A DNA stretch of 60,562 nt from a virus (IMGVR_UViG_3300046167_000012:1-60562), one strand, 5' to 3'. Counted from the stretch's first letter, positions 1 through 60,562 are shown. The notes: generated by a model from the sequence alone, not told the origin. A program made the numbers and translations.

Positions 1-903
1 CATGTTACCAATCTGCTCACGAGTGTAGCCTTGTTGCTCAAGGAAGTTAGCATAATCTAAATCGAGCTGTGCCTGATCTCCAGCCTGTTCGGCTTGACCA
101 ACACCTTCAAGCAATTGTGTGTCTTGGATAGCTGTCTGACGCTCTAACTCACCTAGACGAGATAGCTCTGTACCCATCCCTGCACCGGCTCTAAGCGCCG
201 CAAGTCCTTGTCCTGCACCAAATTGACTAGCTGCTTCTTGTCCTGTCTGTACTCTTCCAAGTTCAGCGGCACGTCGCTGTTCTGCAGTCATTTGTGCGGC
301 TCTATCGGCACCGAACTGTTTAGCGGCGGCGTCAAACGCTCTCTGCGAGCCTTTAGCTTGTATATCTGCTAGCTGTCCTAATAGTTGTTCTTCCGCTATA
401 CCCTGCTGTACTGCTTGACGTGACCCTCCAAAAGCACCAGCTTGAACTGCCTTAGCATCTCGAGCGCCCTGTAAACGATTGAAGTCTGTGATAGCTGCTT
501 CTTTTTGTTGGTCTGTTACTAACTGTTGGTACGGAGACATGTACTGAGATACGTTGTCACCAGTAAACATAGCTGGATCAGAGTAGGCAAATTGTGAGTA
601 ATCACCACCAGTATAGTTACCAAGCTCAGTAGCACGATCCATTCCTGCAGTAGCGTAATCTTGTGCCGCCCCAAGTCCGGGTATTCCAGAACCTACGAGC
701 CCTTCGACCATCTCCCGAGACCTAGTTACATTCGGGTCGGTTGCCGCTAGGCGTTCCCCAGTGTAGGCTTCATACGGCTTATTAAACTCTGCCTCTGCTT
801 TGGCTATGTTGCGCTCAAAGTAAGGCTTCGCCCATTCCGGCAAATCCTGTTGAGAAGTTGTCGTCCCAGTAGTTTGATCGTATACTGTTTTACTGCCACA
901 CAT
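1..903 (-). CDS. Internal virion/DNA-ejection protein, N-terminal 301 codons (continues at 60562..60413; 350 aa total)
   Basis: Read by hand: ATG at 903 with GGAG upstream, MCGSKTVYDQTTGTTTSQQDLPEWAKPY...YMSPYQQ...GAFGGSRQ...LDYANFLEQQGYTREQIGNM. No stop before position 1. Q/A/G-rich, typical of podovirus ejection proteins. Confidence 0.75.
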   Translation of the reverse strand, partial: MCGSKTVYDQTTGTTTSQQDLPEWAKPYFERNIAKAEAEFNKPYEAYTGERLAATDPNVTRSREMVEGLVGSGIPGLGAAQDYATAGMDRATELGNYTGGDYSQFAYSDPAMFTGDNVSQYMSPYQQLVTDQQKEAAITDFNRLQGARDAKAVQAGAFGGSRQAVQQGIAEEQLLGQLADIQAKGSQRAFDAAAKQFGADRAAQMTAEQRRAAELGRVQTGQEAASQFGAGQGLAALRAGAGMGTELSRLGELERQTAIQDTQLLEGVGQAEQAGDQAQLDLDYANFLEQQGYTREQIGNM

Positions 904-914
904 AGGTTAGCTCC

Positions 915-2690
915 TTACGCTGTTCTAGCCGCAAGCTCGCGTATAACACGCGGCGCATTGTCTTCGGATTCGTTTATAGTGTCGAGAAACCCGCCACCGT
1001 ACATCTTTTCAAGTGCTTTTGCAGTTTTTGCACGTAGTACATATTCTCCATCTGCAAGTAACACATCTTCTTGTCCTTCAAGGGAAGCAGGTACTTTGTC
1101 ATCAACACCAGAACCATCGCCCGGCCCGTTGACTTCACCAGCTTCACCATTAGCGAAACGCTCTATTGTATCGTCTAGCTCGCCAGACTGTACTGCCTCA
1201 ACTAAGTTTTTAAGAGCTTCTTCACCGTAGGTAGCTAAGAATTTACCTAACGCAACGGATGCTTCCTCTTTAGACATATCACCTTTTACAGCTCTAACTG
1301 CGTCGACTATATCAGTCTTCTCATTACCACCTTCTTGTGGGATAGCTGCAATACCTTCTTGTGGGACTTGCTCAAGCTCACCGCCTTCGGCAAAACCTCT
1401 CATAAGGTTCTGTGGGAAAATCCTGTCGTAACCTTCTGCCATCCCTAATTGGCCGGGTCCTCCTTGGTGCATACCAAACATAGGTCCACGAGGATCATCT
1501 AAGTGCGGGCCGGGTCTAGGTTGTGGTGCTATCAGGTTCCCGAGTCCGCCGCCAGTAGGAAGAAGCCCACCTTGACCAAACGTCTGCCGTTCTTTCATGT
1601 TAACTTCTTCTAGGAAATTATCCTTCTTTTGCTCAAAGCCAGAATCGCCGTATTCACCCTCTAGGTAGTTACCGTACTGCTTTAAAGGCTCGCTATACGC
1701 AGGTCGTCGCATTTTAAATGCTGCATTTGCTGAAAGCATTTGACCCGGATACCCACCCATAGCCATGCCTGTAACTTGGCTTTGTTGGTACTCAAGCAAC
1801 TGTTGATAGCTCGGGTTAATTATAAACTTAGGAGACATCGGGTCGTTAGGGTCATAGTCAGGATTTGGAATCGGCTCAAATCCACCTTGTGCGGCTGCCG
1901 CACTCATATCAGACCCCGCTGGCCCCGCTGGACCTGTAACTGTAGGTGTAGTTACTGTTTGCCTAACTCTATCGTCGTTATTGTCAGAACCATCTGCCAT
2001 AGATCGCCCAGCTTCAACAGCTTTATTTTTTTGTTCGAGCATGTACTTTGATCGTTCTTCAGCACTGCTAAACTCCGGACCTGCAAAAAAGCCTCCGGGT
2101 TGGAACATACCTTTAAAACCACCATCGTTTGTTGTGCCGTAATGTACACCTTTAGTGTATGTGCTTGGGTCTGTAAAACCACCCGGGGTTACACCCGCAA
2201 TTCCTGTAGCGCCTTGTATAGCATTACCAAAGCGATCACTTACTGTACCACTACCAACATTTGTATTTACTGCAGAAACGTTTCTTCTATCCCTGTTACC
2301 GTCACCGCCACCGGAGAATAGCGTGTTTCGTACCATGTTTCCGCCTATACCAGCAGCTATACCGGGTAGTCCGCCAGTTAACCCACCAACAACAGCAGAC
2401 ATAACCAGACGATCATTGTACTTTTTAGTTTCGCTTTTAGGTACAAAGAACGACCCCGTATTGTCTTTATTGCGCACAAGAATATTTCTGTCCCGCTCTT
2501 CATTAGGGTTTGAAGATACAGGTGTATAAGTATTTCTGCCTCTATCCGCGGTTAATACCCCATCTCTATAGGAGAATCCGTCGTTTGGAGTGATAGCGTT
2601 GGCTAACTTTTCTCCGGCACTGTTGCCAGAGCCTTTTTTGTTGTCGTTATCTTTATTGTTTGATCCGCCTAAGTCACCGCCGCCACACAT
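915..2690 (-). CDS. Putative internal virion protein, Gly-rich, with C-terminal GPGDG..DDKVPA..LADGEYV domain
   Basis: 591-aa ORF starting MCGGG. Low-complexity body with FAEGG/MAMGG motifs. The C-terminal motif resembles the GPGTGTSDSIPAxLSxGEFV segment of phage tape-measure/ejection proteins. Confidence 0.6.
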   Translation of the reverse strand: MCGGGDLGGSNNKDNDNKKGSGNSAGEKLANAITPNDGFSYRDGVLTADRGRNTYTPVSSNPNEERDRNILVRNKDNTGSFFVPKSETKKYNDRLVMSAVVGGLTGGLPGIAAGIGGNMVRNTLFSGGGDGNRDRRNVSAVNTNVGSGTVSDRFGNAIQGATGIAGVTPGGFTDPSTYTKGVHYGTTNDGGFKGMFQPGGFFAGPEFSSAEERSKYMLEQKNKAVEAGRSMADGSDNNDDRVRQTVTTPTVTGPAGPAGSDMSAAAAQGGFEPIPNPDYDPNDPMSPKFIINPSYQQLLEYQQSQVTGMAMGGYPGQMLSANAAFKMRRPAYSEPLKQYGNYLEGEYGDSGFEQKKDNFLEEVNMKERQTFGQGGLLPTGGGLGNLIAPQPRPGPHLDDPRGPMFGMHQGGPGQLGMAEGYDRIFPQNLMRGFAEGGELEQVPQEGIAAIPQEGGNEKTDIVDAVRAVKGDMSKEEASVALGKFLATYGEEALKNLVEAVQSGELDDTIERFANGEAGEVNGPGDGSGVDDKVPASLEGQEDVLLADGEYVLRAKTAKALEKMYGGGFLDTINESEDNAPRVIRELAARTA

Positions 2691-2720
2691 GTAAAAACCC
2701 TTTTTCTTAAACTTGTTGTG

Positions 2721-3179
2721 TTATTCTACTACACGTTGCTTATAATTTCCACCCACAACATTATATCCTAACTTTTGTAACATTGCCCCAGTTTTACCGG
2801 CACTTAAACCAGTAGAAACACCCATGTATATCTCTGCAGCATTACGCTCTTTTGACCATCTTTCGAAGGCACGTAGCAACTGCAACCCAACGCGAGAGCC
2901 CCTGCTTTGTGGAGATACATACCACACTGTGTCGGATGCTATCAAGTCAGTACCGAAATAATGTTCACCTATAGACCCAAGAAGCATACTATTAACCACC
3001 CCATTAGCAGTTCCTACATACGCAAAACGTGTATCTGGGTTAGTCATAAAGTCATATAACAGTCGCCCACACTTGTTTGAGTCGTAATCAAAATGCTTAT
3101 ATACGCTTTCTTGGTGCATCTTATGTCCGAGTTCGATAGCTATAGGCACATCGTTTGGTTCCATAGGACGTATAGGCAT
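2721..3179 (-). CDS. GNAT-family acyltransferase
   Basis: IRPMEPND start; WYVSPQSRGSRVGLQLL (acyl-CoA-binding motif A); C-terminal LQKLGY. Confidence 0.85.
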   Translation of the reverse strand: MPIRPMEPNDVPIAIELGHKMHQESVYKHFDYDSNKCGRLLYDFMTNPDTRFAYVGTANGVVNSMLLGSIGEHYFGTDLIASDTVWYVSPQSRGSRVGLQLLRAFERWSKERNAAEIYMGVSTGLSAGKTGAMLQKLGYNVVGGNYKQRVVE

Positions 3180-3794
3180 CTAGCTTAACCACCCATATAT
3201 CTTATTAGTCTGCTCTATACGGTCGTCTAACCCATGGTACCCACCATTAACACGCTTAGTAATTTTCTTGATTACCTCTTCGGTTACACCTTCGTCGGCA
3301 ATGTCAAATAGTTTGTTCTTCTTAAAGAACCACAACGCTGTCTCAAACGCATAGTCTGTAGCAGCTAGATCGGGGTCAGTCATTACGTCAGGTAAACCCA
3401 TATCACTAGAAAAAGAACGGTAATTTGCCTTACCGGTTAATTGTAAAAATCCTCGGCCGATGAAGTCTTTAGCATCTTGCTCCGTAAGGTTACCAAGTGA
3501 TTTACGCAAATACACTTTACCTGCGATCTTGCTCGGCTGTCTTTCGTATTCTTTAGCTTCTTCCTCCGTAAACCTGCTAGGCCAAGTCCGCATAAGAGCT
3601 TCCCAACCGTAGTTTAAGTTTTCTCGACAGAGTCTAAAGCCCCCGCTCTCGTGAGCAGCTTGCCCCAGTAGGTGCGCCCCATGTTCAGGGGACAACTCGT
3701 AGTGAGATACAATAGCACGGGCTGTATTTGGCCCAAATCCTCCGTCGGGTGTAACCCCACATTTCTCTTGCAGTAGTTTTAAAGAGTCACTCAT
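3180..3794 (-). CDS. Endolysin, GH19 (chitinase-like) with N-terminal peptidoglycan-binding segment
   Basis: LQEKCGVTPDGGFGPNT; LGQAAHESGGF; ENLNY; GRGFLQLTGKANY; TKRVNGG. Confidence 0.9.
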   Translation of the reverse strand: MSDSLKLLQEKCGVTPDGGFGPNTARAIVSHYELSPEHGAHLLGQAAHESGGFRLCRENLNYGWEALMRTWPSRFTEEEAKEYERQPSKIAGKVYLRKSLGNLTEQDAKDFIGRGFLQLTGKANYRSFSSDMGLPDVMTDPDLAATDYAFETALWFFKKNKLFDIADEGVTEEVIKKITKRVNGGYHGLDDRIEQTNKIYGWLS

Positions 3795-4195
3795 TTTGTA
3801 ATTCCTTGCTTCTTTTCATAGCTGCGAAGTCCGCCCAATCCTAACATTCCCATCATCACAGTCATCAAGCTACCCATATCAAACTCTGGTAACGCAGGTA
3901 TGTCAACTCCAGCAGTAGTTACACCAAAGACTATAAGAGGTTGCAACACAAAATGGTAGGCAAAAGCAACGCCACATACCCAACCTATGAAGGGGCGCCA
4001 GCCGCCTTTAAATACAGAACCAGATGCAGCTTCAGCTTTGTTTATTTCTAATTGCCCCATTAAGGCTTGCTGGGCGTGCTGGTCGGACATCGTAGCGATC
4101 TCGTGGGCTAACTTGGCCTTTTGATCTTTGTCCTCAATAACTTTGTCTAGTAGCCCAGTAACAGGCCCTACCAAATTACTTACGAGACTCATCAT
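3791..4195 (-). CDS. Holin, GTA-type 3TM family
   Basis: EINKAEA...GWRPFIGWVCG...MLGLGGLRSYEK signature; hydrophobic helices; adjacent to the endolysin. Confidence 0.75.
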   Translation of the reverse strand: MMSLVSNLVGPVTGLLDKVIEDKDQKAKLAHEIATMSDQHAQQALMGQLEINKAEAASGSVFKGGWRPFIGWVCGVAFAYHFVLQPLIVFGVTTAGVDIPALPEFDMGSLMTVMMGMLGLGGLRSYEKKQGITK

Positions 4196-4515
4196 TAGTT
4201 ATTTTCCTTCCCTTTTGTGTAGGCTTCTTTACCATAAAATGCGGCAACTATAGCAGCTACAGAAACAAAATACACACCAGCGATAGAAGCTAGTGACTTC
4301 ATGGCTTCGTCGAGATTAGCCAAATTACAAATAATTATTGCAAAAGGGTACAACAACATGCCGAATAATGCAAACCATGCCATCTGTCTTTGAGCATCTC
4401 TTTGAGCATCCTCATCAGCCATTTTCAAACGCTTGTCTTCTAATGCTAATTTATCCCATTCGGCTTGGTCTATTGTACCGCTACCATCTAAATCGGCTTT
4501 GTCAAATTCTGTCAT
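4195..4515 (-). CDS. Two-TM membrane protein with N-terminal EF-hand-like loop (holin/antiholin-like)
   Basis: DLDGSGTIDQAE loop followed by two hydrophobic helices; coupled to the holin (TAATG). Confidence 0.6.
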   Translation of the reverse strand: MTEFDKADLDGSGTIDQAEWDKLALEDKRLKMADEDAQRDAQRQMAWFALFGMLLYPFAIIICNLANLDEAMKSLASIAGVYFVSVAAIVAAFYGKEAYTKGKENN

Positions 4516-4524
4516 AATAATCTC

Positions 4525-5034
4525 CTAATCTGCAAGGGGGTTGTCTAATGCCCGCTGTAGTTTGCCCATTAATTTATCTTCTAACTCTTTCATATCACCG
4601 CTTTGCGATACTCTAACACGTTCTCGTTGATTTTCGAAGCGGACTTCTGCGTTATCAATCATAGTACGAACCTTGTCTTCAGATTTACGCACCATATCCT
4701 CTATACGATCTGTTTGTTGTTCTATGCGTAGTATATCATCCTTCAAACCGTTTTTAATATCACGACTGTACTCTACAGATTCTTCTACCTTGTCGGCGAT
4801 ACCCGTGACTTTTGCATCCATTACATCCATTGCTTGTTGATACGCTCCAAGGTCTAGCCCCGCGACCTCTTCTATCTTTTGATACATTACGAACCCACCG
4901 TACAAACCACCTACAACTGTAGACAAGAAAGCAAATATGGCCATGATTGAACCAAAGGATAACTTCATGCCACCTGCCTTAAACTCGCGGTCTGCAAGTC
5001 CATCAATGTTATCGGCTATCTTGGTAGTATCCAT
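4525..5034 (-). CDS. Membrane-anchored coiled-coil protein
   Basis: One TM segment (IMAIFAFLSTVVGGLYGGFVMY) then a long charged heptad-like region. Confidence 0.6.
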   Translation of the reverse strand: MDTTKIADNIDGLADREFKAGGMKLSFGSIMAIFAFLSTVVGGLYGGFVMYQKIEEVAGLDLGAYQQAMDVMDAKVTGIADKVEESVEYSRDIKNGLKDDILRIEQQTDRIEDMVRKSEDKVRTMIDNAEVRFENQRERVRVSQSGDMKELEDKLMGKLQRALDNPLAD

Positions 5035-5432
5035 TAGTTTTCAAACTCCATCTCACCACCTGCATTTTGTAAATTCTTTAATGCTTCTAGCTCGTCGCGT
5101 AGCTTTTGTATCTCTAAACGGCGTTGCGCCAACTCTATCTGGTAAAGGTCGTCACAGTTAATCCGAGCCTTGGGTTTATCTAAGGGTATAACAATACGTG
5201 CGTATACGCCTATATCTTTACCACGACTATTGGTATCTAGGCCAGAAAGAACACCAGTTACGCCGTACTCTAAGTTTACACCACCACCTACAGCGTTACT
5301 ACACCGCGTACTACCTGTTGAAAACGAATCCGATTGGTAGTTCATTGGCGGGCTTGGTAAAGCAAGAGAAAGAGAGCTGTTGTCGGCCACAACAGAACTT
5401 GATAAAACACAAAAAGCTAACGCTAATCTCAT
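5034..5432 (-). CDS. Exported protein with Cys-flanked beta-hairpin and C-terminal coiled coil
   Basis: Start refined to ATG 5432 (ATGA overlap). Signal peptide MRLALAFCVLSSSVVA; alternating strands GVNLEYGVTG / DIGVYARIVIPL. Confidence 0.55.
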   Translation of the reverse strand: MRLALAFCVLSSSVVADNSSLSLALPSPPMNYQSDSFSTGSTRCSNAVGGGVNLEYGVTGVLSGLDTNSRGKDIGVYARIVIPLDKPKARINCDDLYQIELAQRRLEIQKLRDELEALKNLQNAGGEMEFEN

Positions 5433-5818
5433 GCAGGTTCTCCGTCTAGCCTTGAGCATATTATAGAAGAAACAAGTGTTCTAGATATATTAGTCTTCCT
5501 CACCTTTGAGGTTGTGCATAGAAAGACTGCTTCAGGTAAATCTCTCTTTCTTATATAGACATCAAAAGCTTTATGTTCTTTATAGTCAACTTTCATAATT
5601 CTATACGGCGTAGAAAAAGGTATAGGCATCCAATTTAGATCAAATAAATCGACCTGATAGTATCTTATTTCTTCCCTAGAGTTAAACAAAGACATCTCTA
5701 CTTTAACTACGTTTTTAACGTGGGACATTTTTACTTCTGGATAAGCAGGTGTCATTTCGTGCGCAGACGCACCAAAAGTAATTAGCGTACCTATTGCGAT
5801 GAACTTACTTAGCGACAC
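5429..5818 (-). CDS. Exported Ig-fold protein resembling a PapD-type pilus chaperone N-domain
   Basis: Start refined to GTG 5818. Signal peptide ending GASA; HEMTP...EMSLFNSREEIRYYQVDLFD...FSTPYRIMKV pattern. Confidence 0.45.
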   Translation of the reverse strand: MSLSKFIAIGTLITFGASAHEMTPAYPEVKMSHVKNVVKVEMSLFNSREEIRYYQVDLFDLNWMPIPFSTPYRIMKVDYKEHKAFDVYIRKRDLPEAVFLCTTSKVRKTNISRTLVSSIICSRLDGEPA

Positions 5819-6293
5819 AACTTGCCTGCACAACTGCGGTATAGTTTCCTCCGGGAAACGGTTTAGCTGAACCGTACACAGCACTAGAAGCTGTAGAGAA
5901 CCATGTTGATCCCGCGAGTGTAAGGTTAAATATCGAAGTGTTATCTACGACTACTTTAGCATCGTTATAAGCGGACATTCCTGACACAGACGTTTGCGTT
6001 ACACTTGTGCTTCCTGTCCACGCTAATGTGTCCGTTAATGTAGGAGAAGAACTAAACGACGTTGGATGCGTTATGTTAGCTGTGTAAGAATCCGCAATAG
6101 ATACATCGTATCTAATGACTGGCAGTACGCCACCATCTGAAGGAGTGGTGCTTAACTTACTAGCAATTGGGTTTCCGTACACACCTGCTTTAGTTGTTTG
6201 AATAACACATTTAGCTTCCACACTCCCCGTAATCTCGACGTTAGCTAGTGCTGGAAATGCGCACAAGGAAAGCGTTGCAATAAAATATTTCAT
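5805..6293 (-). CDS. Exported fimbrial/pilin-like subunit
   Basis: Start refined to ATG 6293 (GAGG upstream). Signal peptide ending PALA; N-terminal VEITGSVEAKCVI and C-terminal GGNYTAVVQASC resemble chaperone-usher pilin ends; S/T-rich. Confidence 0.55.
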   Translation of the reverse strand: MKYFIATLSLCAFPALANVEITGSVEAKCVIQTTKAGVYGNPIASKLSTTPSDGGVLPVIRYDVSIADSYTANITHPTSFSSSPTLTDTLAWTGSTSVTQTSVSGMSAYNDAKVVVDNTSIFNLTLAGSTWFSTASSAVYGSAKPFPGGNYTAVVQASCVAK

Positions 6294-6301
6294 AATAAAC
6301 C

Positions 6302-7171
6302 TCATCTATTGTACTGCATATCAACCATTTTCTCATGCAGTATTTGTTGTGCTAAGTTGTTACGCAAGGCTTTCTTGTTGTCGGCTATTTCCGAGTCAGC
6401 AAGACCGGGGGCGTCAGCATACACACCTCCCTTAATAGAAGCATTATAATACATAGCTATATTAGTCTGTTGGTTTATAGCCATAATAATATCATCTTGT
6501 CCTTGTGTCTTAAACAGAGTCAAAGCGTTGGCAGACGCCGTTAGACCCATCTCAATTCTAGTCTCTTCTTCTTCCTCTTCCTCAGAAAGAATTAGTTCGC
6601 CGTCTTCATCGTACTGAAACTCTTCTGCTTCTAACGTCTCAACAACAGCATCATCTTCAAGTGCATCATACACCTCTATAACAGGAAGAACAGGCATAGG
6701 CTTTACATACCCCGGGCAGTTTGGGTTGGACTGCGGTTCAAAGCACTCGTCGATCCTATAGTTATATATAACCACAGCATCTTTGACCGTACCTTCCCCT
6801 TCAATGTCAATCGAACCTGCGCCCCATTGGGTAGCTGGAATGTTAGCGAGGGGAAATGATTTAACGATGGTGTTACCGGGAACCCCCGACCAGTCATCGG
6901 TTTCTCGAAAGATATAGCCACCTCCGTTGGTGTTTTTATTACCAACGTGTACTTTCATGCCATCTTCAGGGTTCTTCACAGTAGTATATCTATACAGGAG
7001 ACCATTTATATCGACCCCCGGAACATCGGGTAAGACAGAACCCATTCCCCAACTCAGTGCTGTGGACGCCGCATTGCCTGTTGCCCCGTAGCTATAGGGA
7101 TCACATTGCGAGTAAGAAGGCCAGAGTAGCAATAATAACACCCAGACCTGTTTTTGTTTCAACGTTTTCAT
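6302..7171 (-). CDS. Exported protein: beta-rich N-domain, Cys/Pro linker, acidic stretch
   Basis: N-terminal hydrophobic signal; CFEPQSNPNCPGY; poly-Glu; helical C-terminus. Confidence 0.55.
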   Translation of the reverse strand: MKTLKQKQVWVLLLLLWPSYSQCDPYSYGATGNAASTALSWGMGSVLPDVPGVDINGLLYRYTTVKNPEDGMKVHVGNKNTNGGGYIFRETDDWSGVPGNTIVKSFPLANIPATQWGAGSIDIEGEGTVKDAVVIYNYRIDECFEPQSNPNCPGYVKPMPVLPVIEVYDALEDDAVVETLEAEEFQYDEDGELILSEEEEEEETRIEMGLTASANALTLFKTQGQDDIIMAINQQTNIAMYYNASIKGGVYADAPGLADSEIADNKKALRNNLAQQILHEKMVDMQYNR

Positions 7172-7667
7172 TGAACATCTTTCTCATAGGATTGTTCTGA
7201 TCTCTTTGTATTTCTTCCTTAACCGCTTCCATCTCCCATGCAAGCCTAGCTTTGTCTCCCACCAACCCATCCTTGGGACAGGGCGTCCCCGCGTTGAGCA
7301 TGGCTTCAAACACGCGAGAATCCTGACACATTACAGATACCGCTGCAACTTTCATCCCCATATCATACATGGTTTTGGCGTTCTTTAGTTTCTCACAGTT
7401 CATATCTCGTACAGTTCTACCTGCGGATATACCAAGTATCTGTGTCTGCACCGCCCCCGCGACACCTACAGTACATAGGTCAGAGTTGCTTGCGCTAATC
7501 TGCGGAGAAATCGCAGAAGGCGGCGGACTGTTGATGGTAGTGTCCATCGAACCATTAGAAGTTATTGTGCTATTCGTATCAGTTTTAATTACATCCTCGG
7601 CGAAGACAGAGTTACCTATAGCAAGACCTGCAATAAAGAAGAGCACTGCTATAAATAAACGTATCAT
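7101..7667 (-). CDS. Exported Cys-containing protein with C-terminal TM anchor
   Basis: Signal peptide ending SVFA; PPPSAISP...DLCTVGVAGAVQTQILGISAG...NCE; hydrophobic C-terminus. Confidence 0.6.
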   Translation of the reverse strand: MIRLFIAVLFFIAGLAIGNSVFAEDVIKTDTNSTITSNGSMDTTINSPPPSAISPQISASNSDLCTVGVAGAVQTQILGISAGRTVRDMNCEKLKNAKTMYDMGMKVAAVSVMCQDSRVFEAMLNAGTPCPKDGLVGDKARLAWEMEAVKEEIQRDQNNPMRKMFNENVETKTGLGVIIATLAFLLAM

Positions 7668-7900
7668 TTTCTTTCCACCAGTCTGTCTAGCTTTTCTTCT
7701 ATCTTGTCAAACTTACTCATTATTTGGCCAAGCACTTGATTAGAGTCGTACTTAGTGACGTACTCTTTAGCTAATTCTTCTCGAGTTCTGTTAAGTAGAA
7801 TAGTTACCCGCTTGACTTCTTCATGGTGAGACTTAATCCACCACACTAAAAAACCGCCGCCAGCGGTTAAGCCAATATTCCAAATTGCAGACATCTCCAC
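7664..7900 (-). CDS. Small single-TM coiled-coil protein (holin/hemolysin-XhlA-like)
   Basis: N-terminal TM then FDKIEEKLDRL coil; coupled to its neighbours. Confidence 0.5.
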   Translation of the reverse strand: MEMSAIWNIGLTAGGGFLVWWIKSHHEEVKRVTILLNRTREELAKEYVTKYDSNQVLGQIMSKFDKIEEKLDRLVERK

Positions 7901-7983
7901 TAGAACACACCCCCACCAGCAGGTTTCGGCGCAGTGATCGGCACAGATATATCTTTACGTTCAGGTGTTGTTTTATCAGTCAT
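7900..7983 (-). CDS. 27-aa micro-ORF (MTDKTTPERKDISVPITAPKPAGGGVF)
   Basis: Read by hand. ATGA overlap with the upstream stop and TAGTG overlap with the downstream start; exactly fills the gap. Confidence 0.5.
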   Translation of the reverse strand: MTDKTTPERKDISVPITAPKPAGGGVF

Positions 7984-8231
7984 ACTACTATCCTTAGTTC
8001 TCCAGTTGCGGTCTTATATACATCATTAACCGCAAGACCACCAGACACGGCGGCCGCATTGTTTGCGTAGACGGAAAGTCCAGTTAAATTTAAAGTATCA
8101 GCTCTAACAGGGCCGGGGTTTTGCTGTTGTTGAGCATATAAAGCAAACGCTCTTGTAACCTGTGATATGTACTCTTGGCTATACTCGGGGGGAGCGGCGG
8201 CGAAGAACGGGATTGGTGTTTGTTGAGCCAT
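7980..8231 (-). CDS. Small virion tail-associated protein
   Basis: Start refined to 8231 (TAATG overlap). APPEYSQEY motif; directly after the nozzle gene. Confidence 0.5.
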   Translation of the reverse strand: MAQQTPIPFFAAAPPEYSQEYISQVTRAFALYAQQQQNPGPVRADTLNLTGLSVYANNAAAVSGGLAVNDVYKTATGELRIVV

Positions 8232-10088
8232 TAACGCCTCCCATCTGTGCGCATATCTGCACGAGGTGTACCAAGCCTCCATTGTGTCCCGACCGTATTT
8301 GACGAAACTTTTAAAGCCATAGACCTACCTCGCAATCGGAAAAACAACTGCTCCGTAAATTGCTCGACAGGTGCTTCAGACGTACGCACTGCATTACCGG
8401 AATCTGTCTGATCAAAGTTAGCCCCGGGAAAATCCCTAGCACTCACTGTAAAAGTGGCTAGCGGAGTAGCGGTAGAATTACGAAATGTTAAGTCCGGTAA
8501 AACTCTTGACACAAACATAAACTTATCTCCGTCGCCCATATCTATAGCGCTGGATTCTATGTAGCTACTTATAGGGCTGGGAGGGTTAGTGCTACCATCG
8601 TCGAGCCCATCTTCATGGAAATATAAGTACCCATCGGTAGAAGCAGCTATAGGTAGATTGGAAAGAGCATTATCATACCATGCGGTGCGGGTAAGGTTTC
8701 CATAATACCAGCTGTTTTCGGCGTAGTTAAAAACTACATAACTATCATTTGTTTCGCTCTCGGTTGACGGGTAGAACCACCACACTTCGTTAAATTTACT
8801 GTTTAACCCTGAAGTTATTTTAGAACGTTGTGAAAGGTTCATACTGTCAAAAATATATTCTTCTATAGGACATGGGATAAGCTTTACGTTACCATCGTAC
8901 ACATAAAAGACTTCGTCGCCCATCCAGTAAACTGCGTCCCCAAAAGCAACGGCAGCGTTCTGTCCTGCGATAGAAGTATTTGTAGATACTTCAGATAAAC
9001 CAAAGGTAAACGGTGCCCCGATAAACTGCATTGAAGACACGGAGCGGTCTGTAAACACTATAACTTGTTGTTTGGTTTGTACCGCGGCAATGATTTCAGA
9101 ACCCGTACCTATACGTAGCTCTCCAGCAGTGTTAGTTGACGTTGCCGCCCAATCAGTAAAACTCTCTTGGTCAGAAAAACGTATAGTTAAAGGGTCAAGG
9201 TTTCCGGGATCACCTTGTGGATCACAGCCAAAAGCAAGAACGTGCCTGTCTCTTTCAGAAACAAGAACAAGATTAGCTGCTTGCGGCTGGTTGTTCCCGC
9301 TTAGTGTAGTAATATTCACCGCACGAGCAGAAGTACCCGCAGAAGCGTCCCAATAGTAGATGCCACCGCCACGTACATTAGCGATAAGGTCTTCCCCAAA
9401 ATTATCCATAGACCATAAACGAAGTTGAGCACCCGCTATAGATACGTCCGCCGCAGAACTCCAACTTCCACGACTCCAAGTACCCGCGCCCCACCCACTA
9501 CCACTAGCAGCAGAGTCTAAACCCGAATTTATTTGATACGTACCTACTACAGAACCGCCGCCATTTCCTGTATCTGATGAATTAGCTGTAACTGTAGCAC
9601 TAATGGTATACGAGTTGGCGTTGACTACGGAAGTAACCTGATACTCTTTGTTTAGTACTGCGGCGGTGATAGCACCACCAAGACTTACCGCCCCTGAAAA
9701 CGTGACAAAATCGTTTAAGAACACGCCATTATTTGTGTCTGATACAGTAATTGTAGAAGAACCATTAGTAGCCGCAAAGGTAACGTCCCCTGCGGAAGTT
9801 GTTGCACGTATAGGTGTAATGTCTATTGGATCGTTACCATCCAGTACATAAAGTTTTAAGTTAGTACCCGCGCTAATAAAAGTTTGCACCAGTAAGAGAT
9901 ATCCAACTATGAAGACCCCTACATGTGCCAAGAAAAGTACTGCTGGTGTATCGAGTCCAACCGCCGATAGTTTCAGGAAACCCTAAACGAAAACGGATTT
10001 TATCCCCATCTCGCCAACCACCTTCGTTAGTATAGTCAGTTGTATCCCGTACAATCCCGGGACGAAACTGAAGTTTTTGTAGTGGCAT
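8231..10088 (-). CDS. Tail nozzle / DNA-stabilisation protein (P22 gp10 / T7 gp12-like), interrupted by a +1 frameshift at ~9878-9881
   Basis: ORF 9873..10088 gives the N-terminus (MPLQKLQFRPGI...GGW) and ORF 8231..9931 the beta-propeller-like body. Removing one T from AAC TTTT ATT gives a continuous 618-aa protein. Confidence 0.7.
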
Positions 10089-10119
10089 ATTAAACCTCCA
10101 ACGGAATAATTACGAGCAT

Positions 10120-11046
10120 TTATAGAGACTCAAATGCAGTGACATCACCTTTTGCAGCTATGTTACCAGAGCTATCTATACGGAAAACGTTTGTGCCGTT
10201 ATAGGCAAAAGTTAAGTTTGTGCCTGCTGCTGTTACCGTCCAGCTTTGCGTTCCGCCTGTTATTGTAATAGCAGAGCCAAGCGTAGGTGTTGTGAGCGTA
10301 GGGCTTGAAGAAGGTGCTTTAGCATTAAGTTGTGTTTGTATGTTTGAGGTAACTCCATCAACAAAGTTTAACTCTTGCGTTGTTGCCGTAACTCCATCCA
10401 TTAAGTTAAGTTCAGCAGTTGTAGCTGTTAAGTCATCAAGAATATCAAACTCAGCAGTTGTAACGCCTGTAGCTCGTAAATCTTTAGCGTAGTTTAAGTC
10501 GTTAACATCACCAGTAAACCCATCGAGTTTATTAATCTCGGCGGTAGTAGATGTTACTCCGTCCATTATGTTTAACTCTGCGACGGTTGCAGTGACTGTA
10601 GTGCCTCCTATAACTAACGCTCCAAGGTCCAAAGAACCTGTAATATCTACAACAGCCGCACCAGAACCTGCACCGTCACAATATATAATCTTAGTTGCAC
10701 CCGTCGCCACACTGACGTTTGCCCCAGAACCTTGAGTAAATGTAGCTGTTTGACCGCTATTGTTCTTAACAATATATACATGCTGTCCGTTGTTTGGAGC
10801 CACAGTTACCGTGTTAGTGCCAGAAGGAGAACCCCCTAGTACGAGAACTTTATAATGCCCGTCAGAAGGTGCGCCATCACTGGTAGTCAAAGTATGTGTC
10901 GTGCCAGATAGAGTAATCGCGCCTACACCATTAATCAGGCGGTCTATTATATTCATGTTGTCGTTGACAGTATTGCCCCATGTAGAGGCTTGTTCTCCGT
11001 TGGCTGGAAGCTCTATACCACCATTATCTGTATATGTACTAGGCAT
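10120..11046 (-). CDS. Tail fibre/spike-like structural protein
   Basis: T/G-rich; repeated TATxAELNxMDGV units; TWG near the N-terminus; C-terminal GDVTAF. Confidence 0.6.
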   Translation of the reverse strand: MPSTYTDNGGIELPANGEQASTWGNTVNDNMNIIDRLINGVGAITLSGTTHTLTTSDGAPSDGHYKVLVLGGSPSGTNTVTVAPNNGQHVYIVKNNSGQTATFTQGSGANVSVATGATKIIYCDGAGSGAAVVDITGSLDLGALVIGGTTVTATVAELNIMDGVTSTTAEINKLDGFTGDVNDLNYAKDLRATGVTTAEFDILDDLTATTAELNLMDGVTATTQELNFVDGVTSNIQTQLNAKAPSSSPTLTTPTLGSAITITGGTQSWTVTAAGTNLTFAYNGTNVFRIDSSGNIAAKGDVTAFESL

Positions 11047-11055
11047 TGTTCATCC

Positions 11056-11688
11056 TCATGCTGCTATTCTTGTCCATACTGTACCGGGATTAGGTTTAAC
11101 TCTGCCCCATACAAGTGCTTGTCCGACACTACCTTCGGCCGATACCCCAATCAGAGTTACCAATCCTGTGCCTGTCATTGTTATAGAGCCTACACTACCT
11201 GTAGCTAAAACTCCAGTCACATCCGCACCTGCACCTGCTTGGCCTTGCGCCGTGCCTACAGACATAGCCCCGGATACACCTGTTACGGAGAACGTAGCGT
11301 TAGAAGTAGTAGAAACACTCGGAGTATTTGTAGTACCCGCAAGGCCCGAAAGGGCGATATCTGAACCACCTGTAGCAGTAACACTACCCGACGACCCAGT
11401 AGAACCTACACCGCTAACAGAAGTAGTAACATCAGTAGATGCGATTACGGGGTTAACACTGCCGCGTAATGGGTCAGTAGATAACGTAACTGTTGTCCCT
11501 GCATCTACCGATACATCGTTAACTACCCCAGAGCCTTGTACAGAGCCAAGAGTCAGACCTATCTGATCCCCAGTAACTGATGCAGTGCCTATAGCCCCGT
11601 TACCAACAACACCTGTAGCAACGAAAAGCTGCTCTCCACTACCTACGTCCGAGAAAGCTGCTGCTGAATATGGGGAGAAACCTAACAT
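11056..11688 (-). CDS. Virion structural protein (V/T/G/S-rich repeats)
   Basis: MLGFSPYSAAAFS start; periodic xTGVxxxGxVG repeats; tail region. Confidence 0.55.
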   Translation of the reverse strand: MLGFSPYSAAAFSDVGSGEQLFVATGVVGNGAIGTASVTGDQIGLTLGSVQGSGVVNDVSVDAGTTVTLSTDPLRGSVNPVIASTDVTTSVSGVGSTGSSGSVTATGGSDIALSGLAGTTNTPSVSTTSNATFSVTGVSGAMSVGTAQGQAGAGADVTGVLATGSVGSITMTGTGLVTLIGVSAEGSVGQALVWGRVKPNPGTVWTRIAA

Positions 11689-11727
11689 GCTACATAAGCC
11701 CTTTCATACGGATTAATCTTAGCGGCT

Positions 11728-11756
11728 ATTATACATTCGTAGGCTGTAAAACCAAG
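11728..11756 (-). promoter_or_regulatory. Possible internal late promoter
   Basis: Perfect TATAAT (11733-11728) in the gap before 11688; weak TTGGTT -35. Confidence 0.4.
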
Positions 11757-11760
11757 CATT

Positions 11761-12297
11761 TTATATTACCACCCTTTTTATCATATCCTCGTAAGTTATT
11801 TTTTGAAAATTAGTAAGTCTTGTAAGGCACTCAGGGCTTCTATCTTCAAAAGGATCAACATGATAAAAGTTAATCTTTGGGTATTTCTTTACAATCCATT
11901 CAAATTGTTTTTGCCAATCATTACTGATACTATCAGGTGCTACCCAGTTCTCAGGTGTATAGTATAGTTCACCAGAATATAAATTATTAACTTTCCCGTT
12001 GACACCATAGAAATCCATACCAACTAAGAATATATTATCTGATTTAACTTTTTTAGCCGCTAGGTATGCGCCTGTTGCCCCCGATGAGTACTTCACTGTA
12101 GACTTATGGTGGTTTTTAATATTAGGGTATTCCTCAGATATATGTTTAGTAATATCTTCATCGGAAGTTATTAGTATGTCAGGTTCAAATTCATCTCTGA
12201 AAAACCAATTACATGCTATTATGTAAGCATTAGGTATAGCCTTCAAGTCTCTACCTTTTCGGGATTTACCGTTACCGACTACCACTGAGTTCAACAA
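11761..12297 (-). CDS. Maf/MptE-like (CstII-type sialyltransferase-like fold) nucleotide-sugar transferase
   Basis: VVVGNGKS...IIACN..FR..FEPDILITSD...SSGATG...IFLVGMDF. Start refined to a TTG near 12297 with GGAGG upstream. Confidence 0.55.
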   Translation of the reverse strand: MLNSVVVGNGKSRKGRDLKAIPNAYIIACNWFFRDEFEPDILITSDEDITKHISEEYPNIKNHHKSTVKYSSGATGAYLAAKKVKSDNIFLVGMDFYGVNGKVNNLYSGELYYTPENWVAPDSISNDWQKQFEWIVKKYPKINFYHVDPFEDRSPECLTRLTNFQKITYEDMIKRVVI

Positions 12298-12763
12298 GCG
12301 TTTCCTCCCACTCTGCGATAACTTCTTCAGAGAAACCTTCTGTTTCAAACCACTTCCTATCTAACAACCTATACTTTGGTTGAGGGTCAACGCATAGCAC
12401 TGTGGGGATATTTTGCTCGTAGTATAGGGAACACGCTATTCTATGTGCACCGCCGTTAATTGTTTTTACATAATCAGAGTATATAGGGTATTCTTTATTG
12501 TAACCTTGTGTTTCAAAGTTATTAATTAAACGGTCAAAACTATCTATGTAATCTTGTATATTATTCTTTGGGGTTTGCTTAGGTATATACTTATCAATAG
12601 GTTCTACTGCGTCTGTTTGCTGGTATATACACTTTTTGTACAGTTCTTTATAACGTGGGTAGTTTATATTAGTATGCTTAGATTTTACATATAGATATTT
12701 ACATATGATGTCTAACCTATCATCGGCTAAAAAATATGTAGGGGCTACTTCAACGGTTTTCAT
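12272..12763 (-). CDS. Hypothetical protein with ParB/Srx-like motif
   Basis: FETQGYNKEYPI...INGGAHRIACSL resembles the ParB-N GxHR motif. Confidence 0.45.
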   Translation of the reverse strand: MKTVEVAPTYFLADDRLDIICKYLYVKSKHTNINYPRYKELYKKCIYQQTDAVEPIDKYIPKQTPKNNIQDYIDSFDRLINNFETQGYNKEYPIYSDYVKTINGGAHRIACSLYYEQNIPTVLCVDPQPKYRLLDRKWFETEGFSEEVIAEWEETLVELSGSR

Positions 12764-13701
12764 TACACACTTCCGTATACTGTACCGTTATTTGTGTAAG
12801 TATATGAGTAGCCTGTATTGATAGCGTCACCACCGACACCGCCACCATTCTCACCAGTGCGACCCCAACCGCCACCACCATTAGTATTAGCTCCATCTGT
12901 GTTCTGTGTTGCGCTTAGAACAGAACCACCTTGAGCAGGGTTATTAGGTACATTTCCAGATACAGTAACTGTTCCACAACCACCACCATAGAAAGAACCG
13001 CAAGACTGACCACTACATGAAGAATAGGTTGTAGAAGGTATAACACCTCCACCACCTTGATCACCACCTGTACCACCCTGTACTGTTACGGCACAAGTAA
13101 AACCACTTGCAGAACCGTTTGTTCTATTAAGACCGCCATAAGATAAATAACCTGTTGTACTACCATTATTTGAAGCTGTGTTATATGCACTTTGGCCAGC
13201 GCCACCGCCACCACCAGCACCGCCGCCTCCACCGCCACCCCCTGCAATAAATGCACCGGTGTTATTAGTCACTATAGTGCTAAGTGCGTTTATCTTAATA
13301 GCGTGTCCGCCCGCACCGCTAGCGCTGCCTCCATAACCAAAAATAGCACCATTGTTTATGACTTCTGACTCAGCTACATCAATCGTTAGTGCCGGTTCAG
13401 TTGTTGTCGTTGACCGAATATATACACCAGAGTTTACAGTCATTATAATAGGTACGGTTCCATCCCAACCCGCGGCTGTTGCTAAAGTACTCAAGTCAGT
13501 ACCGCCAGCTTCCACGCTAGATGTAAGGTTAAAAGCAAAGGCACTTTGTGCCCCATACCACTCAGACATAGACATTCGAGCTCCTGCGACCTTATCAATA
13601 AGCCCTCGAACATCCGCGTCGTTCATAGAAGTTGCACCAGAAATATCAAGTTCTGTCATTATGTTTTGAATAGATATTGTACCGCTTGGCGTTATTGGCA
13701 T
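12763..13701 (-). CDS. Glycine-rich adhesin / tail-fibre tip (T-even gp38-like)
   Basis: N-terminal PSGTISIQNIMTEL; AAGWDG; NNGAIFGYGG; poly-Gly loops; ends NNGTVYG. Confidence 0.6.
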   Translation of the reverse strand: MPITPSGTISIQNIMTELDISGATSMNDADVRGLIDKVAGARMSMSEWYGAQSAFAFNLTSSVEAGGTDLSTLATAAGWDGTVPIIMTVNSGVYIRSTTTTEPALTIDVAESEVINNGAIFGYGGSASGAGGHAIKINALSTIVTNNTGAFIAGGGGGGGGAGGGGGAGQSAYNTASNNGSTTGYLSYGGLNRTNGSASGFTCAVTVQGGTGGDQGGGGVIPSTTYSSCSGQSCGSFYGGGCGTVTVSGNVPNNPAQGGSVLSATQNTDGANTNGGGGWGRTGENGGGVGGDAINTGYSYTYTNNGTVYGSV

Positions 13702-13714
13702 AATTTAAACCCTT

Positions 13715-14083
13715 CTACCCTAATAAATCTACTACCACCCACTGCAGGGTATCCTCATCCCATACATATTGATTTTCAGTATCCGATGGATATTTTACTG
13801 GGGCTTCGTATTTACAAATAGTTTCATTTAAAACCCATGATGGAAAGGCTTTACCTCCAATAAAAGCATCTCTATCTTTATCGTAAGTATCGCCAATACC
13901 AGCGTAGTTTTTTCTAAAATTTGAATTATAAGAAGTTTGCACCCAATCTCCACCCAAAAGATTAGTGCAAAAAGCTTTGCCAACTTCTTCAGACTCGTTC
14001 CCATCGGCGTCGAGTATATCAGAGTTATCTACAACTATAACATCAGTAACAATACCGTCTACAATTTTTGCAAAGTGTGCCAT
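13715..14083 (-). CDS. Conserved phage tail-fibre-associated protein
   Basis: MAHFAK...WVQTSYN..FRKNYAGIG.TYD...DAFI...FPSWVLNE pattern, typically found next to Gly-rich fibre genes. Confidence 0.55.
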   Translation of the reverse strand: MAHFAKIVDGIVTDVIVVDNSDILDADGNESEEVGKAFCTNLLGGDWVQTSYNSNFRKNYAGIGDTYDKDRDAFIGGKAFPSWVLNETICKYEAPVKYPSDTENQYVWDEDTLQWVVVDLLG

Positions 14084-14094
14084 AGTATTCCTCT

Positions 14095-15051
14095 TTATTG
14101 ATATTTGTATTTAATTACGACAATGCCCGAACCACCAGTTCCTGATGAATTTCCACCACCCCAACTAGCACCTCCGCCGCCGCCAGTGTTTGTCGATCCG
14201 CTTCCAGCAGTATAAAAACTGCTACCGCTACCGCCACCGCCGTAGCCGTAGCCGCCACCAGACCAACCAGTACCACCGCCGCCACCACCTCTTGTTACTG
14301 AAGTACCAGTTATTGAGCTAGATTTACCATTACCGCCGTGACCGCCTAGATTACCGCCTCTTGCGTTGGCATTTTGTCCAGACGCATTTGCTCCGCCGCC
14401 GCCGCCGCCAGCGAGTCTTTGTCCATAACCACCATTATAACCTTGCCCTGATGTTCCAGCTCCACCACTATAAGTCGAACCACCACCACCGGGCATACCG
14501 CCACCACCGCCAGAACCCCCTGATCGTCCATTTTGGTTCTGTGCGCCGCCGCCACCGCCACCTGTTGAGGTAATTCCTACCGCATAACTACTGCCACCAT
14601 TGCCTCCCAAACCCCATTCGCTAGTGCTTCGACTACCGCCGCCGCCTATTGAAACTGAGTATCCAGTTGCGCTGAGTACACCGCTAGTGCCTGTTTGGTA
14701 GCCGCCGCCGCCACCACCACCTAAAGAGCCGCCGCCGCCACCACCAGCAACTATTAAGTATTCCACAGTATTAGAACCAGCCGCATTACCAATAGTAGTA
14801 ACTATAAACGTACCAGAACCTGTGAACACATGGATTTTATAGTCACCACTTGTTGTTACGCTACCACCAGTAGCGGCGATAAATTGAGCATTAGCTTTGC
14901 CGTGGCCTTGAGCCATAGTAATTTGACCTGAAGCATCATCAAATAGAGTTCTTACAGCACTGTCATTCATACTTATTTGGGCTGTACCACTTAGGCCAAG
15001 CTCTACATTAACTTGGTTAAGAGTTATCTGTCCGCTAGATGGTAACGTCAT
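14095..15051 (-). CDS. Glycine-rich tail-associated/receptor-binding protein
   Basis: LPSSGQITLNQVNVELG; ATGG..TTSGDYKIHVFTGSG; EYLIVAGGGGG; GGSGIVVIKY. Confidence 0.7.
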   Translation of the reverse strand: MTLPSSGQITLNQVNVELGLSGTAQISMNDSAVRTLFDDASGQITMAQGHGKANAQFIAATGGSVTTSGDYKIHVFTGSGTFIVTTIGNAAGSNTVEYLIVAGGGGGGSLGGGGGGGYQTGTSGVLSATGYSVSIGGGGSRSTSEWGLGGNGGSSYAVGITSTGGGGGGAQNQNGRSGGSGGGGGMPGGGGSTYSGGAGTSGQGYNGGYGQRLAGGGGGGANASGQNANARGGNLGGHGGNGKSSSITGTSVTRGGGGGGTGWSGGGYGYGGGGSGSSFYTAGSGSTNTGGGGGASWGGGNSSGTGGSGIVVIKYKYQ

Positions 15052-15054
15052 GTG

Positions 15055-18000
15055 TTATCTCGCTTTTAGCTCTTCGATTTCAGCTTTAAGTTCTTTGATT
15101 GCTTCAATCATTAAGCCATGAAGTTGATCGTATTGCACTGTCTTGTATTCAGTCTTATCATCTTCACCCATCTTGAGGGGCAACGTGCTTTCAGTAATTG
15201 CACTTGGCATTACCTTCTCAACTTCTTGCGCTATAACACCAGCAGACTTTTTGCCATCAGCTAAGTATTCAAATGTGTAGCCATTTAGCTGTGATACTTT
15301 ATCCAAGGCATTGTCTATCTTAACGATGTCTTTCTTTAGACGCTCATCTGATATTGTTGTAGAGTAAGCAATGACGTTGCCATCTGCATGAATATCCCCA
15401 TCAGATTCAATTCTAGCACGAATACCGCCGTTGATTACAAAATCAAGGTATGAGTTGTCGCCCCATCCTAAATAGTCATTACTATCAAGGCCAAAGCTAG
15501 ATGCATGAACACTGCCTGTTACTGTGACACCGCTACTCGTTGTCTCAAGTTTCTTGGAGTTGTTGTGGTATAGCTCTACTGCTCCATTCGGTATAGCTTT
15601 AATCATATTTTCAGATGCTGTTTTAATCTGGATTGGGTGGTCATTTTGAGCCACAATCTGATTATAACCGCCAGCATCATGGTAAATCTGAAGGTCATCA
15701 CTAGTCCCTAAGACAACTCTTTGATTGTCTGTAAACTTTGCATAGCTATTAAAATAAGCATAACCAGCATCAGACATATCAAGGGTGAGGGCTGTGATAC
15801 CCACACCACCATCAACGCCTTCAAACTTTATATCTGCGTCTGAACGAGCAGAGTAGATTTGCACATCAGAACCTGTATTTCGTATTTTGAAAAACTCAGT
15901 TCCTGCATCTTTAAAAAATACACTGCCACCATCAGCATCAAGATTAATGTTTCCTGTAACGTCTAATGTTAAGTCGCCGTTAGGTGCAGATATAAGACCA
16001 TTTACACCAGAGTTACCTATTGATAAATCTCCGTCATTTCCAAATATAGCCACGCCATTATCATTGACGATTAAATTGTTAGTGCCTCCAACAGTAATAT
16101 TACCACCAGATGTTATAGCACCATTAAAAGTAGCCGCACCTGCCGCTGACATATCAAGTGTGAGAGCGACTATGTTACTGCCGCCATCACTACCTCTAAA
16201 TATTATATCTCCATCTGAAATGGATGACTCTATAAAGAAATTGTTTCCGTTTTTGAAGAAAGTTCCGTATCTAGTCCCACCATCTTCTATATGTACTGCA
16301 CCTACATTATCAGCATCAAGGATAATGTCTCCTGATACATCTAGCGTTAGATTGCCGTTTTGTGCCGCAATCTGTCCGTTTGTTCCATCGCTGTATATTT
16401 CTAAATCGTTTCCTACACCTAGACTTAGGACGTTTCCATCACCAAGTTTTACTGCATCATTAAAAGTAGCCGCACCTGCCGCTGACATATCAAGGGTGAG
16501 GGCTGTTATTTCACTACCGCCATCGTTACCTTTAAAAAACATATCTCTGTCTGAACCAATTGCCCTAAACTCTACTCCATTATTTGCAGGTTTAGTGATA
16601 CTTGCAAAATGAAATGCACCTGCTTTTAGCTGTATATCGTCACCATCAGCATCAAGAATTATGTCACCTGCAACGTCTAGTGTTAAGTCGCCAGCGCTAT
16701 TTTCAAGATAACCATTAGAATTATCGTGATAAAAAACAATGTCACCATCAGTACCAAGCCTTATAGCGTGGTTATCAGTAAGCCTTACATCATCAGCAAA
16801 GTACGCTGTGCCGCCTGTTGACATATCAAGGGTGAGCGCTGTGATGGTTGAACCGCCATCATTACCTTGGAATATCATGTCTTTGTCTTGAACTTTACTT
16901 ATTAATGTAAAATTAGAACTAGCGCCGTAAACCATTCCGAAGTTAGTGCCATTATCGTTGAAGCGAATTGTTCCATCGCCATCAGCATCAAGGTTAATTT
17001 CTCCTGCAACGTCTAGTGTGAAGTTGCCAGTAGCATTAGATATGTTCCCTGAAACTTGGACGCCTGTTGATGTTGTAGCTAGTTTTGTAGAGCCGTTGTG
17101 CATTAACTCCACAGCACCATTGGCTATGGCTCTAAGTGAAGTCTCATCTCCCGATGTTTTAAGTCGAATGTCATTGTTTCTTATGTTTAAAACGCCTGTA
17201 TTATTGATAATTTCAGAGTTAGACCCATCATGGTAAATTTGTAGGTCAGACCCAGTACCAAACTTAGCTTTGACGTTATCATTATACAGGACATCGCCTG
17301 TCATAGTGCCACCAGCTAGTGCCAAGGTGGTTGATTCATTAGCTAACGGAACCCACGCACCAGAGTGTGCGAAGTAGGCTTTTCCTGTTGCATGGACATG
17401 AGCAAACATACCGTGATAAGTAGTAGCACTTGGCAAGTCAACTAGGTTTGAATACATGTTAGCGAAGAGCATCTTGTTGCCGTTGCCATCTATATTACCG
17501 GACATAGTGCCGCCAGCTTTTGGTAAAGCATTATTTGCGGTTGTGCCTTGAGCGGCGGTTGCGTAATCGCTAGAGTTGAAAGCCTTAACTTGTGCAAGGT
17601 TAGTAACCTCACTATCCATCAAGGCTCCGGCAGAAGTGACATTAGCCGTATCAGTTACGTCTGCGCCGTCTTCTACATTTAAAGCGGATAAGAGAGAACC
17701 TTTTGCGATAGAACCAGTTAAACCTACAACGGCTTGGACAGCATCTGTCTGATCGTGTTTCGACCAATTACTCGCATAAGTAGAAGTAGACGCATTATCT
17801 GTAGTAGCAACAATGTTGTCTCCCACTGCAAATGATATACCATTAACCGTACCCGCCCCTGAAACGTAATAGAACCAGCCTGTTTGGGCAGAGCCACTAC
17901 CGGGGAAACTACCTGAACCTGCGTTCCAGTCACCTTTATAGACCATACCGTTTTCAAGTGCGGCAATATCAGTCTCCATTTGGTCAAGATTGACCGCTTG

Positions 18001-18417
18001 TGTAACCGTAACAAAGTCTAACTTAGTTCCGTCAGCGGCTACGTCACGCCCGTCAACTGTACCGCCCACAACTAAGTTGTTGCCAATGGTTACATTATTA
18101 CTCGCATCCTCAACTACAGCCTTATCTGCAGGGTAGGTCAGAAATATATTCTTTGTCCCTACACCCCAGTTAACAGCGCTATTGGAGTTAGAAGACGTAA
18201 ACACCGTTGTGCGGGTAATAGTCCCCCCACTAGACGCATAAGTTCCAAGGCCAACCTCGAAATCCACATTATCCGTTATCGAGTAATAGACAGTGTCAGC
18301 GTTAGATACCTCGGAAGCAAATGTTTGGAAGCCCGGTACCGCACCTCCCAGAGTGTAAGCCCCTGTACCCGTAGAGTTAGTAGTTTCTTGTACGCGATCG
18401 GCGACGATTAAGGCCAT
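15055..18417 (-). CDS. Long tail fibre with C-terminal intramolecular chaperone (peptidase S74)
   Basis: ADRVQETT N-terminus; ~112-aa repeats; SDERLKKDI...GVIAQEVEKVMP...IEAIKELKAEIEELK. Confidence 0.88.
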   Translation of the reverse strand: MALIVADRVQETTNSTGTGAYTLGGAVPGFQTFASEVSNADTVYYSITDNVDFEVGLGTYASSGGTITRTTVFTSSNSNSAVNWGVGTKNIFLTYPADKAVVEDASNNVTIGNNLVVGGTVDGRDVAADGTKLDFVTVTQAVNLDQMETDIAALENGMVYKGDWNAGSGSFPGSGSAQTGWFYYVSGAGTVNGISFAVGDNIVATTDNASTSTYASNWSKHDQTDAVQAVVGLTGSIAKGSLLSALNVEDGADVTDTANVTSAGALMDSEVTNLAQVKAFNSSDYATAAQGTTANNALPKAGGTMSGNIDGNGNKMLFANMYSNLVDLPSATTYHGMFAHVHATGKAYFAHSGAWVPLANESTTLALAGGTMTGDVLYNDNVKAKFGTGSDLQIYHDGSNSEIINNTGVLNIRNNDIRLKTSGDETSLRAIANGAVELMHNGSTKLATTSTGVQVSGNISNATGNFTLDVAGEINLDADGDGTIRFNDNGTNFGMVYGASSNFTLISKVQDKDMIFQGNDGGSTITALTLDMSTGGTAYFADDVRLTDNHAIRLGTDGDIVFYHDNSNGYLENSAGDLTLDVAGDIILDADGDDIQLKAGAFHFASITKPANNGVEFRAIGSDRDMFFKGNDGGSEITALTLDMSAAGAATFNDAVKLGDGNVLSLGVGNDLEIYSDGTNGQIAAQNGNLTLDVSGDIILDADNVGAVHIEDGGTRYGTFFKNGNNFFIESSISDGDIIFRGSDGGSNIVALTLDMSAAGAATFNGAITSGGNITVGGTNNLIVNDNGVAIFGNDGDLSIGNSGVNGLISAPNGDLTLDVTGNINLDADGGSVFFKDAGTEFFKIRNTGSDVQIYSARSDADIKFEGVDGGVGITALTLDMSDAGYAYFNSYAKFTDNQRVVLGTSDDLQIYHDAGGYNQIVAQNDHPIQIKTASENMIKAIPNGAVELYHNNSKKLETTSSGVTVTGSVHASSFGLDSNDYLGWGDNSYLDFVINGGIRARIESDGDIHADGNVIAYSTTISDERLKKDIVKIDNALDKVSQLNGYTFEYLADGKKSAGVIAQEVEKVMPSAITESTLPLKMGEDDKTEYKTVQYDQLHGLMIEAIKELKAEIEELKAR
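15773..16830. repeat. Four internal repeat units in the tail-fibre gene
   Basis: GACATATCAAG cores at 15773, 16148, 16484 and 16820 (TALTLDMS). Exact 37-bp repeat at 16122-16158 and 16458-16494. Confidence 0.85.
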
Positions 18418-18435
18418 AGGGCAACCCCTTTATTT

Positions 18436-18873
18436 TTAAGCGATTCGAATAATAGCGTTCGAAGCGTCCGCTGCTGGGAACTGGATAGTAAACGTACCAG
18501 TTGTAGAAGTTTTGTCTGCTCCAAAGTCCAGAACTGCAACTGTAGGATCACCTGCAGTTGTGCTGTTATAGATTAACGCCCCACGAGCCGTAATTGTAGC
18601 TGATGTAAACGCAAGATCAGCGAAGTCTGTCAACGCTGTCGTACCTGAAGAAGTAGGTGTCACATTTGTAAGCGCGCCGCCTCCAGCAGAATAACTACCT
18701 GAGTTACTTACTTCGTTACTAGAAGTGTATGCGGTAGTCGCTTGGGTGAAAGATGCGCTATTTGTATATAGAGCAAGTTTGAACGCATTGCCTGAAGAGG
18801 CAGTGAAGTTGTGTTTACCTTGAAGAAGTTCTTTCTTGAACGATGTACACATGAAGTTACCTGAAAAGGCCAT
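18436..18873 (-). CDS. Virion structural protein
   Basis: MCTSFKKELL..HNF...FKLALY...YSAGG...ITARGALIYN...VLDFG; conserved phage pattern in the tail region. Confidence 0.6.
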   Translation of the reverse strand: MAFSGNFMCTSFKKELLQGKHNFTASSGNAFKLALYTNSASFTQATTAYTSSNEVSNSGSYSAGGGALTNVTPTSSGTTALTDFADLAFTSATITARGALIYNSTTAGDPTVAVLDFGADKTSTTGTFTIQFPAADASNAIIRIA

Positions 18874-19164
18874 TTAAAGTCTCCTAAGTTGGGTTGCGAG
18901 GTCAGGAAACCCAGCCTCTTGTAGTTTTACGCATGTTGTTGCGCGATCTTCCTTGACCGCTACTTTAATATAATGCGCGATAATTTGCAACATCTGCGAT
19001 TTGTACGCCTCTGCTTGCATTCGTATCTCGGGCGGGGCCGAAGCAGACACGCTCATTAGCTTGTCTACACACATTTCCGCTACAGAATCAGGACTATGCC
19101 CCCCTTTGTTAGCGGTGTGTACTTTTATGGCGTCAAAGCCAAAATCCATTTCAACTTGCATCAA
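18874..19164 (-). CDS. Hypothetical protein
   Basis: 96-aa ORF coupled to neighbours. Confidence 0.6.
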   Translation of the reverse strand: MMQVEMDFGFDAIKVHTANKGGHSPDSVAEMCVDKLMSVSASAPPEIRMQAEAYKSQMLQIIAHYIKVAVKEDRATTCVKLQEAGFPDLATQLRRL

Positions 19165-19796
19165 AGTCTCCCATCTCTGTACTCGTCTGTCGAGCTACGT
19201 ATTTGAACCCCGGTAAGCTGTCCAAGAGCTTCGTCGTAACGAGTAGTATATAATTGGATGAGGTCGGTCTCACCCTTCATGTATGTGTATGCCTCAATCA
19301 AAGAACCATAAAGCAGGGCAGATTCGGCGTTATCGCCATACCAAGATGTTCCTGCGGTAACGATTGAAGCTGGGTCGTAATAGTAGTGTAATTCTACTGT
19401 GTAGTTATTGTCAGGTGTTGGGCCAAGAATAAAGTTACCTTGCTCTCCTTCATAATCCCCGTCAAACTGTGCGTAGTACTTAGGTAGTCCAGAAGTGCTT
19501 GTTGAAGGGTAGGCTTCACGAATAAAGTTAACGTCTTTGTCTATAAGGAACGAATAATCCCCAGACGAATCTACGACAGACAAAGAAAACACAGAGATGA
19601 AATCTTCTGGCCGCGATAAATATATATTACCATTAGTAGTAAGTGCTGTAGCATTTTTACGTAGTTCAGGCACCATAATAGATCGGTTAAGGCGTTCTTC
19701 TGACTGCCTAACGAACGTAGGAATGTTAGAGACGAAGCTCGTCTCCTCATTCTGTGTATAATCTTTTATCGCTGCAACCAGCTCTGTGTAGTTCAT
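19161..19796 (-). CDS. Head-tail adaptor-like protein
   Basis: MNYTELVAAIKDY...GLPKYYA...LGPTPD..Y.VELHYY...LLYGSLIEA adaptor pattern. Confidence 0.65.
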   Translation of the reverse strand: MNYTELVAAIKDYTQNEETSFVSNIPTFVRQSEERLNRSIMVPELRKNATALTTNGNIYLSRPEDFISVFSLSVVDSSGDYSFLIDKDVNFIREAYPSTSTSGLPKYYAQFDGDYEGEQGNFILGPTPDNNYTVELHYYYDPASIVTAGTSWYGDNAESALLYGSLIEAYTYMKGETDLIQLYTTRYDEALGQLTGVQIRSSTDEYRDGRL

Positions 19797-19802
19797 CAGA
19801 AC

Positions 19803-20108
19803 TTACCCCATCTTACTATAGTTACCGCCTTGCGTAGCCTTACCCATACCACGGCATTTGCGGACCATGCCGCCGCCCATGCCCATTTTCTTAACTTTAC
19901 CGCCGTAAGCCATTTTCATAACTTCTCTTTCGCGGCCTTCCATTTCTTGAATACGGAAACCACTATCCAACGCATCCTTTTCCTTCTTAGTAGCTAGGTT
20001 TCTTGGACGAGGTTTAGGTGTTGGAGAGTTGGCAGGTGCGCCACCCTTCTTCTTTTTCTTTTTTAAGTTTTTTGGTCTAAGTTTAGGGGTCTGCATATTA
20101 GTCTCCAT
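19803..20108 (-). CDS. Small basic protein
   Basis: Poly-Lys; KMAYGG / KMGMGG; RGMGKATQG. Confidence 0.6.
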   Translation of the reverse strand: METNMQTPKLRPKNLKKKKKKGGAPANSPTPKPRPRNLATKKEKDALDSGFRIQEMEGREREVMKMAYGGKVKKMGMGGGMVRKCRGMGKATQGGNYSKMG

Positions 20109-20418
20109 CTGTTGTTGCTATGGTAACGCTTCCTACAGAGCCTACCATATATTGAGCCGGGTTCCAAATAGGATTCCAGCCAAATAAACCTCTTCCCGGA
20201 TTAACATCTGGGCGTGGGTTAAGTAAAGATTGCGGGTCTGCTGTGTTAACATCCCCAAGAAAGTTCTGTGGTTGATCAGGATCAAACACATCCTTGCCCA
20301 CACGTAGCCCTGTACGTACTCCATGTTGAACCTCATATATAAGGTCTTCCAGCTTGTAGCGAAACCCAGTCCGGTCACATATACCGTATGCGTGTTTACC
20401 ACTAGCGTAACCGGGCAT
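20098..20418 (-). CDS. Conserved phage protein (degenerate Zn-ribbon)
   Basis: YASGKHAYGICDRTGFRY...DPDQPQ...NPRPD. Confidence 0.6.
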   Translation of the reverse strand: MPGYASGKHAYGICDRTGFRYKLEDLIYEVQHGVRTGLRVGKDVFDPDQPQNFLGDVNTADPQSLLNPRPDVNPGRGLFGWNPIWNPAQYMVGSVGSVTIATTDGD

Positions 20419-21095
20419 TACATAGCTCCTCTAAACGGCACTATACGAAGGGTAGACCTATCTTGATCTTGATCTGCAGCTCTAAGGAATTGCTCTTCGT
20501 ACTCTTGTTTTAAAGGGCCAACTCTTTCTGCGACTTCGGGTTTTTTCATAGCGACATAGTATGCCAAACCAGACACAAGAGCAGGAATAAAACGAGGGGG
20601 TATAGAAGTAGTAGCCCCTCCAACACCGCTTGCCAGCCCATCTATACCTTTAAGGCGGTAGTAAGCCAACTTATATGTCGTAGCATCATTCGGTACAGGC
20701 CAAAGAGTAACTTGCACGTCTGTAGCATTGCGCTGTACGTATATTTGAGATGGGCGCCCTTGTGTATTCTTATTCCCTTGCTGTGAGTATGTAGAAACAC
20801 TCATACGTTGAATATACGAATCAAGTTGTTGCGCCGTGCCTTCGTCAGTGCGAAGTTGATGTTCAATTAGGTCAATAGTATCAGAAGGCAATGTATAAGT
20901 CGCTGTACCCGCAACAAGAGGTAGGGTTCCAGCCTCTATGGTAAATAGGTTCAAACCTCGGTTTTGCCACTCTAGCGTCATAATATTAAGGCTGCGACGG
21001 GCGGTTTTTAAGTCATACCCCGAACGCATTTCAAGTCCCGCACGTTCGTACGCCTCTTCAAATAATTCATTTAGCTCTGGTACAACAACTGCCAT
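20418..21095 (-). CDS. Head-tail connector/adaptor (P22 gp4 / T7 gp11-like)
   Basis: EEAYERAG...GYDLKTARRSLN...EWQNRGLNL; GRPSQ; LWPVP; GLAYY. Confidence 0.7.
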   Translation of the reverse strand: MAVVVPELNELFEEAYERAGLEMRSGYDLKTARRSLNIMTLEWQNRGLNLFTIEAGTLPLVAGTATYTLPSDTIDLIEHQLRTDEGTAQQLDSYIQRMSVSTYSQQGNKNTQGRPSQIYVQRNATDVQVTLWPVPNDATTYKLAYYRLKGIDGLASGVGGATTSIPPRFIPALVSGLAYYVAMKKPEVAERVGPLKQEYEEQFLRAADQDQDRSTLRIVPFRGAM

Positions 21096-21098
21096 GAT

Positions 21099-21350
21099 CT
21101 AAGTCTTTCTATACTTTGCCGTCTTCTTGGCTATCTTTTTAGGTTGTTTAGAAACCTGTTTACCTTTTTTAGTAGCCGCTCGTTTAGCCTTGGTAGTAGC
21201 AGCGTATTCTTTAGATGACAAAGCCTTTATAGCTTTAGCGGGTAGATACCGCTCACCTGTAGCCTTTTTCCCTTGCGTCGACGGCTTACCAGACTTTGTA
21301 CGCCATTTCTGCTTAGTCCAAGCCTTCAGGCTTTTCTGTGGCTTCTTCAC
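21099..21350 (-). CDS. Small highly basic protein
   Basis: QKSLKAWTKQKWRTKSGKPS...TGERYLP; very Lys-rich. Confidence 0.65.
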   Translation of the reverse strand: MKKPQKSLKAWTKQKWRTKSGKPSTQGKKATGERYLPAKAIKALSSKEYAATTKAKRAATKKGKQVSKQPKKIAKKTAKYRKT

Positions 21351-21589
21351 TTCTTGTAGCCCCCACCTTTAGCTTTATACTGTTTTGCAAGCATCTGAGC
21401 TTTACGTGCAGACCATTGTCCGGGTTTACCACCTTTACCACCAGCTTTAATCTTGTTGAACAATGCCTTGCGCATTGTGGGTTTAGTGTAATTACCAGCC
21501 TCGTTCACACGACTCTTGGCCTTACCACCCTTAGCCATAGCCGCTACAGGTCTACGAGGTATAGCTTTTGTGCCTCGTGTAGCAGGCAT
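21347..21589 (-). CDS. Small highly basic protein
   Basis: GNYTKPTMRK...GGKPGQWSARKAQMLAKQYKAKGGGY. Confidence 0.65.
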   Translation of the reverse strand: MPATRGTKAIPRRPVAAMAKGGKAKSRVNEAGNYTKPTMRKALFNKIKAGGKGGKPGQWSARKAQMLAKQYKAKGGGYKK

Positions 21590-21795
21590 TAGCGCATCAC
21601 CCCTTTAGTTTTACCTCTGCTACAACAGCCATCACCGCGGGTTACTTTGCCTCCGGGGGCCATCTTAGTAACTCTACCGCCGTAGTTGCATCCGCAGTTA
21701 GCTTTGCCACACGACGGACAGGTGCGTCCACCTTTGCCCATCTTTCTAACTCGATCACCGGAGAGTTGGCTCCCCATAGAACTACGTCCCATCAT
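21589..21795 (-). CDS. Small basic Cys-rich protein
   Basis: KMGKGG, CPSCGKANCGC, KMAPGG, RGDGCCSRGKTKG. Confidence 0.6.
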   Translation of the reverse strand: MMGRSSMGSQLSGDRVRKMGKGGRTCPSCGKANCGCNYGGRVTKMAPGGKVTRGDGCCSRGKTKGVMR

Positions 21796-21796
21796 G

Positions 21797-22090
21797 TCAA
21801 CATTTCCACCTTTTTCTAGCTTGCCGCAATCTACTGTTAGGGTTCTTGGCCGCTTTAGGGAACTGTTTCATCTGTCCCGCAGAACGTGCACAATAGGATT
21901 TACGTCGTTTAGCCGCCGCACTTCCTTTTTTAACCTTACCAGTAACGGCGGTCTTTAGTTTAGAGCCGGGGTTATCCCGGCGATATTTGGCCACACCTTT
22001 TTTAGTCATCCCCGCGCCAGATTTAGTTGGGCGTTTTTGACCACCTTTTATGGTGTGACCTTTCATTGTACCTTTTTTCTTAGCAGCCAT
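21797..22090 (-). CDS. Small highly basic protein
   Basis: GAGMTKKG...RRKSYCARS...NSRLRQARKRWKC. Confidence 0.65.
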   Translation of the reverse strand: MAAKKKGTMKGHTIKGGQKRPTKSGAGMTKKGVAKYRRDNPGSKLKTAVTGKVKKGSAAAKRRKSYCARSAGQMKQFPKAAKNPNSRLRQARKRWKC

Positions 22091-22091
22091 A

Positions 22092-22376
22092 TTACTCTAT
22101 AAGCAATGTCATTTTGTTTCCTGAACCTGTGAAGGCAGAAACAAAACAACCGTTATCAGCTAAAATACCGTCATTTGGAATATATACGTCGTTCCAACCA
22201 ACAGGTAGAGTTAGCTGTAATATAATAGGGCCAGTAGCTGACCCACTACGAATAGTAAAAGCAGCTGCAGATGCGGCGTTCACTAGAACCCCCTGCAGTC
22301 TACCGCGTGATGGGCCTACAAGTGCGGCGCTATCGCCTACCGCAAAGTTATAAGCTCGTACTTCTTGACCAGCCAT
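22092..22376 (-). CDS. Small virion-associated protein
   Basis: GRLQGV...YIPNDGIL beta-rich pattern; head gene cluster. Confidence 0.5.
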   Translation of the reverse strand: MAGQEVRAYNFAVGDSAALVGPSRGRLQGVLVNAASAAAFTIRSGSATGPIILQLTLPVGWNDVYIPNDGILADNGCFVSAFTGSGNKMTLLIE

Positions 22377-22379
22377 AAT

Positions 22380-22565
22380 CTAGTCCTTTTTCTTTGCAGG
22401 ACGGCCACGTTTCTTAACAGGTTTTTCTTCCCACGCCTCATTTACATCAGGTGTAGAAGGGTCATCTGCTTGAAGAGTGCCATCTTTTTTTCGTGCGCGA
22501 ACTTTAACAGTACCAATTCCTCGGGCTGCTAGTTCTTCTTCGGATGGAGGTGCAAATCTACTCAT
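22380..22565 (-). CDS. Small protein with RAR..DG...ADDPSTPDVNEAW motif
   Basis: 61-aa ORF with a basic KKRGRP tail. Confidence 0.55.
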   Translation of the reverse strand: MSRFAPPSEEELAARGIGTVKVRARKKDGTLQADDPSTPDVNEAWEEKPVKKRGRPAKKKD

Positions 22566-22576
22566 TAGGTACCCCC

Positions 22577-22801
22577 TTATGATGCTGCTATTGTGCCGCC
22601 TGTGTCAGAACGCTTCCAGTTTGTTCCGTCAGAGAAAGCCAATATCGCAGAACCTGCTGCGCCATTTGAAACAAATACAACAGTACCTGCGCCAGCGGCT
22701 GAAGCTGAAGGTGCGTTTGCTACGGTGTAAGTTGGGACGACGATGTCGCCAATAAAGCCAGCAGTTGAAGTCACTGGACCTGAAAATGTAGTCGATGCCA
22801 T
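22577..22801 (-). CDS. Capsid decoration/fibre-like small protein
   Basis: MASTTFSGPV...PTYTVANAPSA...FSDGTNW; first gene after the capsid terminator. Confidence 0.5.
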   Translation of the reverse strand: MASTTFSGPVTSTAGFIGDIVVPTYTVANAPSASAAGAGTVVFVSNGAAGSAILAFSDGTNWKRSDTGGTIAAS

Positions 22802-22919
22802 TTTAGTACCCTTTGCATAAGGATTCGCCTTGTAGTCTATGCAACGTCAGGTGGGTATATAGACCTGTCTACAAAGCTAATGTTGTACCCGTTAACGGGA
22901 TCATACAACACCTTTACAC

Positions 22920-22950
22920 AAAAAGAAAGCCCCACCGAAGCGGAGCCTTC
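22920..22950 (-). terminator. Rho-independent terminator after the major capsid gene
   Basis: GAAGGCTCCGC-TTCG-GTGGGGCTTTC followed by a T-run on the minus strand. Confidence 0.85.
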
Positions 22951-22970
22951 TAAATTTAAGTATTAGGAGC

Positions 22971-23876
22971 TTACGCGCCTTGTGATCCGTAGATACCTAA
23001 TGGGTCAGAAACACCGAAGCTGTAACGCTCACGCGCTTTGTAGCGCACGTTTCCAGTGTCGAAGTCTCCATCCATTCCTGTAGCCATCGCAGAACGTACG
23101 AAATGCTTCATGCCGTTAGGGATGTCTGTAGTCAGGAACCAAGCGTCAGCGTCTGTAAGATAGTGGTTTACGCCATATCCTTCAGGAACTGCACCGTTTG
23201 AACTGATAGCGTTAATATCGTTATCAGCTGTACCTACACGTAGAGTTGTTTCCAACAAACGAGTCGCTACGAACTGTAGAGCAGACGGGATGATTAGCTT
23301 TTTAGCGCGAGCTGCGATAAGTAAGCCACGTTCGTCTGTGTACGCTGCGATGTCGATAATCGCTTGTTCAAGAGAAGTCTCGTTAAGGTCAGCACTAACC
23401 GCTGGACGGTTAGAGTTTGTGCCGCCACCAACTGTTGGATGTGCAGTACTGAACAATGTTACACCATCACCAGATTGGAAAGTGTCAAAGCCCGTGTTGA
23501 GCAATGAAGCAGCTTTAACCTGCTTAGTGTAAGCCATAGCGCGAGCTAAAGCTTTTGTGTAACGTGAAGACAAAGAATCGTATAAGTTATCTTCCATCGC
23601 TTCTTCAGTGATGGCGAAACCCATAGCGATGGTTTCGTGTGTGTAGCGAGCTGTGAACGCCTCTTGCGCATTATCGTACGCAATAGATGAACCTTCAGCT
23701 TTTGTTGGTGCTGCACCGAAACCAGACAATTTAACTTCTTCTTCAAAGCTGCGCTCTGAATTTTCTGTCTCATAGATGTCTGCATGTTCGTTTTCGTATT
23801 TACCGTACTCAAGCCCAAATAAGGCATTAAGTCCGGGTAAGAGCTCTTTAAGCGCCTGTGCGCGTGAAATAGCCAT
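22971..23876 (-). CDS. Major capsid protein
   Basis: MAISRAQALKELLPGLNALFGLEY...FAITEEAMEDNLY...GDFDTGNVRYKARERYSFG; followed by a terminator. Confidence 0.88.
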   Translation of the reverse strand: MAISRAQALKELLPGLNALFGLEYGKYENEHADIYETENSERSFEEEVKLSGFGAAPTKAEGSSIAYDNAQEAFTARYTHETIAMGFAITEEAMEDNLYDSLSSRYTKALARAMAYTKQVKAASLLNTGFDTFQSGDGVTLFSTAHPTVGGGTNSNRPAVSADLNETSLEQAIIDIAAYTDERGLLIAARAKKLIIPSALQFVATRLLETTLRVGTADNDINAISSNGAVPEGYGVNHYLTDADAWFLTTDIPNGMKHFVRSAMATGMDGDFDTGNVRYKARERYSFGVSDPLGIYGSQGA

Positions 23877-23889
23877 GTGTTATCCCTCC

Positions 23890-24495
23890 TTACAAGCCAA
23901 CAGCGTTAGTCATGCTGCTGTAGCCGGGGTTGAGTTTAACCAAAAGATCAGGGAACGCATCACCAATAGGTGATACAGCGGCCACGATACGGAAGGCGGC
24001 GGTAGTAGTCTTTGTTGTCGCGTCGACAGCACTTGTAGAGTTACCAGTAGAAGTGTTGCCAGTAGACGTAGACTGAGCAGCTGCGAAGAAAGTGTTCGCA
24101 CCTATGTCAGATTGGTCCATAGCGCCATCTGCTTGTACTTGGAATAGTACGTTTGGATCGTCTACAACTAACGCTTTTGCGTTAAGAGCGCCCGCTGGGT
24201 AGTATTGCGAGTGTACGGTCTGACCAAGGTCATTTACGTACTCACAACCCACAAACACACCAAGAGAACCCGTTAGAGTTGTTCCTGTTGGTAATGCGTT
24301 TGTAGTACCGTCGGCACCTGTTGCGGTTGATAGTGCGATGTAACCATCAGCACCGATATGAACGACTTGGCCGTAGAAAAGGTTTGTTGCCTCTCCAGCG
24401 GGGTCGATCAGAAACTGGGATGTCGCCCCAGCGTAGGCCATTCCGTCGGCACGTTTTACCGGCTTTAGACCATAGGGAGCAGCTGTAGTAGCCAT
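23890..24495 (-). CDS. Minor capsid/cement protein
   Basis: APYGLKP...GVFVGCEY...VVDDPNVLFQVQAD; directly upstream of the MCP. Confidence 0.65.
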   Translation of the reverse strand: MATTAAPYGLKPVKRADGMAYAGATSQFLIDPAGEATNLFYGQVVHIGADGYIALSTATGADGTTNALPTGTTLTGSLGVFVGCEYVNDLGQTVHSQYYPAGALNAKALVVDDPNVLFQVQADGAMDQSDIGANTFFAAAQSTSTGNTSTGNSTSAVDATTKTTTAAFRIVAAVSPIGDAFPDLLVKLNPGYSSMTNAVGL

Positions 24496-24559
24496 GATGC
24501 TCTTCCTCCAGATTTATTTACTTTTGAAGTAAAGAGCCTCATTGCCCCTTACCATATAG

Positions 24560-24988
24560 TTACCGCGAACTACGCTCAGGTTTAAGCATAGGCATCCGCG
24601 GGTCAGACTCACGCATGTAGTTTCTATCGACAGCTTCAGCCTGATTTTGTGCAGACTCAAGTTGACCATGGATACGATCGTCCCTTAGTTCGGTCGGGAT
24701 AGCGCAAAGCAATAACCCACCAACTTCGATATTGTCTTTAAAACGAGAATCAATATCTGACATGATGTGTAGCTCAGGATAATCCACTGCCTTTACGGGC
24801 ACATAGCCATCACGAAATCTCCCAGAAACATTTGTCATATCTGCATTACCCAATGTAGCTGTGCGAATCCAGCGGAACGAAAGTCCGTCTCGTGGTTCGG
24901 GGGTAGGTAGCATTGACGAGCGCTTCCAAGGTTTACGACGTTCTTCCGCTTCGCGGGTTTCAGTTGTACGAGGTTTTCTATCAGCCAT
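24560..24988 (-). CDS. Conserved head-cluster protein
   Basis: FRWIR...NVSGRFRDGY.PV...IEVGGLLLC. Confidence 0.6.
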   Translation of the reverse strand: MADRKPRTTETREAEERRKPWKRSSMLPTPEPRDGLSFRWIRTATLGNADMTNVSGRFRDGYVPVKAVDYPELHIMSDIDSRFKDNIEVGGLLLCAIPTELRDDRIHGQLESAQNQAEAVDRNYMRESDPRMPMLKPERSSR

Positions 24989-25940
24989 TTTGCATATCCT
25001 TTAGCTTTTGCGCCGCATATTCTTTATTAGATAATCCAAGGCGCTTGGCGATTGCGGCCTCAGATGAGGTGATGACAACTTTATTGCGTGATGCGGCGGT
25101 ACTTCTACCACCCGGGGCCACCACGGAGCCAGCTTTACGTTGTGGTTGTCGAACCTCTGGTTCCACGTCCGCAAAGCGATCTGGGTATCGAGACCGCATG
25201 GCCTCGTTTATCTTACTATAGTACACATCGGACGTAGAATCAACGCCTGTCTCTAATAGTTCTTCGTGTATGAGCATAGCGTACCTTGTCATACCCGTGT
25301 CTTTCTGGAACCAATCGTTCTCAGCTACCCATTCCTGTGCTTTACGATCTGGTACAGGAACACGAGGCGCTGCTTGTGGTGCTGGAGCTCGAGACTGGTC
25401 TTGTACAACCTTCTCTGCTGGTTTCCAGTTTTCTACACGATCAGCTTCAAGTTGTAGCTTAGACAATGACATCTGCGCTTCTAGCACAGCATCAGTATCC
25501 CCAGCCTCATAAGCCTCTTTATAAGCTCGTTTCGCGCTGTTAAGTTCTGATGCTACTCGTGCCTTGGCTTCATTAACCAATACACCTTCACCTTCAGAAA
25601 GGTTTTTACGGAGGCGTTCAGCTTCGTTCTTCTGCGATTCTGCATACTGAACTGCCGCTTCACGTTCTCGCTCGGCTTCTTCCTTACGACGACGTTCTTC
25701 GTGGTACTCGAACTTTAGCTTCTTGATACGTTTTTGTACCGAGTCGCTGTGTTTTTCAAGTTCCTCGTCTTCTGGGATATCTGCTTCAGCATCAGATGCC
25801 CGACGTGGACGACCTTTGTCCTCTTCAGGAGTATCGTCAGCTATTTCAACTTCGAAATCATCTTCGCCTTCAACGTCTACTTCTAACGCTCCAGCTTCAA
25901 TTACGTCCTCTTCAACGATTTTTTCTACTTCTTCACTCAT
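24981..25940 (-). CDS. Scaffolding protein
   Basis: Acidic N-terminus; coiled coil (VQKRIKKL); WVAENDWF; C-terminal IAKRLGLS..EYA. Confidence 0.7.
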   Translation of the reverse strand: MSEEVEKIVEEDVIEAGALEVDVEGEDDFEVEIADDTPEEDKGRPRRASDAEADIPEDEELEKHSDSVQKRIKKLKFEYHEERRRKEEAEREREAAVQYAESQKNEAERLRKNLSEGEGVLVNEAKARVASELNSAKRAYKEAYEAGDTDAVLEAQMSLSKLQLEADRVENWKPAEKVVQDQSRAPAPQAAPRVPVPDRKAQEWVAENDWFQKDTGMTRYAMLIHEELLETGVDSTSDVYYSKINEAMRSRYPDRFADVEPEVRQPQRKAGSVVAPGGRSTAASRNKVVITSSEAAIAKRLGLSNKEYAAQKLKDMQNG

Positions 25941-26305
25941 GCTCTACTATACCCCCGTGGGTCTTCGACTACCGCTTCAACAGTATCGTCGTTGATAATA
26001 CGGAACTCTTTGTTGTGTAATTTAAAACGTGTACCTGAATACGAACGGAAGATGATAAAATCACCTTTTTCGCACCAAGGTCCATTCGGGAACCGCTCTT
26101 TGTCGGTATAGGCTTCAGCGCCTACACTTATGACATAGCCAATGATGGTAGCGGTTTCTTCCATCTTGGTTAGAGAATCCGGCATATAAACACCGCCCTC
26201 TGTCTTGCCATCTAGTTCTGGGATTGCGATAAGCAGTTTATAACCTTTCGGTTCTGGCAACTTCGCCAATGTCTGCTCGTCATCTACTTTGTCGGTAGCG
26301 TACAT
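25937..26305 (-). CDS. groES: Co-chaperonin GroES
   Basis: P.GYKLLI...KTEGGVYMPD mobile loop...VISVG...GDFIIFRSYSG...RIINDD.V.AVV. Confidence 0.88.
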   Translation of the reverse strand: MYATDKVDDEQTLAKLPEPKGYKLLIAIPELDGKTEGGVYMPDSLTKMEETATIIGYVISVGAEAYTDKERFPNGPWCEKGDFIIFRSYSGTRFKLHNKEFRIINDDTVEAVVEDPRGYSRA

Positions 26306-26390
26306 TTTAGTCTCCTGCAGTGATTAAAGGCTCACAGCGCCCTTTGCGTGGATTATTCCACGTTATGTCATATATCTACACGTAAGATAT

Positions 26391-26579
26391 CTAATCTTCA
26401 ATATACCTTTGTTCAATATCTTTTACATCATTACGTATAATAGTTAATGCTTCATACTTTCCTACTAGCTTCCAATAGGTTTCTTGATCTTTTGCGCCGC
26501 CATTTGCTAAATGTTCGGCGATAGACGTGCGACTTTCTTCAAGTCGGGTTAGTACATGGTGAAATACAGTATCAGCCAT
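26391..26579 (-). CDS. Hypothetical protein
   Basis: 62-aa ORF overlapping the portal stop; LANGG.KD...Y..LVG. Confidence 0.6.
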   Translation of the reverse strand: MADTVFHHVLTRLEESRTSIAEHLANGGAKDQETYWKLVGKYEALTIIRNDVKDIEQRYIED

Positions 26580-29004
26580 CTAGATTTACTTTCTCCGCAA
26601 TATCCAAGGCTAGACGCGCCGCGGATTCTTTCTGGTCTGTTTCAAGCTCGGCTACCTTAACGCCTATACGTGCAGCTTCTTTCTCTTCCTCAGAGTCGAT
26701 ACGCGCTTGTTGTAGCCTAGCGTTCTCTTGTTTAGCTAGAGCATCAATGTTTACCTTCATCTTGTCCATCTCAATTTTGTGCTTCAGCTCAGTTTCTTTA
26801 ATCATCAACTCGCGTTGCTGTATTTGAGTAAGTGGATCAGCTTGCTGCGCCGCTGCTTTTTCTGCAGCTGCCTCGGCTTGGTCTTTCTTGAATAACTTAT
26901 CCGCGGCTTGTGCAGCTAAACGTGAAACCTGAAGTTCTACATCTTCTGGTAGCGGTGCCTCTGGGTCTGGTAATTCTACACCTAACTGTTTCTGTATCTC
27001 TACACGATACTGCAGAGCTACGTGCTCAGTAATATGAGACATCATAGCGGACTGAATAGCACTTGCGAACGGTGACTGCCCTACAATCTGCATGATCTTA
27101 GGGTCTTGCATCGCCATCATATGCGTCTGGATATGCGCTTCGTGGTCTTGGTAAGCGAAAGGTTTGACTGGCTCTTGTTTAAGGATAGCCATATTCTCCG
27201 TTACTGGATCAGCAGGTTTGATATCATCAGGTAGTTTAATGATGTCCTCAGCATCCTTGATGCCTAGAACCTCTAACATTTGTCGGTGTAGTTTACCCAT
27301 GTCGTACATTTGAGGTGCTTGTTGAGCTAACTGTAGGGCTGCTTGGTACTGCATTATACGCTGTGCCATTGTAGCTGCGTTAGGGTCAGACACTGGGATA
27401 ACGTCTACTCGACCATCAAAGTCAGATATACGGTCTGCGGGTTCATCCATTTCGTACGCATATTCAGCAGGCATGTAGTCATGTACGATGCTAGCTAGGA
27501 TACGTAGCTCTTGTTTCATAGCTGCATGTAAACGAGCCTGAATACCTGACATAACCTGCATAGAACGCTCCATAAGCGCCAGAGTCGTGCCTACAGGGGC
27601 TTGAGCGTTAATGTCACCCACTTGTATGTCACCTACAGCCCCAATACGTCTTCCTTCGTCTACGACGTTACCTAGAAGGCTGTAAAGTACGCTCGATGGT
27701 TCTTTGTACGGTAGCGGTACGATATTTTCTTTAATCGCGCCAGCAGGTACATCCACATCTCTAAACTCACCCGGCATGATGGGAGTGTTGTCGCCGGTGA
27801 TTCGCATGCCCCGGGCTTTAAAGCCAGCTGGGAGGTTAGACAGCGTACCAGCGTCAATGAGTTGACGCATGATGGACGTGGCAGACTTAGTAAGCCCACC
27901 GAGCGTATGTATAAGCCCTGTGCCGTAGAAGCCCATACCGGGCAAATATGGGTAGTGTACGACGTGCATACGCTTCTCACGTTTGCTGTCGTCTTCATAC
28001 CAATTTCGGCGGATAGCTAAGACTATGCTAGACGATTTATCAACTGTAACTACGTAAGGTAGTGCAACACCGTCTATATCGTCAAAAGGCTCAGGTAAGT
28101 CCAAATCTACGTGCATTTCTAGTATAGTATGCCGTGGATCATCAGAAAAAGTAGGCTCTGAACCTTCTAACTCGTTATACTTCTCTTCAATGTCAGTAAC
28201 ATCTCTAGTAGCTGCAGGTAGCTCTATGTCCCGGTAGAACCCGTTTACCTGTAGCTTGAGTACTTCTTCTGGTGTCTTCTTCATAACGTGTGTAAACCGC
28301 GGGGCTGTACGTAGGTTAGACGCGCCGTAAGCGACTACGAGGTCTTCTGCAGGTACAAACTGGGATACTGGACGTTCTGTAAGCGGATCGAAGTATATTT
28401 TCTTAAACGCGGAGCCCGCCATAGGCAATTTAAACAGCATTTGCTCCATTTCGTCACGATAATCAGGCATTTTCTCAGTTATGAGGTAGTTAAGCTCGGT
28501 CTCGACACGCTGTGCCTGCTCAAACTTCTCAGTTGTTAGTTTACCCATAATCTTACTACGTACTGGGCCTGATGCAGGCATAAGTTCGCTCATCGCTTGG
28601 GCTTGGAATTTAACTACTGCTTCAGTCATCATAGGGTGGTAAACTCCGGAAGCGCCGTTCCACGGCTCTGTACGCTCCTCCACTTTCATCCCTAAAAGGT
28701 CCATACCCTTAATATAGGCACTAGCCCATTCACCACGAGACTCCCGATCGGATGAAAAATGTTCTATTAGTTCGTTTGCTATTTCCTCGAGGTCGGCATC
28801 TTCAATGTATTCGGCGAGGTTAGAGTCATGTGAGACATCCCCATCCATTTCAGGAGTGTCACCAAACTCAATTACAACTGACCCATCGTCCATTTCGACC
28901 TCAACAGCCTCGGGGTCTTCTACTACGACCGTTAGATCAGGGGCTAATCCATCCTCGGTTGCTTCAAGGATATCACTAGGTTCCATAGGTTTTTCGACTG
29001 CCAT
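26572..29004 (-). CDS. Portal protein
   Basis: 810 aa, following terL. EPWNGASGVYHP, GSAFKKIYFD, GFYGTGLIH, RQLIDAGTLSNLPAGFKARG; C-terminal coil. Confidence 0.88.
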   Translation of the reverse strand: MAVEKPMEPSDILEATEDGLAPDLTVVVEDPEAVEVEMDDGSVVIEFGDTPEMDGDVSHDSNLAEYIEDADLEEIANELIEHFSSDRESRGEWASAYIKGMDLLGMKVEERTEPWNGASGVYHPMMTEAVVKFQAQAMSELMPASGPVRSKIMGKLTTEKFEQAQRVETELNYLITEKMPDYRDEMEQMLFKLPMAGSAFKKIYFDPLTERPVSQFVPAEDLVVAYGASNLRTAPRFTHVMKKTPEEVLKLQVNGFYRDIELPAATRDVTDIEEKYNELEGSEPTFSDDPRHTILEMHVDLDLPEPFDDIDGVALPYVVTVDKSSSIVLAIRRNWYEDDSKREKRMHVVHYPYLPGMGFYGTGLIHTLGGLTKSATSIMRQLIDAGTLSNLPAGFKARGMRITGDNTPIMPGEFRDVDVPAGAIKENIVPLPYKEPSSVLYSLLGNVVDEGRRIGAVGDIQVGDINAQAPVGTTLALMERSMQVMSGIQARLHAAMKQELRILASIVHDYMPAEYAYEMDEPADRISDFDGRVDVIPVSDPNAATMAQRIMQYQAALQLAQQAPQMYDMGKLHRQMLEVLGIKDAEDIIKLPDDIKPADPVTENMAILKQEPVKPFAYQDHEAHIQTHMMAMQDPKIMQIVGQSPFASAIQSAMMSHITEHVALQYRVEIQKQLGVELPDPEAPLPEDVELQVSRLAAQAADKLFKKDQAEAAAEKAAAQQADPLTQIQQRELMIKETELKHKIEMDKMKVNIDALAKQENARLQQARIDSEEEKEAARIGVKVAELETDQKESAARLALDIAEKVNLDG

Positions 29005-29183
29005 GTTTTTGCCTCACTCTGTGCGTTTAATGGCACTATAGCAGATATAGTACCTAAATAGAAAGATATCTTCGTAGGGTGGGGACACAACGAACGAGGG
29101 AGAGCCGATGCGCAGTGTCCCCACGGACGCTACCAACGTCCTGTAGATAGCCATACTACACATGTACATGTATGTCATCCCCA

Positions 29184-30764
29184 TCAATAATATGCCGCCT
29201 TACGATGTAAATACGAATCATCGTCTTCCATATCCGTAGGTAAGCGGATAAATCCACCCTGACGGAATCTTAGGAGAGCCATAACCGTACTATCGACCAA
29301 GTCATCGTTCGACATGAACGGAAACCCAGCCACTTCTTCTACAAGCTCGTCTGCCCAGCGCGTCGCGGGAACCCAGACCATGCCTGAAGATATAATATCT
29401 GATACAGAATTGAGCCTTGCCAGCTTATCACCAGTCCCCCGGTGGGGTGTATACTCGGTGACGGGCAGTCCCATACGTCTCATCTCTTGATAAAGTGCAA
29501 CACCAGAACTTTTCTTCTCCACAATGAACGCATCTGGCTCCCAGTACCTGTACTGTTCCATAGCCAGCTCCTTTAATTCAGGAAATTCAAGCCGTTCTTT
29601 CGTGCTGTCAAGTAAAATAATGTTGTGTGAGCCTGATTCTTCGTGAAAAAACACGCCCCAAGTGGTCAAAGCGGTGTAATCGGCCCTATTATGCTTCTCT
29701 GCGGCGGCATCTAGGGACATAATCACGTATTCTACCGGCGGAAGAGTGTCATTCTCCCATATATTCCACCATTCACGCTTAACAATCGACGCTTCTTCGG
29801 CTGTCGGCTGCTGTTGATACTGCGAGTTCCACTGGAACGCAGGCATCGAAGCCTTAGTTCTTTCCAATGCAGCTAGATCAAAGAACTCTGGCCATAAAGG
29901 TTTCTGTATTGGCTTACCATCTTTGTCTTCAGAGTCTAAAATCGCAGGAAACTCAACGATTTCGTACTGATCGGCCATCTCATTCTTGACCATATCGTTA
30001 GTTACACGCCCTGTTAGGTCGTCCATATGCCATCTAGTCTGCACGATAGCTACACGCCCGCCGGGCATTAGCCTTGTTCGGGCACCGAAGGTAAACCATT
30101 CGTAAGCCTTTTCAAAGACAGAAAAGTTCCCGTTGATAACATCTTGTTCAGAGTGTGGGTCGTCGACCAGCAATAGGTCAGCGCCACGCCCAGCCAAAGC
30201 AGAACCAATACCACACGCAAAATACTCTCCTCCAAAGTTTGTATTCCATCTCCCCGCTGATTTACTGTCCACCGCAAGAGAAACCTCTGGGAATATGGAC
30301 TTATAGTCGTCTAAGGCGATCAAATTACGGACTTTACGCCCAAAATCCACCGCCAAGTCTGTGGTGTGCGACACCATCATTACTTTCTTATCAGGATTCC
30401 GCCCTAAAAACCAAGCGGGGTAAAATATCGACACGAGCTGCGACTTACCATGGCGCGGGGGTATGTTTACGCACACCCTGTCCTTACCTTCCTTAGCTGT
30501 CGGCCCACGTTCAACGTCCATCAACATGTTTGCAAGTATGCGATGATGCCTACCAACTTTGTAATCTGGCTGCATCCGCTTGCAAAACTCTATCAGATCA
30601 TCATGCGCGGCCTTATTTGTCTGCCGTGTGGACAATTCCCCCACGATTGAGTCTATTTCGACCAGCTCTTCAGGACTAAACGAGTCCAGATTGTCCAATA
30701 TGTGCTGGATATCCTCCGGTGAGAAATCCATATCTTTAGCTAAACTAGCTAAATTGTCAGACAT
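29184..30764 (-). CDS. terL: Terminase large subunit
   Basis: PPRHGKS Walker A; LLVDDP Walker B; QTRWH; nuclease SLD; DDLVDS. Confidence 0.93.
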   Translation of the reverse strand: MSDNLASLAKDMDFSPEDIQHILDNLDSFSPEELVEIDSIVGELSTRQTNKAAHDDLIEFCKRMQPDYKVGRHHRILANMLMDVERGPTAKEGKDRVCVNIPPRHGKSQLVSIFYPAWFLGRNPDKKVMMVSHTTDLAVDFGRKVRNLIALDDYKSIFPEVSLAVDSKSAGRWNTNFGGEYFACGIGSALAGRGADLLLVDDPHSEQDVINGNFSVFEKAYEWFTFGARTRLMPGGRVAIVQTRWHMDDLTGRVTNDMVKNEMADQYEIVEFPAILDSEDKDGKPIQKPLWPEFFDLAALERTKASMPAFQWNSQYQQQPTAEEASIVKREWWNIWENDTLPPVEYVIMSLDAAAEKHNRADYTALTTWGVFFHEESGSHNIILLDSTKERLEFPELKELAMEQYRYWEPDAFIVEKKSSGVALYQEMRRMGLPVTEYTPHRGTGDKLARLNSVSDIISSGMVWVPATRWADELVEEVAGFPFMSNDDLVDSTVMALLRFRQGGFIRLPTDMEDDDSYLHRKAAYY

Positions 30765-31344
30765 CGAGCCCTAGCTCCTTATCTACGTCGATAACATCCC
30801 CATTTATTGTAATTGCATCCTCAACTTCGTCAGGATTTACCAGTCGAGACAGCTTTTCGCGCAATTTGTCCTTCAGATCGTCCGATGTCTGGTGCGTTAT
30901 AGTCACTTCAGACTTCTCAGCGAATAACCCAACGTCTGAGACCTTACCCAACAGCTCCAACGCACGTATTCGTATCCGCGGATCAGGGTTTTCGGTCTCT
31001 TCTATCAGTTTATTTGTAACTAAGTGGCGTACCTGCGTCGCACTTTTCACCACAGAGTGCCCAAAGTCCTTCAGGATTCTATCTGTCAGCAATAAAGTCG
31101 CGGGTGTCAACTGGGCCACTCGTTTCGGCGTTGCAACTTTGGATGTTTTTTGAGGGTTTTCAGCGTAAGATACTGCTAAAGAAGCCGCGGTATCCTTGTC
31201 TTCACTGGTTGCTTCGACCTCTAATCCGTTAGCATGCAAGTACTCTACCGTCTTCGCAGCTGCAGACGTTTTGATTGCAAGGTCTTTCATGTCCGGAGCT
31301 TTGCGGGTCGGTACTCCGCGCTCAGGTTCGATATGTATAGCCAT
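30757..31344 (-). CDS. Probable terminase small subunit
   Basis: Overlaps the terL start; RIRALELLGK...GLF oligomerisation-like motif. Confidence 0.65.
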   Translation of the reverse strand: MAIHIEPERGVPTRKAPDMKDLAIKTSAAAKTVEYLHANGLEVEATSEDKDTAASLAVSYAENPQKTSKVATPKRVAQLTPATLLLTDRILKDFGHSVVKSATQVRHLVTNKLIEETENPDPRIRIRALELLGKVSDVGLFAEKSEVTITHQTSDDLKDKLREKLSRLVNPDEVEDAITINGDVIDVDKELGLDV

Positions 31345-31364
31345 TTTTAGCCCTCGTTTGTGAA

Positions 31365-31393
31365 ACTATACAAAAAATTTTACAGCATTTCAA
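31365..31393 (-). promoter_or_regulatory. Sigma70-type promoter for the late arm
   Basis: TTGAAA-17 bp-TATAGT upstream of terS. Confidence 0.65.
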
Positions 31394-31635
31394 TCCAGTT
31401 TGATAGGAGACGTTTTTATATACGAGGGGGTGGGGTCACTTAGCGCGCCGAAAACGCTAGGTAGGGGGGTCTGTTTTGATACCCGTGACGATACTTTGTG
31501 GGGTCGGATTCGTTTTTGGAAAAACGTAAAATATTTGTGAATAATAGTATTATATAGACGCGCGGACAGGTAGCCGTACTGGGGGGTGGGGGGTAGGTGG
31601 GGGTAGTGAGTCACTACTTTTTATACCCTGATACT

Positions 31636-31664
31636 GTGACACAACACACACAAACAAGTATACT
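31636..31664 (+). promoter_or_regulatory. Sigma70-type early promoter
   Basis: GTGACA-17 bp-TATACT upstream of 31727. Confidence 0.65.
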
Positions 31665-31726
31665 GGTGTTATCAAAAGCGAAACATGGTGTATCGCTAGA
31701 TAAAATATTCTTGAAAGGAATATACT

Positions 31727-32278
31727 ATGACTAAAATTAATCAACCAAAACTAAGCGCAGAACTAGGTAAAGAGATTGCACAGTTCAGTAAACATAAAGT
31801 TAATCAGGACAAGCGAACAACAAAAGTTCTTGATCTGTTTAAATCATGTGGGTTCAAAAGCACCGACCTAATCAGCAACACCTCAAAAGGTTCTACAGCC
31901 ACAGAGGAGCAATTCACATGGTGCAAGCAAATGATAGCGAATGGCTTTCCAGATGGAGTTAAAGAGCTTTGTGAACTATCTGCAAAGGCCGCAGGCGATA
32001 AGGTTATCGATGGTCGCAATAGATCATACTGGTCAAAACAACCAAACTCTATAATGGGCGCGTTAAATACCCAACTAAGGAATAGGGAAGAAATTGACGC
32101 TGAGATAGCAAGCGGCAAGCAGGGTGCTGATGCTAGAACAAGATCATCTGAAGCGATTGCCAAGGATCAACTAGGCAAAATAATAACTCGCTTACAAAAA
32201 GCTGAGACATTCGAAACAACTATGGATTTGGATGTTATGATCTCGCAACTACAAGCGATGGTTAAATCAATCGGCTAA
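31727..32278 (+). CDS. Early hypothetical protein
   Basis: 183-aa ORF with AAGGA RBS and promoter. Confidence 0.75.
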   Translation: MTKINQPKLSAELGKEIAQFSKHKVNQDKRTTKVLDLFKSCGFKSTDLISNTSKGSTATEEQFTWCKQMIANGFPDGVKELCELSAKAAGDKVIDGRNRSYWSKQPNSIMGALNTQLRNREEIDAEIASGKQGADARTRSSEAIAKDQLGKIITRLQKAETFETTMDLDVMISQLQAMVKSIG

Positions 32279-32328
32279 ACTAAACTTGGAGCGGCCTAGG
32301 CCGCTCCATACTAACAGGAAATAAAACA

Positions 32329-32580
32329 ATGTTAAAAACACTATCATATAAACAAGATCAAAACAGAATTGGGGAAGCAATGGGATTTAAACGTATTGGA
32401 ATGGTTGCAATAGATATGATTGCAAAATGGCCAGATGAAAAGTTTGACATATTCTTTCCCGCTTTAAGCGTTCGAATGTGTCCGGAAGAAATTGAACGCG
32501 TTCACGATAAAAGACGTTTCAACAAAGAACAAGATGAACCATTTACCAAACAAATGTCTTTTACATTTATACCAAAATAA
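32329..32580 (+). CDS. Early hypothetical protein
   Basis: AGGA RBS; followed by a terminator. Confidence 0.65.
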   Translation: MLKTLSYKQDQNRIGEAMGFKRIGMVAIDMIAKWPDEKFDIFFPALSVRMCPEEIERVHDKRRFNKEQDEPFTKQMSFTFIPK

Positions 32581-32586
32581 CCACAC

Positions 32587-32617
32587 GCCCCGAGCCGAAA
32601 GGTTCGGGGCTTTTTTT
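32587..32617 (+). terminator. Rho-independent terminator
   Basis: GCCCCGAGCC-GAAA-GGTTCGGGGC-TTTTTTT. Confidence 0.9.
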
Positions 32618-32655
32618 GTGTCTAGATTTCTGTATGTGTTACACCACACAATTAT

Positions 32656-32888
32656 ACCAGTTCTCTGAATAGCTTCGCGTCGCAGAGCAATCGGCCTCGT
32701 TATTCGCTTTATCAAAACAAGTAGTGACTCACTACCCATCGACACCAGTTCTCTGAATAGCTTCGCGGATCATATGTACTTCGTGTGTACATCTTCTCGT
32801 ATGTTTATGTATGTCGTGTTTACCGGGCCCGTAAGTAAGGTAGTGACTCACTACACGTCGACGCCAGTTCTCTAAGTAGCTTCGCGGA
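32656..32888 (+). repeat. Three 24-bp direct repeats (RCCAGTTCTCTRARTAGCTTCGCG)
   Basis: Copies at 32656, 32744 and 32863. Copies 2 and 3 are preceded by the 15-bp palindrome, giving ~49-bp units at 32721 and 32840. Confidence 0.9.
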
Positions 32889-32918
32889 GCAACACGTACG
32901 CAGATACCTTGTTTTTAT

Positions 32919-33229
32919 AATGTTCCATTGTAATGTTCCTAATGTTCCACAAGAAGTTCCACAATGTGCAAAAATAAGTCATTGATTTTATTATAATGTT
33001 CCTAATGTTCCTAATGTTCCATGAAAAAAAATATAGCACCCCATACGCGACCCCCTCTATAATGCGATACCAACCTCACACACAATTTGCCTACACCCCA
33101 AAAATTAACGGAACATTTGGAACATTGGAACATTCCAATGATTTCAAGCACTTACAGACACACCAAATGGAACATTATAAAACCCGATTGGAACATTGTA
33201 ATCTTATCAATAACTTAGCACGGAACATT
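32919..33229. repeat. Iteron array (6x AATGTTCC, then 6x GGAACATT) with IHF-like sites; putative replication origin
   Basis: AATGTTCC at 32919, 32932, 32941, 32995, 33004, 33013. GGAACATT at 33110, 33119, 33127, 33169, 33190, 33222. WATCAANNNNTTR matches at 32975-32987 (minus) and 33205-33217. Confidence 0.8.
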
Positions 33230-33324
33230 ACCTTTTAACCCAGTAGTGTCTCACTACCATATACAACCTCGCAATACCTGACGATACCCTGTAATACTTG
33301 ACATAACAAAACACTCTGAAAAAC

Positions 33325-33353
33325 TTGACATTACATGGTTATCATGTTATATT
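33325..33353 (+). promoter_or_regulatory. Strong sigma70-type early promoter
   Basis: TTGACA-17 bp-TATATT. Confidence 0.8.
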
Positions 33354-33461
33354 GGTATATGTTCTGGTGTGATGGCTAACGCCCCAGCTCCACGAGCATC
33401 GCTACCTAGTGTAGTGTCTCACTACCAATCTAATCAACTAATCAAACGAATGGAGATTATC

Positions 33462-33671
33462 ATGCCTATCAAAGCCTATTGCCTCTCATGCGAGCAACCT
33501 TACTCACAACGCCGAAAACAATTGGGTTACAACTTCTGCCTAGATTGCGGTGAATACCAAGCGACTAAGCAACGCGCAGGATGGTGTATCGCACCTATCG
33601 CGCACAAGCAAGGCGCAACACTTGTCACCAATCCAAAAGACCTCAAAGGTCTAAACAAGTATTCGTCATGA
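33462..33671 (+). CDS. DksA/TraR-like C4 zinc-finger protein
   Basis: Start refined to 33462 (GGAG RBS). CLSCEQPYSQRRKQLGYNFCLDC. Confidence 0.55.
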   Translation: MPIKAYCLSCEQPYSQRRKQLGYNFCLDCGEYQATKQRAGWCIAPIAHKQGATLVTNPKDLKGLNKYSS

Positions 33672-33898
33672 TGAAATTCTGGACAGTACTTCTACTGACG
33701 TATCACGCAGGGTCTGACGATGTCGAACCTATGACTTCAAGTATCCTGTTACCCTCGATGGAAATATGCGGTGATGTGATGGACGACTTCTATCCAACTA
33801 TATTCACGCACTATCCTGACAGCATGGCTCAATGCCTAGAAACCGCAGAGGCTTCAACAACTATGACAAGCCCAATGCCAAAACTAAGACCGTTCTAA
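33668..33898 (+). CDS. Small exported-type protein
   Basis: ATGA overlap; MMKFWTVLLLTY; two Cys; C-terminal SPMPKLRP. Confidence 0.55.
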   Translation: MMKFWTVLLLTYHAGSDDVEPMTSSILLPSMEICGDVMDDFYPTIFTHYPDSMAQCLETAEASTTMTSPMPKLRPF

Positions 33899-33909
33899 AG
33901 GAGGACATT

Positions 33910-34827
33910 ATGAACAACGTACACCAACTAACCGCCGCGAGTAGTGAGCCACTACCAACAGATGCACCGACACTTGGCTCATCTGCAATGCTCGTAGAAG
34001 TCAACATCTCTACATGGGCAGGTCGAAGGGAAGACAAGCGGGCTTCCGCTAAAGTCACACAAGACGCCCATGCAAAAAAGGGTATAGCAAACGTGACGAA
34101 GAAGTTACTCGCTAACTCTGACACACTGAGAGCAATACATGTACACGTTACTGCTACTCGCAACATGCACTCGAATATGACGATGCCTTGGTCTAATTCT
34201 GGGCTACGTCTGTTACCTACAGCGCAATACTTCAACTACAGCGAAGCTATGTCTCAAATGCAGAATGAGTTTGAAGCACTAAAGACTAAGTTTCTAGACT
34301 CGTACAACGACGCAGTGGTAGATGTACAGTTAGAGCTTGGCTCGTTGTTCTTACGTGACGACTATCCCACATTAGAAAGTCTAGATAGTAAGTTTGCTTT
34401 CCGTACAAATTACATGCCGTTGCCAGATGTCGGTGACTTCCGTGTCGATGTGGGCAACGAAGCACTACTCGAAATCAAGCAGAAGTATGAGGACTTCTAT
34501 TCCAAACAATACAATACAGCTATGAATGACGTGTGGACACGTTTGCACAAGGCACTGACAAATATGTCTGAGCGCCTAGACTACAGCGGTAAAGAGGACA
34601 AGAAAGTATTTCGTGATACGCTCGTTGGTAATGTCACTGACATGATAGAACTACTACGTGTGTGTAACGTGACGAAGTCGATCCAGATGTCCGACATGGC
34701 AAACAAACTCGAAGATGCAATGTCTGGTGTATCCGCCGTGGTATTGCGTGACGACAATACGTTCCGCGTCAGAACCAAAGCGAAGGTCGACGACATTATC
34801 AAAACACTACCATCATTAGATATGTAA
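33910..34827 (+). CDS. Conserved helical phage protein (DUF3150-like partner of AAA+/vWA modules)
   Basis: Start refined to 33910 (GAGGA). SSAMLVEVNISTW...TMPWSNSGLRLLP...DYP...KF.F. Confidence 0.5.
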   Translation: MNNVHQLTAASSEPLPTDAPTLGSSAMLVEVNISTWAGRREDKRASAKVTQDAHAKKGIANVTKKLLANSDTLRAIHVHVTATRNMHSNMTMPWSNSGLRLLPTAQYFNYSEAMSQMQNEFEALKTKFLDSYNDAVVDVQLELGSLFLRDDYPTLESLDSKFAFRTNYMPLPDVGDFRVDVGNEALLEIKQKYEDFYSKQYNTAMNDVWTRLHKALTNMSERLDYSGKEDKKVFRDTLVGNVTDMIELLRVCNVTKSIQMSDMANKLEDAMSGVSAVVLRDDNTFRVRTKAKVDDIIKTLPSLDM

Positions 34828-34884
34828 GAATGGTAGTGGCTCACTACTTAACAACACTAAACTTAAACAAGAAAGAAGAACAAC

Positions 34885-35997
34885 ATGAATAATCAAGCAC
34901 AATCAATGTACGCACTAAGCCCAGATCAAGTTTCTGATGCAATCAAGAGCCAACTACATGTGGATGAAGAGGATAAGAACACACTTATCGTTGAGGGTCA
35001 CATGGGTAGCGGCAAATCTTCGATACTGAAAACACTGGACGCGCAGTTACCGAAACACAAAGCAATCTATTTTGATTGCACAACCAAGGCAGATGCAGGT
35101 GACTTGATGATGCCCAAGTTCAAAGACCTAGAAGGTAACGACTATGTGACCTTTGCCACTAACGAGGAACTAGGTGTACACATCAAAGATCAACCACTCA
35201 TTATTATGATAGACGAGGTGGGTAAGAACAAGAGCTTACAGAACCCACTCAATCGTTTGTTCCAAGAGCGTATGATTGGTATGAACAAACTACATCCTGA
35301 CACGCTAGTGTTTGCTACAACTAATATTGGTGCAGAAGGTGTCGGTGATATGTTCATGCCACACACATGTAACCGCGTCACGTTTGTACGCATGCGTAAA
35401 CCTAACAATACGGAATGGATCGAATGGGGTATCAACAACGACATAGACCACAGCATGCTTGGTTGGTGTAAGGACAATCCACAGTTGTTTGCATCGTTTG
35501 AAGATGTGAAAGACCCAGACGAAAACCCGTGGATATTTCACCCAAAAGCTTTTAGACGTTCGTTCTTTACGCCGCGCTCTGGTCACAAAGCATCTAACTG
35601 GCTAAAACAACGCCACCTCCTTGATGATCAAACACTCACAGCCGCATTAATGGGTACGATTGGTGATCGTGCGGCAATGGACTTGATGGCGTTTGTAACA
35701 CTAGCTGATCAGCTACCTACCTTGCAGTCTATCAAAGACAATCCAAAGAGTGCCAAAGTGCCTGACAGCGCCGCCGCCATATGTATGGTTGTGTATAGAA
35801 CTCTGTCTGCGTTGGAAAAAGACTGGCTCAACAGCTGGATGGATTACTTGCCACGCCTCGATACCGAAGCACAAGCTATGTTTGCTAATGGTGTACGCGC
35901 ACCGAAGTATTCAAAGCAGTCAATGGTTATGACTAACAAGAAGTTCACCGAGTGGGCTATGAAGAACAACCACCTATACACAGCAGATAAAATATAA
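34885..35997 (+). CDS. MoxR-like AAA+ ATPase
   Basis: GHMGSGKS Walker A; IMIDE Walker B; FATTN; NR; TPRS. Confidence 0.8.
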   Translation: MNNQAQSMYALSPDQVSDAIKSQLHVDEEDKNTLIVEGHMGSGKSSILKTLDAQLPKHKAIYFDCTTKADAGDLMMPKFKDLEGNDYVTFATNEELGVHIKDQPLIIMIDEVGKNKSLQNPLNRLFQERMIGMNKLHPDTLVFATTNIGAEGVGDMFMPHTCNRVTFVRMRKPNNTEWIEWGINNDIDHSMLGWCKDNPQLFASFEDVKDPDENPWIFHPKAFRRSFFTPRSGHKASNWLKQRHLLDDQTLTAALMGTIGDRAAMDLMAFVTLADQLPTLQSIKDNPKSAKVPDSAAAICMVVYRTLSALEKDWLNSWMDYLPRLDTEAQAMFANGVRAPKYSKQSMVMTNKKFTEWAMKNNHLYTADKI

Positions 35998-36008
35998 GGA
36001 GAGAAATA

Positions 36009-36401
36009 ATGGGTAAACGATGGACAGATAAAGAGGACGGTATCCTCGAAGCATTACGTGATGGGGGCATGACCTTTGAGGAGATTGCTTCCGTAATGGG
36101 TCGCACAAAGCAAGCAGTACAGCAACGTGCGCATATGTTGAAACGTAACGAGCCTACGTTTCGTGAAGTTGTGGATACAGCTTTTGCCAAGCACGGTATC
36201 GAGTTCGGTGAACCTGATAAAGTTGATGCGGCGTATGAACACTTTAAAGAACAGCTATACCCTAATGGTGTTAGCGACATTCATGCTTCATTACAGAAGA
36301 ACAAGCCGTTGCCGAGAATACAATACATGCTCAGTCAAATGGAACGAGACTTAAAGCCGAAGCCGCAGTGGTGGAAAGCTATGATGTGGTGGAGGAAATA
36401 A
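36009..36401 (+). CDS. GcrA/Myb-like helix-turn-helix protein
   Basis: WTDKEDGILEALRDGGMTFEEIASVMGRTKQAVQQRAHML parallels the GcrA N-terminal WTD...G.S..IA..LG.TRNAV...HRL. Confidence 0.6.
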   Translation: MGKRWTDKEDGILEALRDGGMTFEEIASVMGRTKQAVQQRAHMLKRNEPTFREVVDTAFAKHGIEFGEPDKVDAAYEHFKEQLYPNGVSDIHASLQKNKPLPRIQYMLSQMERDLKPKPQWWKAMMWWRK

Positions 36402-36402
36402 C

Positions 36403-37674
36403 ATGCTAGCAATTAAACAACTAACTGAGGAGCAACGCCTAACAAAAGCCGTTGTATCTATTATGAGTAGCCCGAAGTATGTCGCACTCGCAGGGGTGCT
36501 AATGATCGGGGAGCGTTCTGTAGTGGACGACCCGAGCGTACCGACGGCATGTACCAATGGGCGTGACGAGTTCTACGGACGTGAGTTTGTAAGTAAGCTC
36601 AACGATGCCGAGCTTAGATTTCTGGTATTGCACGAAGTGTACCACAAGTTGTTCCGTCACTTGACCACATGGAAACATCTATACATGCAAGACGCATACC
36701 TTGCGAATGTATCGTGTGACTACGTGATCAACCTAAAGATTGTAGATGATAACTACGAAGATGGGTTTGCTACTATGACAGGCGAGCTTGCGAAAGGTTG
36801 CTATGATCGTAAGTATGTGGGTATGGACACCGCGCAGGTGTACAACTTGCTACGTAAAGATCAACCGCAAGGCGGCGCGGGTCGTGGTGGTGTTATCGTA
36901 ATCGGTGATCCCGAAGATGGTGATGGTACACCGCAGAACGGTAGTGGCTCACTACCTGATGGACAAGAACCATTCGATGCACATGATTGGGAAGGCGCAC
37001 AAGAAATGACCGCCGACGAACAACGTGATCTTGCCAGAGAGATTGACGAGGCAGTACGTCAAGGTGCATTGGTTGCAGGGAAGATGGGCAGTGGTGGTGA
37101 TCGTGACCTAGAAGCATTACTAGAACCACAAGTCGATTGGCGTGAAGTGTTGCGTGAGTTTGTGCAGGCTACATGTACAGGCAATGATTACTCTACATGG
37201 CGTAAACCAAAACGTAGGTTGCTTGGTCAAGGTATATACATGCCTAGCACGTACAGCGAACAGGTCGGGGAACTGGTGGTTGCAATCGACACGTCTGGGT
37301 CTATCCAACAGCCCGAAGTCACCGCGTTTCTTTCCGAGGTCAAAGCAATATGCGATATGGTACACCCAGATAAAGTACGTCTGTTGTATTGGGACACGAA
37401 GGTATGTGGTGATGAAACGTATGACACGCATGAACTAGAAACACTTATACAATCTACCAAGATCAAAGGCGGTGGCGGTACAGATGTAGACTGTGTGACT
37501 GAATACATTCGTGAAGAAAGCATCAACGCGCAAGCGGCTATCGTACTAACAGATGGAGAACTATACAGTGGTTGGGGTCAGTGGACTATGCCTGTGTTGT
37601 GGTGCGTTATCGACAACAAGCACAAAGTGCCAGACGTAGGTAAATGTGTACACATAAAATCGAGGGACATGTAA
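36403..37674 (+). CDS. Metallopeptidase + vWA domain protein (DUF2201-like)
   Basis: PTACTNG; LHEVYH (HExxH); NVSCDYVIN; VAIDTSGS MIDAS; GGGGTD; LTDG. Confidence 0.85.
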   Translation: MLAIKQLTEEQRLTKAVVSIMSSPKYVALAGVLMIGERSVVDDPSVPTACTNGRDEFYGREFVSKLNDAELRFLVLHEVYHKLFRHLTTWKHLYMQDAYLANVSCDYVINLKIVDDNYEDGFATMTGELAKGCYDRKYVGMDTAQVYNLLRKDQPQGGAGRGGVIVIGDPEDGDGTPQNGSGSLPDGQEPFDAHDWEGAQEMTADEQRDLAREIDEAVRQGALVAGKMGSGGDRDLEALLEPQVDWREVLREFVQATCTGNDYSTWRKPKRRLLGQGIYMPSTYSEQVGELVVAIDTSGSIQQPEVTAFLSEVKAICDMVHPDKVRLLYWDTKVCGDETYDTHELETLIQSTKIKGGGGTDVDCVTEYIREESINAQAAIVLTDGELYSGWGQWTMPVLWCVIDNKHKVPDVGKCVHIKSRDM

Positions 37675-37847
37675 TGAGTAAAACTTATATTGGAGTGTGG
37701 GAGTGTACCTTCTACAAGAGCGATGCCGATGGCAACGAACTCAAGAACGCCGATGGTAGTATCAAACTATTCGATGCACCTAAATTAGATATGTCTCACT
37801 TTGCGGAGTACGTAGACGACGATGATTTAGTGGAGGTGAAGCGATGA
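37674..37847 (+). CDS. Hypothetical protein
   Basis: TAATG coupling; start refined to 37674. Confidence 0.55.
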   Translation: MSKTYIGVWECTFYKSDADGNELKNADGSIKLFDAPKLDMSHFAEYVDDDDLVEVKR

Positions 37848-38065
37848 GTAAGATTGGAAACTATGTAGTAGAACTACAGGAGCAAGAGATTTTCATCGAA
37901 TGTCCTGAGTGCAAAGACACAGACCGACAGGGCAAAGTTACAGGCGAGGAGTTCAAGTGGACGGGCGATATGTACGAGCCATTTGAAACATGGGTTGATT
38001 GCGAAAACTGTAATGGACTTGGGGAGATCGAACGTGATTACGACGACGATTCGTGTGGGCAATAA
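37844..38065 (+). CDS. Small Zn-finger protein (DnaJ-like CxxC pairs)
   Basis: CPEC...CENCNGLG; ATGA overlap. Confidence 0.6.
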   Translation: MSKIGNYVVELQEQEIFIECPECKDTDRQGKVTGEEFKWTGDMYEPFETWVDCENCNGLGEIERDYDDDSCGQ

Positions 38066-38122
38066 ATGCCCACGCAGATGCTTTAAACTAAACAATAACA
38101 TTTAACAACAGGATAAAAACAA

Positions 38123-39220
38123 ATGGCACTAACATATTCATCATTCGAGAGCTTCGACGAGGTAGTGGCTCACTACGAAAACATAAAGCCAATGGGCGGT
38201 AGTGGTAACAAGGGTAAAGATATCAGACCCATAGGTGATCGTAAACGTAAGTACGAACGTATCGTAAAGATCAGCAACAACTGCTACGCACTATCAGACG
38301 GCTTTCACTTTGGTGACAAGTACTTCAACTGGGGTTGGGGCTATACTGCTTCTGCTGAGTTTGTACCTACACTAAAGGACATGGAGAAGTATGCACCTAT
38401 CATATGGCGCAAGAAACGTGACGGCACAGAACAAGTCACAATACGTAATGGGTATGGAAATCACGCACACAACGGACGTTATGCTTTTATAAACAGGCAT
38501 ACACCAAAAGGTCTGGGGTTTGTTGTCGACAATGGTAAACAGTATGTGACTAAGACAATGGGTAGGTATCCTGACCATAGGCATGACGAACGATATTACT
38601 TAGCCAAGACCCATACCGCACCGCGTATTGTCTACGACCATATAAAAGATCAGCAAAACGCTAATTGGTATCAAGAAAATGCTAAGAAGTGGGTCATGTT
38701 ACACGACGACAACTCTGCCTTAGTGTTCAACAAAGCCGAAAGTAAAGATCGGTTCTCTGGTGTTGACTGGGTACATGTCAAGGGAACAGGGCGCGCACTG
38801 CCGAAAGCGCCGCGTGTGAACATAGAAATCAAAGCCAAGTACAAAGACTCAATCAAAAAGTTTTTCGAATGGGGTATGACTATGTCACCGCTAATGCCAT
38901 TGGAGGACAACGAGTACCTGTATAAACATCATCAAGACTTGGTTGAAGCCTACGGTCAAACAAGGGGCAACCACTGGAGGAAAGTAGATGGTATGAGAGG
39001 ACGTGAGATTGTGCGTAGTAGTAGACACCCTGCACGGCTAGCGTTTTGGATAGAGTTTGCCAAACAATGCTACGCGCCAGACGAGCAGAGTTGGAGTTTC
39101 AACAGTTCGCCGTTGCTCACTAAAATAAAAACCAAAGAAGATATTTCCCATGTACGAGCATGCTTCAACAGATTTATCAACACAGAACTTGGGTTCATTA
39201 CAAAAGGAGAACAACCATGA
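38123..39220 (+). CDS. Early hypothetical protein
   Basis: 365-aa ORF with AGGA RBS. Confidence 0.75.
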   Translation: MALTYSSFESFDEVVAHYENIKPMGGSGNKGKDIRPIGDRKRKYERIVKISNNCYALSDGFHFGDKYFNWGWGYTASAEFVPTLKDMEKYAPIIWRKKRDGTEQVTIRNGYGNHAHNGRYAFINRHTPKGLGFVVDNGKQYVTKTMGRYPDHRHDERYYLAKTHTAPRIVYDHIKDQQNANWYQENAKKWVMLHDDNSALVFNKAESKDRFSGVDWVHVKGTGRALPKAPRVNIEIKAKYKDSIKKFFEWGMTMSPLMPLEDNEYLYKHHQDLVEAYGQTRGNHWRKVDGMRGREIVRSSRHPARLAFWIEFAKQCYAPDEQSWSFNSSPLLTKIKTKEDISHVRACFNRFINTELGFITKGEQP

Positions 39221-40107
39221 GTGACTTAGAATTAAAATTAGTAAGGGATATTGAAAAACCAAACCCAGATTATAAGGTATATACACCTAATCTAGATGTG
39301 CAGATGATGGCAGATGCACTAACCAAAAAGGTTCGCGGTTACAAGACCGCGCCTAAAAGTTTGGAATCCATGTGGGTTTACAGACCGCAAGACACCTACG
39401 CTATGGGTTGGATAAGATACGCAGACGTGTTTGAAGGTGGTACAGGTGACAAGCGGCATGCTGTTTATTCGCCTAACATACAGAACGGCAAGTACTCGTA
39501 TGGAGATAATTGCTTCATGTCTTCAGCACTGCATTTCAACAAGGGGTTACTTAACGCATGTAAATACCTACGCCCACCAACCGCAAAGCAAGTTGTGGAA
39601 CAAGTGCAAAGGGATTTTGCTAGAGGTGTGTCTCGTTCGTTGGACGAAGTAAAGACCAAGGCACACAAGATAACGAACAAGATTGACACCGATGTATTTG
39701 GTAGGACACGCCTAAACACCGCACCTCTTAAAAGAGAACTCGCTAACATATTAAAGTCAGACTACGAGTTTCTCGACAAAGAACTTGAAGTGCAACTAAT
39801 CGAAGCCTTTGAAGCGGTTAAGGAGCTACATGATAGTAGAGATATACATGATAAAGACCACACGTTTATCGAGGTTGTACAAGCTCAAGGTGCTAACCTA
39901 TACCGAGGCTTCAAGAAAATACCGCAACACTTCACACTGTTTCATCACGACGATAGTGCTGATAACAAGATAGCGTACACACAGGAAGAACTACCAGAGA
40001 GACTACTCGGTGCTATGTCTGTGTTGTCTATGGTCGACGAAGGCCAATACGTTGCGGGTGTTGGGTATCGTGCAGGTGAAAATATGTTCTACATTAAAGG
40101 CGAGTAA
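39217..40107 (+). CDS. Hypothetical protein
   Basis: Start refined to 39217 (AGGAG, ATGA overlap). Confidence 0.75.
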   Translation: MSDLELKLVRDIEKPNPDYKVYTPNLDVQMMADALTKKVRGYKTAPKSLESMWVYRPQDTYAMGWIRYADVFEGGTGDKRHAVYSPNIQNGKYSYGDNCFMSSALHFNKGLLNACKYLRPPTAKQVVEQVQRDFARGVSRSLDEVKTKAHKITNKIDTDVFGRTRLNTAPLKRELANILKSDYEFLDKELEVQLIEAFEAVKELHDSRDIHDKDHTFIEVVQAQGANLYRGFKKIPQHFTLFHHDDSADNKIAYTQEELPERLLGAMSVLSMVDEGQYVAGVGYRAGENMFYIKGE

Positions 40108-40109
40108 GT

Positions 40110-40367
40110 GTGGGAACAACTGACACTATCACGTACCGCGTGACAATACATCCTACTACAAATAAGGTTAATGTAATGTCTTTTGATCTAGACGCTATTG
40201 ACGCGACAGGTTTAGGAGTATATGACACTATAAACGAAACACCTAAATGGATCAGGGAGCGTATTGCTACACTTATGCTCGTTGATCCTACACCACCGAC
40301 TGAACCAATAGAAGGTGTAGGTCACAGGATCGACAAAACTACTTATTGGATTTACGCTGATAGGTAG
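40110..40367 (+). CDS. Hypothetical protein
   Basis: 85 aa. Its C-terminus (P.WIRERIATL...IEGVGHR) echoes the end of the preceding ORF (PERLLGAMSVL...VAGVGYR). Confidence 0.6.
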   Translation: MGTTDTITYRVTIHPTTNKVNVMSFDLDAIDATGLGVYDTINETPKWIRERIATLMLVDPTPPTEPIEGVGHRIDKTTYWIYADR

Positions 40368-40445
40368 TGACACACTACCAATTTAACTTTGGGGGGCGGA
40401 CATCTGCCCCCCATCGAAGCCAGTTATTTTACATGGAGATCAACA

Positions 40446-40754
40446 ATGGCAACAACACCAGAAGCTAAAGTAAAGAAGGTAGTGACTAACTACCTAAAGA
40501 AGATGGGAGCATACTACTTCTACCCTGTTACAGGTGGATTTGGACGAAGCGGCGTACCTGACATAATCGCATGCTACAAAGGTCTGTTCCTTGGTATTGA
40601 ATGTAAAGCAGGGAAGGGGAAGACTACCGCACTGCAACAGAAGAACCTAGATGATATCAAAACAGCAGGGGGTTTTGATTGGGTTGTAAACGAAACAAAT
40701 ATGCACCAAACAGAAACACAGATTAAGTATTGGGCATCAACACAACAGGAATAA
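40446..40754 (+). CDS. VRR-NUC nuclease / Holliday-junction resolvase-like
   Basis: TPEAKVK...GVPDII...FLGIECKA...TALQ...I...GG. Confidence 0.85.
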   Translation: MATTPEAKVKKVVTNYLKKMGAYYFYPVTGGFGRSGVPDIIACYKGLFLGIECKAGKGKTTALQQKNLDDIKTAGGFDWVVNETNMHQTETQIKYWASTQQE

Positions 40755-40759
40755 ACAAT

Positions 40760-41245
40760 ATGAACATTTTGAATAACATGGAATCGCAAGAAGTTTTTAT
40801 CGTACATCAAATGCCTACAGGCACTGCCTTTGGGGTACGTGTCGATAACGGCGAGAAGGTCTTTATAAACTCTAAGCTAGCTAAGAAGCACACCGTCGCA
40901 GAAGAACAAGTACGGACGCTTACACTAATACCAAACACTAAAGTTGACACGCCTTGGCAAGCGGTTGGTGTATCTGCAAACGTCGAAGAACCTACACCGA
41001 GAGTTGAGGTAGCCAATCTGGAAGATCGTATCGAAGAGTATTTCCAAGAGGAAGCTAATCAGGTTGCATCTACTTCTAAAGTATTAGCTGACGCATTAGA
41101 CGTTGACGTTGTGTCTGTACAAACAGCACTTATTCGTATGCACAATGCAGGGGAAATGACCAAGGCTCAAGTGCATTGTAAAGGTGGGCAAGACAAAGCC
41201 TCTTGGGTTTTATGGGCGCCAAATACAGATTGGTATGAAATGTAA
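40760..41245 (+). CDS. Hypothetical protein (OB-like N-domain, winged-HTH-like C-domain)
   Basis: AFGVRVDNGEKVFI...PWQAV; SKVLADALDV...VQTALIRM...GE. Confidence 0.5.
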   Translation: MNILNNMESQEVFIVHQMPTGTAFGVRVDNGEKVFINSKLAKKHTVAEEQVRTLTLIPNTKVDTPWQAVGVSANVEEPTPRVEVANLEDRIEEYFQEEANQVASTSKVLADALDVDVVSVQTALIRMHNAGEMTKAQVHCKGGQDKASWVLWAPNTDWYEM

Positions 41246-41436
41246 TGCACAACAAAAAGAAACTAACGCCCGCCCTCGAGTACGAGTTACAGTTCTTACG
41301 TAAACAAGTAGACTTTTGGCAACAGCAATACATACAACCAACTGCATCACCATCTGCAAGAGATCGTTACGACTACGCCAAAGCAGACTTAACTAAGTTT
41401 GTTAGTAACAGGCGCAAAGAAGGATACAACATATGA
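41245..41436 (+). CDS. Hypothetical protein
   Basis: Coupled on both sides. Confidence 0.6.
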   Translation: MHNKKKLTPALEYELQFLRKQVDFWQQQYIQPTASPSARDRYDYAKADLTKFVSNRRKEGYNI

Positions 41437-41888
41437 CCAAGAAAGAAGAACGTGTATGGACGTATCTACTTGCTAACCGCAAGGCAACTTCTAGTGAAGT
41501 AGCTAAAGCCGTAGGGGTAAGTATAAAATACGTAGACAAGATGATAGCAACTATATCGTCACCTAACTGGAGAGAAGAAATACCTGTGCCTAAGTTTGTA
41601 AAGGACGACAACGCTAAAACTAGGTACGACCTGTTACCACCAGAGTTGCTCGAAGAAACAGCAAGAGTTCTTACGTTTGGCGCACAGAAGTATAGCGCAC
41701 ACAACTGGGCGCAAGGTGCATCTTGGAGTAGATACTTTAGCGCAATGATGCGTCACATGTGGGCTTGGTGGAGAGGTGAAGATAATGACCCCGAAACAGG
41801 GTTTTCACATTTAGCACACGCCGCATGCTGTCTTAGCTTTCTCATAGCTTATCAGCGGCGCGGCCTTGGAGAGGACGATAGAGTATAA
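41433..41888 (+). CDS. dATP/dGTP diphosphohydrolase-family (DUF5664-like) protein with N-terminal HTH
   Basis: KTRYDLLP...VLTFGAQKY..HNW..G...AMMRH..AW..GED.DPETG.SHLAHAAC; N-terminal ATSSEVAKAVGVSIKYV. Confidence 0.8.
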   Translation: MTKKEERVWTYLLANRKATSSEVAKAVGVSIKYVDKMIATISSPNWREEIPVPKFVKDDNAKTRYDLLPPELLEETARVLTFGAQKYSAHNWAQGASWSRYFSAMMRHMWAWWRGEDNDPETGFSHLAHAACCLSFLIAYQRRGLGEDDRV

Positions 41889-42250
41889 TGGGCAGTAAAA
41901 TTAAACCTATAACTGAAAAGATAATTACTCTTAGTAAAGCGGGTATGTGTAAGGAAGACATAGCACGAGAAGTACAAGGGACTTACGCACAGGTTGCCGC
42001 GTCCATAGCAAGGGCGCAAAGGCGTGGAGATTTGCCGCCAAATAAGCCAGTTCCCATCACAGATATAGCATCGTTTAGGCGTCGCTACGATATTAAGACA
42101 GGTAGTGTTGGTTCGTCGTTGGTAGAAAACACCACCAAAGAAGTATGGGATTTTGCCGCAGACCAAATGCTAAGAAACGATTACCCTAGCTTGGCAGATT
42201 ACCTCGTCGATTTGTTAGTAGATGAATACTACAAAAAGAAAGTTAACTAA
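41888..42250 (+). CDS. HTH-containing hypothetical protein
   Basis: GMCKEDIAREV..TYAQVAASIARA.RRG. Confidence 0.55.
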   Translation: MGSKIKPITEKIITLSKAGMCKEDIAREVQGTYAQVAASIARAQRRGDLPPNKPVPITDIASFRRRYDIKTGSVGSSLVENTTKEVWDFAADQMLRNDYPSLADYLVDLLVDEYYKKKVN

Positions 42251-44076
42251 TGGATGTATACACGCTCGACTTTGAGACTTACTATGATCAGGACTACTCA
42301 CTATCTAAGATGACGACAGAAGATTATGTGCGCGACTCACGGTTCGAAGTAATCGGCCTTGCTATAAAAAAGAATGATAAAGCCACTCAGTACTTAAACG
42401 ACCCCGTGACCATTGAACGTCTACTATCATACATAGACTTCTCTCAGAGCGCCATCCTAGCACAGAACACTATGTTCGATGGAGCTATACTAAGTTGGAG
42501 ATATGGTGTGAAGCCGAAGGTTTGGTTCGATACTATGTGCATGGGTAGAGGTTTACACGGCGTGGATGCAGGCGCATCATTGCGGGCTTTGTCTGAACGC
42601 TACGGTATCGGCGAAAAAGGTTTCGAAGTACACAACGCCAAGGGCAAACGCCGCGCCGATTTCACTGCGGAAGAAGCTAAGAAGTACGGCGAGTATTGTA
42701 TACAGGATGTCGAGCTAACGTATAAACTGTTTAAGATCATGGGGGCTAACTTCCCTCGCACTGAGCTAAAGCTAATCGACGTTACATTGCGTATGTTTAT
42801 TGATCCGATACTTGATCTAGACCTTGGGTTGTTGGAACAGCACTTGGAAGACACGCAAGATCGTAAGGATAAACTACTGCGCGATGCAGGGGTGACAGAT
42901 AAGAAAGACTTGATGTCAAATCTCAAGTTTGCTGACATGCTACGTGATCTTGGTGTCGAGCCGCCTATGAAGACCAGTCTGACAACAGGTAAGGAGACGT
43001 ACGCCTTTGCTAAGAGCGACGAAGACTTCAAGGCATTGCAGGAGCATGCTGATGATCGTGTGCAATCTCTAGTAGCGGCGCGCCTTGGGAACAAATCTAC
43101 TCTTGAGGAAACACGTACGCAGAGGTTTATAGGTATATCTAAACGTGGGCGTTTACCCGTACCGATTAGGTACTACGCGGCGCACACCGGCAGATGGGGT
43201 GGGTCAGATAAAATTAACTTACAAAACCTACCGAGCCGTGGGCCAAATGGTAAGAAGCTAAAGAAGGCTATCATTGCACCAGAAGGACACACAGTTGTCG
43301 AAGCCGATTCGTCCCAAATCGAGGCGCGAGTGCTTGCGTGGTTCGCAGGGCAGAACGATCTTGTAGATCAGTTCGCCAAGGGTGAGGACGTGTACAAGTA
43401 TATGGCGTCAAGTATATACAACGTGGCCGTAGAAGACGTAACTAAAGACCAAAGGTTCGTGGGTAAGACTACAATTCTAGGTGCGGGCTACGGCATGGGG
43501 GCAGAGAAGTTCGGCATGCAGTTAAAGACGTTTGGGTTTGAGGTGTCTGAGGACGAGGCAAGACGGATTATATCTATCTATCGAGAAGCTAACTTTAAGA
43601 TAAGCAAGGTATGGAGAGATGCTAACTACATGGTTAAGCAGTTGGCTAACTACCGTGCTGTGCAGTTTGGTAAGAAGGGTATCATTGGGGTAGACCCTAA
43701 AAACCAAGCCCTGATAGTACCTAGTGGGTTAAAGATATTTTACCCTGAGTTACATGGGGAGCAGTCTGAGAGTGGTTTCGAATATACATACAAAGTACGC
43801 CGAGGCCGAACACGGATATATGGCGGTAAAGTTATCGAGAACGTGTGTCAGGCTATAGCGCGTTGCATAATAGGTGAGCAGATGCTACTAATTAATAAGA
43901 AGTATAAAGTAGTGCTTACTGTACACGATTCGATTGCATGTTGTGTACCCGACGAGGAGGTCGCTGAAGCACAAGCATACGTGGAGAGATGTATGAGATG
44001 GACACCAGACTGGGCAGAGGGCCTTCCTGTCGATTGCGAAAGTGGCACTGGCAAATCCTATGGAGATTGTGAATGA
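42250..44076 (+). CDS. polA: Family A DNA polymerase with 3'-5' exonuclease
   Basis: LDFETY (ExoI); N..FD; YC..DV; HTGRW; NLQN; ADSSQIEAR (motif A); R..GK...LG.GYG (motif B); TVHDS (motif C). Confidence 0.93.
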   Translation: MDVYTLDFETYYDQDYSLSKMTTEDYVRDSRFEVIGLAIKKNDKATQYLNDPVTIERLLSYIDFSQSAILAQNTMFDGAILSWRYGVKPKVWFDTMCMGRGLHGVDAGASLRALSERYGIGEKGFEVHNAKGKRRADFTAEEAKKYGEYCIQDVELTYKLFKIMGANFPRTELKLIDVTLRMFIDPILDLDLGLLEQHLEDTQDRKDKLLRDAGVTDKKDLMSNLKFADMLRDLGVEPPMKTSLTTGKETYAFAKSDEDFKALQEHADDRVQSLVAARLGNKSTLEETRTQRFIGISKRGRLPVPIRYYAAHTGRWGGSDKINLQNLPSRGPNGKKLKKAIIAPEGHTVVEADSSQIEARVLAWFAGQNDLVDQFAKGEDVYKYMASSIYNVAVEDVTKDQRFVGKTTILGAGYGMGAEKFGMQLKTFGFEVSEDEARRIISIYREANFKISKVWRDANYMVKQLANYRAVQFGKKGIIGVDPKNQALIVPSGLKIFYPELHGEQSESGFEYTYKVRRGRTRIYGGKVIENVCQAIARCIIGEQMLLINKKYKVVLTVHDSIACCVPDEEVAEAQAYVERCMRWTPDWAEGLPVDCESGTGKSYGDCE

Positions 44077-44405
44077 AGGATAAATACATCAATGCGTATG
44101 AAGCGCAGCTGCTTGGGGCTCGAAATACTCCAACGCAGGGGCGAGCCGAGGTTAAGTTAGCTGGTGGAGAGTTAGAGGTTAAGTTAGGTGGTGGAGAGTT
44201 AATTTGTTGCCCGCTCTGTGACGGTGCCGAGCTAACAATGCGGACTTGGGAGTTACGGAACGGTCTTGTTATGGAGTATAGTGGTATGTTCGCGGATTAT
44301 CACTGCCGAGACTGCGATGAGGTAATGACGTTGGGTTTCTTCAACCAACCTATAGGAGAGGATAGGATGGCCGCAAGAATAAACTGGGTGGTAAAAGATG
44401 AGTAA
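44073..44405 (+). CDS. Zn-ribbon protein with internal 27-bp tandem duplication
   Basis: CPLC...CRDC; EVKLAGGEL/EVKLGGGEL. Confidence 0.55.
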   Translation: MKDKYINAYEAQLLGARNTPTQGRAEVKLAGGELEVKLGGGELICCPLCDGAELTMRTWELRNGLVMEYSGMFADYHCRDCDEVMTLGFFNQPIGEDRMAARINWVVKDE

Positions 44406-45072
44406 AGCCGCGCCGTGGTCGTTTAGCCGTATCAAAGCATTTGAGCAATGCCCCAAACAGTTCTACCATGAGAAGGTACTCAAGCAGTATCCGTTCAGAG
44501 AAACCGAGGCTATGCGCTACGGCACTGAGTTCCACAAGGCATGTGAGGATTACATAGGTAAAGGTACTCCTGTACCCGCCAAGTTTGACTTTATAAAACC
44601 TACGTTGGATTCCCTTAATAACAAAAAAGGTAAGAAGATAGTAGAGCAGAAGTTAGGCTTGACCGCTGACCTAGAACCCTGCAGTTTCTTTGCAAAAGAT
44701 GTATGGTTTCGAGGCATTGTTGATCTTGCGATCATAGATAAAGAAACTGGGGTGGGTTGGATAATTGACTACAAGACAGGCAGATCGGCGAAGTATGCTG
44801 ACAAAGGCCAGTTGGAGTTGATGGCGTTGACAATTTTTAAACATTACCCCGAGGTCACTAAGCTAAATGCAGGTCTGTTGTTCGTTATTGCCAAGAGCCT
44901 TGTCAAAGCCGAATATGAAATAGACTTACAGCAACTTCTATGGGGGAAATGGTTAGCAAACTATGCTAAGATGGAGAAAGCGTTCGAGGTGGATGTTTGG
45001 AATCCAAAGCCATCTGGTCTGTGTAAACGACACTGTCAAGTAGTTGAGTGTCCCCATAATGGAGCAAACTAA
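44398..45072 (+). CDS. PD-(D/E)XK exonuclease (RecB/Cas4-like)
   Basis: WSFS....FEQCP...GTEFH...RGIVDL...IIDYKTG...QL; C-terminal C..HC....C. Confidence 0.85.
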   Translation: MSKAAPWSFSRIKAFEQCPKQFYHEKVLKQYPFRETEAMRYGTEFHKACEDYIGKGTPVPAKFDFIKPTLDSLNNKKGKKIVEQKLGLTADLEPCSFFAKDVWFRGIVDLAIIDKETGVGWIIDYKTGRSAKYADKGQLELMALTIFKHYPEVTKLNAGLLFVIAKSLVKAEYEIDLQQLLWGKWLANYAKMEKAFEVDVWNPKPSGLCKRHCQVVECPHNGAN

Positions 45073-45362
45073 TGCCATACGTAAATAAACCCCGCCCGTA
45101 TAAAAAAGAATATCAACAGCAGAAAGCGAGAGGAGAACACGAAGCTCGTATGGAGCGACAACGCGCCAGACGTGCGATGGATAAGAAAGGTAAAGATGCC
45201 AACAAGAATGGCAAAGCCGACAAGCGAGAAGGTAAAGATATCGCTCACAAGAAGGCACTAAGTAAAGGCGGCACAAACAAGGACGGATACAAAGTCCAAA
45301 GCCGTAAGAAAAATCGAGCCGCGGGTGGTGCTATGAGCAGCCCCAAAAAGAAGAAAAAGTAG
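45072..45362 (+). CDS. Basic HNH-like protein (degenerate)
   Basis: GKDIAHKKALSKGGTN...NR resembles the HNH motif. Confidence 0.55.
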   Translation: MPYVNKPRPYKKEYQQQKARGEHEARMERQRARRAMDKKGKDANKNGKADKREGKDIAHKKALSKGGTNKDGYKVQSRKKNRAAGGAMSSPKKKKK

Positions 45363-45386
45363 TGACTCACTACTACGGAGAACAAC

Positions 45387-46922
45387 ATGGAAATTTTGCG
45401 GGATAAAGCAATAATGCTACGGGTACGCAACCCAAAGCAAATAACAACAGCTATCCCCAACAGCAAGGAGCTACCTATGAACAAGGTCGTCGTAAAGTGG
45501 GGGTTAGATGAAGTTCTATCCCTGCGTTCGTTAAACATAAACGCACCATCACCGATTACAAAACGGTACAGTTGGCCGGGGCAATACACGCCCTTCGATC
45601 ATCAGAAAGACACCGCGTCTTTTATGACACTGAACAAGAAGTCCTTTTGCTTTAACGAGCAGGGCACAGGTAAAACTGCATCGGCTATATGGGCGGCAGA
45701 CTATCTTATGACCCAAGGCAAAGTTAAACGTGTACTTGTTGTATGTCCTTTGTCGATTATGGATAGCGCATGGCGCAACGACTTGTTCTCCTTCGCTATG
45801 CACCGCACGGTAGATGTAGCACATGGGAGCAAAGAGAAACGTAAAAAGATAATCAACAGTGGGGCTGAGTTTGTAATTATAAACTACGATGGTGTTGAAG
45901 TTGTCAAAGACGAGATCGCCGCGGGTGGGTTTGATTTGTTTATTGTAGACGAGGCTACACACTATAAGAACGCACAGACAAAACGATGGAAGACACTAAA
46001 CAAACTAATCAAAGAAGACGATTGGTTGTGGATGATGACAGGTACACCCGCCGCACAAAGTCCAGTTGATGCTTACGGGCTAGCTAAACTTGTGAACCCG
46101 TTGGCAGTGCCGAGATTCTTTGGGGCATGGAGAGATATGGTCATGTGGAAAGTCACGCAGTTCTCTTACAAACCTAAAGAGACCGCCAAGGATACAGTGT
46201 TTCGCGCACTACAACCTGCGATCAGATTTACCAAAGAAGAGTGCCTCGACTTACCCGACATGATCTACACTAAGCGCTTTGTCGAGATGACACCACAGCA
46301 GAAGAAGTACTACGAAACATTACGTAAGCAGATGCTAATGCAGGTAGCAGGGGAGTCCGTGACTTCGGCCAACGCCGCGATCAACATGAACAAGCTACTG
46401 CAAATTAGCGCGGGTGCAGTTTATACTGACGATGGAGATTCGGTTGAGTTCGACATCAGAAGCCGATACCAAGCGTTGAAAGAAACTATAGACGAGAGCA
46501 GTAAGAAGGTAATTGTATTCGTGCCGTTCCGACATACTATAGATATGCTAGCACAGAAGCTCCGAGATGACGGCGTCACGTCTGAGATCATACGAGGAGA
46601 TGTATCTGCGGCTAACCGCACACAGATATTTGACAGGTTCCAATCAACGCCTGATCCGAAAGTTCTAGTAATTCAACCGCAGTCCGCCGCGCATGGTGTG
46701 ACCTTGACTGCGGCGAATACAATAGTATGGTGGGGGCCTACTTCTTCTTTGGAGACTTATCTACAAGCAAACGCCCGCATACACCGTGCAGGGCAAGACC
46801 ATAAGTGTACTGTAATTCAATTAGCGGGGTCAGCCGCGGAAAAACGTATTTACCGCATGCTAGACGAACGTATAAACATACACACTGCGATGATAGATTT
46901 ATATAAAGAAATACTTGACTAA
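45387..46922 (+). CDS. SF2 (SNF2-like) helicase
   Basis: EQGTGKT; IVDEA; MTGTP; HGVTLT; QANARIHRAGQ. Confidence 0.9.
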   Translation: MEILRDKAIMLRVRNPKQITTAIPNSKELPMNKVVVKWGLDEVLSLRSLNINAPSPITKRYSWPGQYTPFDHQKDTASFMTLNKKSFCFNEQGTGKTASAIWAADYLMTQGKVKRVLVVCPLSIMDSAWRNDLFSFAMHRTVDVAHGSKEKRKKIINSGAEFVIINYDGVEVVKDEIAAGGFDLFIVDEATHYKNAQTKRWKTLNKLIKEDDWLWMMTGTPAAQSPVDAYGLAKLVNPLAVPRFFGAWRDMVMWKVTQFSYKPKETAKDTVFRALQPAIRFTKEECLDLPDMIYTKRFVEMTPQQKKYYETLRKQMLMQVAGESVTSANAAINMNKLLQISAGAVYTDDGDSVEFDIRSRYQALKETIDESSKKVIVFVPFRHTIDMLAQKLRDDGVTSEIIRGDVSAANRTQIFDRFQSTPDPKVLVIQPQSAAHGVTLTAANTIVWWGPTSSLETYLQANARIHRAGQDHKCTVIQLAGSAAEKRIYRMLDERINIHTAMIDLYKEILD

Positions 46923-46944
46923 CTACCATACAATCGTATATGAC
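46915..46944 (+). promoter_or_regulatory. Possible middle promoter
   Basis: TTGACT followed 16-18 bp later by TATATG/TATGAC; shares AATACTTGAC with 33293-33302. Confidence 0.45.
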
Positions 46945-46973
46945 AGTAAAACAAGTATAAAACGGAGAACAAC

Positions 46974-47363
46974 ATGGCTGTGTCAGTAGACAAGTTAGTT
47001 AATGCGTACACTAAGATACGCGACAAACGCTCGGAGTTAACTTCCAAATATAAAGAGGAAGAGGGCAAGCTCCGAGAACAGCAGGACAGGGTAAAACTTG
47101 CCCTGCTGGAATATTGCAAGGAACACGAGGTCGATAGTGTGCGCACTGCTTCGGGTTTGTTCTATCGCACTGTGAAGCAACGCTATTGGACAAGCGACTG
47201 GGAATCCATGCACAAGTTTATTATGGATAACGAAGTCCCTGAGTTTTTTGAAAAGCGTTTAAATCAAACCCATGTACGTCAGTTCATTGAGGAAAACCCT
47301 GACCTAGTACCGGCAGGTCTTAATGTGGATTCTGAGTACGCAATATCTGTGAGGAAAAAATGA
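46974..47363 (+). CDS. Conserved phage replication-region protein (coiled coil + beta domain)
   Basis: Y.KIRD...SVRT..G..YR......DW...FI......FEKR...PAG. Confidence 0.6.
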   Translation: MAVSVDKLVNAYTKIRDKRSELTSKYKEEEGKLREQQDRVKLALLEYCKEHEVDSVRTASGLFYRTVKQRYWTSDWESMHKFIMDNEVPEFFEKRLNQTHVRQFIEENPDLVPAGLNVDSEYAISVRKK

Positions 47364-47590
47364 GTGATATTGAATCGCCATATGTGAATATAAATACTGT
47401 AGTGGATTACTTCCAAGTGTCCCTATCTACAATTCGCAAGTGGGTATATACAGGTGAAATCCCTGCGAGTAGCTACATAAAGGTGGGTGATATCTACCGG
47501 TTTCGGCTCGATGAAGTGGAAGCGGCATTAGCTTCTAAAACTAAAAAGGCTACAAAAGAAGCCCCAAAAACAAATTCAGAAGGAGAATAG
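47360..47590 (+). CDS. Excisionase/MerR-like HTH DNA-binding protein
   Basis: VVDYFQVSLSTIRKWV..GEIP...IKVG..YRF...EVE. Confidence 0.75.
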   Translation: MSDIESPYVNINTVVDYFQVSLSTIRKWVYTGEIPASSYIKVGDIYRFRLDEVEAALASKTKKATKEAPKTNSEGE

Positions 47591-47593
47591 TAC

Positions 47594-48472
47594 ATGTCAG
47601 AAGTATCATTGTTTGGGGAAGGCAACTCCCTAGTAAGTAGTGACCTGTTTAAACAACTGCAGGAAGCCGACGATAATCTAGCCGGTGGCAGTGGTGGTGG
47701 CGGATCAAACCGTATCAGCCTACGTGGTGGCCGATTCCGTCAAATGGTCAGCGGAGAACAAGTCAATGTTAAGAGCGATGGCCTCTTAAACGTAGTCGTT
47801 ATCAACGCGGCAAAGTTATCACGTACATACTATGCAGGGGCATACGATCCTGAGAACCCAACTCCACCTGCTTGTTGGTCTCCTGATACACAAACTCCGT
47901 CTAAAGATGTACCTGCGGATACCCGCCAAGCATCTCGTTGTATGGATTGTCCACAGAATATCAAAGGCTCTGGGCAAGGCGAAAGCCGTGCATGTCGCTA
48001 CAATCAGCGCGTTGCTGTATTGCTCGAAGGTGAGTACGACACTGTGTACCAATTACAACTACCTGCTACGTCTATATTTGGCGAAGCTAAAGATGGTAAG
48101 ATGGGCATGCAAGCATACGCTAAATACCTTAAAGCTCACAAGACACCGTCAATCGCTGTGCTTACGCAGATGTATTTTGACGAAAACAGTGACACACCTA
48201 AACTGTTCTTCAAGCCAGTCCGTCCATTGACTGAGGAAGAACTAAATCAAGCTGTGTCCATGAAAGATAGCGATGACGCTATCAAAGCAATTACGTTAAC
48301 TGTTTCCCAAACCGACAAGGTAGAGACACAACGTAATGGATCAGTGGCAAAGCAAGAGCCTGTACTCGACGATGCACCTGAACCTAAGAAGGTCGCCAAG
48401 AAGAAAGAGGTTACTGCTCCCTCTCCTGACGAGGCCGATCTTGCTTCTATCGTAGACAACTGGGACGACTGA
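47594..48472 (+). CDS. Single-stranded DNA-binding/annealing protein
   Basis: RISLRGG.F; RTYY.G.YD; P.CWS.D; C..CPQN..GS...RAC; acidic C-terminus DNWDD. Confidence 0.6.
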   Translation: MSEVSLFGEGNSLVSSDLFKQLQEADDNLAGGSGGGGSNRISLRGGRFRQMVSGEQVNVKSDGLLNVVVINAAKLSRTYYAGAYDPENPTPPACWSPDTQTPSKDVPADTRQASRCMDCPQNIKGSGQGESRACRYNQRVAVLLEGEYDTVYQLQLPATSIFGEAKDGKMGMQAYAKYLKAHKTPSIAVLTQMYFDENSDTPKLFFKPVRPLTEEELNQAVSMKDSDDAIKAITLTVSQTDKVETQRNGSVAKQEPVLDDAPEPKKVAKKKEVTAPSPDEADLASIVDNWDD

Positions 48473-48502
48473 GGGGTCAGTCACCTAGTTTAACGATAGG
48501 CA

Positions 48503-48551
48503 GTCGTGGCGGGTTTACCACCCTTTCGAGAGCCCGCCACGATATATTTTT
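48503..48551 (+). terminator. Terminator/attenuator-like hairpin between ssb and primase
   Basis: GTCGTGGCGGGTT...AGCCCGCCACGAT 13-bp stem (two G-U pairs) followed by ATATTTTTT. Confidence 0.6.
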
Positions 48552-48563
48552 GGAGCAGTAACA

Positions 48564-51389
48564 ATGAACAACTTAGACTTTTTAAAAGGATTACTCAGCG
48601 ACTCAGGACACTATTGCGTATTCGCCGCTAAAGGTGCCGTACGTAAACAGAAGTTTTACGATACTATTGAAGACGCAGAGAGAGCTACACGTAAGTTTAT
48701 AGCAGACGGGCTAAACACGTACTTTGCTTTAAGTACATTTAAAGAACCAACAGTCGATGCAGGTCGTAAAGGTGCAAACGCACACGAGTTGAAGTCTTTC
48801 TTCCTCGACTTGGATTGTGGACCAACATACGAATACCCTACTAAAGAAGCCGCAGTATTTGCAGTGCGTGATTTCTGCAAGAAACTATCACTCCCTAAAC
48901 CCTTGATGGTTAACAGTGGACGTGGTGTGCATGTATATTGGCCTCTTACCGAAGCACTTTCGGCGGAGCAATGGGCTGTGGAAGCTGACAGATTAAAGCG
49001 GTGCTGTTCTGAGAACGGATTACTTGCTGACCCTGCTGTTACTGCTGACGTAGTACGTATCCTGCGTATGCCTAACTCAAAGAACTATAAGGAAGACCCG
49101 CCTTTACCAGTAGAGTTTCTTGGCGTGTCTATGCCAGAACCTGTTATGCTTGAAGATTTTACATCCAAGCTAGGGGTATTAGCGAAGCCAGTTATCAAGA
49201 TTGACTTAGGTACTGATGCTCTTTACGAAGCCTACGCCGAGAACAGCGAGAATGTTTTTAAGACAATCATAAAGAAAACTGTGCAGGGGAAAGGGTGCGA
49301 ACAATTAAAGTACATCGCCATGAACCAAGCAGAAGTTAGCGAACCTCTGTGGAGAGCAGGGCTATCTATTGCGAAGTTCTGTAGTGATGGAGCCACAGCC
49401 GCAGTAAAAATATCAGAGAAACATCCCGAATACAACGAAGCAGATATGCGCAAGAAGATGGACGAGATAAAAGGCCCATACACCTGTGCACGTTTCAACG
49501 ACCTTAACGAAGGTACATGCGAGAACTGTCCTTTATGGAACGAGATTAAATCACCGATTGTACTGGGTAAACGTATTCGGGAGTCCGAAGGTGACGTGGT
49601 GGTGTCTGCACCGATAGTAAAGGCAGGGGTAAAAAAGTCTGAAGATTTTGAGATACCAGAATATCCTAATCCTTACTTCCGTGGAGCGGCGGGCGGCGTA
49701 TTCTTACGCAGTAGTAACTCTGACGGGGATATCGAAGAAGAGGTTATATACCACTACGACATTTATATTACTCGGCGTCTGCATGACATCGAACTGGGCG
49801 AGACGCTAGTGTTCCGCCTACATTTACCAAAAGACGGTGTACGACAGTTTAACGTACCTCTTACGAGTATAACTTCCCGTGAGGAGTTCCGTAAGTGTAT
49901 GGCGAAAGAAGGCGTCACTGCATGGGGAAAGGCTCTAGATAAATTAATGGCATACACAACAAAATGGGTTGACGAACTACAGCGTACAACTGTAGCCGAC
50001 GAGGCACACCGACAATTTGGTTGGGCTGGTGACGATATGGAAGCGTTCGTATTAGGCGACAAGTTAGTTACTGCGACAGGCGTGGACTTTAATCCGACTT
50101 CCTCTAGTACAGCAGCGTTAATGGATTCGTTTGAGGCTAAAGGCACCCGCGAACGTAACTTTGAGCTATTGGATTTTTATAACAAAGAAGGGTTTGAACT
50201 ACATCAATACGTGGTAGGCATTGGTTTCGGCTCGCCGCTCATGGCGCTTACAGGGTTGAACAGTATGTCTGTACATCTTTATGGTGGGTCAGGGGTAGGT
50301 AAAACTACTGCACAGATGGCGGCAATAGGTATATGGGGAAGCCCTGAACAACTACAGTTAAACACAGACGACACACATAACTCACGCATGCACCGTGGGG
50401 AAGTTATGCACAACCTACCGCTAGTGTCTGATGAGCTGACTAACGTAACAGGTGAGCAAATGTCCCAATACGTTTATCAAGTATCCAGTGGGCGGCAAAA
50501 AAATAGACTAGCTGCCAACGGCAACGTCGAACGGGCGCGGGGTAAACCTTGGCAACTACTCGCGTTGAGCTCAGGTAACACAAGTGCATGGGAAATACTG
50601 GGTCGGCACAAAGCAACGCCGAAAGCGGAACTGTATAGGATGTTTGAAATCCATGTGCAGAAGAAGAATTTTACTTTGGGGAATAACACGGAAACCAAAA
50701 AACTATTTGAAGATTTTAAAAACAACTATGGGCATATAGGTATAGAGTATATTCAGTGGGTTATGGGTAACAAAGAAGAAGTAATCCGCATCGTTGAGTC
50801 TGTACGTACACGTTTAGACAAAGCGGCCGGACTTAGCACGGAGCATCGGTTCTGGTCTTGTGGCAATGCCGCAATCCTAGCGGGTCTTATTATTGCTAAG
50901 AAGTTGAATCTTGTTAATTATGATGTCGGTGCTGTGTATAAGTGGGTTGTACGTGAATTGATTTCTCGTAATAGCTATGTGAACGATGTAGGCTCGTCTG
51001 TTACACAAACACTTAATAACTACTTGTCAGAAAACTACAACAACATGCTGAAGATCGAAAGCACTGAAGACCTTCGTGGTAAAAACGACAACGGCTTAGA
51101 CCAACTTGTACCTGTAGGCGCGTCACCCCGCGGCCATTTAGTTGCACGTTACGAGCCTGATACGAAGCTATTGTTCCTACGGTTGAAGCCATTCCGAGAG
51201 TGGTGCATTGATCAACAGATAAACTACGCGGGTGTAGTGGACGAATTAAAAACTAAGTTAGGCGCAAAACGAACAAAGAAACGACTTACTAAAGGCACTG
51301 ACTTTAACCTACCGCCGGATTGGGTACTAGAGATGGAGTTTGCAGAGATGGAGCAAGATAGTGATGGATCAGAAAGTATTGAAGGTTGA
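48564..51389 (+). CDS. Primase-helicase (AEP/RepB-like primase + DUF927-like helicase)
   Basis: FLDLD; SGRGVHVYW; RILRMP..KNYK; FGW; GGSGVGKTT; DE; SSGN. Confidence 0.85.
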   Translation: MNNLDFLKGLLSDSGHYCVFAAKGAVRKQKFYDTIEDAERATRKFIADGLNTYFALSTFKEPTVDAGRKGANAHELKSFFLDLDCGPTYEYPTKEAAVFAVRDFCKKLSLPKPLMVNSGRGVHVYWPLTEALSAEQWAVEADRLKRCCSENGLLADPAVTADVVRILRMPNSKNYKEDPPLPVEFLGVSMPEPVMLEDFTSKLGVLAKPVIKIDLGTDALYEAYAENSENVFKTIIKKTVQGKGCEQLKYIAMNQAEVSEPLWRAGLSIAKFCSDGATAAVKISEKHPEYNEADMRKKMDEIKGPYTCARFNDLNEGTCENCPLWNEIKSPIVLGKRIRESEGDVVVSAPIVKAGVKKSEDFEIPEYPNPYFRGAAGGVFLRSSNSDGDIEEEVIYHYDIYITRRLHDIELGETLVFRLHLPKDGVRQFNVPLTSITSREEFRKCMAKEGVTAWGKALDKLMAYTTKWVDELQRTTVADEAHRQFGWAGDDMEAFVLGDKLVTATGVDFNPTSSSTAALMDSFEAKGTRERNFELLDFYNKEGFELHQYVVGIGFGSPLMALTGLNSMSVHLYGGSGVGKTTAQMAAIGIWGSPEQLQLNTDDTHNSRMHRGEVMHNLPLVSDELTNVTGEQMSQYVYQVSSGRQKNRLAANGNVERARGKPWQLLALSSGNTSAWEILGRHKATPKAELYRMFEIHVQKKNFTLGNNTETKKLFEDFKNNYGHIGIEYIQWVMGNKEEVIRIVESVRTRLDKAAGLSTEHRFWSCGNAAILAGLIIAKKLNLVNYDVGAVYKWVVRELISRNSYVNDVGSSVTQTLNNYLSENYNNMLKIESTEDLRGKNDNGLDQLVPVGASPRGHLVARYEPDTKLLFLRLKPFREWCIDQQINYAGVVDELKTKLGAKRTKKRLTKGTDFNLPPDWVLEMEFAEMEQDSDGSESIEG

Positions 51390-51591
51390 CGATCTAAACC
51401 CAGATGGGTTACGGATCACTGTTGACTGGGAGGACATGAGTGTGGGGGCATCCATATTTGTGCCTTGTGTCAACACTGAGAAGGGTAAAGAGCAACTAAA
51501 TAAACTCGCAAAACGTAAAGAATGGAAGTTTGATACGCAAACCTGCATAGAAAACGGTAAATTAGGTTTACGTACGTGGCGTACTGTGTAA
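51364..51591 (+). CDS. Hypothetical protein
   Basis: W..M.VG.S.FVPC...G.R.WR; last gene of the arm. Confidence 0.6.
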   Translation: MDQKVLKVDDLNPDGLRITVDWEDMSVGASIFVPCVNTEKGKEQLNKLAKRKEWKFDTQTCIENGKLGLRTWRTV

Positions 51592-51642
51592 CAATACTGG
51601 TACGACGTTCGCCTGTGAATGTTGTTCTCAACCTGAATACTT

Positions 51643-51667
51643 GCCCCTGCTTCGGCGGGGGCTTTTT
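51643..51667 (+). terminator. Rho-independent terminator at the convergence of the two arms
   Basis: GCCCCTGC-TTCG-GCGGGGGC-TTTTT. Confidence 0.85.
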
Positions 51668-54600
51668 ATTCGTACTCTTCGAAACTCTTACGCATAGCGT
51701 CTGTATACACAATACCGTTAATCATTTTACCGGTTGTTGTGAGGAACCCGCTGAGAGACTTCTTCAACGCTTTGCCATCAATCGCATCTTCCTTATATTC
51801 TGCGGGCAAAGATTGGTTGAACTCTCGTATATCTTCGCGTATCTTGCGAACCGCTTCTCTATCACCTTGAGTTTTAGCCATGTTGTGCCGACGTAATAAC
51901 TTACGGCGTCTTTCATCCACAGCGTTTTGTCTACGCCGCTCACTGCTGTTGATCTTTAAATTTTCTACATAGTCTGCAGGGGCGAAGCCTAACAACTGCA
52001 TAAACGAGTTGTATGGGTTTATATCATCTACGATTGGATTGCCTCGCATCGTGTTCGCTCCCTCGGTAGAGAACCTTTGAAACTTGCTCAAGTTACGCAT
52101 AGCGGCAGGTGCCATAGCCTCAAGCCCACGTTGAACTTCACCTTCTTGTAGAAGATCATACCCTCGCTCAACGCTCAAACCTACCCCAACAACAGGGCCG
52201 CCTAGCTGTTCTATAAGTGTGTAGAACCTGCTCTGGTCTTTGTCGATAAACGGCTGGCGATATAACAAGCTGTTCATAGACACACGACTAGCAATATCCA
52301 CGCCTAGTAGTTCGTTGGCTAACCCATCGTATAACGTACCGGGCACCATCTTACGCATCATAGCTTCGAAGTCATCTTCGTCATCATCAGCAAACATATC
52401 GTAGATTGCGCCCACTGCACCCATCAAAGGTAGCCCAGCGACACCGGCCAATGACCCAGTAGTTACCATAAAGTACGCAAGTTGTTTCCGTGCAATCTTA
52501 CGGATGTCTGGGTCTGCTTCGGCTAGTGCTTGGTCTACTAAGTGTGCCATGAAGTAATATCGAGACACCGCGAACCGTTTAAACAAGAAGGCTATGTTAC
52601 CCACGGGCTTCTGCGCCCACACCGGACGACCTGCGGAAGCCGTAGAACCTAGTGTTAACTCCGTAGCCTCCATAGCTTTTTGTGCCGCCGCATCATAATC
52701 GGCTTGGGTTGCTGGTTTTTTACCGTTATCAGTACGATTGTTTAATTCTAAGTCATATGTAGCCATTAATGATATCTGACGTCCAAAGCGCTCGCCGTGA
52801 TGTACAAGGAACCCACTTACTTGATTCATCTTAGCTAAAACATCTTTGCGGTTAGTTAAGTCCACATGCTCTTGGTCTATACTCTGATTAAACATACCCC
52901 TAGCACCGGCCTTCTCAACCAATGTTTTATACCTTAGAATATCTTCAGGTGTGTTAGGATCGTCGAAGTTGTAGTTATCAAACCCTTTGTTATGCTTACC
53001 TAGCTGTACTTCTCGTACCTCTGGTTTGCCATCTGCACCCATAACAGTGATCATCTTTGTAGATGGAGACCCCATGAACAACTTTGTTGCTCGAGATATA
53101 GCTGACGTAGCTTTCCTCCCACCGTACTGTCCAGCTAGATAAGGGTGTACCGCCATAGGAATATCAAACATTATGTTAAAGGCAGACGATATGTTAGCCC
53201 CCATCGTCCAGCCGAAACCCATAGAAGTAGCGATTTGTGACCACCGTGCCATTGATGGGGCTTGCGCAAACTCTGCAACTTTGTCTAGCTTCTCCGCTAT
53301 GTCCGCAGTGTCGAGTCTTGTTAGGTAGTCGCCATCTTGAAGTTTGTTTCGGAAAACCTGTATTTTTGCGCCGTATTCCAACTGCACAAGCTGTTTTTCA
53401 ATACTTCGAAAATTGTCACGGAATCTTTCTGCAGGGTCAACTTCCATTCCCGGCATACCAGACGGAGTAACATCACCCAATGCACCTAGAATACCGCGTT
53501 TACCTTCACTACGCTCTTTACGACTACGAAACGACTGCATAAATGATCGTTCTGGTATCGCATCTAAGGACAGGTCAATAATTCTATCTATAGCTTGTTG
53601 ATCTACCCCCGCCCCCTGTAGAGTTTGCAGTACTTCAAATACAAACGAGGAGCTTGGAGCTTTACTGTAGTCCCTCTGTGCGTCGCGTTTACCAACTTCA
53701 ATCTTACTAACGTCGTCGTCACGTCCAATACTTCGTAAGTATTTAACGACATTTTCCTGTGCCTGCAGCATATCTTTTTCAGATGTGTAGTATTCAGTAA
53801 ACACCTCTATACCGCCATTCCTAAGAGGGTCGGGGGCATTGTATGATAATCTGAAATCCCCATCGCGACCTAGTTTAAAATAGGGGCGGATGACACCACC
53901 TTGAGCATGCAGTAGGTCAGATAGTTTTTCAAACGCAGTTTTCTGGGCTTCTGCATCTATACCTAAAGAAGATATACGTGCTTTAATGGCAGGCATAATA
54001 CGGTCCTGCGCAGCTTCACCCATGTCACGAGTAATTTTATACAGGTCTTGCCCTTGTTTACCGAGTAGTTTGTACTCTTTATTTAAAGTATCCCATATTT
54101 CGCCTTTTTCGTCAGATGGTTCCCCTGCTTTCTTAGCTTTTGACCTCGGCATGTCTTGACCACCGAACTTTTGTTCTAAGTCGTCATTTAATTTTTTAAC
54201 CTCTGCGTTTCGATCTTTGACATTGCTGAAGTCCTGCATAACCGTTCTTTCGGTTTTCATGTCGTAGTACGATAACCAATACTTATCATAGGTGCTTCGC
54301 GGACGGGCAGGATCGACTTCGTCTTGCGTAGCACGGTTCATCAGTGCCTGCATCCTGTTGTACCCTTCAGGGTTTGCTTTGCGGTAGGCTCTGTAATCGT
54401 TATATAGCACGTCCACAGGCTCGAAGGATTTACGCAGTGCGCCCGATGTTTGGTCGATTAAGACGTTTAACTCATCGGCGAAAGGTATTCTATCTTTAGC
54501 TAGCCGTGCCAAGTTGTTTACAGGCTGTACTGCGAGCACCCACTGTTTTAATTTACGAGGAGTGTTTTCGCTAATAAAGTCTCTTGCCTGTTCGTAACGA

Positions 54601-57600
54601 TTTTTATCTGCCAGAGGCACTACTGTAACGTGTTTACGTAACAACTCGGTTGCACCTTTTGCAGTGCGTCCCAGCAACAACATATCAGGAGCTGCTCGTG
54701 TATCCGGTGCTGGAGTAAGCAGACCCGTAACTAAACGGTCTATATCGTCGAGTGGTGATTCCGGAGGTTTCGGCTTAAACCCTAGCATCTTGCGGAAAGC
54801 GCGCATGACTGCACTTGCAAACTTCTTCCACCCTGCCATTTTGCCGCCGTCTACACTCATAAGAGCTAGAGCTCTTTGGAACTCAGGATTACCGAACGCC
54901 TCTGCAACAAACTCATCTAAGTTTTTCGTACCGTACACATCGCCAAGTTGTTCTCTCGCCGCTTCAAGAAGCGCTTGCAACTGCTTAACTTCTGGTAAAT
55001 TAGGGTTAGCTAAAGATGCTGAAGTGACCGCGTGAGCCATCTCGTGTAAAACAGTATGCACGTTCATACCATTGTTAGCGTCTATAAATACTGTGTTCGT
55101 TGCGGGGCGGAACATACCAGCCGCTTTGCGTCCTACCATTGTAGATAGATCGTCAACCACTTGAACTTGTGTAGTACCAATAGTTTCGGCCAACTTACCT
55201 GCAATCTGACGAACACGCTCTACTGGGTTTGTAGCGGCTATCGCATTAAGAGCAAACTGTAAGTCACCTCTTTGCAGTGCGTTCTGTATACTAGGTAGTA
55301 ATACCTGATCTAAACCATGCACAGGATCAGTTAGTAAGAAGCCCAAATCTCGTGAGTGTGCATAGCCGTCATACAGACCCATAATTTCTTCGCCTGATAT
55401 AACTGATTTAGCTTCAGGGTCGTACACTATCCTTGTAGTTTGCGGTAGGACAGTAGATACTTTATTATTTTCTCTAAGCTGAAGACCCGTGCCGATAAGA
55501 TATGATTCAAACGCAGTGCGACCTCTAACCGGTTTAGTTACGCGGAATAATTCCTCGCCTGACTTCAATGTCGTTGTTTTAACGTCGCTAGCCATAGAAC
55601 TGTCTAGTGCAAGAGTTTTGTTTATCCGTTCGTTTGCAACTTTTAAACGCTCCGCCGCCGCTATTTCTTTTGCATCTTTGCTTTGCTGTTTTTTAAATGT
55701 CCTATCTATACTTTTCTGTATTGATTTAGCGGCATTGACCACGCCTATGTAGGCATCAGACGGATTAAACTTAGAAGTATCACGGTTAGCCATACGGCGG
55801 GCACGTATCATCTCTTGTATAGCACTGTCAGACATGTTTTCGTGGACCCAACGACGTGCGTCCATAGCCGCAGGTTGTGTCATACCGTTGTAAAAAGCAA
55901 ACTGCGCAGGAGTATAGTCCTTCTTAATAGTTTGCGTAGCCCCAATAGCGGCTTGCGAACCGATTTCGGCGAGGGCGTCAACAGGTCTACGGAATCGTTT
56001 GAAGAATAACTTAGCTTTTTGAGCTGGTTTGTTCCCTTTAAGGGCGGCGTCCGAAGTAGTGAGAAGTTCAATAATACCTTCTTTATCCACTGCAGTAGTA
56101 ACTTCAGGTGCAGCTTGTGCGTCTATCTGCGTATCGTGATACTCTTGTAATCCTTCTGAACGACGTCCGTCTTCGAATAAGGCATCAAGTTTAGCCTGAG
56201 CTTCTTGGTCACGGGTATCTTCAGCGGCTTGTAGTTGTGCTTGTGGTACTGTTTCCCCTTGAATTTCCTTGGGAGGTGTCGGTGCAAGTGCTGTACCTTC
56301 TTCACTTAGTACAGGCATAACGGAGCGCGGGCTATCTGCATCAACACCTTCTACTACTTGCTCGTCAACTTGCTCCGTAAGGGCTTCAACAGCTTGTGGG
56401 TCAACATCTTCGGCTTTGTCTTGAATATCTACTTCAACGATCTCATTGCCGAAATGTATGTTTCTGCCTCCTCCCGGAGCGTTGTTCTTATCGTTTAAAA
56501 TCTCTACGGGGATAAGACCTACTCTGGGCTGAACCTCAAAAGTAACAGTTTCACTAGCATCGGAGCCAGCTTTCTTCTGATTCTTCCCTGTACCGTAAGG
56601 TTCTAGATGTACAAGTTTAGCTTTGTTGTCGCCAGTAGCGGTAAACTGCACAGGCATTTCTTCGTTTTGGAATAAACCACCTATCTTAGCGGCTTCCTCA
56701 TAAGGCATGTATATAGTCCTGCTTACACGAGGCTGTATTCCTGCACCCTTACCATATTTTTTGTCTCGTATTGTAGTCGCGTCGGGGTACAGATCGTATA
56801 TAGAACCTTTCTCTATACTACGCCCTTTTTTCAAAGTCCTAAATCTGCTTACAGGATCGTCTTCTTGTTGAGCTGCGGCTTCTTCTAGTGTATTGAACTC
56901 TGGTCCCGCTGGTCCTCCAGACTCATCAACATCTGGCAAATCTGTTCCCAGTGCATCGGCGTTAGATGCTGTAGATTCTCTGGAATCTCTACGTTTACTT
57001 GATCTATCTCCGCCATCTCCCACGCGGTCTCCACTACTCGAAACGCTTGTTCCAGCTCCTTCGCCTCCAGATTCAACTTCTGTTGCCACTTCTCCATTAA
57101 TCAGAGCCTCTATATTAGCTTCTAAGTCAGGTCGTTGATTACGGATTATTGTATTTTTTGCGTATTTACGCAAGAGTGCTTGTACCTCTGGGTCAGTAAT
57201 ATCCTTACCTAATACTTTTTGACGGAACGGTGCCCGAGGAAACACACCTGCATTATCAAGCATTTGGTCGTCTATAACAGTAGGTGTAGTGACGGGTGTC
57301 ACTTCAGAAGTATCGGGTGTCACTGTACGAGTAGGGATTATGCTTTTACCCTCGCCGAACGCACCAAGTGTAGCTCGTGTACCACCACCGATTAGACCAC
57401 CTGCAATGGCGGCTTCACGATACTCTGCAATGGCATCGTCACTATCAATAGGTAGTCCAGCTTGCGCACGTTCTAGCATTTGTTGTCCGACTTCAGTCAA
57501 ACTTTCAGTACCAGCGCCGCCTGTAGCACGAGAACCTGTACGTGTGAGTACGCCTTTCCAGCCTTCTTTCGTAGAACCGACCGGTTTTAGTAACTTAAAC

Positions 57601-58301
57601 CCACCTAGCAATAACTTGTCTGCAACACCTTCAAGTGCCGCTTGGCCGAAAGTGGCGGTCAGCGCATCGCCTACGTCGACTCTATCTTTCTTACCCGCGG
57701 CTACTTCGTCTTCTTGACGTTGTATGTTGTTACCAAACAGAATCGGAGCGGTTACAAGACCAGCAGCTGTAGCACCAACAACAAACGGTGCAGCTGCACC
57801 CAAAACAGGAGCCGCTACAGGAGCCGCTAGGGTACCTAGTGTAGCCGCGCCAAGACCAAGACCTAATTGTGTACCTTGCTCACCAATAGTTTCACCTGCG
57901 AATGTCAACATCGAGCCAAAACCATCAACGTCTGTAGACTGTAGTCGCTTAGGTTGTTCAAGGGACAAGAGACCAAGTTGTTGACCAGCACGTTCTTCTA
58001 CACCGGTACCATACTTTTCAAGAAACCCAAGGCCAGTCTGCTCTCCGATAGTGCCGATAGTCTCACCAACAGCTTGCTTAACTTGTTGGAAACCCCTAGC
58101 ACCACCACGACCTAACGCGGTACCATCGTCTACATATAAGTCTTCACCGTATCTATCTTTGTATGCTTTGAGGTCTTCTTCTCTATCACGCTGAAGAATC
58201 TGCGCTATTTTAGCAAACTCTGCGTCTGAAGGATTTTCTCCGGATATAGTAAAGTCGTAACCTTTACCCGTTTGGGAGTCTACGTATTGGAAAATACCCA
58301 T
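51666..58301 (-). CDS. Large internal virion (ejection) protein with zincin metallopeptidase domain (large polyvalent protein)
   Basis: 2211 aa. N-terminal hydrophobic G/A segments; TVLHEMAHA...NLDEFVAEAF.NPEFQ; C-terminal hydrophobic segments. Confidence 0.75.
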   Translation of the reverse strand: MGIFQYVDSQTGKGYDFTISGENPSDAEFAKIAQILQRDREEDLKAYKDRYGEDLYVDDGTALGRGGARGFQQVKQAVGETIGTIGEQTGLGFLEKYGTGVEERAGQQLGLLSLEQPKRLQSTDVDGFGSMLTFAGETIGEQGTQLGLGLGAATLGTLAAPVAAPVLGAAAPFVVGATAAGLVTAPILFGNNIQRQEDEVAAGKKDRVDVGDALTATFGQAALEGVADKLLLGGFKLLKPVGSTKEGWKGVLTRTGSRATGGAGTESLTEVGQQMLERAQAGLPIDSDDAIAEYREAAIAGGLIGGGTRATLGAFGEGKSIIPTRTVTPDTSEVTPVTTPTVIDDQMLDNAGVFPRAPFRQKVLGKDITDPEVQALLRKYAKNTIIRNQRPDLEANIEALINGEVATEVESGGEGAGTSVSSSGDRVGDGGDRSSKRRDSRESTASNADALGTDLPDVDESGGPAGPEFNTLEEAAAQQEDDPVSRFRTLKKGRSIEKGSIYDLYPDATTIRDKKYGKGAGIQPRVSRTIYMPYEEAAKIGGLFQNEEMPVQFTATGDNKAKLVHLEPYGTGKNQKKAGSDASETVTFEVQPRVGLIPVEILNDKNNAPGGGRNIHFGNEIVEVDIQDKAEDVDPQAVEALTEQVDEQVVEGVDADSPRSVMPVLSEEGTALAPTPPKEIQGETVPQAQLQAAEDTRDQEAQAKLDALFEDGRRSEGLQEYHDTQIDAQAAPEVTTAVDKEGIIELLTTSDAALKGNKPAQKAKLFFKRFRRPVDALAEIGSQAAIGATQTIKKDYTPAQFAFYNGMTQPAAMDARRWVHENMSDSAIQEMIRARRMANRDTSKFNPSDAYIGVVNAAKSIQKSIDRTFKKQQSKDAKEIAAAERLKVANERINKTLALDSSMASDVKTTTLKSGEELFRVTKPVRGRTAFESYLIGTGLQLRENNKVSTVLPQTTRIVYDPEAKSVISGEEIMGLYDGYAHSRDLGFLLTDPVHGLDQVLLPSIQNALQRGDLQFALNAIAATNPVERVRQIAGKLAETIGTTQVQVVDDLSTMVGRKAAGMFRPATNTVFIDANNGMNVHTVLHEMAHAVTSASLANPNLPEVKQLQALLEAAREQLGDVYGTKNLDEFVAEAFGNPEFQRALALMSVDGGKMAGWKKFASAVMRAFRKMLGFKPKPPESPLDDIDRLVTGLLTPAPDTRAAPDMLLLGRTAKGATELLRKHVTVVPLADKNRYEQARDFISENTPRKLKQWVLAVQPVNNLARLAKDRIPFADELNVLIDQTSGALRKSFEPVDVLYNDYRAYRKANPEGYNRMQALMNRATQDEVDPARPRSTYDKYWLSYYDMKTERTVMQDFSNVKDRNAEVKKLNDDLEQKFGGQDMPRSKAKKAGEPSDEKGEIWDTLNKEYKLLGKQGQDLYKITRDMGEAAQDRIMPAIKARISSLGIDAEAQKTAFEKLSDLLHAQGGVIRPYFKLGRDGDFRLSYNAPDPLRNGGIEVFTEYYTSEKDMLQAQENVVKYLRSIGRDDDVSKIEVGKRDAQRDYSKAPSSSFVFEVLQTLQGAGVDQQAIDRIIDLSLDAIPERSFMQSFRSRKERSEGKRGILGALGDVTPSGMPGMEVDPAERFRDNFRSIEKQLVQLEYGAKIQVFRNKLQDGDYLTRLDTADIAEKLDKVAEFAQAPSMARWSQIATSMGFGWTMGANISSAFNIMFDIPMAVHPYLAGQYGGRKATSAISRATKLFMGSPSTKMITVMGADGKPEVREVQLGKHNKGFDNYNFDDPNTPEDILRYKTLVEKAGARGMFNQSIDQEHVDLTNRKDVLAKMNQVSGFLVHHGERFGRQISLMATYDLELNNRTDNGKKPATQADYDAAAQKAMEATELTLGSTASAGRPVWAQKPVGNIAFLFKRFAVSRYYFMAHLVDQALAEADPDIRKIARKQLAYFMVTTGSLAGVAGLPLMGAVGAIYDMFADDDEDDFEAMMRKMVPGTLYDGLANELLGVDIASRVSMNSLLYRQPFIDKDQSRFYTLIEQLGGPVVGVGLSVERGYDLLQEGEVQRGLEAMAPAAMRNLSKFQRFSTEGANTMRGNPIVDDINPYNSFMQLLGFAPADYVENLKINSSERRRQNAVDERRRKLLRRHNMAKTQGDREAVRKIREDIREFNQSLPAEYKEDAIDGKALKKSLSGFLTTTGKMINGIVYTDAMRKSFEEYE

Positions 58302-58322
58302 TTATTTAGCCTATTTAGTTAA

Positions 58323-60413
58323 TTAGCGTACATCGTATGCAGAGTTTTTACTACCTGTAGGATTAACGTTAATGTTAGCACTAAGGTATGCTTGCCTTAT
58401 AGCTTGTTCTAACTCAGCTATTCGGTCGTTTATTCTTTCACGAGCTACTCTATCAGGGTCGCTCACACCACTACCTCCATTGACGATGCGTTTCCAGTAA
58501 GGTAGTTTTTCGGGGTCTTCAAGCATTTCGCGTTCTGCTACTAGCGCCTCTATCTGCTTTCGCATATCTGTAAGGTACGCCCCAGTAACAGGTTTGCGCA
58601 TGCCTGCTTTTGCTTTGGCTAAATCAATCGACGTTAAGTCTTTATATGCAGATAGACCAGCTTGCCCTGCTTTGCCGAAATCACCTGTACTCATTAACGT
58701 AAGACCAGCTTGCGCTAGAGATAGCCATTGGTTTTGGTTTAACTTAGATGCGGTGGCCTTAAAGGACTTGTCCTCGGCTTTGCTATCTTCTTCTTTAAGC
58801 AGAGTCCTAATCCCCTGATTCTGCTGCATCTTTTTTTCTTCTATAGAATTAGCTTCTTTCGCCAGCTCTATGTCTCGTTGTCTTTTTTCTTCTACCTCCA
58901 ACTGTTTCTTTTCATACTCTCGCCCGCCCATAAGTCGAGCAACCTCATTAGGGTATTCGTAACCTTCTCTACCGCCAAAGTATTTTTCTTCACGGGCTCT
59001 AAGAGCTCCTTCGTAGCCACGTTTGTCACGTTTATCTTTTGCAATTTTCTCCATACGCGCAACTTGTTTGTCAATCGGGCCGGGGTTATTCGGATCGCGC
59101 ATAAACCCACTAAAAGCAGATTGCCCTTCATACCTAGGGAACCCCTTAGAAGCAGAGTCAAGAAAAGGGCCGATCCCTTCAGATACATTTTCTGCTATTC
59201 TTTCTACAAAGCCGGGGTTTTCTGGGTCACGCCCATACCCACCATAAACAGAAGTAGCGTTGGGGTCTAAGATTTGACCTAAGCCCATGCCTCCTTGCAC
59301 CTGCTGTCCGAGGTATGCTTTAGGAACAAAATTTGGATCAGCGTTTGGATAAAATTTATCTAACTCAGTAGTCTTAATAGCATCGGGAGCATATAGCCCT
59401 TGCTTCTGTGCTAGTATAGCCTGTGCGACTTCGTCCGGAGAGTTAGAAGTTTGGTTTATCGGGTTAGTCGTAGGATCGTTAAGTAACTCAGAAGTTTGGT
59501 TCAACTGCCCAGAGAACTTTAGGCCATAATCCCTTAAAGTCGTGCCGTTGGAATCCGCTGGGTTATACTCACCCCCAGATTCTATAAACTGACGCATGCC
59601 ACTTTTACCGCCCAAATGAGCCATAGCCATGATGCTATCGTCGTTAATTAGCACTCCATTAATTGTTTGGCCTTTATACTCATCCAAGCCTGTGTCACTC
59701 GCATAGTCCGAAATATCTTTCTGGTGCCATTGCACAACTTCTTCTTGCAGTGCTGGACTAGCTTTAAACTGCTCCATAGTAAAATCTTTACCTGTCGCAT
59801 CACGAAAGTCTGTAAGCCTAGCATCTCCAAACTGGTACTTACCGACGAAACCTTCACTGTTCTGTGCGTTGTACCCACCACTTCCTTGACTCTCACTCTC
59901 GCCAAGCTGTGTTAACATGTTAGAGGATAAAGATGCTGCAATCCGAGCAAGTTCTTCTGGGTTGTCTTTGTACTGTTCATATAAAGCTGGATTACTTATT
60001 TTTAATCTTGCGATAGCGTTCATATCGCCACCTGACACAAACCCACCGGGAGCTAGGCGCATAATGCCACCATCAGCCATACGTTGAGGTTGATTAGGTT
60101 GTCCGGGTAGCTTTGATGTTTGTACGCTCGGCACACCTGTATTCTGTGCCATGTCTGTTTTAGGAGCCATAGCCTGTGCAACTTGTGCAATGCCTTGCTG
60201 TGGTACGCCCGCCGCAGATACAGCTTCTTGGGCAACGGTAGGCTGCATTAACCCTTCTTGGCGTTGTGCATCTGATCGCATACGCTTTCGACGTTCAATC
60301 TCACTCAACACCATGAACTGAGGCGCAGAACCCGAAGGCATCTGCATTTCTCTTATCAACTGTTCTTCGGAGAAGTTCTTTAGTTTGTCTTGAGTGTCGA
60401 TCATATTAAGCAT
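58323..60413 (-). CDS. Internal virion protein with lysozyme/transglycosylase-like domain
   Basis: ESQGSGGYNAQN...GKYQF...F...P..QE...AMAHLGG; MADGG motif. Confidence 0.7.
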   Translation of the reverse strand: MLNMIDTQDKLKNFSEEQLIREMQMPSGSAPQFMVLSEIERRKRMRSDAQRQEGLMQPTVAQEAVSAAGVPQQGIAQVAQAMAPKTDMAQNTGVPSVQTSKLPGQPNQPQRMADGGIMRLAPGGFVSGGDMNAIARLKISNPALYEQYKDNPEELARIAASLSSNMLTQLGESESQGSGGYNAQNSEGFVGKYQFGDARLTDFRDATGKDFTMEQFKASPALQEEVVQWHQKDISDYASDTGLDEYKGQTINGVLINDDSIMAMAHLGGKSGMRQFIESGGEYNPADSNGTTLRDYGLKFSGQLNQTSELLNDPTTNPINQTSNSPDEVAQAILAQKQGLYAPDAIKTTELDKFYPNADPNFVPKAYLGQQVQGGMGLGQILDPNATSVYGGYGRDPENPGFVERIAENVSEGIGPFLDSASKGFPRYEGQSAFSGFMRDPNNPGPIDKQVARMEKIAKDKRDKRGYEGALRAREEKYFGGREGYEYPNEVARLMGGREYEKKQLEVEEKRQRDIELAKEANSIEEKKMQQNQGIRTLLKEEDSKAEDKSFKATASKLNQNQWLSLAQAGLTLMSTGDFGKAGQAGLSAYKDLTSIDLAKAKAGMRKPVTGAYLTDMRKQIEALVAEREMLEDPEKLPYWKRIVNGGSGVSDPDRVARERINDRIAELEQAIRQAYLSANINVNPTGSKNSAYDVR

Positions 60414-60562
60414 TATGCGAAAGCCTTATATAGAGATAGTCCAGTTAAACCTGCGCCAAGCGCCTGTTGAGCCGCGCCGGGTTGTTGTCGAGGCGTAGTT
60501 GTAGTGGTTGTACCTGAGCTTGTGCCTGTTGCGGCGATAGGCATACCGGATAATATACCCGT
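60413..60562 (-). CDS. C-terminal 49 aa of the ejection protein that begins at 903
   Basis: TGILSGMPIA...QQALGAGLTGLSLYKAFA*; in frame with 903->1; TAATG overlap with the next gene. Confidence 0.75.
   Translation of the reverse strand, partial: TGILSGMPIAATGTSSGTTTTTTPRQQPGAAQQALGAGLTGLSLYKAFA

Follow-up and report, generated by a model that had tools for sequence, protein, structure and literature searches.

What do a dozen near-identical palindromes do in one arm of a marine phage genome, and what reads them? The window, by which we mean the whole 60.5-kb stretch of DNA analyzed (IMGVR_UViG_3300046167_000012, completeness 99%), carries 11 exact copies of GTAGTG-N3-CACTAC (sites 1 to 10 and 12 below) and a twelfth copy, site 11, with one mismatch. 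The features of the early arm are as follows; G010 is a close relative.

31603..31617, no strand: site 1, GTAGTGAGTCACTAC, in the divergent control region (motif scan)
31636..31664, + strand: presumed early promoter, sigma-70-like, GTGACA-17-TATACT, 10 of 12 consensus positions, by consensus match only
31727..32278, + strand: first early gene, 183 aa, candidate palindrome reader
32329..32580, + strand: second cassette gene, 83 aa, after which a strong terminator closes the cassette
32587..32610, + strand: that intrinsic-terminator-like hairpin and T-run, 10 pairs (8 G-C), then TTTTTTT, ending the two-gene cassette
32721..32735, no strand: site 2, in a 0.8-kb non-coding region, 119 bp from site 3
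32840..32854, no strand: site 3, non-coding region
33243..33257, no strand: site 4; the start that the promoter at 33325-33353 implies is about 110 bp downstream
33325..33353, + strand: the arm's best sigma-70-like promoter, TTGACA-17-TATATT with TG, 11 of 12
33411..33425, no strand: site 5, 36 nt upstream of ATG 33462 of the gene for a 69-aa Cys4 protein
33941..33955, no strand: site 6, +31 nt within the DUF3150 gene (ATG 33910)
34833..34847, no strand: site 7, junction of DUF3150 stop and AAA ATPase start, 37 nt before ATG 34885
36742..36756, no strand: weak site, GTAGATGATAACTAC, outer GTAG/CTAC kept, identical in G010
36941..36955, no strand: site 8, deep in the DUF2201/VWA gene, +538
38162..38176, no strand: site 9, +39 nt within the conserved unknown gene 38123-39220
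40364..40378, no strand: site 10, sharing bases with the stop of ORF 40110-40367, Hjc-like gene 67 nt downstream
40479..40493, no strand: site 11, GTAGTGACTAACTAC, one mismatch, +33 nt within the Hjc-like gene
42218..42232, no strand: weak site, GTAGATGAATACTAC, identical in G010
45359..45373, no strand: site 12, sharing bases with the stop of ORF 45072-45362, helicase ATG 13 nt further on

Palindromes confined to the early arm

A preliminary description of this DNA had placed the twelve copies in the early arm only, and this is confirmed: the arm-restricted palindromes are real, not random. Scanning the window outside 31603-45373 gave no copy at zero or one mismatch, and 100 dinucleotide-preserving shuffles gave a mean of 0.00 copies, with no match in any shuffle. 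Four matches with two mismatches (2240, 8723, 19383, and 47399) are at chance level, since 3.02 are expected at up to two mismatches. The looser core GTAG-N7-CTAC occurs at 16 sites where 1.04 are expected, the extra, weak sites lying at 36742 and 42218 within the arm and at 8723 and 19383 outside it.

The local placements given in that description also hold. Sites 10 and 12 overlap stop codons, and site 1 is centered approximately 61 bp upstream of the start implied by the promoter-like sequence at 31636-31664 and lies 110 nt upstream of the first early gene. Sigma-70-like sequences as a class are not significant, as 23 were found against 26.5 expected between 31000 and 46000. Sites 4 and 5, with centers 168 bp apart, flank the promoter at 33325-33353, sites 2 and 3 have approximately 45 nt of downstream sequence in common, and a G6/C6 hairpin follows site 10. 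Four copies lie within ORFs in two frames, read manually against the ORF table as SSEPL (33941), GSGSL (36941), VVAHY (38162), and VVTNY (40479). The term intragenic suits the copy at 36941, deep within its gene, but less so the other three, which are just 30 to 39 nt past a start codon.

Palindrome types across the phage family

A palindrome recurs at least three times in 79 of 81 related loci centered on the ATPase gene, and 71 of these 79 could be assigned to 16 named types, so that the family holds at least 16 lineage-specific palindromes (shuffle controls covered the window, L262, and L233). The window's own motif is type A. Six complete genomes hold exact copies of their resident motif only in an arm of 13 to 19 kb that starts beside the terminase genes (11 copies in the window, 9 in G010, 11 in G006, where the arm crosses the ends of the record, 13 in G007, 15 in G008, and 16 in G009), with none in the remaining ∼40 kb. 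Among relatives, the positions are kept while their letters are swapped by lineage.

This swapping is seen at site after site. Lineages E and C, and also type A3, have an equivalent of site 1 at 100 to 150 nt before the first gene. The type B orthologue of the DUF3150 gene has its own type B motif at +18, and the site 7 junction is occupied by a type B motif in L030 and L035. The intragenic place of site 8 (gene 36403, +519 to +538) holds type A in L006 (+529) and a type C motif in L019 (+519). The junctions 33910/34885, 38123/39160, and 40110/40446 likewise carry lineage-swapped palindromes, the last of them, that of site 10, in types A, B, C, E, F, and G. Site 11 joins an A half-site to an A3 half-site; the orthologous place has the same hybrid letters in L006, a one-mismatch variant in L011, and full A3 in G010. 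The site 12 junction, upstream of the helicase, bears lineage-specific palindromes (A, B, E, F, G, H, I, or others) in many of 81 helicase-centered loci, 10 to 14 or 31 to 40 nt before the ATG. Among 347 unique sites of 13 types, 63 lie deep in genes, against 229.8 expected from random placement (binomial p ∼1e-75), and the other 284 are at gene boundaries. The distance from a site to the next ORF start is most often 15 to 25 nt (136 of the 347 sites have an ORF start within 60 nt downstream).

The preliminary description noted that GANTC, the CcrM methylation site read by GcrA, is intact at the center of four copies, which motif scans bear out (31603, 32721, 32840, and 45359), and suggested that the sites may sense methylation or the cell cycle. 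That suggestion is not supported, because only 4 of 12 copies have GANTC, because the type A center is not conserved (AAA 23, ACT 16, and GCT 13 are the commonest of 99 unique instances), and because the centers of most sister types exclude GANTC (e.g., GTTAGGC-N3-GCCTAAC, TTATACG-N3-CGTATAA, and CTAGGACGCGTCCTAG). GANTC is depleted in the window as a whole (109 observed, 180.5 ± 12.8 expected).

Co-variation of palindrome and first early gene

Where near-identical genomes have different palindromes, the greatest difference between them is the first early gene. The window and G010 (type A3, GTAGTT-N3-AACTAC) encode proteins that are 88 to 100% identical in both arms (TerS 96%, TerL 97%, major head 98%, and helicase 97%), whereas identity falls to 65% for the ATPase and 41% for the second gene, and BLAST gives no hit for the first gene. 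At nine orthologous sites the type A letters have given way to A3 or near-A3, among them those at 40364 and 40479 within genes 97 to 99% identical and site 9, which reads GTAGTTTATAACTAC within an 88% identical gene; the G010 equivalents of 36941 and 45359 are still type A. Likewise, L262 (GTAGTC-N4-GACTAC) and L260 (type K) are 97% identical in ATPase, DUF3150, and DUF2201 and 71% in the first gene; four exact left-hand sites of L262 are of its own type, and the site before its ATPase is still type K. L233 is a natural chimera with a first gene of the A3 clade, five surrounding sites that are pure A3, and six sites further downstream that are A or hybrid. The ATPase was excluded as reader, given that L209 has a 90% identical ATPase and yet type E sites and first genes without any hit.

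First-gene clades track motif type (A, 6 rows, support 99; A3, 3 rows, 100; T, 2 rows, 100; 4 of 6 B rows, 99). The first-gene tree requires 21 label changes against a minimum of 20, a test that does not discriminate, since ten other genes are also just 1 to 2 changes over their minimum. Part of the co-variation could be co-inheritance, because the first gene and its nearest sites are physically linked, and only the rewritten downstream sites escape this caveat. The two divergences also do not scale, which counts against the first gene: A and A3 are one base per half-site apart and their first genes align only remotely (hhalign E 2.3e-4, probability 44.5%), the K and L262 motifs differ more and their first genes are 71% identical, and L221 and L266 have the half-site GTTAGGG in common and first genes in different BLAST clusters.

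The product of the first gene is a fast-evolving, all-alpha protein that belongs to a lineage-specific family. No match was found in Pfam or PHROGs, or by Foldseek with the structure model (pLDDT 91.8), at E 0.001; VIA returned helical-hairpin matches only (Z up to 6.6). No DNA-binding fold or family was thus recognized, which speaks against this protein as reader. It has 142 environmental homologues, and the sole label among the 120 listed is one automatic JGI name, "predicted transcriptional regulator". It is predicted to form a homodimer (ipSAE 0.77, compared with 0.01 for the best of three controls; contact agreement at least 96% between runs, partner pLDDT at least 88). Of 30 proteins solved as one-chain pairs, 20 reached this mark, as did one of 23 single-chain structures, counts that are only rough here because our own alignment was used. 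The prediction supports dimerization, short of proof, and is silent on DNA. In each of the 45 TerS-bearing loci, a first plus-strand ORF of 110 aa or more is present at this place, and the other variable genes (36009, 40730, 41888, and 32329) are missing from many lineages; homologues of the second gene (32329) are limited to types A and A3 in BLAST clusters of second genes.

Readers and roles of the palindromes

The palindromes are most likely docking sites for the phage's own regulator, because relatives carry different palindromes in place and these change with the first gene. We give a probability of roughly 0.5 to the reading that the twelve are double-stranded DNA operators of a phage-encoded dimeric protein, the likeliest reader being the first early gene product. 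Imperfect copies retain the outer half-site letters rather than pairing, as operators would. Most sites are away from recognizable promoters, and their centers show a strand asymmetry that a symmetric dimer does not predict (coding-strand C:G counts are 41:15 for type A, 19:0 for K, 10:2 for E3, and 5:0 for C1, but 24:26 for B); both observations count against the operator reading.

That asymmetry, C-rich on the sense strand in several types, would suit a hairpin of RNA, with a 6-bp stem and a 3-nt loop, that the polycistronic early message forms just 5' of ribosome-binding sites and that is either bound by a lineage-specific translational repressor or activator or acts in processing or stability. 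The genes of the array are co-directional and every copy falls on their transcribed strand, the peak in the distance to the next ORF start suits a hairpin, and the hairpin forms in minimum-free-energy folds that leave the Shine-Dalgarno sequence free. We nevertheless consider an RNA role unlikely, and less likely than DNA operators. The 63 one-arm variants reveal no sense-strand G-U preference (sense G-U in 7, antisense G-U in 14, and neither in 42), weak sites keep their outer GTAG/CTAC without pairing, types C and D hold GTTAG-N8-CTAAC with non-complementary inner bases, and several types are perfect palindromes with a center of 0 to 2 nt, an awkward loop. Site 1 would be outside the early transcript, being upstream of the presumed early promoter. 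Fold z-scores are ordinary in three of four contexts (-0.4 to -1.7), and no Rfam family matched.

A protein of the same kind might instead serve partition of the phage genome in an extrachromosomal state, replication or recombination loading close to the origin, or compaction of the early arm. ParB binding to parS and the linear plasmid-prophage N15 with its dispersed centromere sites are known cases, which the palindromes of 15 to 18 bp resemble, spread as they are over 13 to 19 kb beside a probable origin, some intragenic and most away from recognizable promoters; inverted arrays of the 8-mers AATGTTCC and GGAACATT suggest an origin near ∼32900-33230. Relatives in MAG bins are on contigs of whole-phage size (50,584 to 64,095 bases) and so give no sign of integration. 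Against this, Pfam and PHROG scans of the arm proteins brought up neither a ParA-like nor a ParB-like family, the AAA ATPase, partnered with a VWA protein, belongs to the AAA_5/MoxR kind, and partition has no need of a bias toward stop-to-RBS junctions, which could merely reflect where a 15-bp word is tolerated. We hold such a role to be unlikely too, slightly more so than an RNA hairpin.

It is improbable that the sites work as single-stranded DNA hairpins, whether as promoters of a phage RNA polymerase or as signals for replication priming or nicking. Phage N4 has early promoters of this type, hairpins used by its virion RNA polymerase, which the sites recall in their stem of 6 to 7 bp and 3-nt loop, and types A, K, E3, and C1 have a purine (G) as the template-strand loop center; the distance to the ATG would leave a short leader with a Shine-Dalgarno sequence. 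A language-model search placed protein 38123-39220 near RdRP-like two-barrel polymerase clusters (score 0.90, 154 shared features), a score that by the tool's own note arises by chance 4 to 10 times in 100. However, no RNA polymerase family was detected among the 50 window proteins scanned, and protein 38123 lacks an invariant Asp triad (its invariant residues are F11, Y18, P36, R40, Y55, W95, Y120, P128, F202, K237, and R305); its model (pLDDT 86.4) gave no fold match at E 0.001. Between the window and G010, identity is 88% for protein 38123 and 92% for protein 39160 despite the different motif. For the 2211-aa virion protein, LPD39 and a DarB-like C-terminus are the only hits, and the PDB gave no sequence match.

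A shade more improbable still is a host reader, either a global regulator or a defense sensor, with motif type mirroring host lineage. The Xanthomonadales LexA box is TTAGTA-N4-TACTAA, and type I, GTTAGTAC-CC-GTACTAAC, resembles it; moreover, the divergent L121 and L194, whose early proteins are just 25 to 65% identical to those of the window, also have type A. However, the window and G010 differ in motif while their structural and tail genes are 92 to 98% identical, so that they probably have the same host range, and this near-identical structural arm argues against a host-encoded protein. Chimeras hold two motif types per genome, split left and right, and at least 16 types in one phage family exceeds the usual variation of host regulators.

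Least probable is that the palindromes have no binding protein and mark the borders of modules as hot spots of recombination or as small mobile palindromic elements. One metatranscriptome contig fusing 40380 to 33964 (both just past motif copies), mosaic boundaries near sites among relatives, and the deletions between palindrome copies reported for Cluster O phages (PMC4351075) might suggest this. Against it, 15 bp is short for homologous recombination, random insertion explains neither positional conservation with full letter swaps nor concerted rewriting in 97 to 99% identical genes, and copies that are identical within a genome and confined to one arm need a selective reader.

We thus return to operators of a phage dimer. 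The preliminary description proposed a phage operator network confined to the early arm, which fits all the findings and gains comparative support, apart from its methylation and cell-cycle part. Its comparison with mycobacteriophage stoperators is apt as a functional analogy only, since the present sites are palindromic and neither an integrase nor a recognized repressor was found among 50 window proteins scanned against PHROGs. The regulator would be made first, from the early promoter, and a symmetric dimer would occupy the sites that separate a gene's stop codon from the ribosome-binding site that follows. There it may down-regulate the replication arm or time its expression, acting as a roadblock and/or looping the DNA between sites 115 to 168 bp apart, while the structural arm, having no sites, would be untouched. 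The first gene, the promoter-proximal site, and the adjacent non-coding sites would together constitute a swappable specificity module, one that may have radiated into at least 16 palindromes within this phage family.

The palindrome set and the phage that carries it

Motif scanning recovered 11 exact copies of GTAGTG-N3-CACTAC (type A) and one copy with a single mismatch, all within 31603-45373. None of 100 shuffles held a copy, in keeping with the claim of the preliminary description that the set is not a product of chance. Its account of the reading frames of the intragenic copies, of the overlaps with stop codons, of GANTC centers in 4 of the 12 copies and of a site (site 1) ~61 bp upstream of a promoter-like element was likewise confirmed. 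Four copies do lie in ORFs, but three of these are just 30 to 39 nt past the start codon. Conservation in relatives holds for the system at its fixed positions and fails for the letters; the palindrome set is a real, strongly non-random feature that is kept as a system and not as a sequence.

The record is a whole IMG/VR virus entry, linear, 60,562 bases long and 99% complete, and is organized in two arms.

Features of the record (coordinates, strand, description)
~51.7 kb across the record ends to 31.3 kb, minus strand, arm of structural and packaging genes
51666-58301, minus strand, 2211-aa polyvalent protein with an LPD39 domain and a DarB-like C-terminus
31.7-51.4 kb, plus strand, arm of replication genes
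31727-32278, plus strand, first early gene (183 aa)
32329-32580, plus strand, second gene

The minus-strand arm encodes the small and large terminase subunits (TerS and TerL), portal, major head protein, tail proteins, lysins and a DNA ejection protein. The N-terminal ~1250 residues of the 2211-aa protein are without any match, and its counterparts are 27 to 30% identical in the relatives G004 and G006-G009 and 92% identical in G010, a near-isogenic relative. Products of the plus-strand arm comprise a DUF3150 protein, an AAA ATPase, a DUF2201 metallopeptidase/VWA protein, a Hjc-like nuclease, a dGTP diphosphohydrolase, a family A DNA polymerase, an exonuclease, a SNF2 helicase, an HTH_17 protein and a primase; the first three of these (33910-37674, the ATPase being AAA_5-like) form a trio that is kept in almost all relatives. 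Comparison of 50 window proteins with PHROGs and 20 with Pfam identified no integrase, partition system or recognized or HTH repressor, and no phage RNA polymerase was found among the window proteins scanned against these collections.

The named phage collection holds no DNA match to the window. Cultured relatives are distant, with helicase identities of at most ~40% (Pseudomonas phage Rollin and Rhizobium RHph phages) and TerL identities of 44 to 47% (023Pt_psg01, DSL-LC04 and the pelagiphages HTVC027P and HTVC023P), and at least 598 helicase relatives occur in viral contigs. Near-identical DNA is present in 14 public DNA runs that contain at least half of the window's words; they come from 9 studies other than the possible source, all on seawater or marine samples. 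Four RNA-library runs also match the window, as contigs whose starts, ends and strand are not readable and whose presence there does not equate to transcription; contigs of one such study begin at 34882-34884, an observation that we give no weight. Helicase relatives (L303-L312, 54-64% identical) sit in MAG bins of widely differing taxa (Rhodobacteraceae, Sulfitobacter, Nanopelagicales, Aquiluna, Flavobacteriales, Caulobacteraceae and Sericytochromatia), the nearest two (helicase 63-64% identical) being labeled Rhodobacteraceae and Sulfitobacter. Several of these contigs are of whole-phage size (50-64 kb). The records thus look like phage genomes caught in bins and not like prophages, and they suggest a wide host range across the broader family. 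The structural genes of G004 (L205) contain tandem coding repeats of ~141 to 144 bp and ~216 bp, at 30400-31100 and 26180-26612, which are probably repeated Ig-like domains.

Palindrome types at conserved positions

The exact 15-mer with center ACT was found in 113 viral stretches. Other relatives use a palindrome of their own in its place, including GTTAGTG-N3-CACTAAC, GTTAGTCA-N2-TGACTAAC, TTAGGGA-N2-TCCCTAA, TTTACGGA-N2-TCCGTAAA, TTCGGGCA-N2-TGCCCGAA, CTAGGACGCGTCCTAG, GTTAGGC-N3-GCCTAAC, TTATACG-N3-CGTATAA, TTATGCG-N3-CGCATAA, CTTAGTC-N5-GACTAAG and GTAGTT-N3-AACTAC (type A3). A palindrome in at least three copies is present in 79 of 81 ATPase-centered loci, and 71 of these 79 belong to 16 named types, with shuffle controls for recurring palindromes covering the window and the loci L262 and L233. 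Positions are kept while the letters change: at the junction that precedes the helicase gene, where ORF 40110 stops, at the DUF3150/ATPase junction, in the start region of 38123/39160, at one place deep inside the DUF2201 gene and a site 100 to 150 nt upstream of the first early gene. In six complete genomes, all exact copies fall within 13 to 19 kb starting beside the terminase genes. Gene-boundary sites account for 284 of 347 unique sites from 13 types, against a random expectation of 117 (347 less 229.8 deep within genes; p ~1e-75), and the commonest layout is a stop codon, the palindrome, 15 to 25 nt and a start codon. No palindrome with at least three copies was found in G004, a 95% complete genome whose record is without the first 5 kb of the arm, and the 25 pairs listed for the initial 11.5 kb of L304, which was binned with Sulfitobacter, included no recurrent palindrome.

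Other repeats lie close to the sites. In the non-coding stretch 32900-33235, about six copies of AATGTTCC precede about six copies of the complement GGAACATT, forming inverted iteron arrays that are bordered by the palindromes at 32840 and 33243; they are probably a replication origin or the array of another regulator, and the ORF listed at 32996-33238 is probably not a gene. Three copies of a ~23-nt repeat, CCAGTTCTCT(G/A)A(A/G)TAGCTTCGCG, occur within 32658-32890, two of them 8 to 10 nt behind palindrome copies. RNA-library contigs skip 97 or 212 nt between copies of this repeat (joints 32679>32777 and 32679>32892), hence its copy number varies in the population. Behind the palindrome at the stop of ORF 40110 there is a G6...C6 hairpin (40390-40413, fold z-score -4.3), which is found at the same place in the loci L030, L035, L064, L071 and L079; G-rich runs lie behind the equivalent site in other lineages, and G-rich tracts precede site 1 (31560-31602). 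One RNA-library contig (run X16) joins 40380 to 33964 with 39 other letters between. Both bases are directly behind palindromes, those at 40364 and 33941, and the contig may represent a rearranged relative with its breakpoint at the sites.

A candidate reader and its alternatives

The genome G010 (type A3) differs from the window mainly where the sites and a few genes are concerned. Most of its proteins are 88 to 100% identical to those of the window in both arms (TerS 96%, TerL 97%, head 98%, helicase 97%), whereas BLAST detects no similarity between its first early gene and 31727-32278, its second gene is 41% identical and its ATPase 65%. Nine orthologous sites are rewritten in G010, some within genes that are 97 to 99% identical, and two keep the window's type, in segments 93 to 100% identical to the window. 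Replacement affects the first gene, the small ORFs 37644 and 44073 and a portion of the ATPase, and reflects recent mosaicism within a marine phage population. L209 has an ATPase 90% identical to that of the window, type E sites and unrelated first genes. In L262 and L260, the ATPase, DUF3150 and DUF2201 genes are 97% identical and the first gene 71%; the left-hand sites of L262 read GTAGTC-N4-GACTAC, and type K, that of L260, persists in L262 at the site preceding the ATPase. L233 carries a first gene of the A3 clade, amid five sites that are pure A3, and its downstream sites are A or hybrid.

Through three contrasts, one chimera and the clades, the half-site letters co-vary with one phage gene, and that gene and the nearest sites are linked. 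Because near-identical virions bear different motifs, the reader should be phage-encoded, and the reader gene probably lies in the left cassette. The first gene is the candidate since it is the sole cassette gene present in every lineage: it occurs in all 45 loci that hold TerS, and a homologous second gene is seen in A and A3 only. First-gene clades track the motif types with 21 label changes against a minimum of 20; the trees of other genes come close to this, and the test taken alone is therefore not discriminating, nor was a regression of pairwise identity on "same type". Against the first gene, L221 and L266 share a half-site and not a first-gene BLAST cluster, and divergence of protein and of motif is unscaled (A/A3 compared with K/the L262 type). 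Against operator reading by a symmetric dimer stand the strand-asymmetric center and the location of most sites away from promoters.

Other proteins were considered as readers and rejected. The HTH_17 protein (47360-47590) has a virtually identical HTH region in types E, G and J, whose palindromes are unlike, and orthologs of 40110-40367 are merely 25 to 29% identical in the type A phages L121 and L194. The sigma-70-region-4-like HTH protein 36009-36401 is missing in 5 of 19 type A loci that have both flanking genes and from every other type but A3. TerS is too similar between the window and G010 (96%), as is the ATPase between the window and L209 (90%, motifs unlike); the proteins 45072 and 46974, the exonuclease, the polymerase and the helicase are 87 to 93% identical between type E and type G loci.

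The first-gene family has 142 environmental homologs, one of which carries the automatic label "predicted transcriptional regulator". It is without a Pfam domain, and no recognizable DNA-binding domain, family or fold match was detected. The A3 version barely aligns to the type A profile (E 2.3e-4) and the 270-aa type T version does not align. An AlphaFold model of the window's protein (pLDDT 91.8) is all-helical; Foldseek gave no PDB match at E 0.001 and VIA wide returned helical-hairpin rows only (Z up to 6.6), which does not establish a new fold. A conserved surface patch of the protein comprises the S-P-K-S-x-G-S-x-A-S/T-x-E loop and residues ~95-107. With two copies, an extensive symmetric dimer is predicted, with an ipSAE of 0.77, the best of 3 controls scoring 0.01. 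Of proteins with solved structures, 20 of 30 homodimers and 1 of 23 monomers attained the ipSAE mark, a rough calibration as an own alignment was used. The dimer runs have at least 96% of contacts in common and pLDDT of at least 88. On the strength of this model, the first-gene product may form a symmetric dimer.

We conclude that the sites are probably read by a phage-encoded, sequence-specific factor. Our preferred reading, to which we give a probability of about 0.5, is that the palindromes are the operator set of a dimeric regulator encoded by the phage, with the first gene of the arm as the reader. The first early protein would be made from the promoter 31636-31664, with a cognate site at about -61, and its dimer would then bind throughout the arm. 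Wherever a site separates a stop codon from the following ribosome-binding site, it could act as a roadblock to the host polymerase, and looping might occur between the pairs 40364/40479 (115 bp), 32721/32840 (119 bp) and 33243/33411 (168 bp, around the strong promoter 33325-33353). The replication arm alone would thereby be silenced, in a timed or graded manner, and co-infection would bring a type-specific, immunity-like effect. That the effect of the sites is transcriptional silencing is a tentative proposal, and the main functional rival retains the same protein-site pairs for a non-transcriptional role, such as partition or origin-proximal organization; a search of the arm for a ParB-family or ParA match in Pfam or PHROGs found none.

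Another alternative, less favored than duplex DNA, is that the palindrome is read as RNA. The motif as RNA forms a modest hairpin that leaves the Shine-Dalgarno sequence free, and the ratio of C to G at the free center of the coding strand is 41:15 in type A, 19:0 in K, 10:2 in E3, 5:0 in C1 and 24:26 in B; the C-rich center of several types speaks for some strand-specific constraint. Against an RNA stem, G-U pairs would form on the sense strand in only 7, on the antisense strand in 14 and on neither in 42 of 63 one-arm variants; weak sites and the C and D types retain the outer half-site letters and fixed spacing and not complementarity; the center is 0 to 2 nt in several types; and site 1 lies upstream of the presumed early promoter. 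Rfam 15 gave no match at the gathering score over the whole window on both strands. Together, these observations favor duplex DNA and a symmetric dimer.

Hairpin promoters of the N4 type have a 5 to 7 bp stem, a 3-nt loop and a purine at the center of the template-strand loop. A stem with a 3-nt loop fits types A, B, K, T and U, and C is at the coding-strand center in 41 of 99 (A), 19 of 40 (K) and 24 of 59 (B) instances; other types have centers of 0 to 2 nt, and there was no single-subunit RNA polymerase family among the scanned window proteins and no PDB sequence match for the 2211-aa protein. The proteins 38123-39220 and 39160-40107 are conserved and fast-evolving (24-49% identical between lineages). 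The former has invariant Tyr, Arg and Lys residues and a model of pLDDT 86.4, with no Foldseek PDB match at E 0.001, and a language model weakly associates it with RdRP-like and Rep_trans clusters. It was rejected as a phage RNA polymerase, as neither conserved acidic residues nor the fold search backed this atlas pointer. For 39160 there was no usable atlas match; a PDB sequence search gave chance-level rows only for this protein and nothing for 38123.

CcrM and GcrA exert GANTC methylation control in Alphaproteobacteria, and the central GANTC of 4 of the 12 copies and the Rhodobacteraceae and Sulfitobacter labels of the nearest MAG-binned relatives recall that system, but the proposal that the sites depend on it is not supported, since GANTC is conserved neither within nor between lineages, the centers varying among 99 type A instances and the other types being without it. 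GANTC is depleted throughout the window (109 sites compared with 180.5 +/- 12.8 in shuffles, 100 of 100 shuffles being higher), which could reflect avoidance of a host GANTC-specific restriction or methylation system.

Comparison with known systems and significance

The closest described feature is found in Cluster O mycobacteriophages. Their 17-bp palindrome (5'-TGTTCGG-N3-CCGAACA) is present in 34 copies with invariant 7-bp arms and a free 3-bp center; the copies are more closely spaced in one transcription unit, many occupy small gaps between genes or the very 5' ends of genes, and a third lie within genes (PMC4351075). The five genomes, which are nearly identical, share this one motif, its center shows little orientation by strand, and copies seem to have recombined with one another. 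The phage gives no clear sign of being temperate, and its describers suspect that a dimeric protein binds the sites, without settling on a function (PMC4351075). The likeness lies in invariant arms of 6 to 7 bp, the free 3-bp center and the intergenic and 5'-end copies. The phages, hosts and letters are unrelated, and here at least 16 types swap at conserved positions on one arm only, natural chimeras single out a candidate reader gene and the center of several types is C-rich on the coding strand.

Cluster A stoperators (L5 gp71 type) are asymmetric 13-mers of temperate phages, oriented with transcription and present on both arms; one phage protein, an HTH repressor, reads them, the consensus varies by immunity group and they are proposed to block elongating RNA polymerase. 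The stoperator idea of the preliminary description holds for the many copies at short intergenic gaps, as both systems place one short site in many copies in short intergenic spaces of co-directional operons. It does not hold for the symmetric arms and the lack of temperate-phage genes among the proteins scanned: here the arms are perfect inverted repeats with only the free center strand-biased, one arm of the genome is involved and no integrase or recognized repressor was seen among those proteins. Some stoperator properties are discussed in the Cluster O account (PMC4351075), and a small repressor acting on repeated sites in a lytic mycobacteriophage, D29 Gp36, is described in a further report (PMC12266134).

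The exchange of a regulator gene and its cognate operators between near-identical genomes, as between the window and G010, resembles lambdoid immunity. In lambdoid immunity regions, cI and cro have their own operators, clustered at two promoters, whereas here cognate sites are also scattered 14 kb downstream and the candidate regulator is without an HTH signature. Scattered sites need rewriting after a swap, so chimeras with mixed sites exist. The P1 C1 operators, the N15 centromere inverted repeats and the conserved inverted repeats of phiC31 belong to temperate phages and are bound by C1, SopB and the c gene product, respectively. They share with our sites the scheme of one phage protein and ~5 to 20 copies of a 16 to 17 bp site over early or control regions, and the N15 and phiC31 sites are also inverted repeats; no homology to these systems was detected here.

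The literature, supplementary files aside and including a word search of PMC9599517, gave no account of such sites in marine phages. What is novel here is the many specificities at conserved positions, the mixed-type chimeras and a candidate reader without a known fold. The scattered palindromes of Cluster O mycobacteriophages came without a reader or a functional handle, and the environmental family supplies the missing natural experiment, with many palindromes at the same positions, inter-type chimeras and one gene tracking the switch.

A more far-reaching reading, which we consider rather improbable, is that a hypervariable specificity cassette with a dimeric DNA-binding protein of new fold forms an immunity or incompatibility module in apparently lytic marine phages. 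Its recognition code would have radiated into at least 16 palindromes, with the cognate sites along the replication arm rewritten again and again after module swaps, and the protein of a resident phage would shut down or keep out the early arm of a superinfecting phage of its own type, but not that of another type. If true, this would be an immunity system without lysogeny. Binding of protein to site is now testable, as are a new DNA-binding fold and the evolution of its specificity, and an immunity- or exclusion-like module in abundant lytic marine phages that would structure co-infection and recombination in the sea. In practice, the motif type offers a fast in silico marker of regulatory compatibility groups among metagenomic phage genomes.
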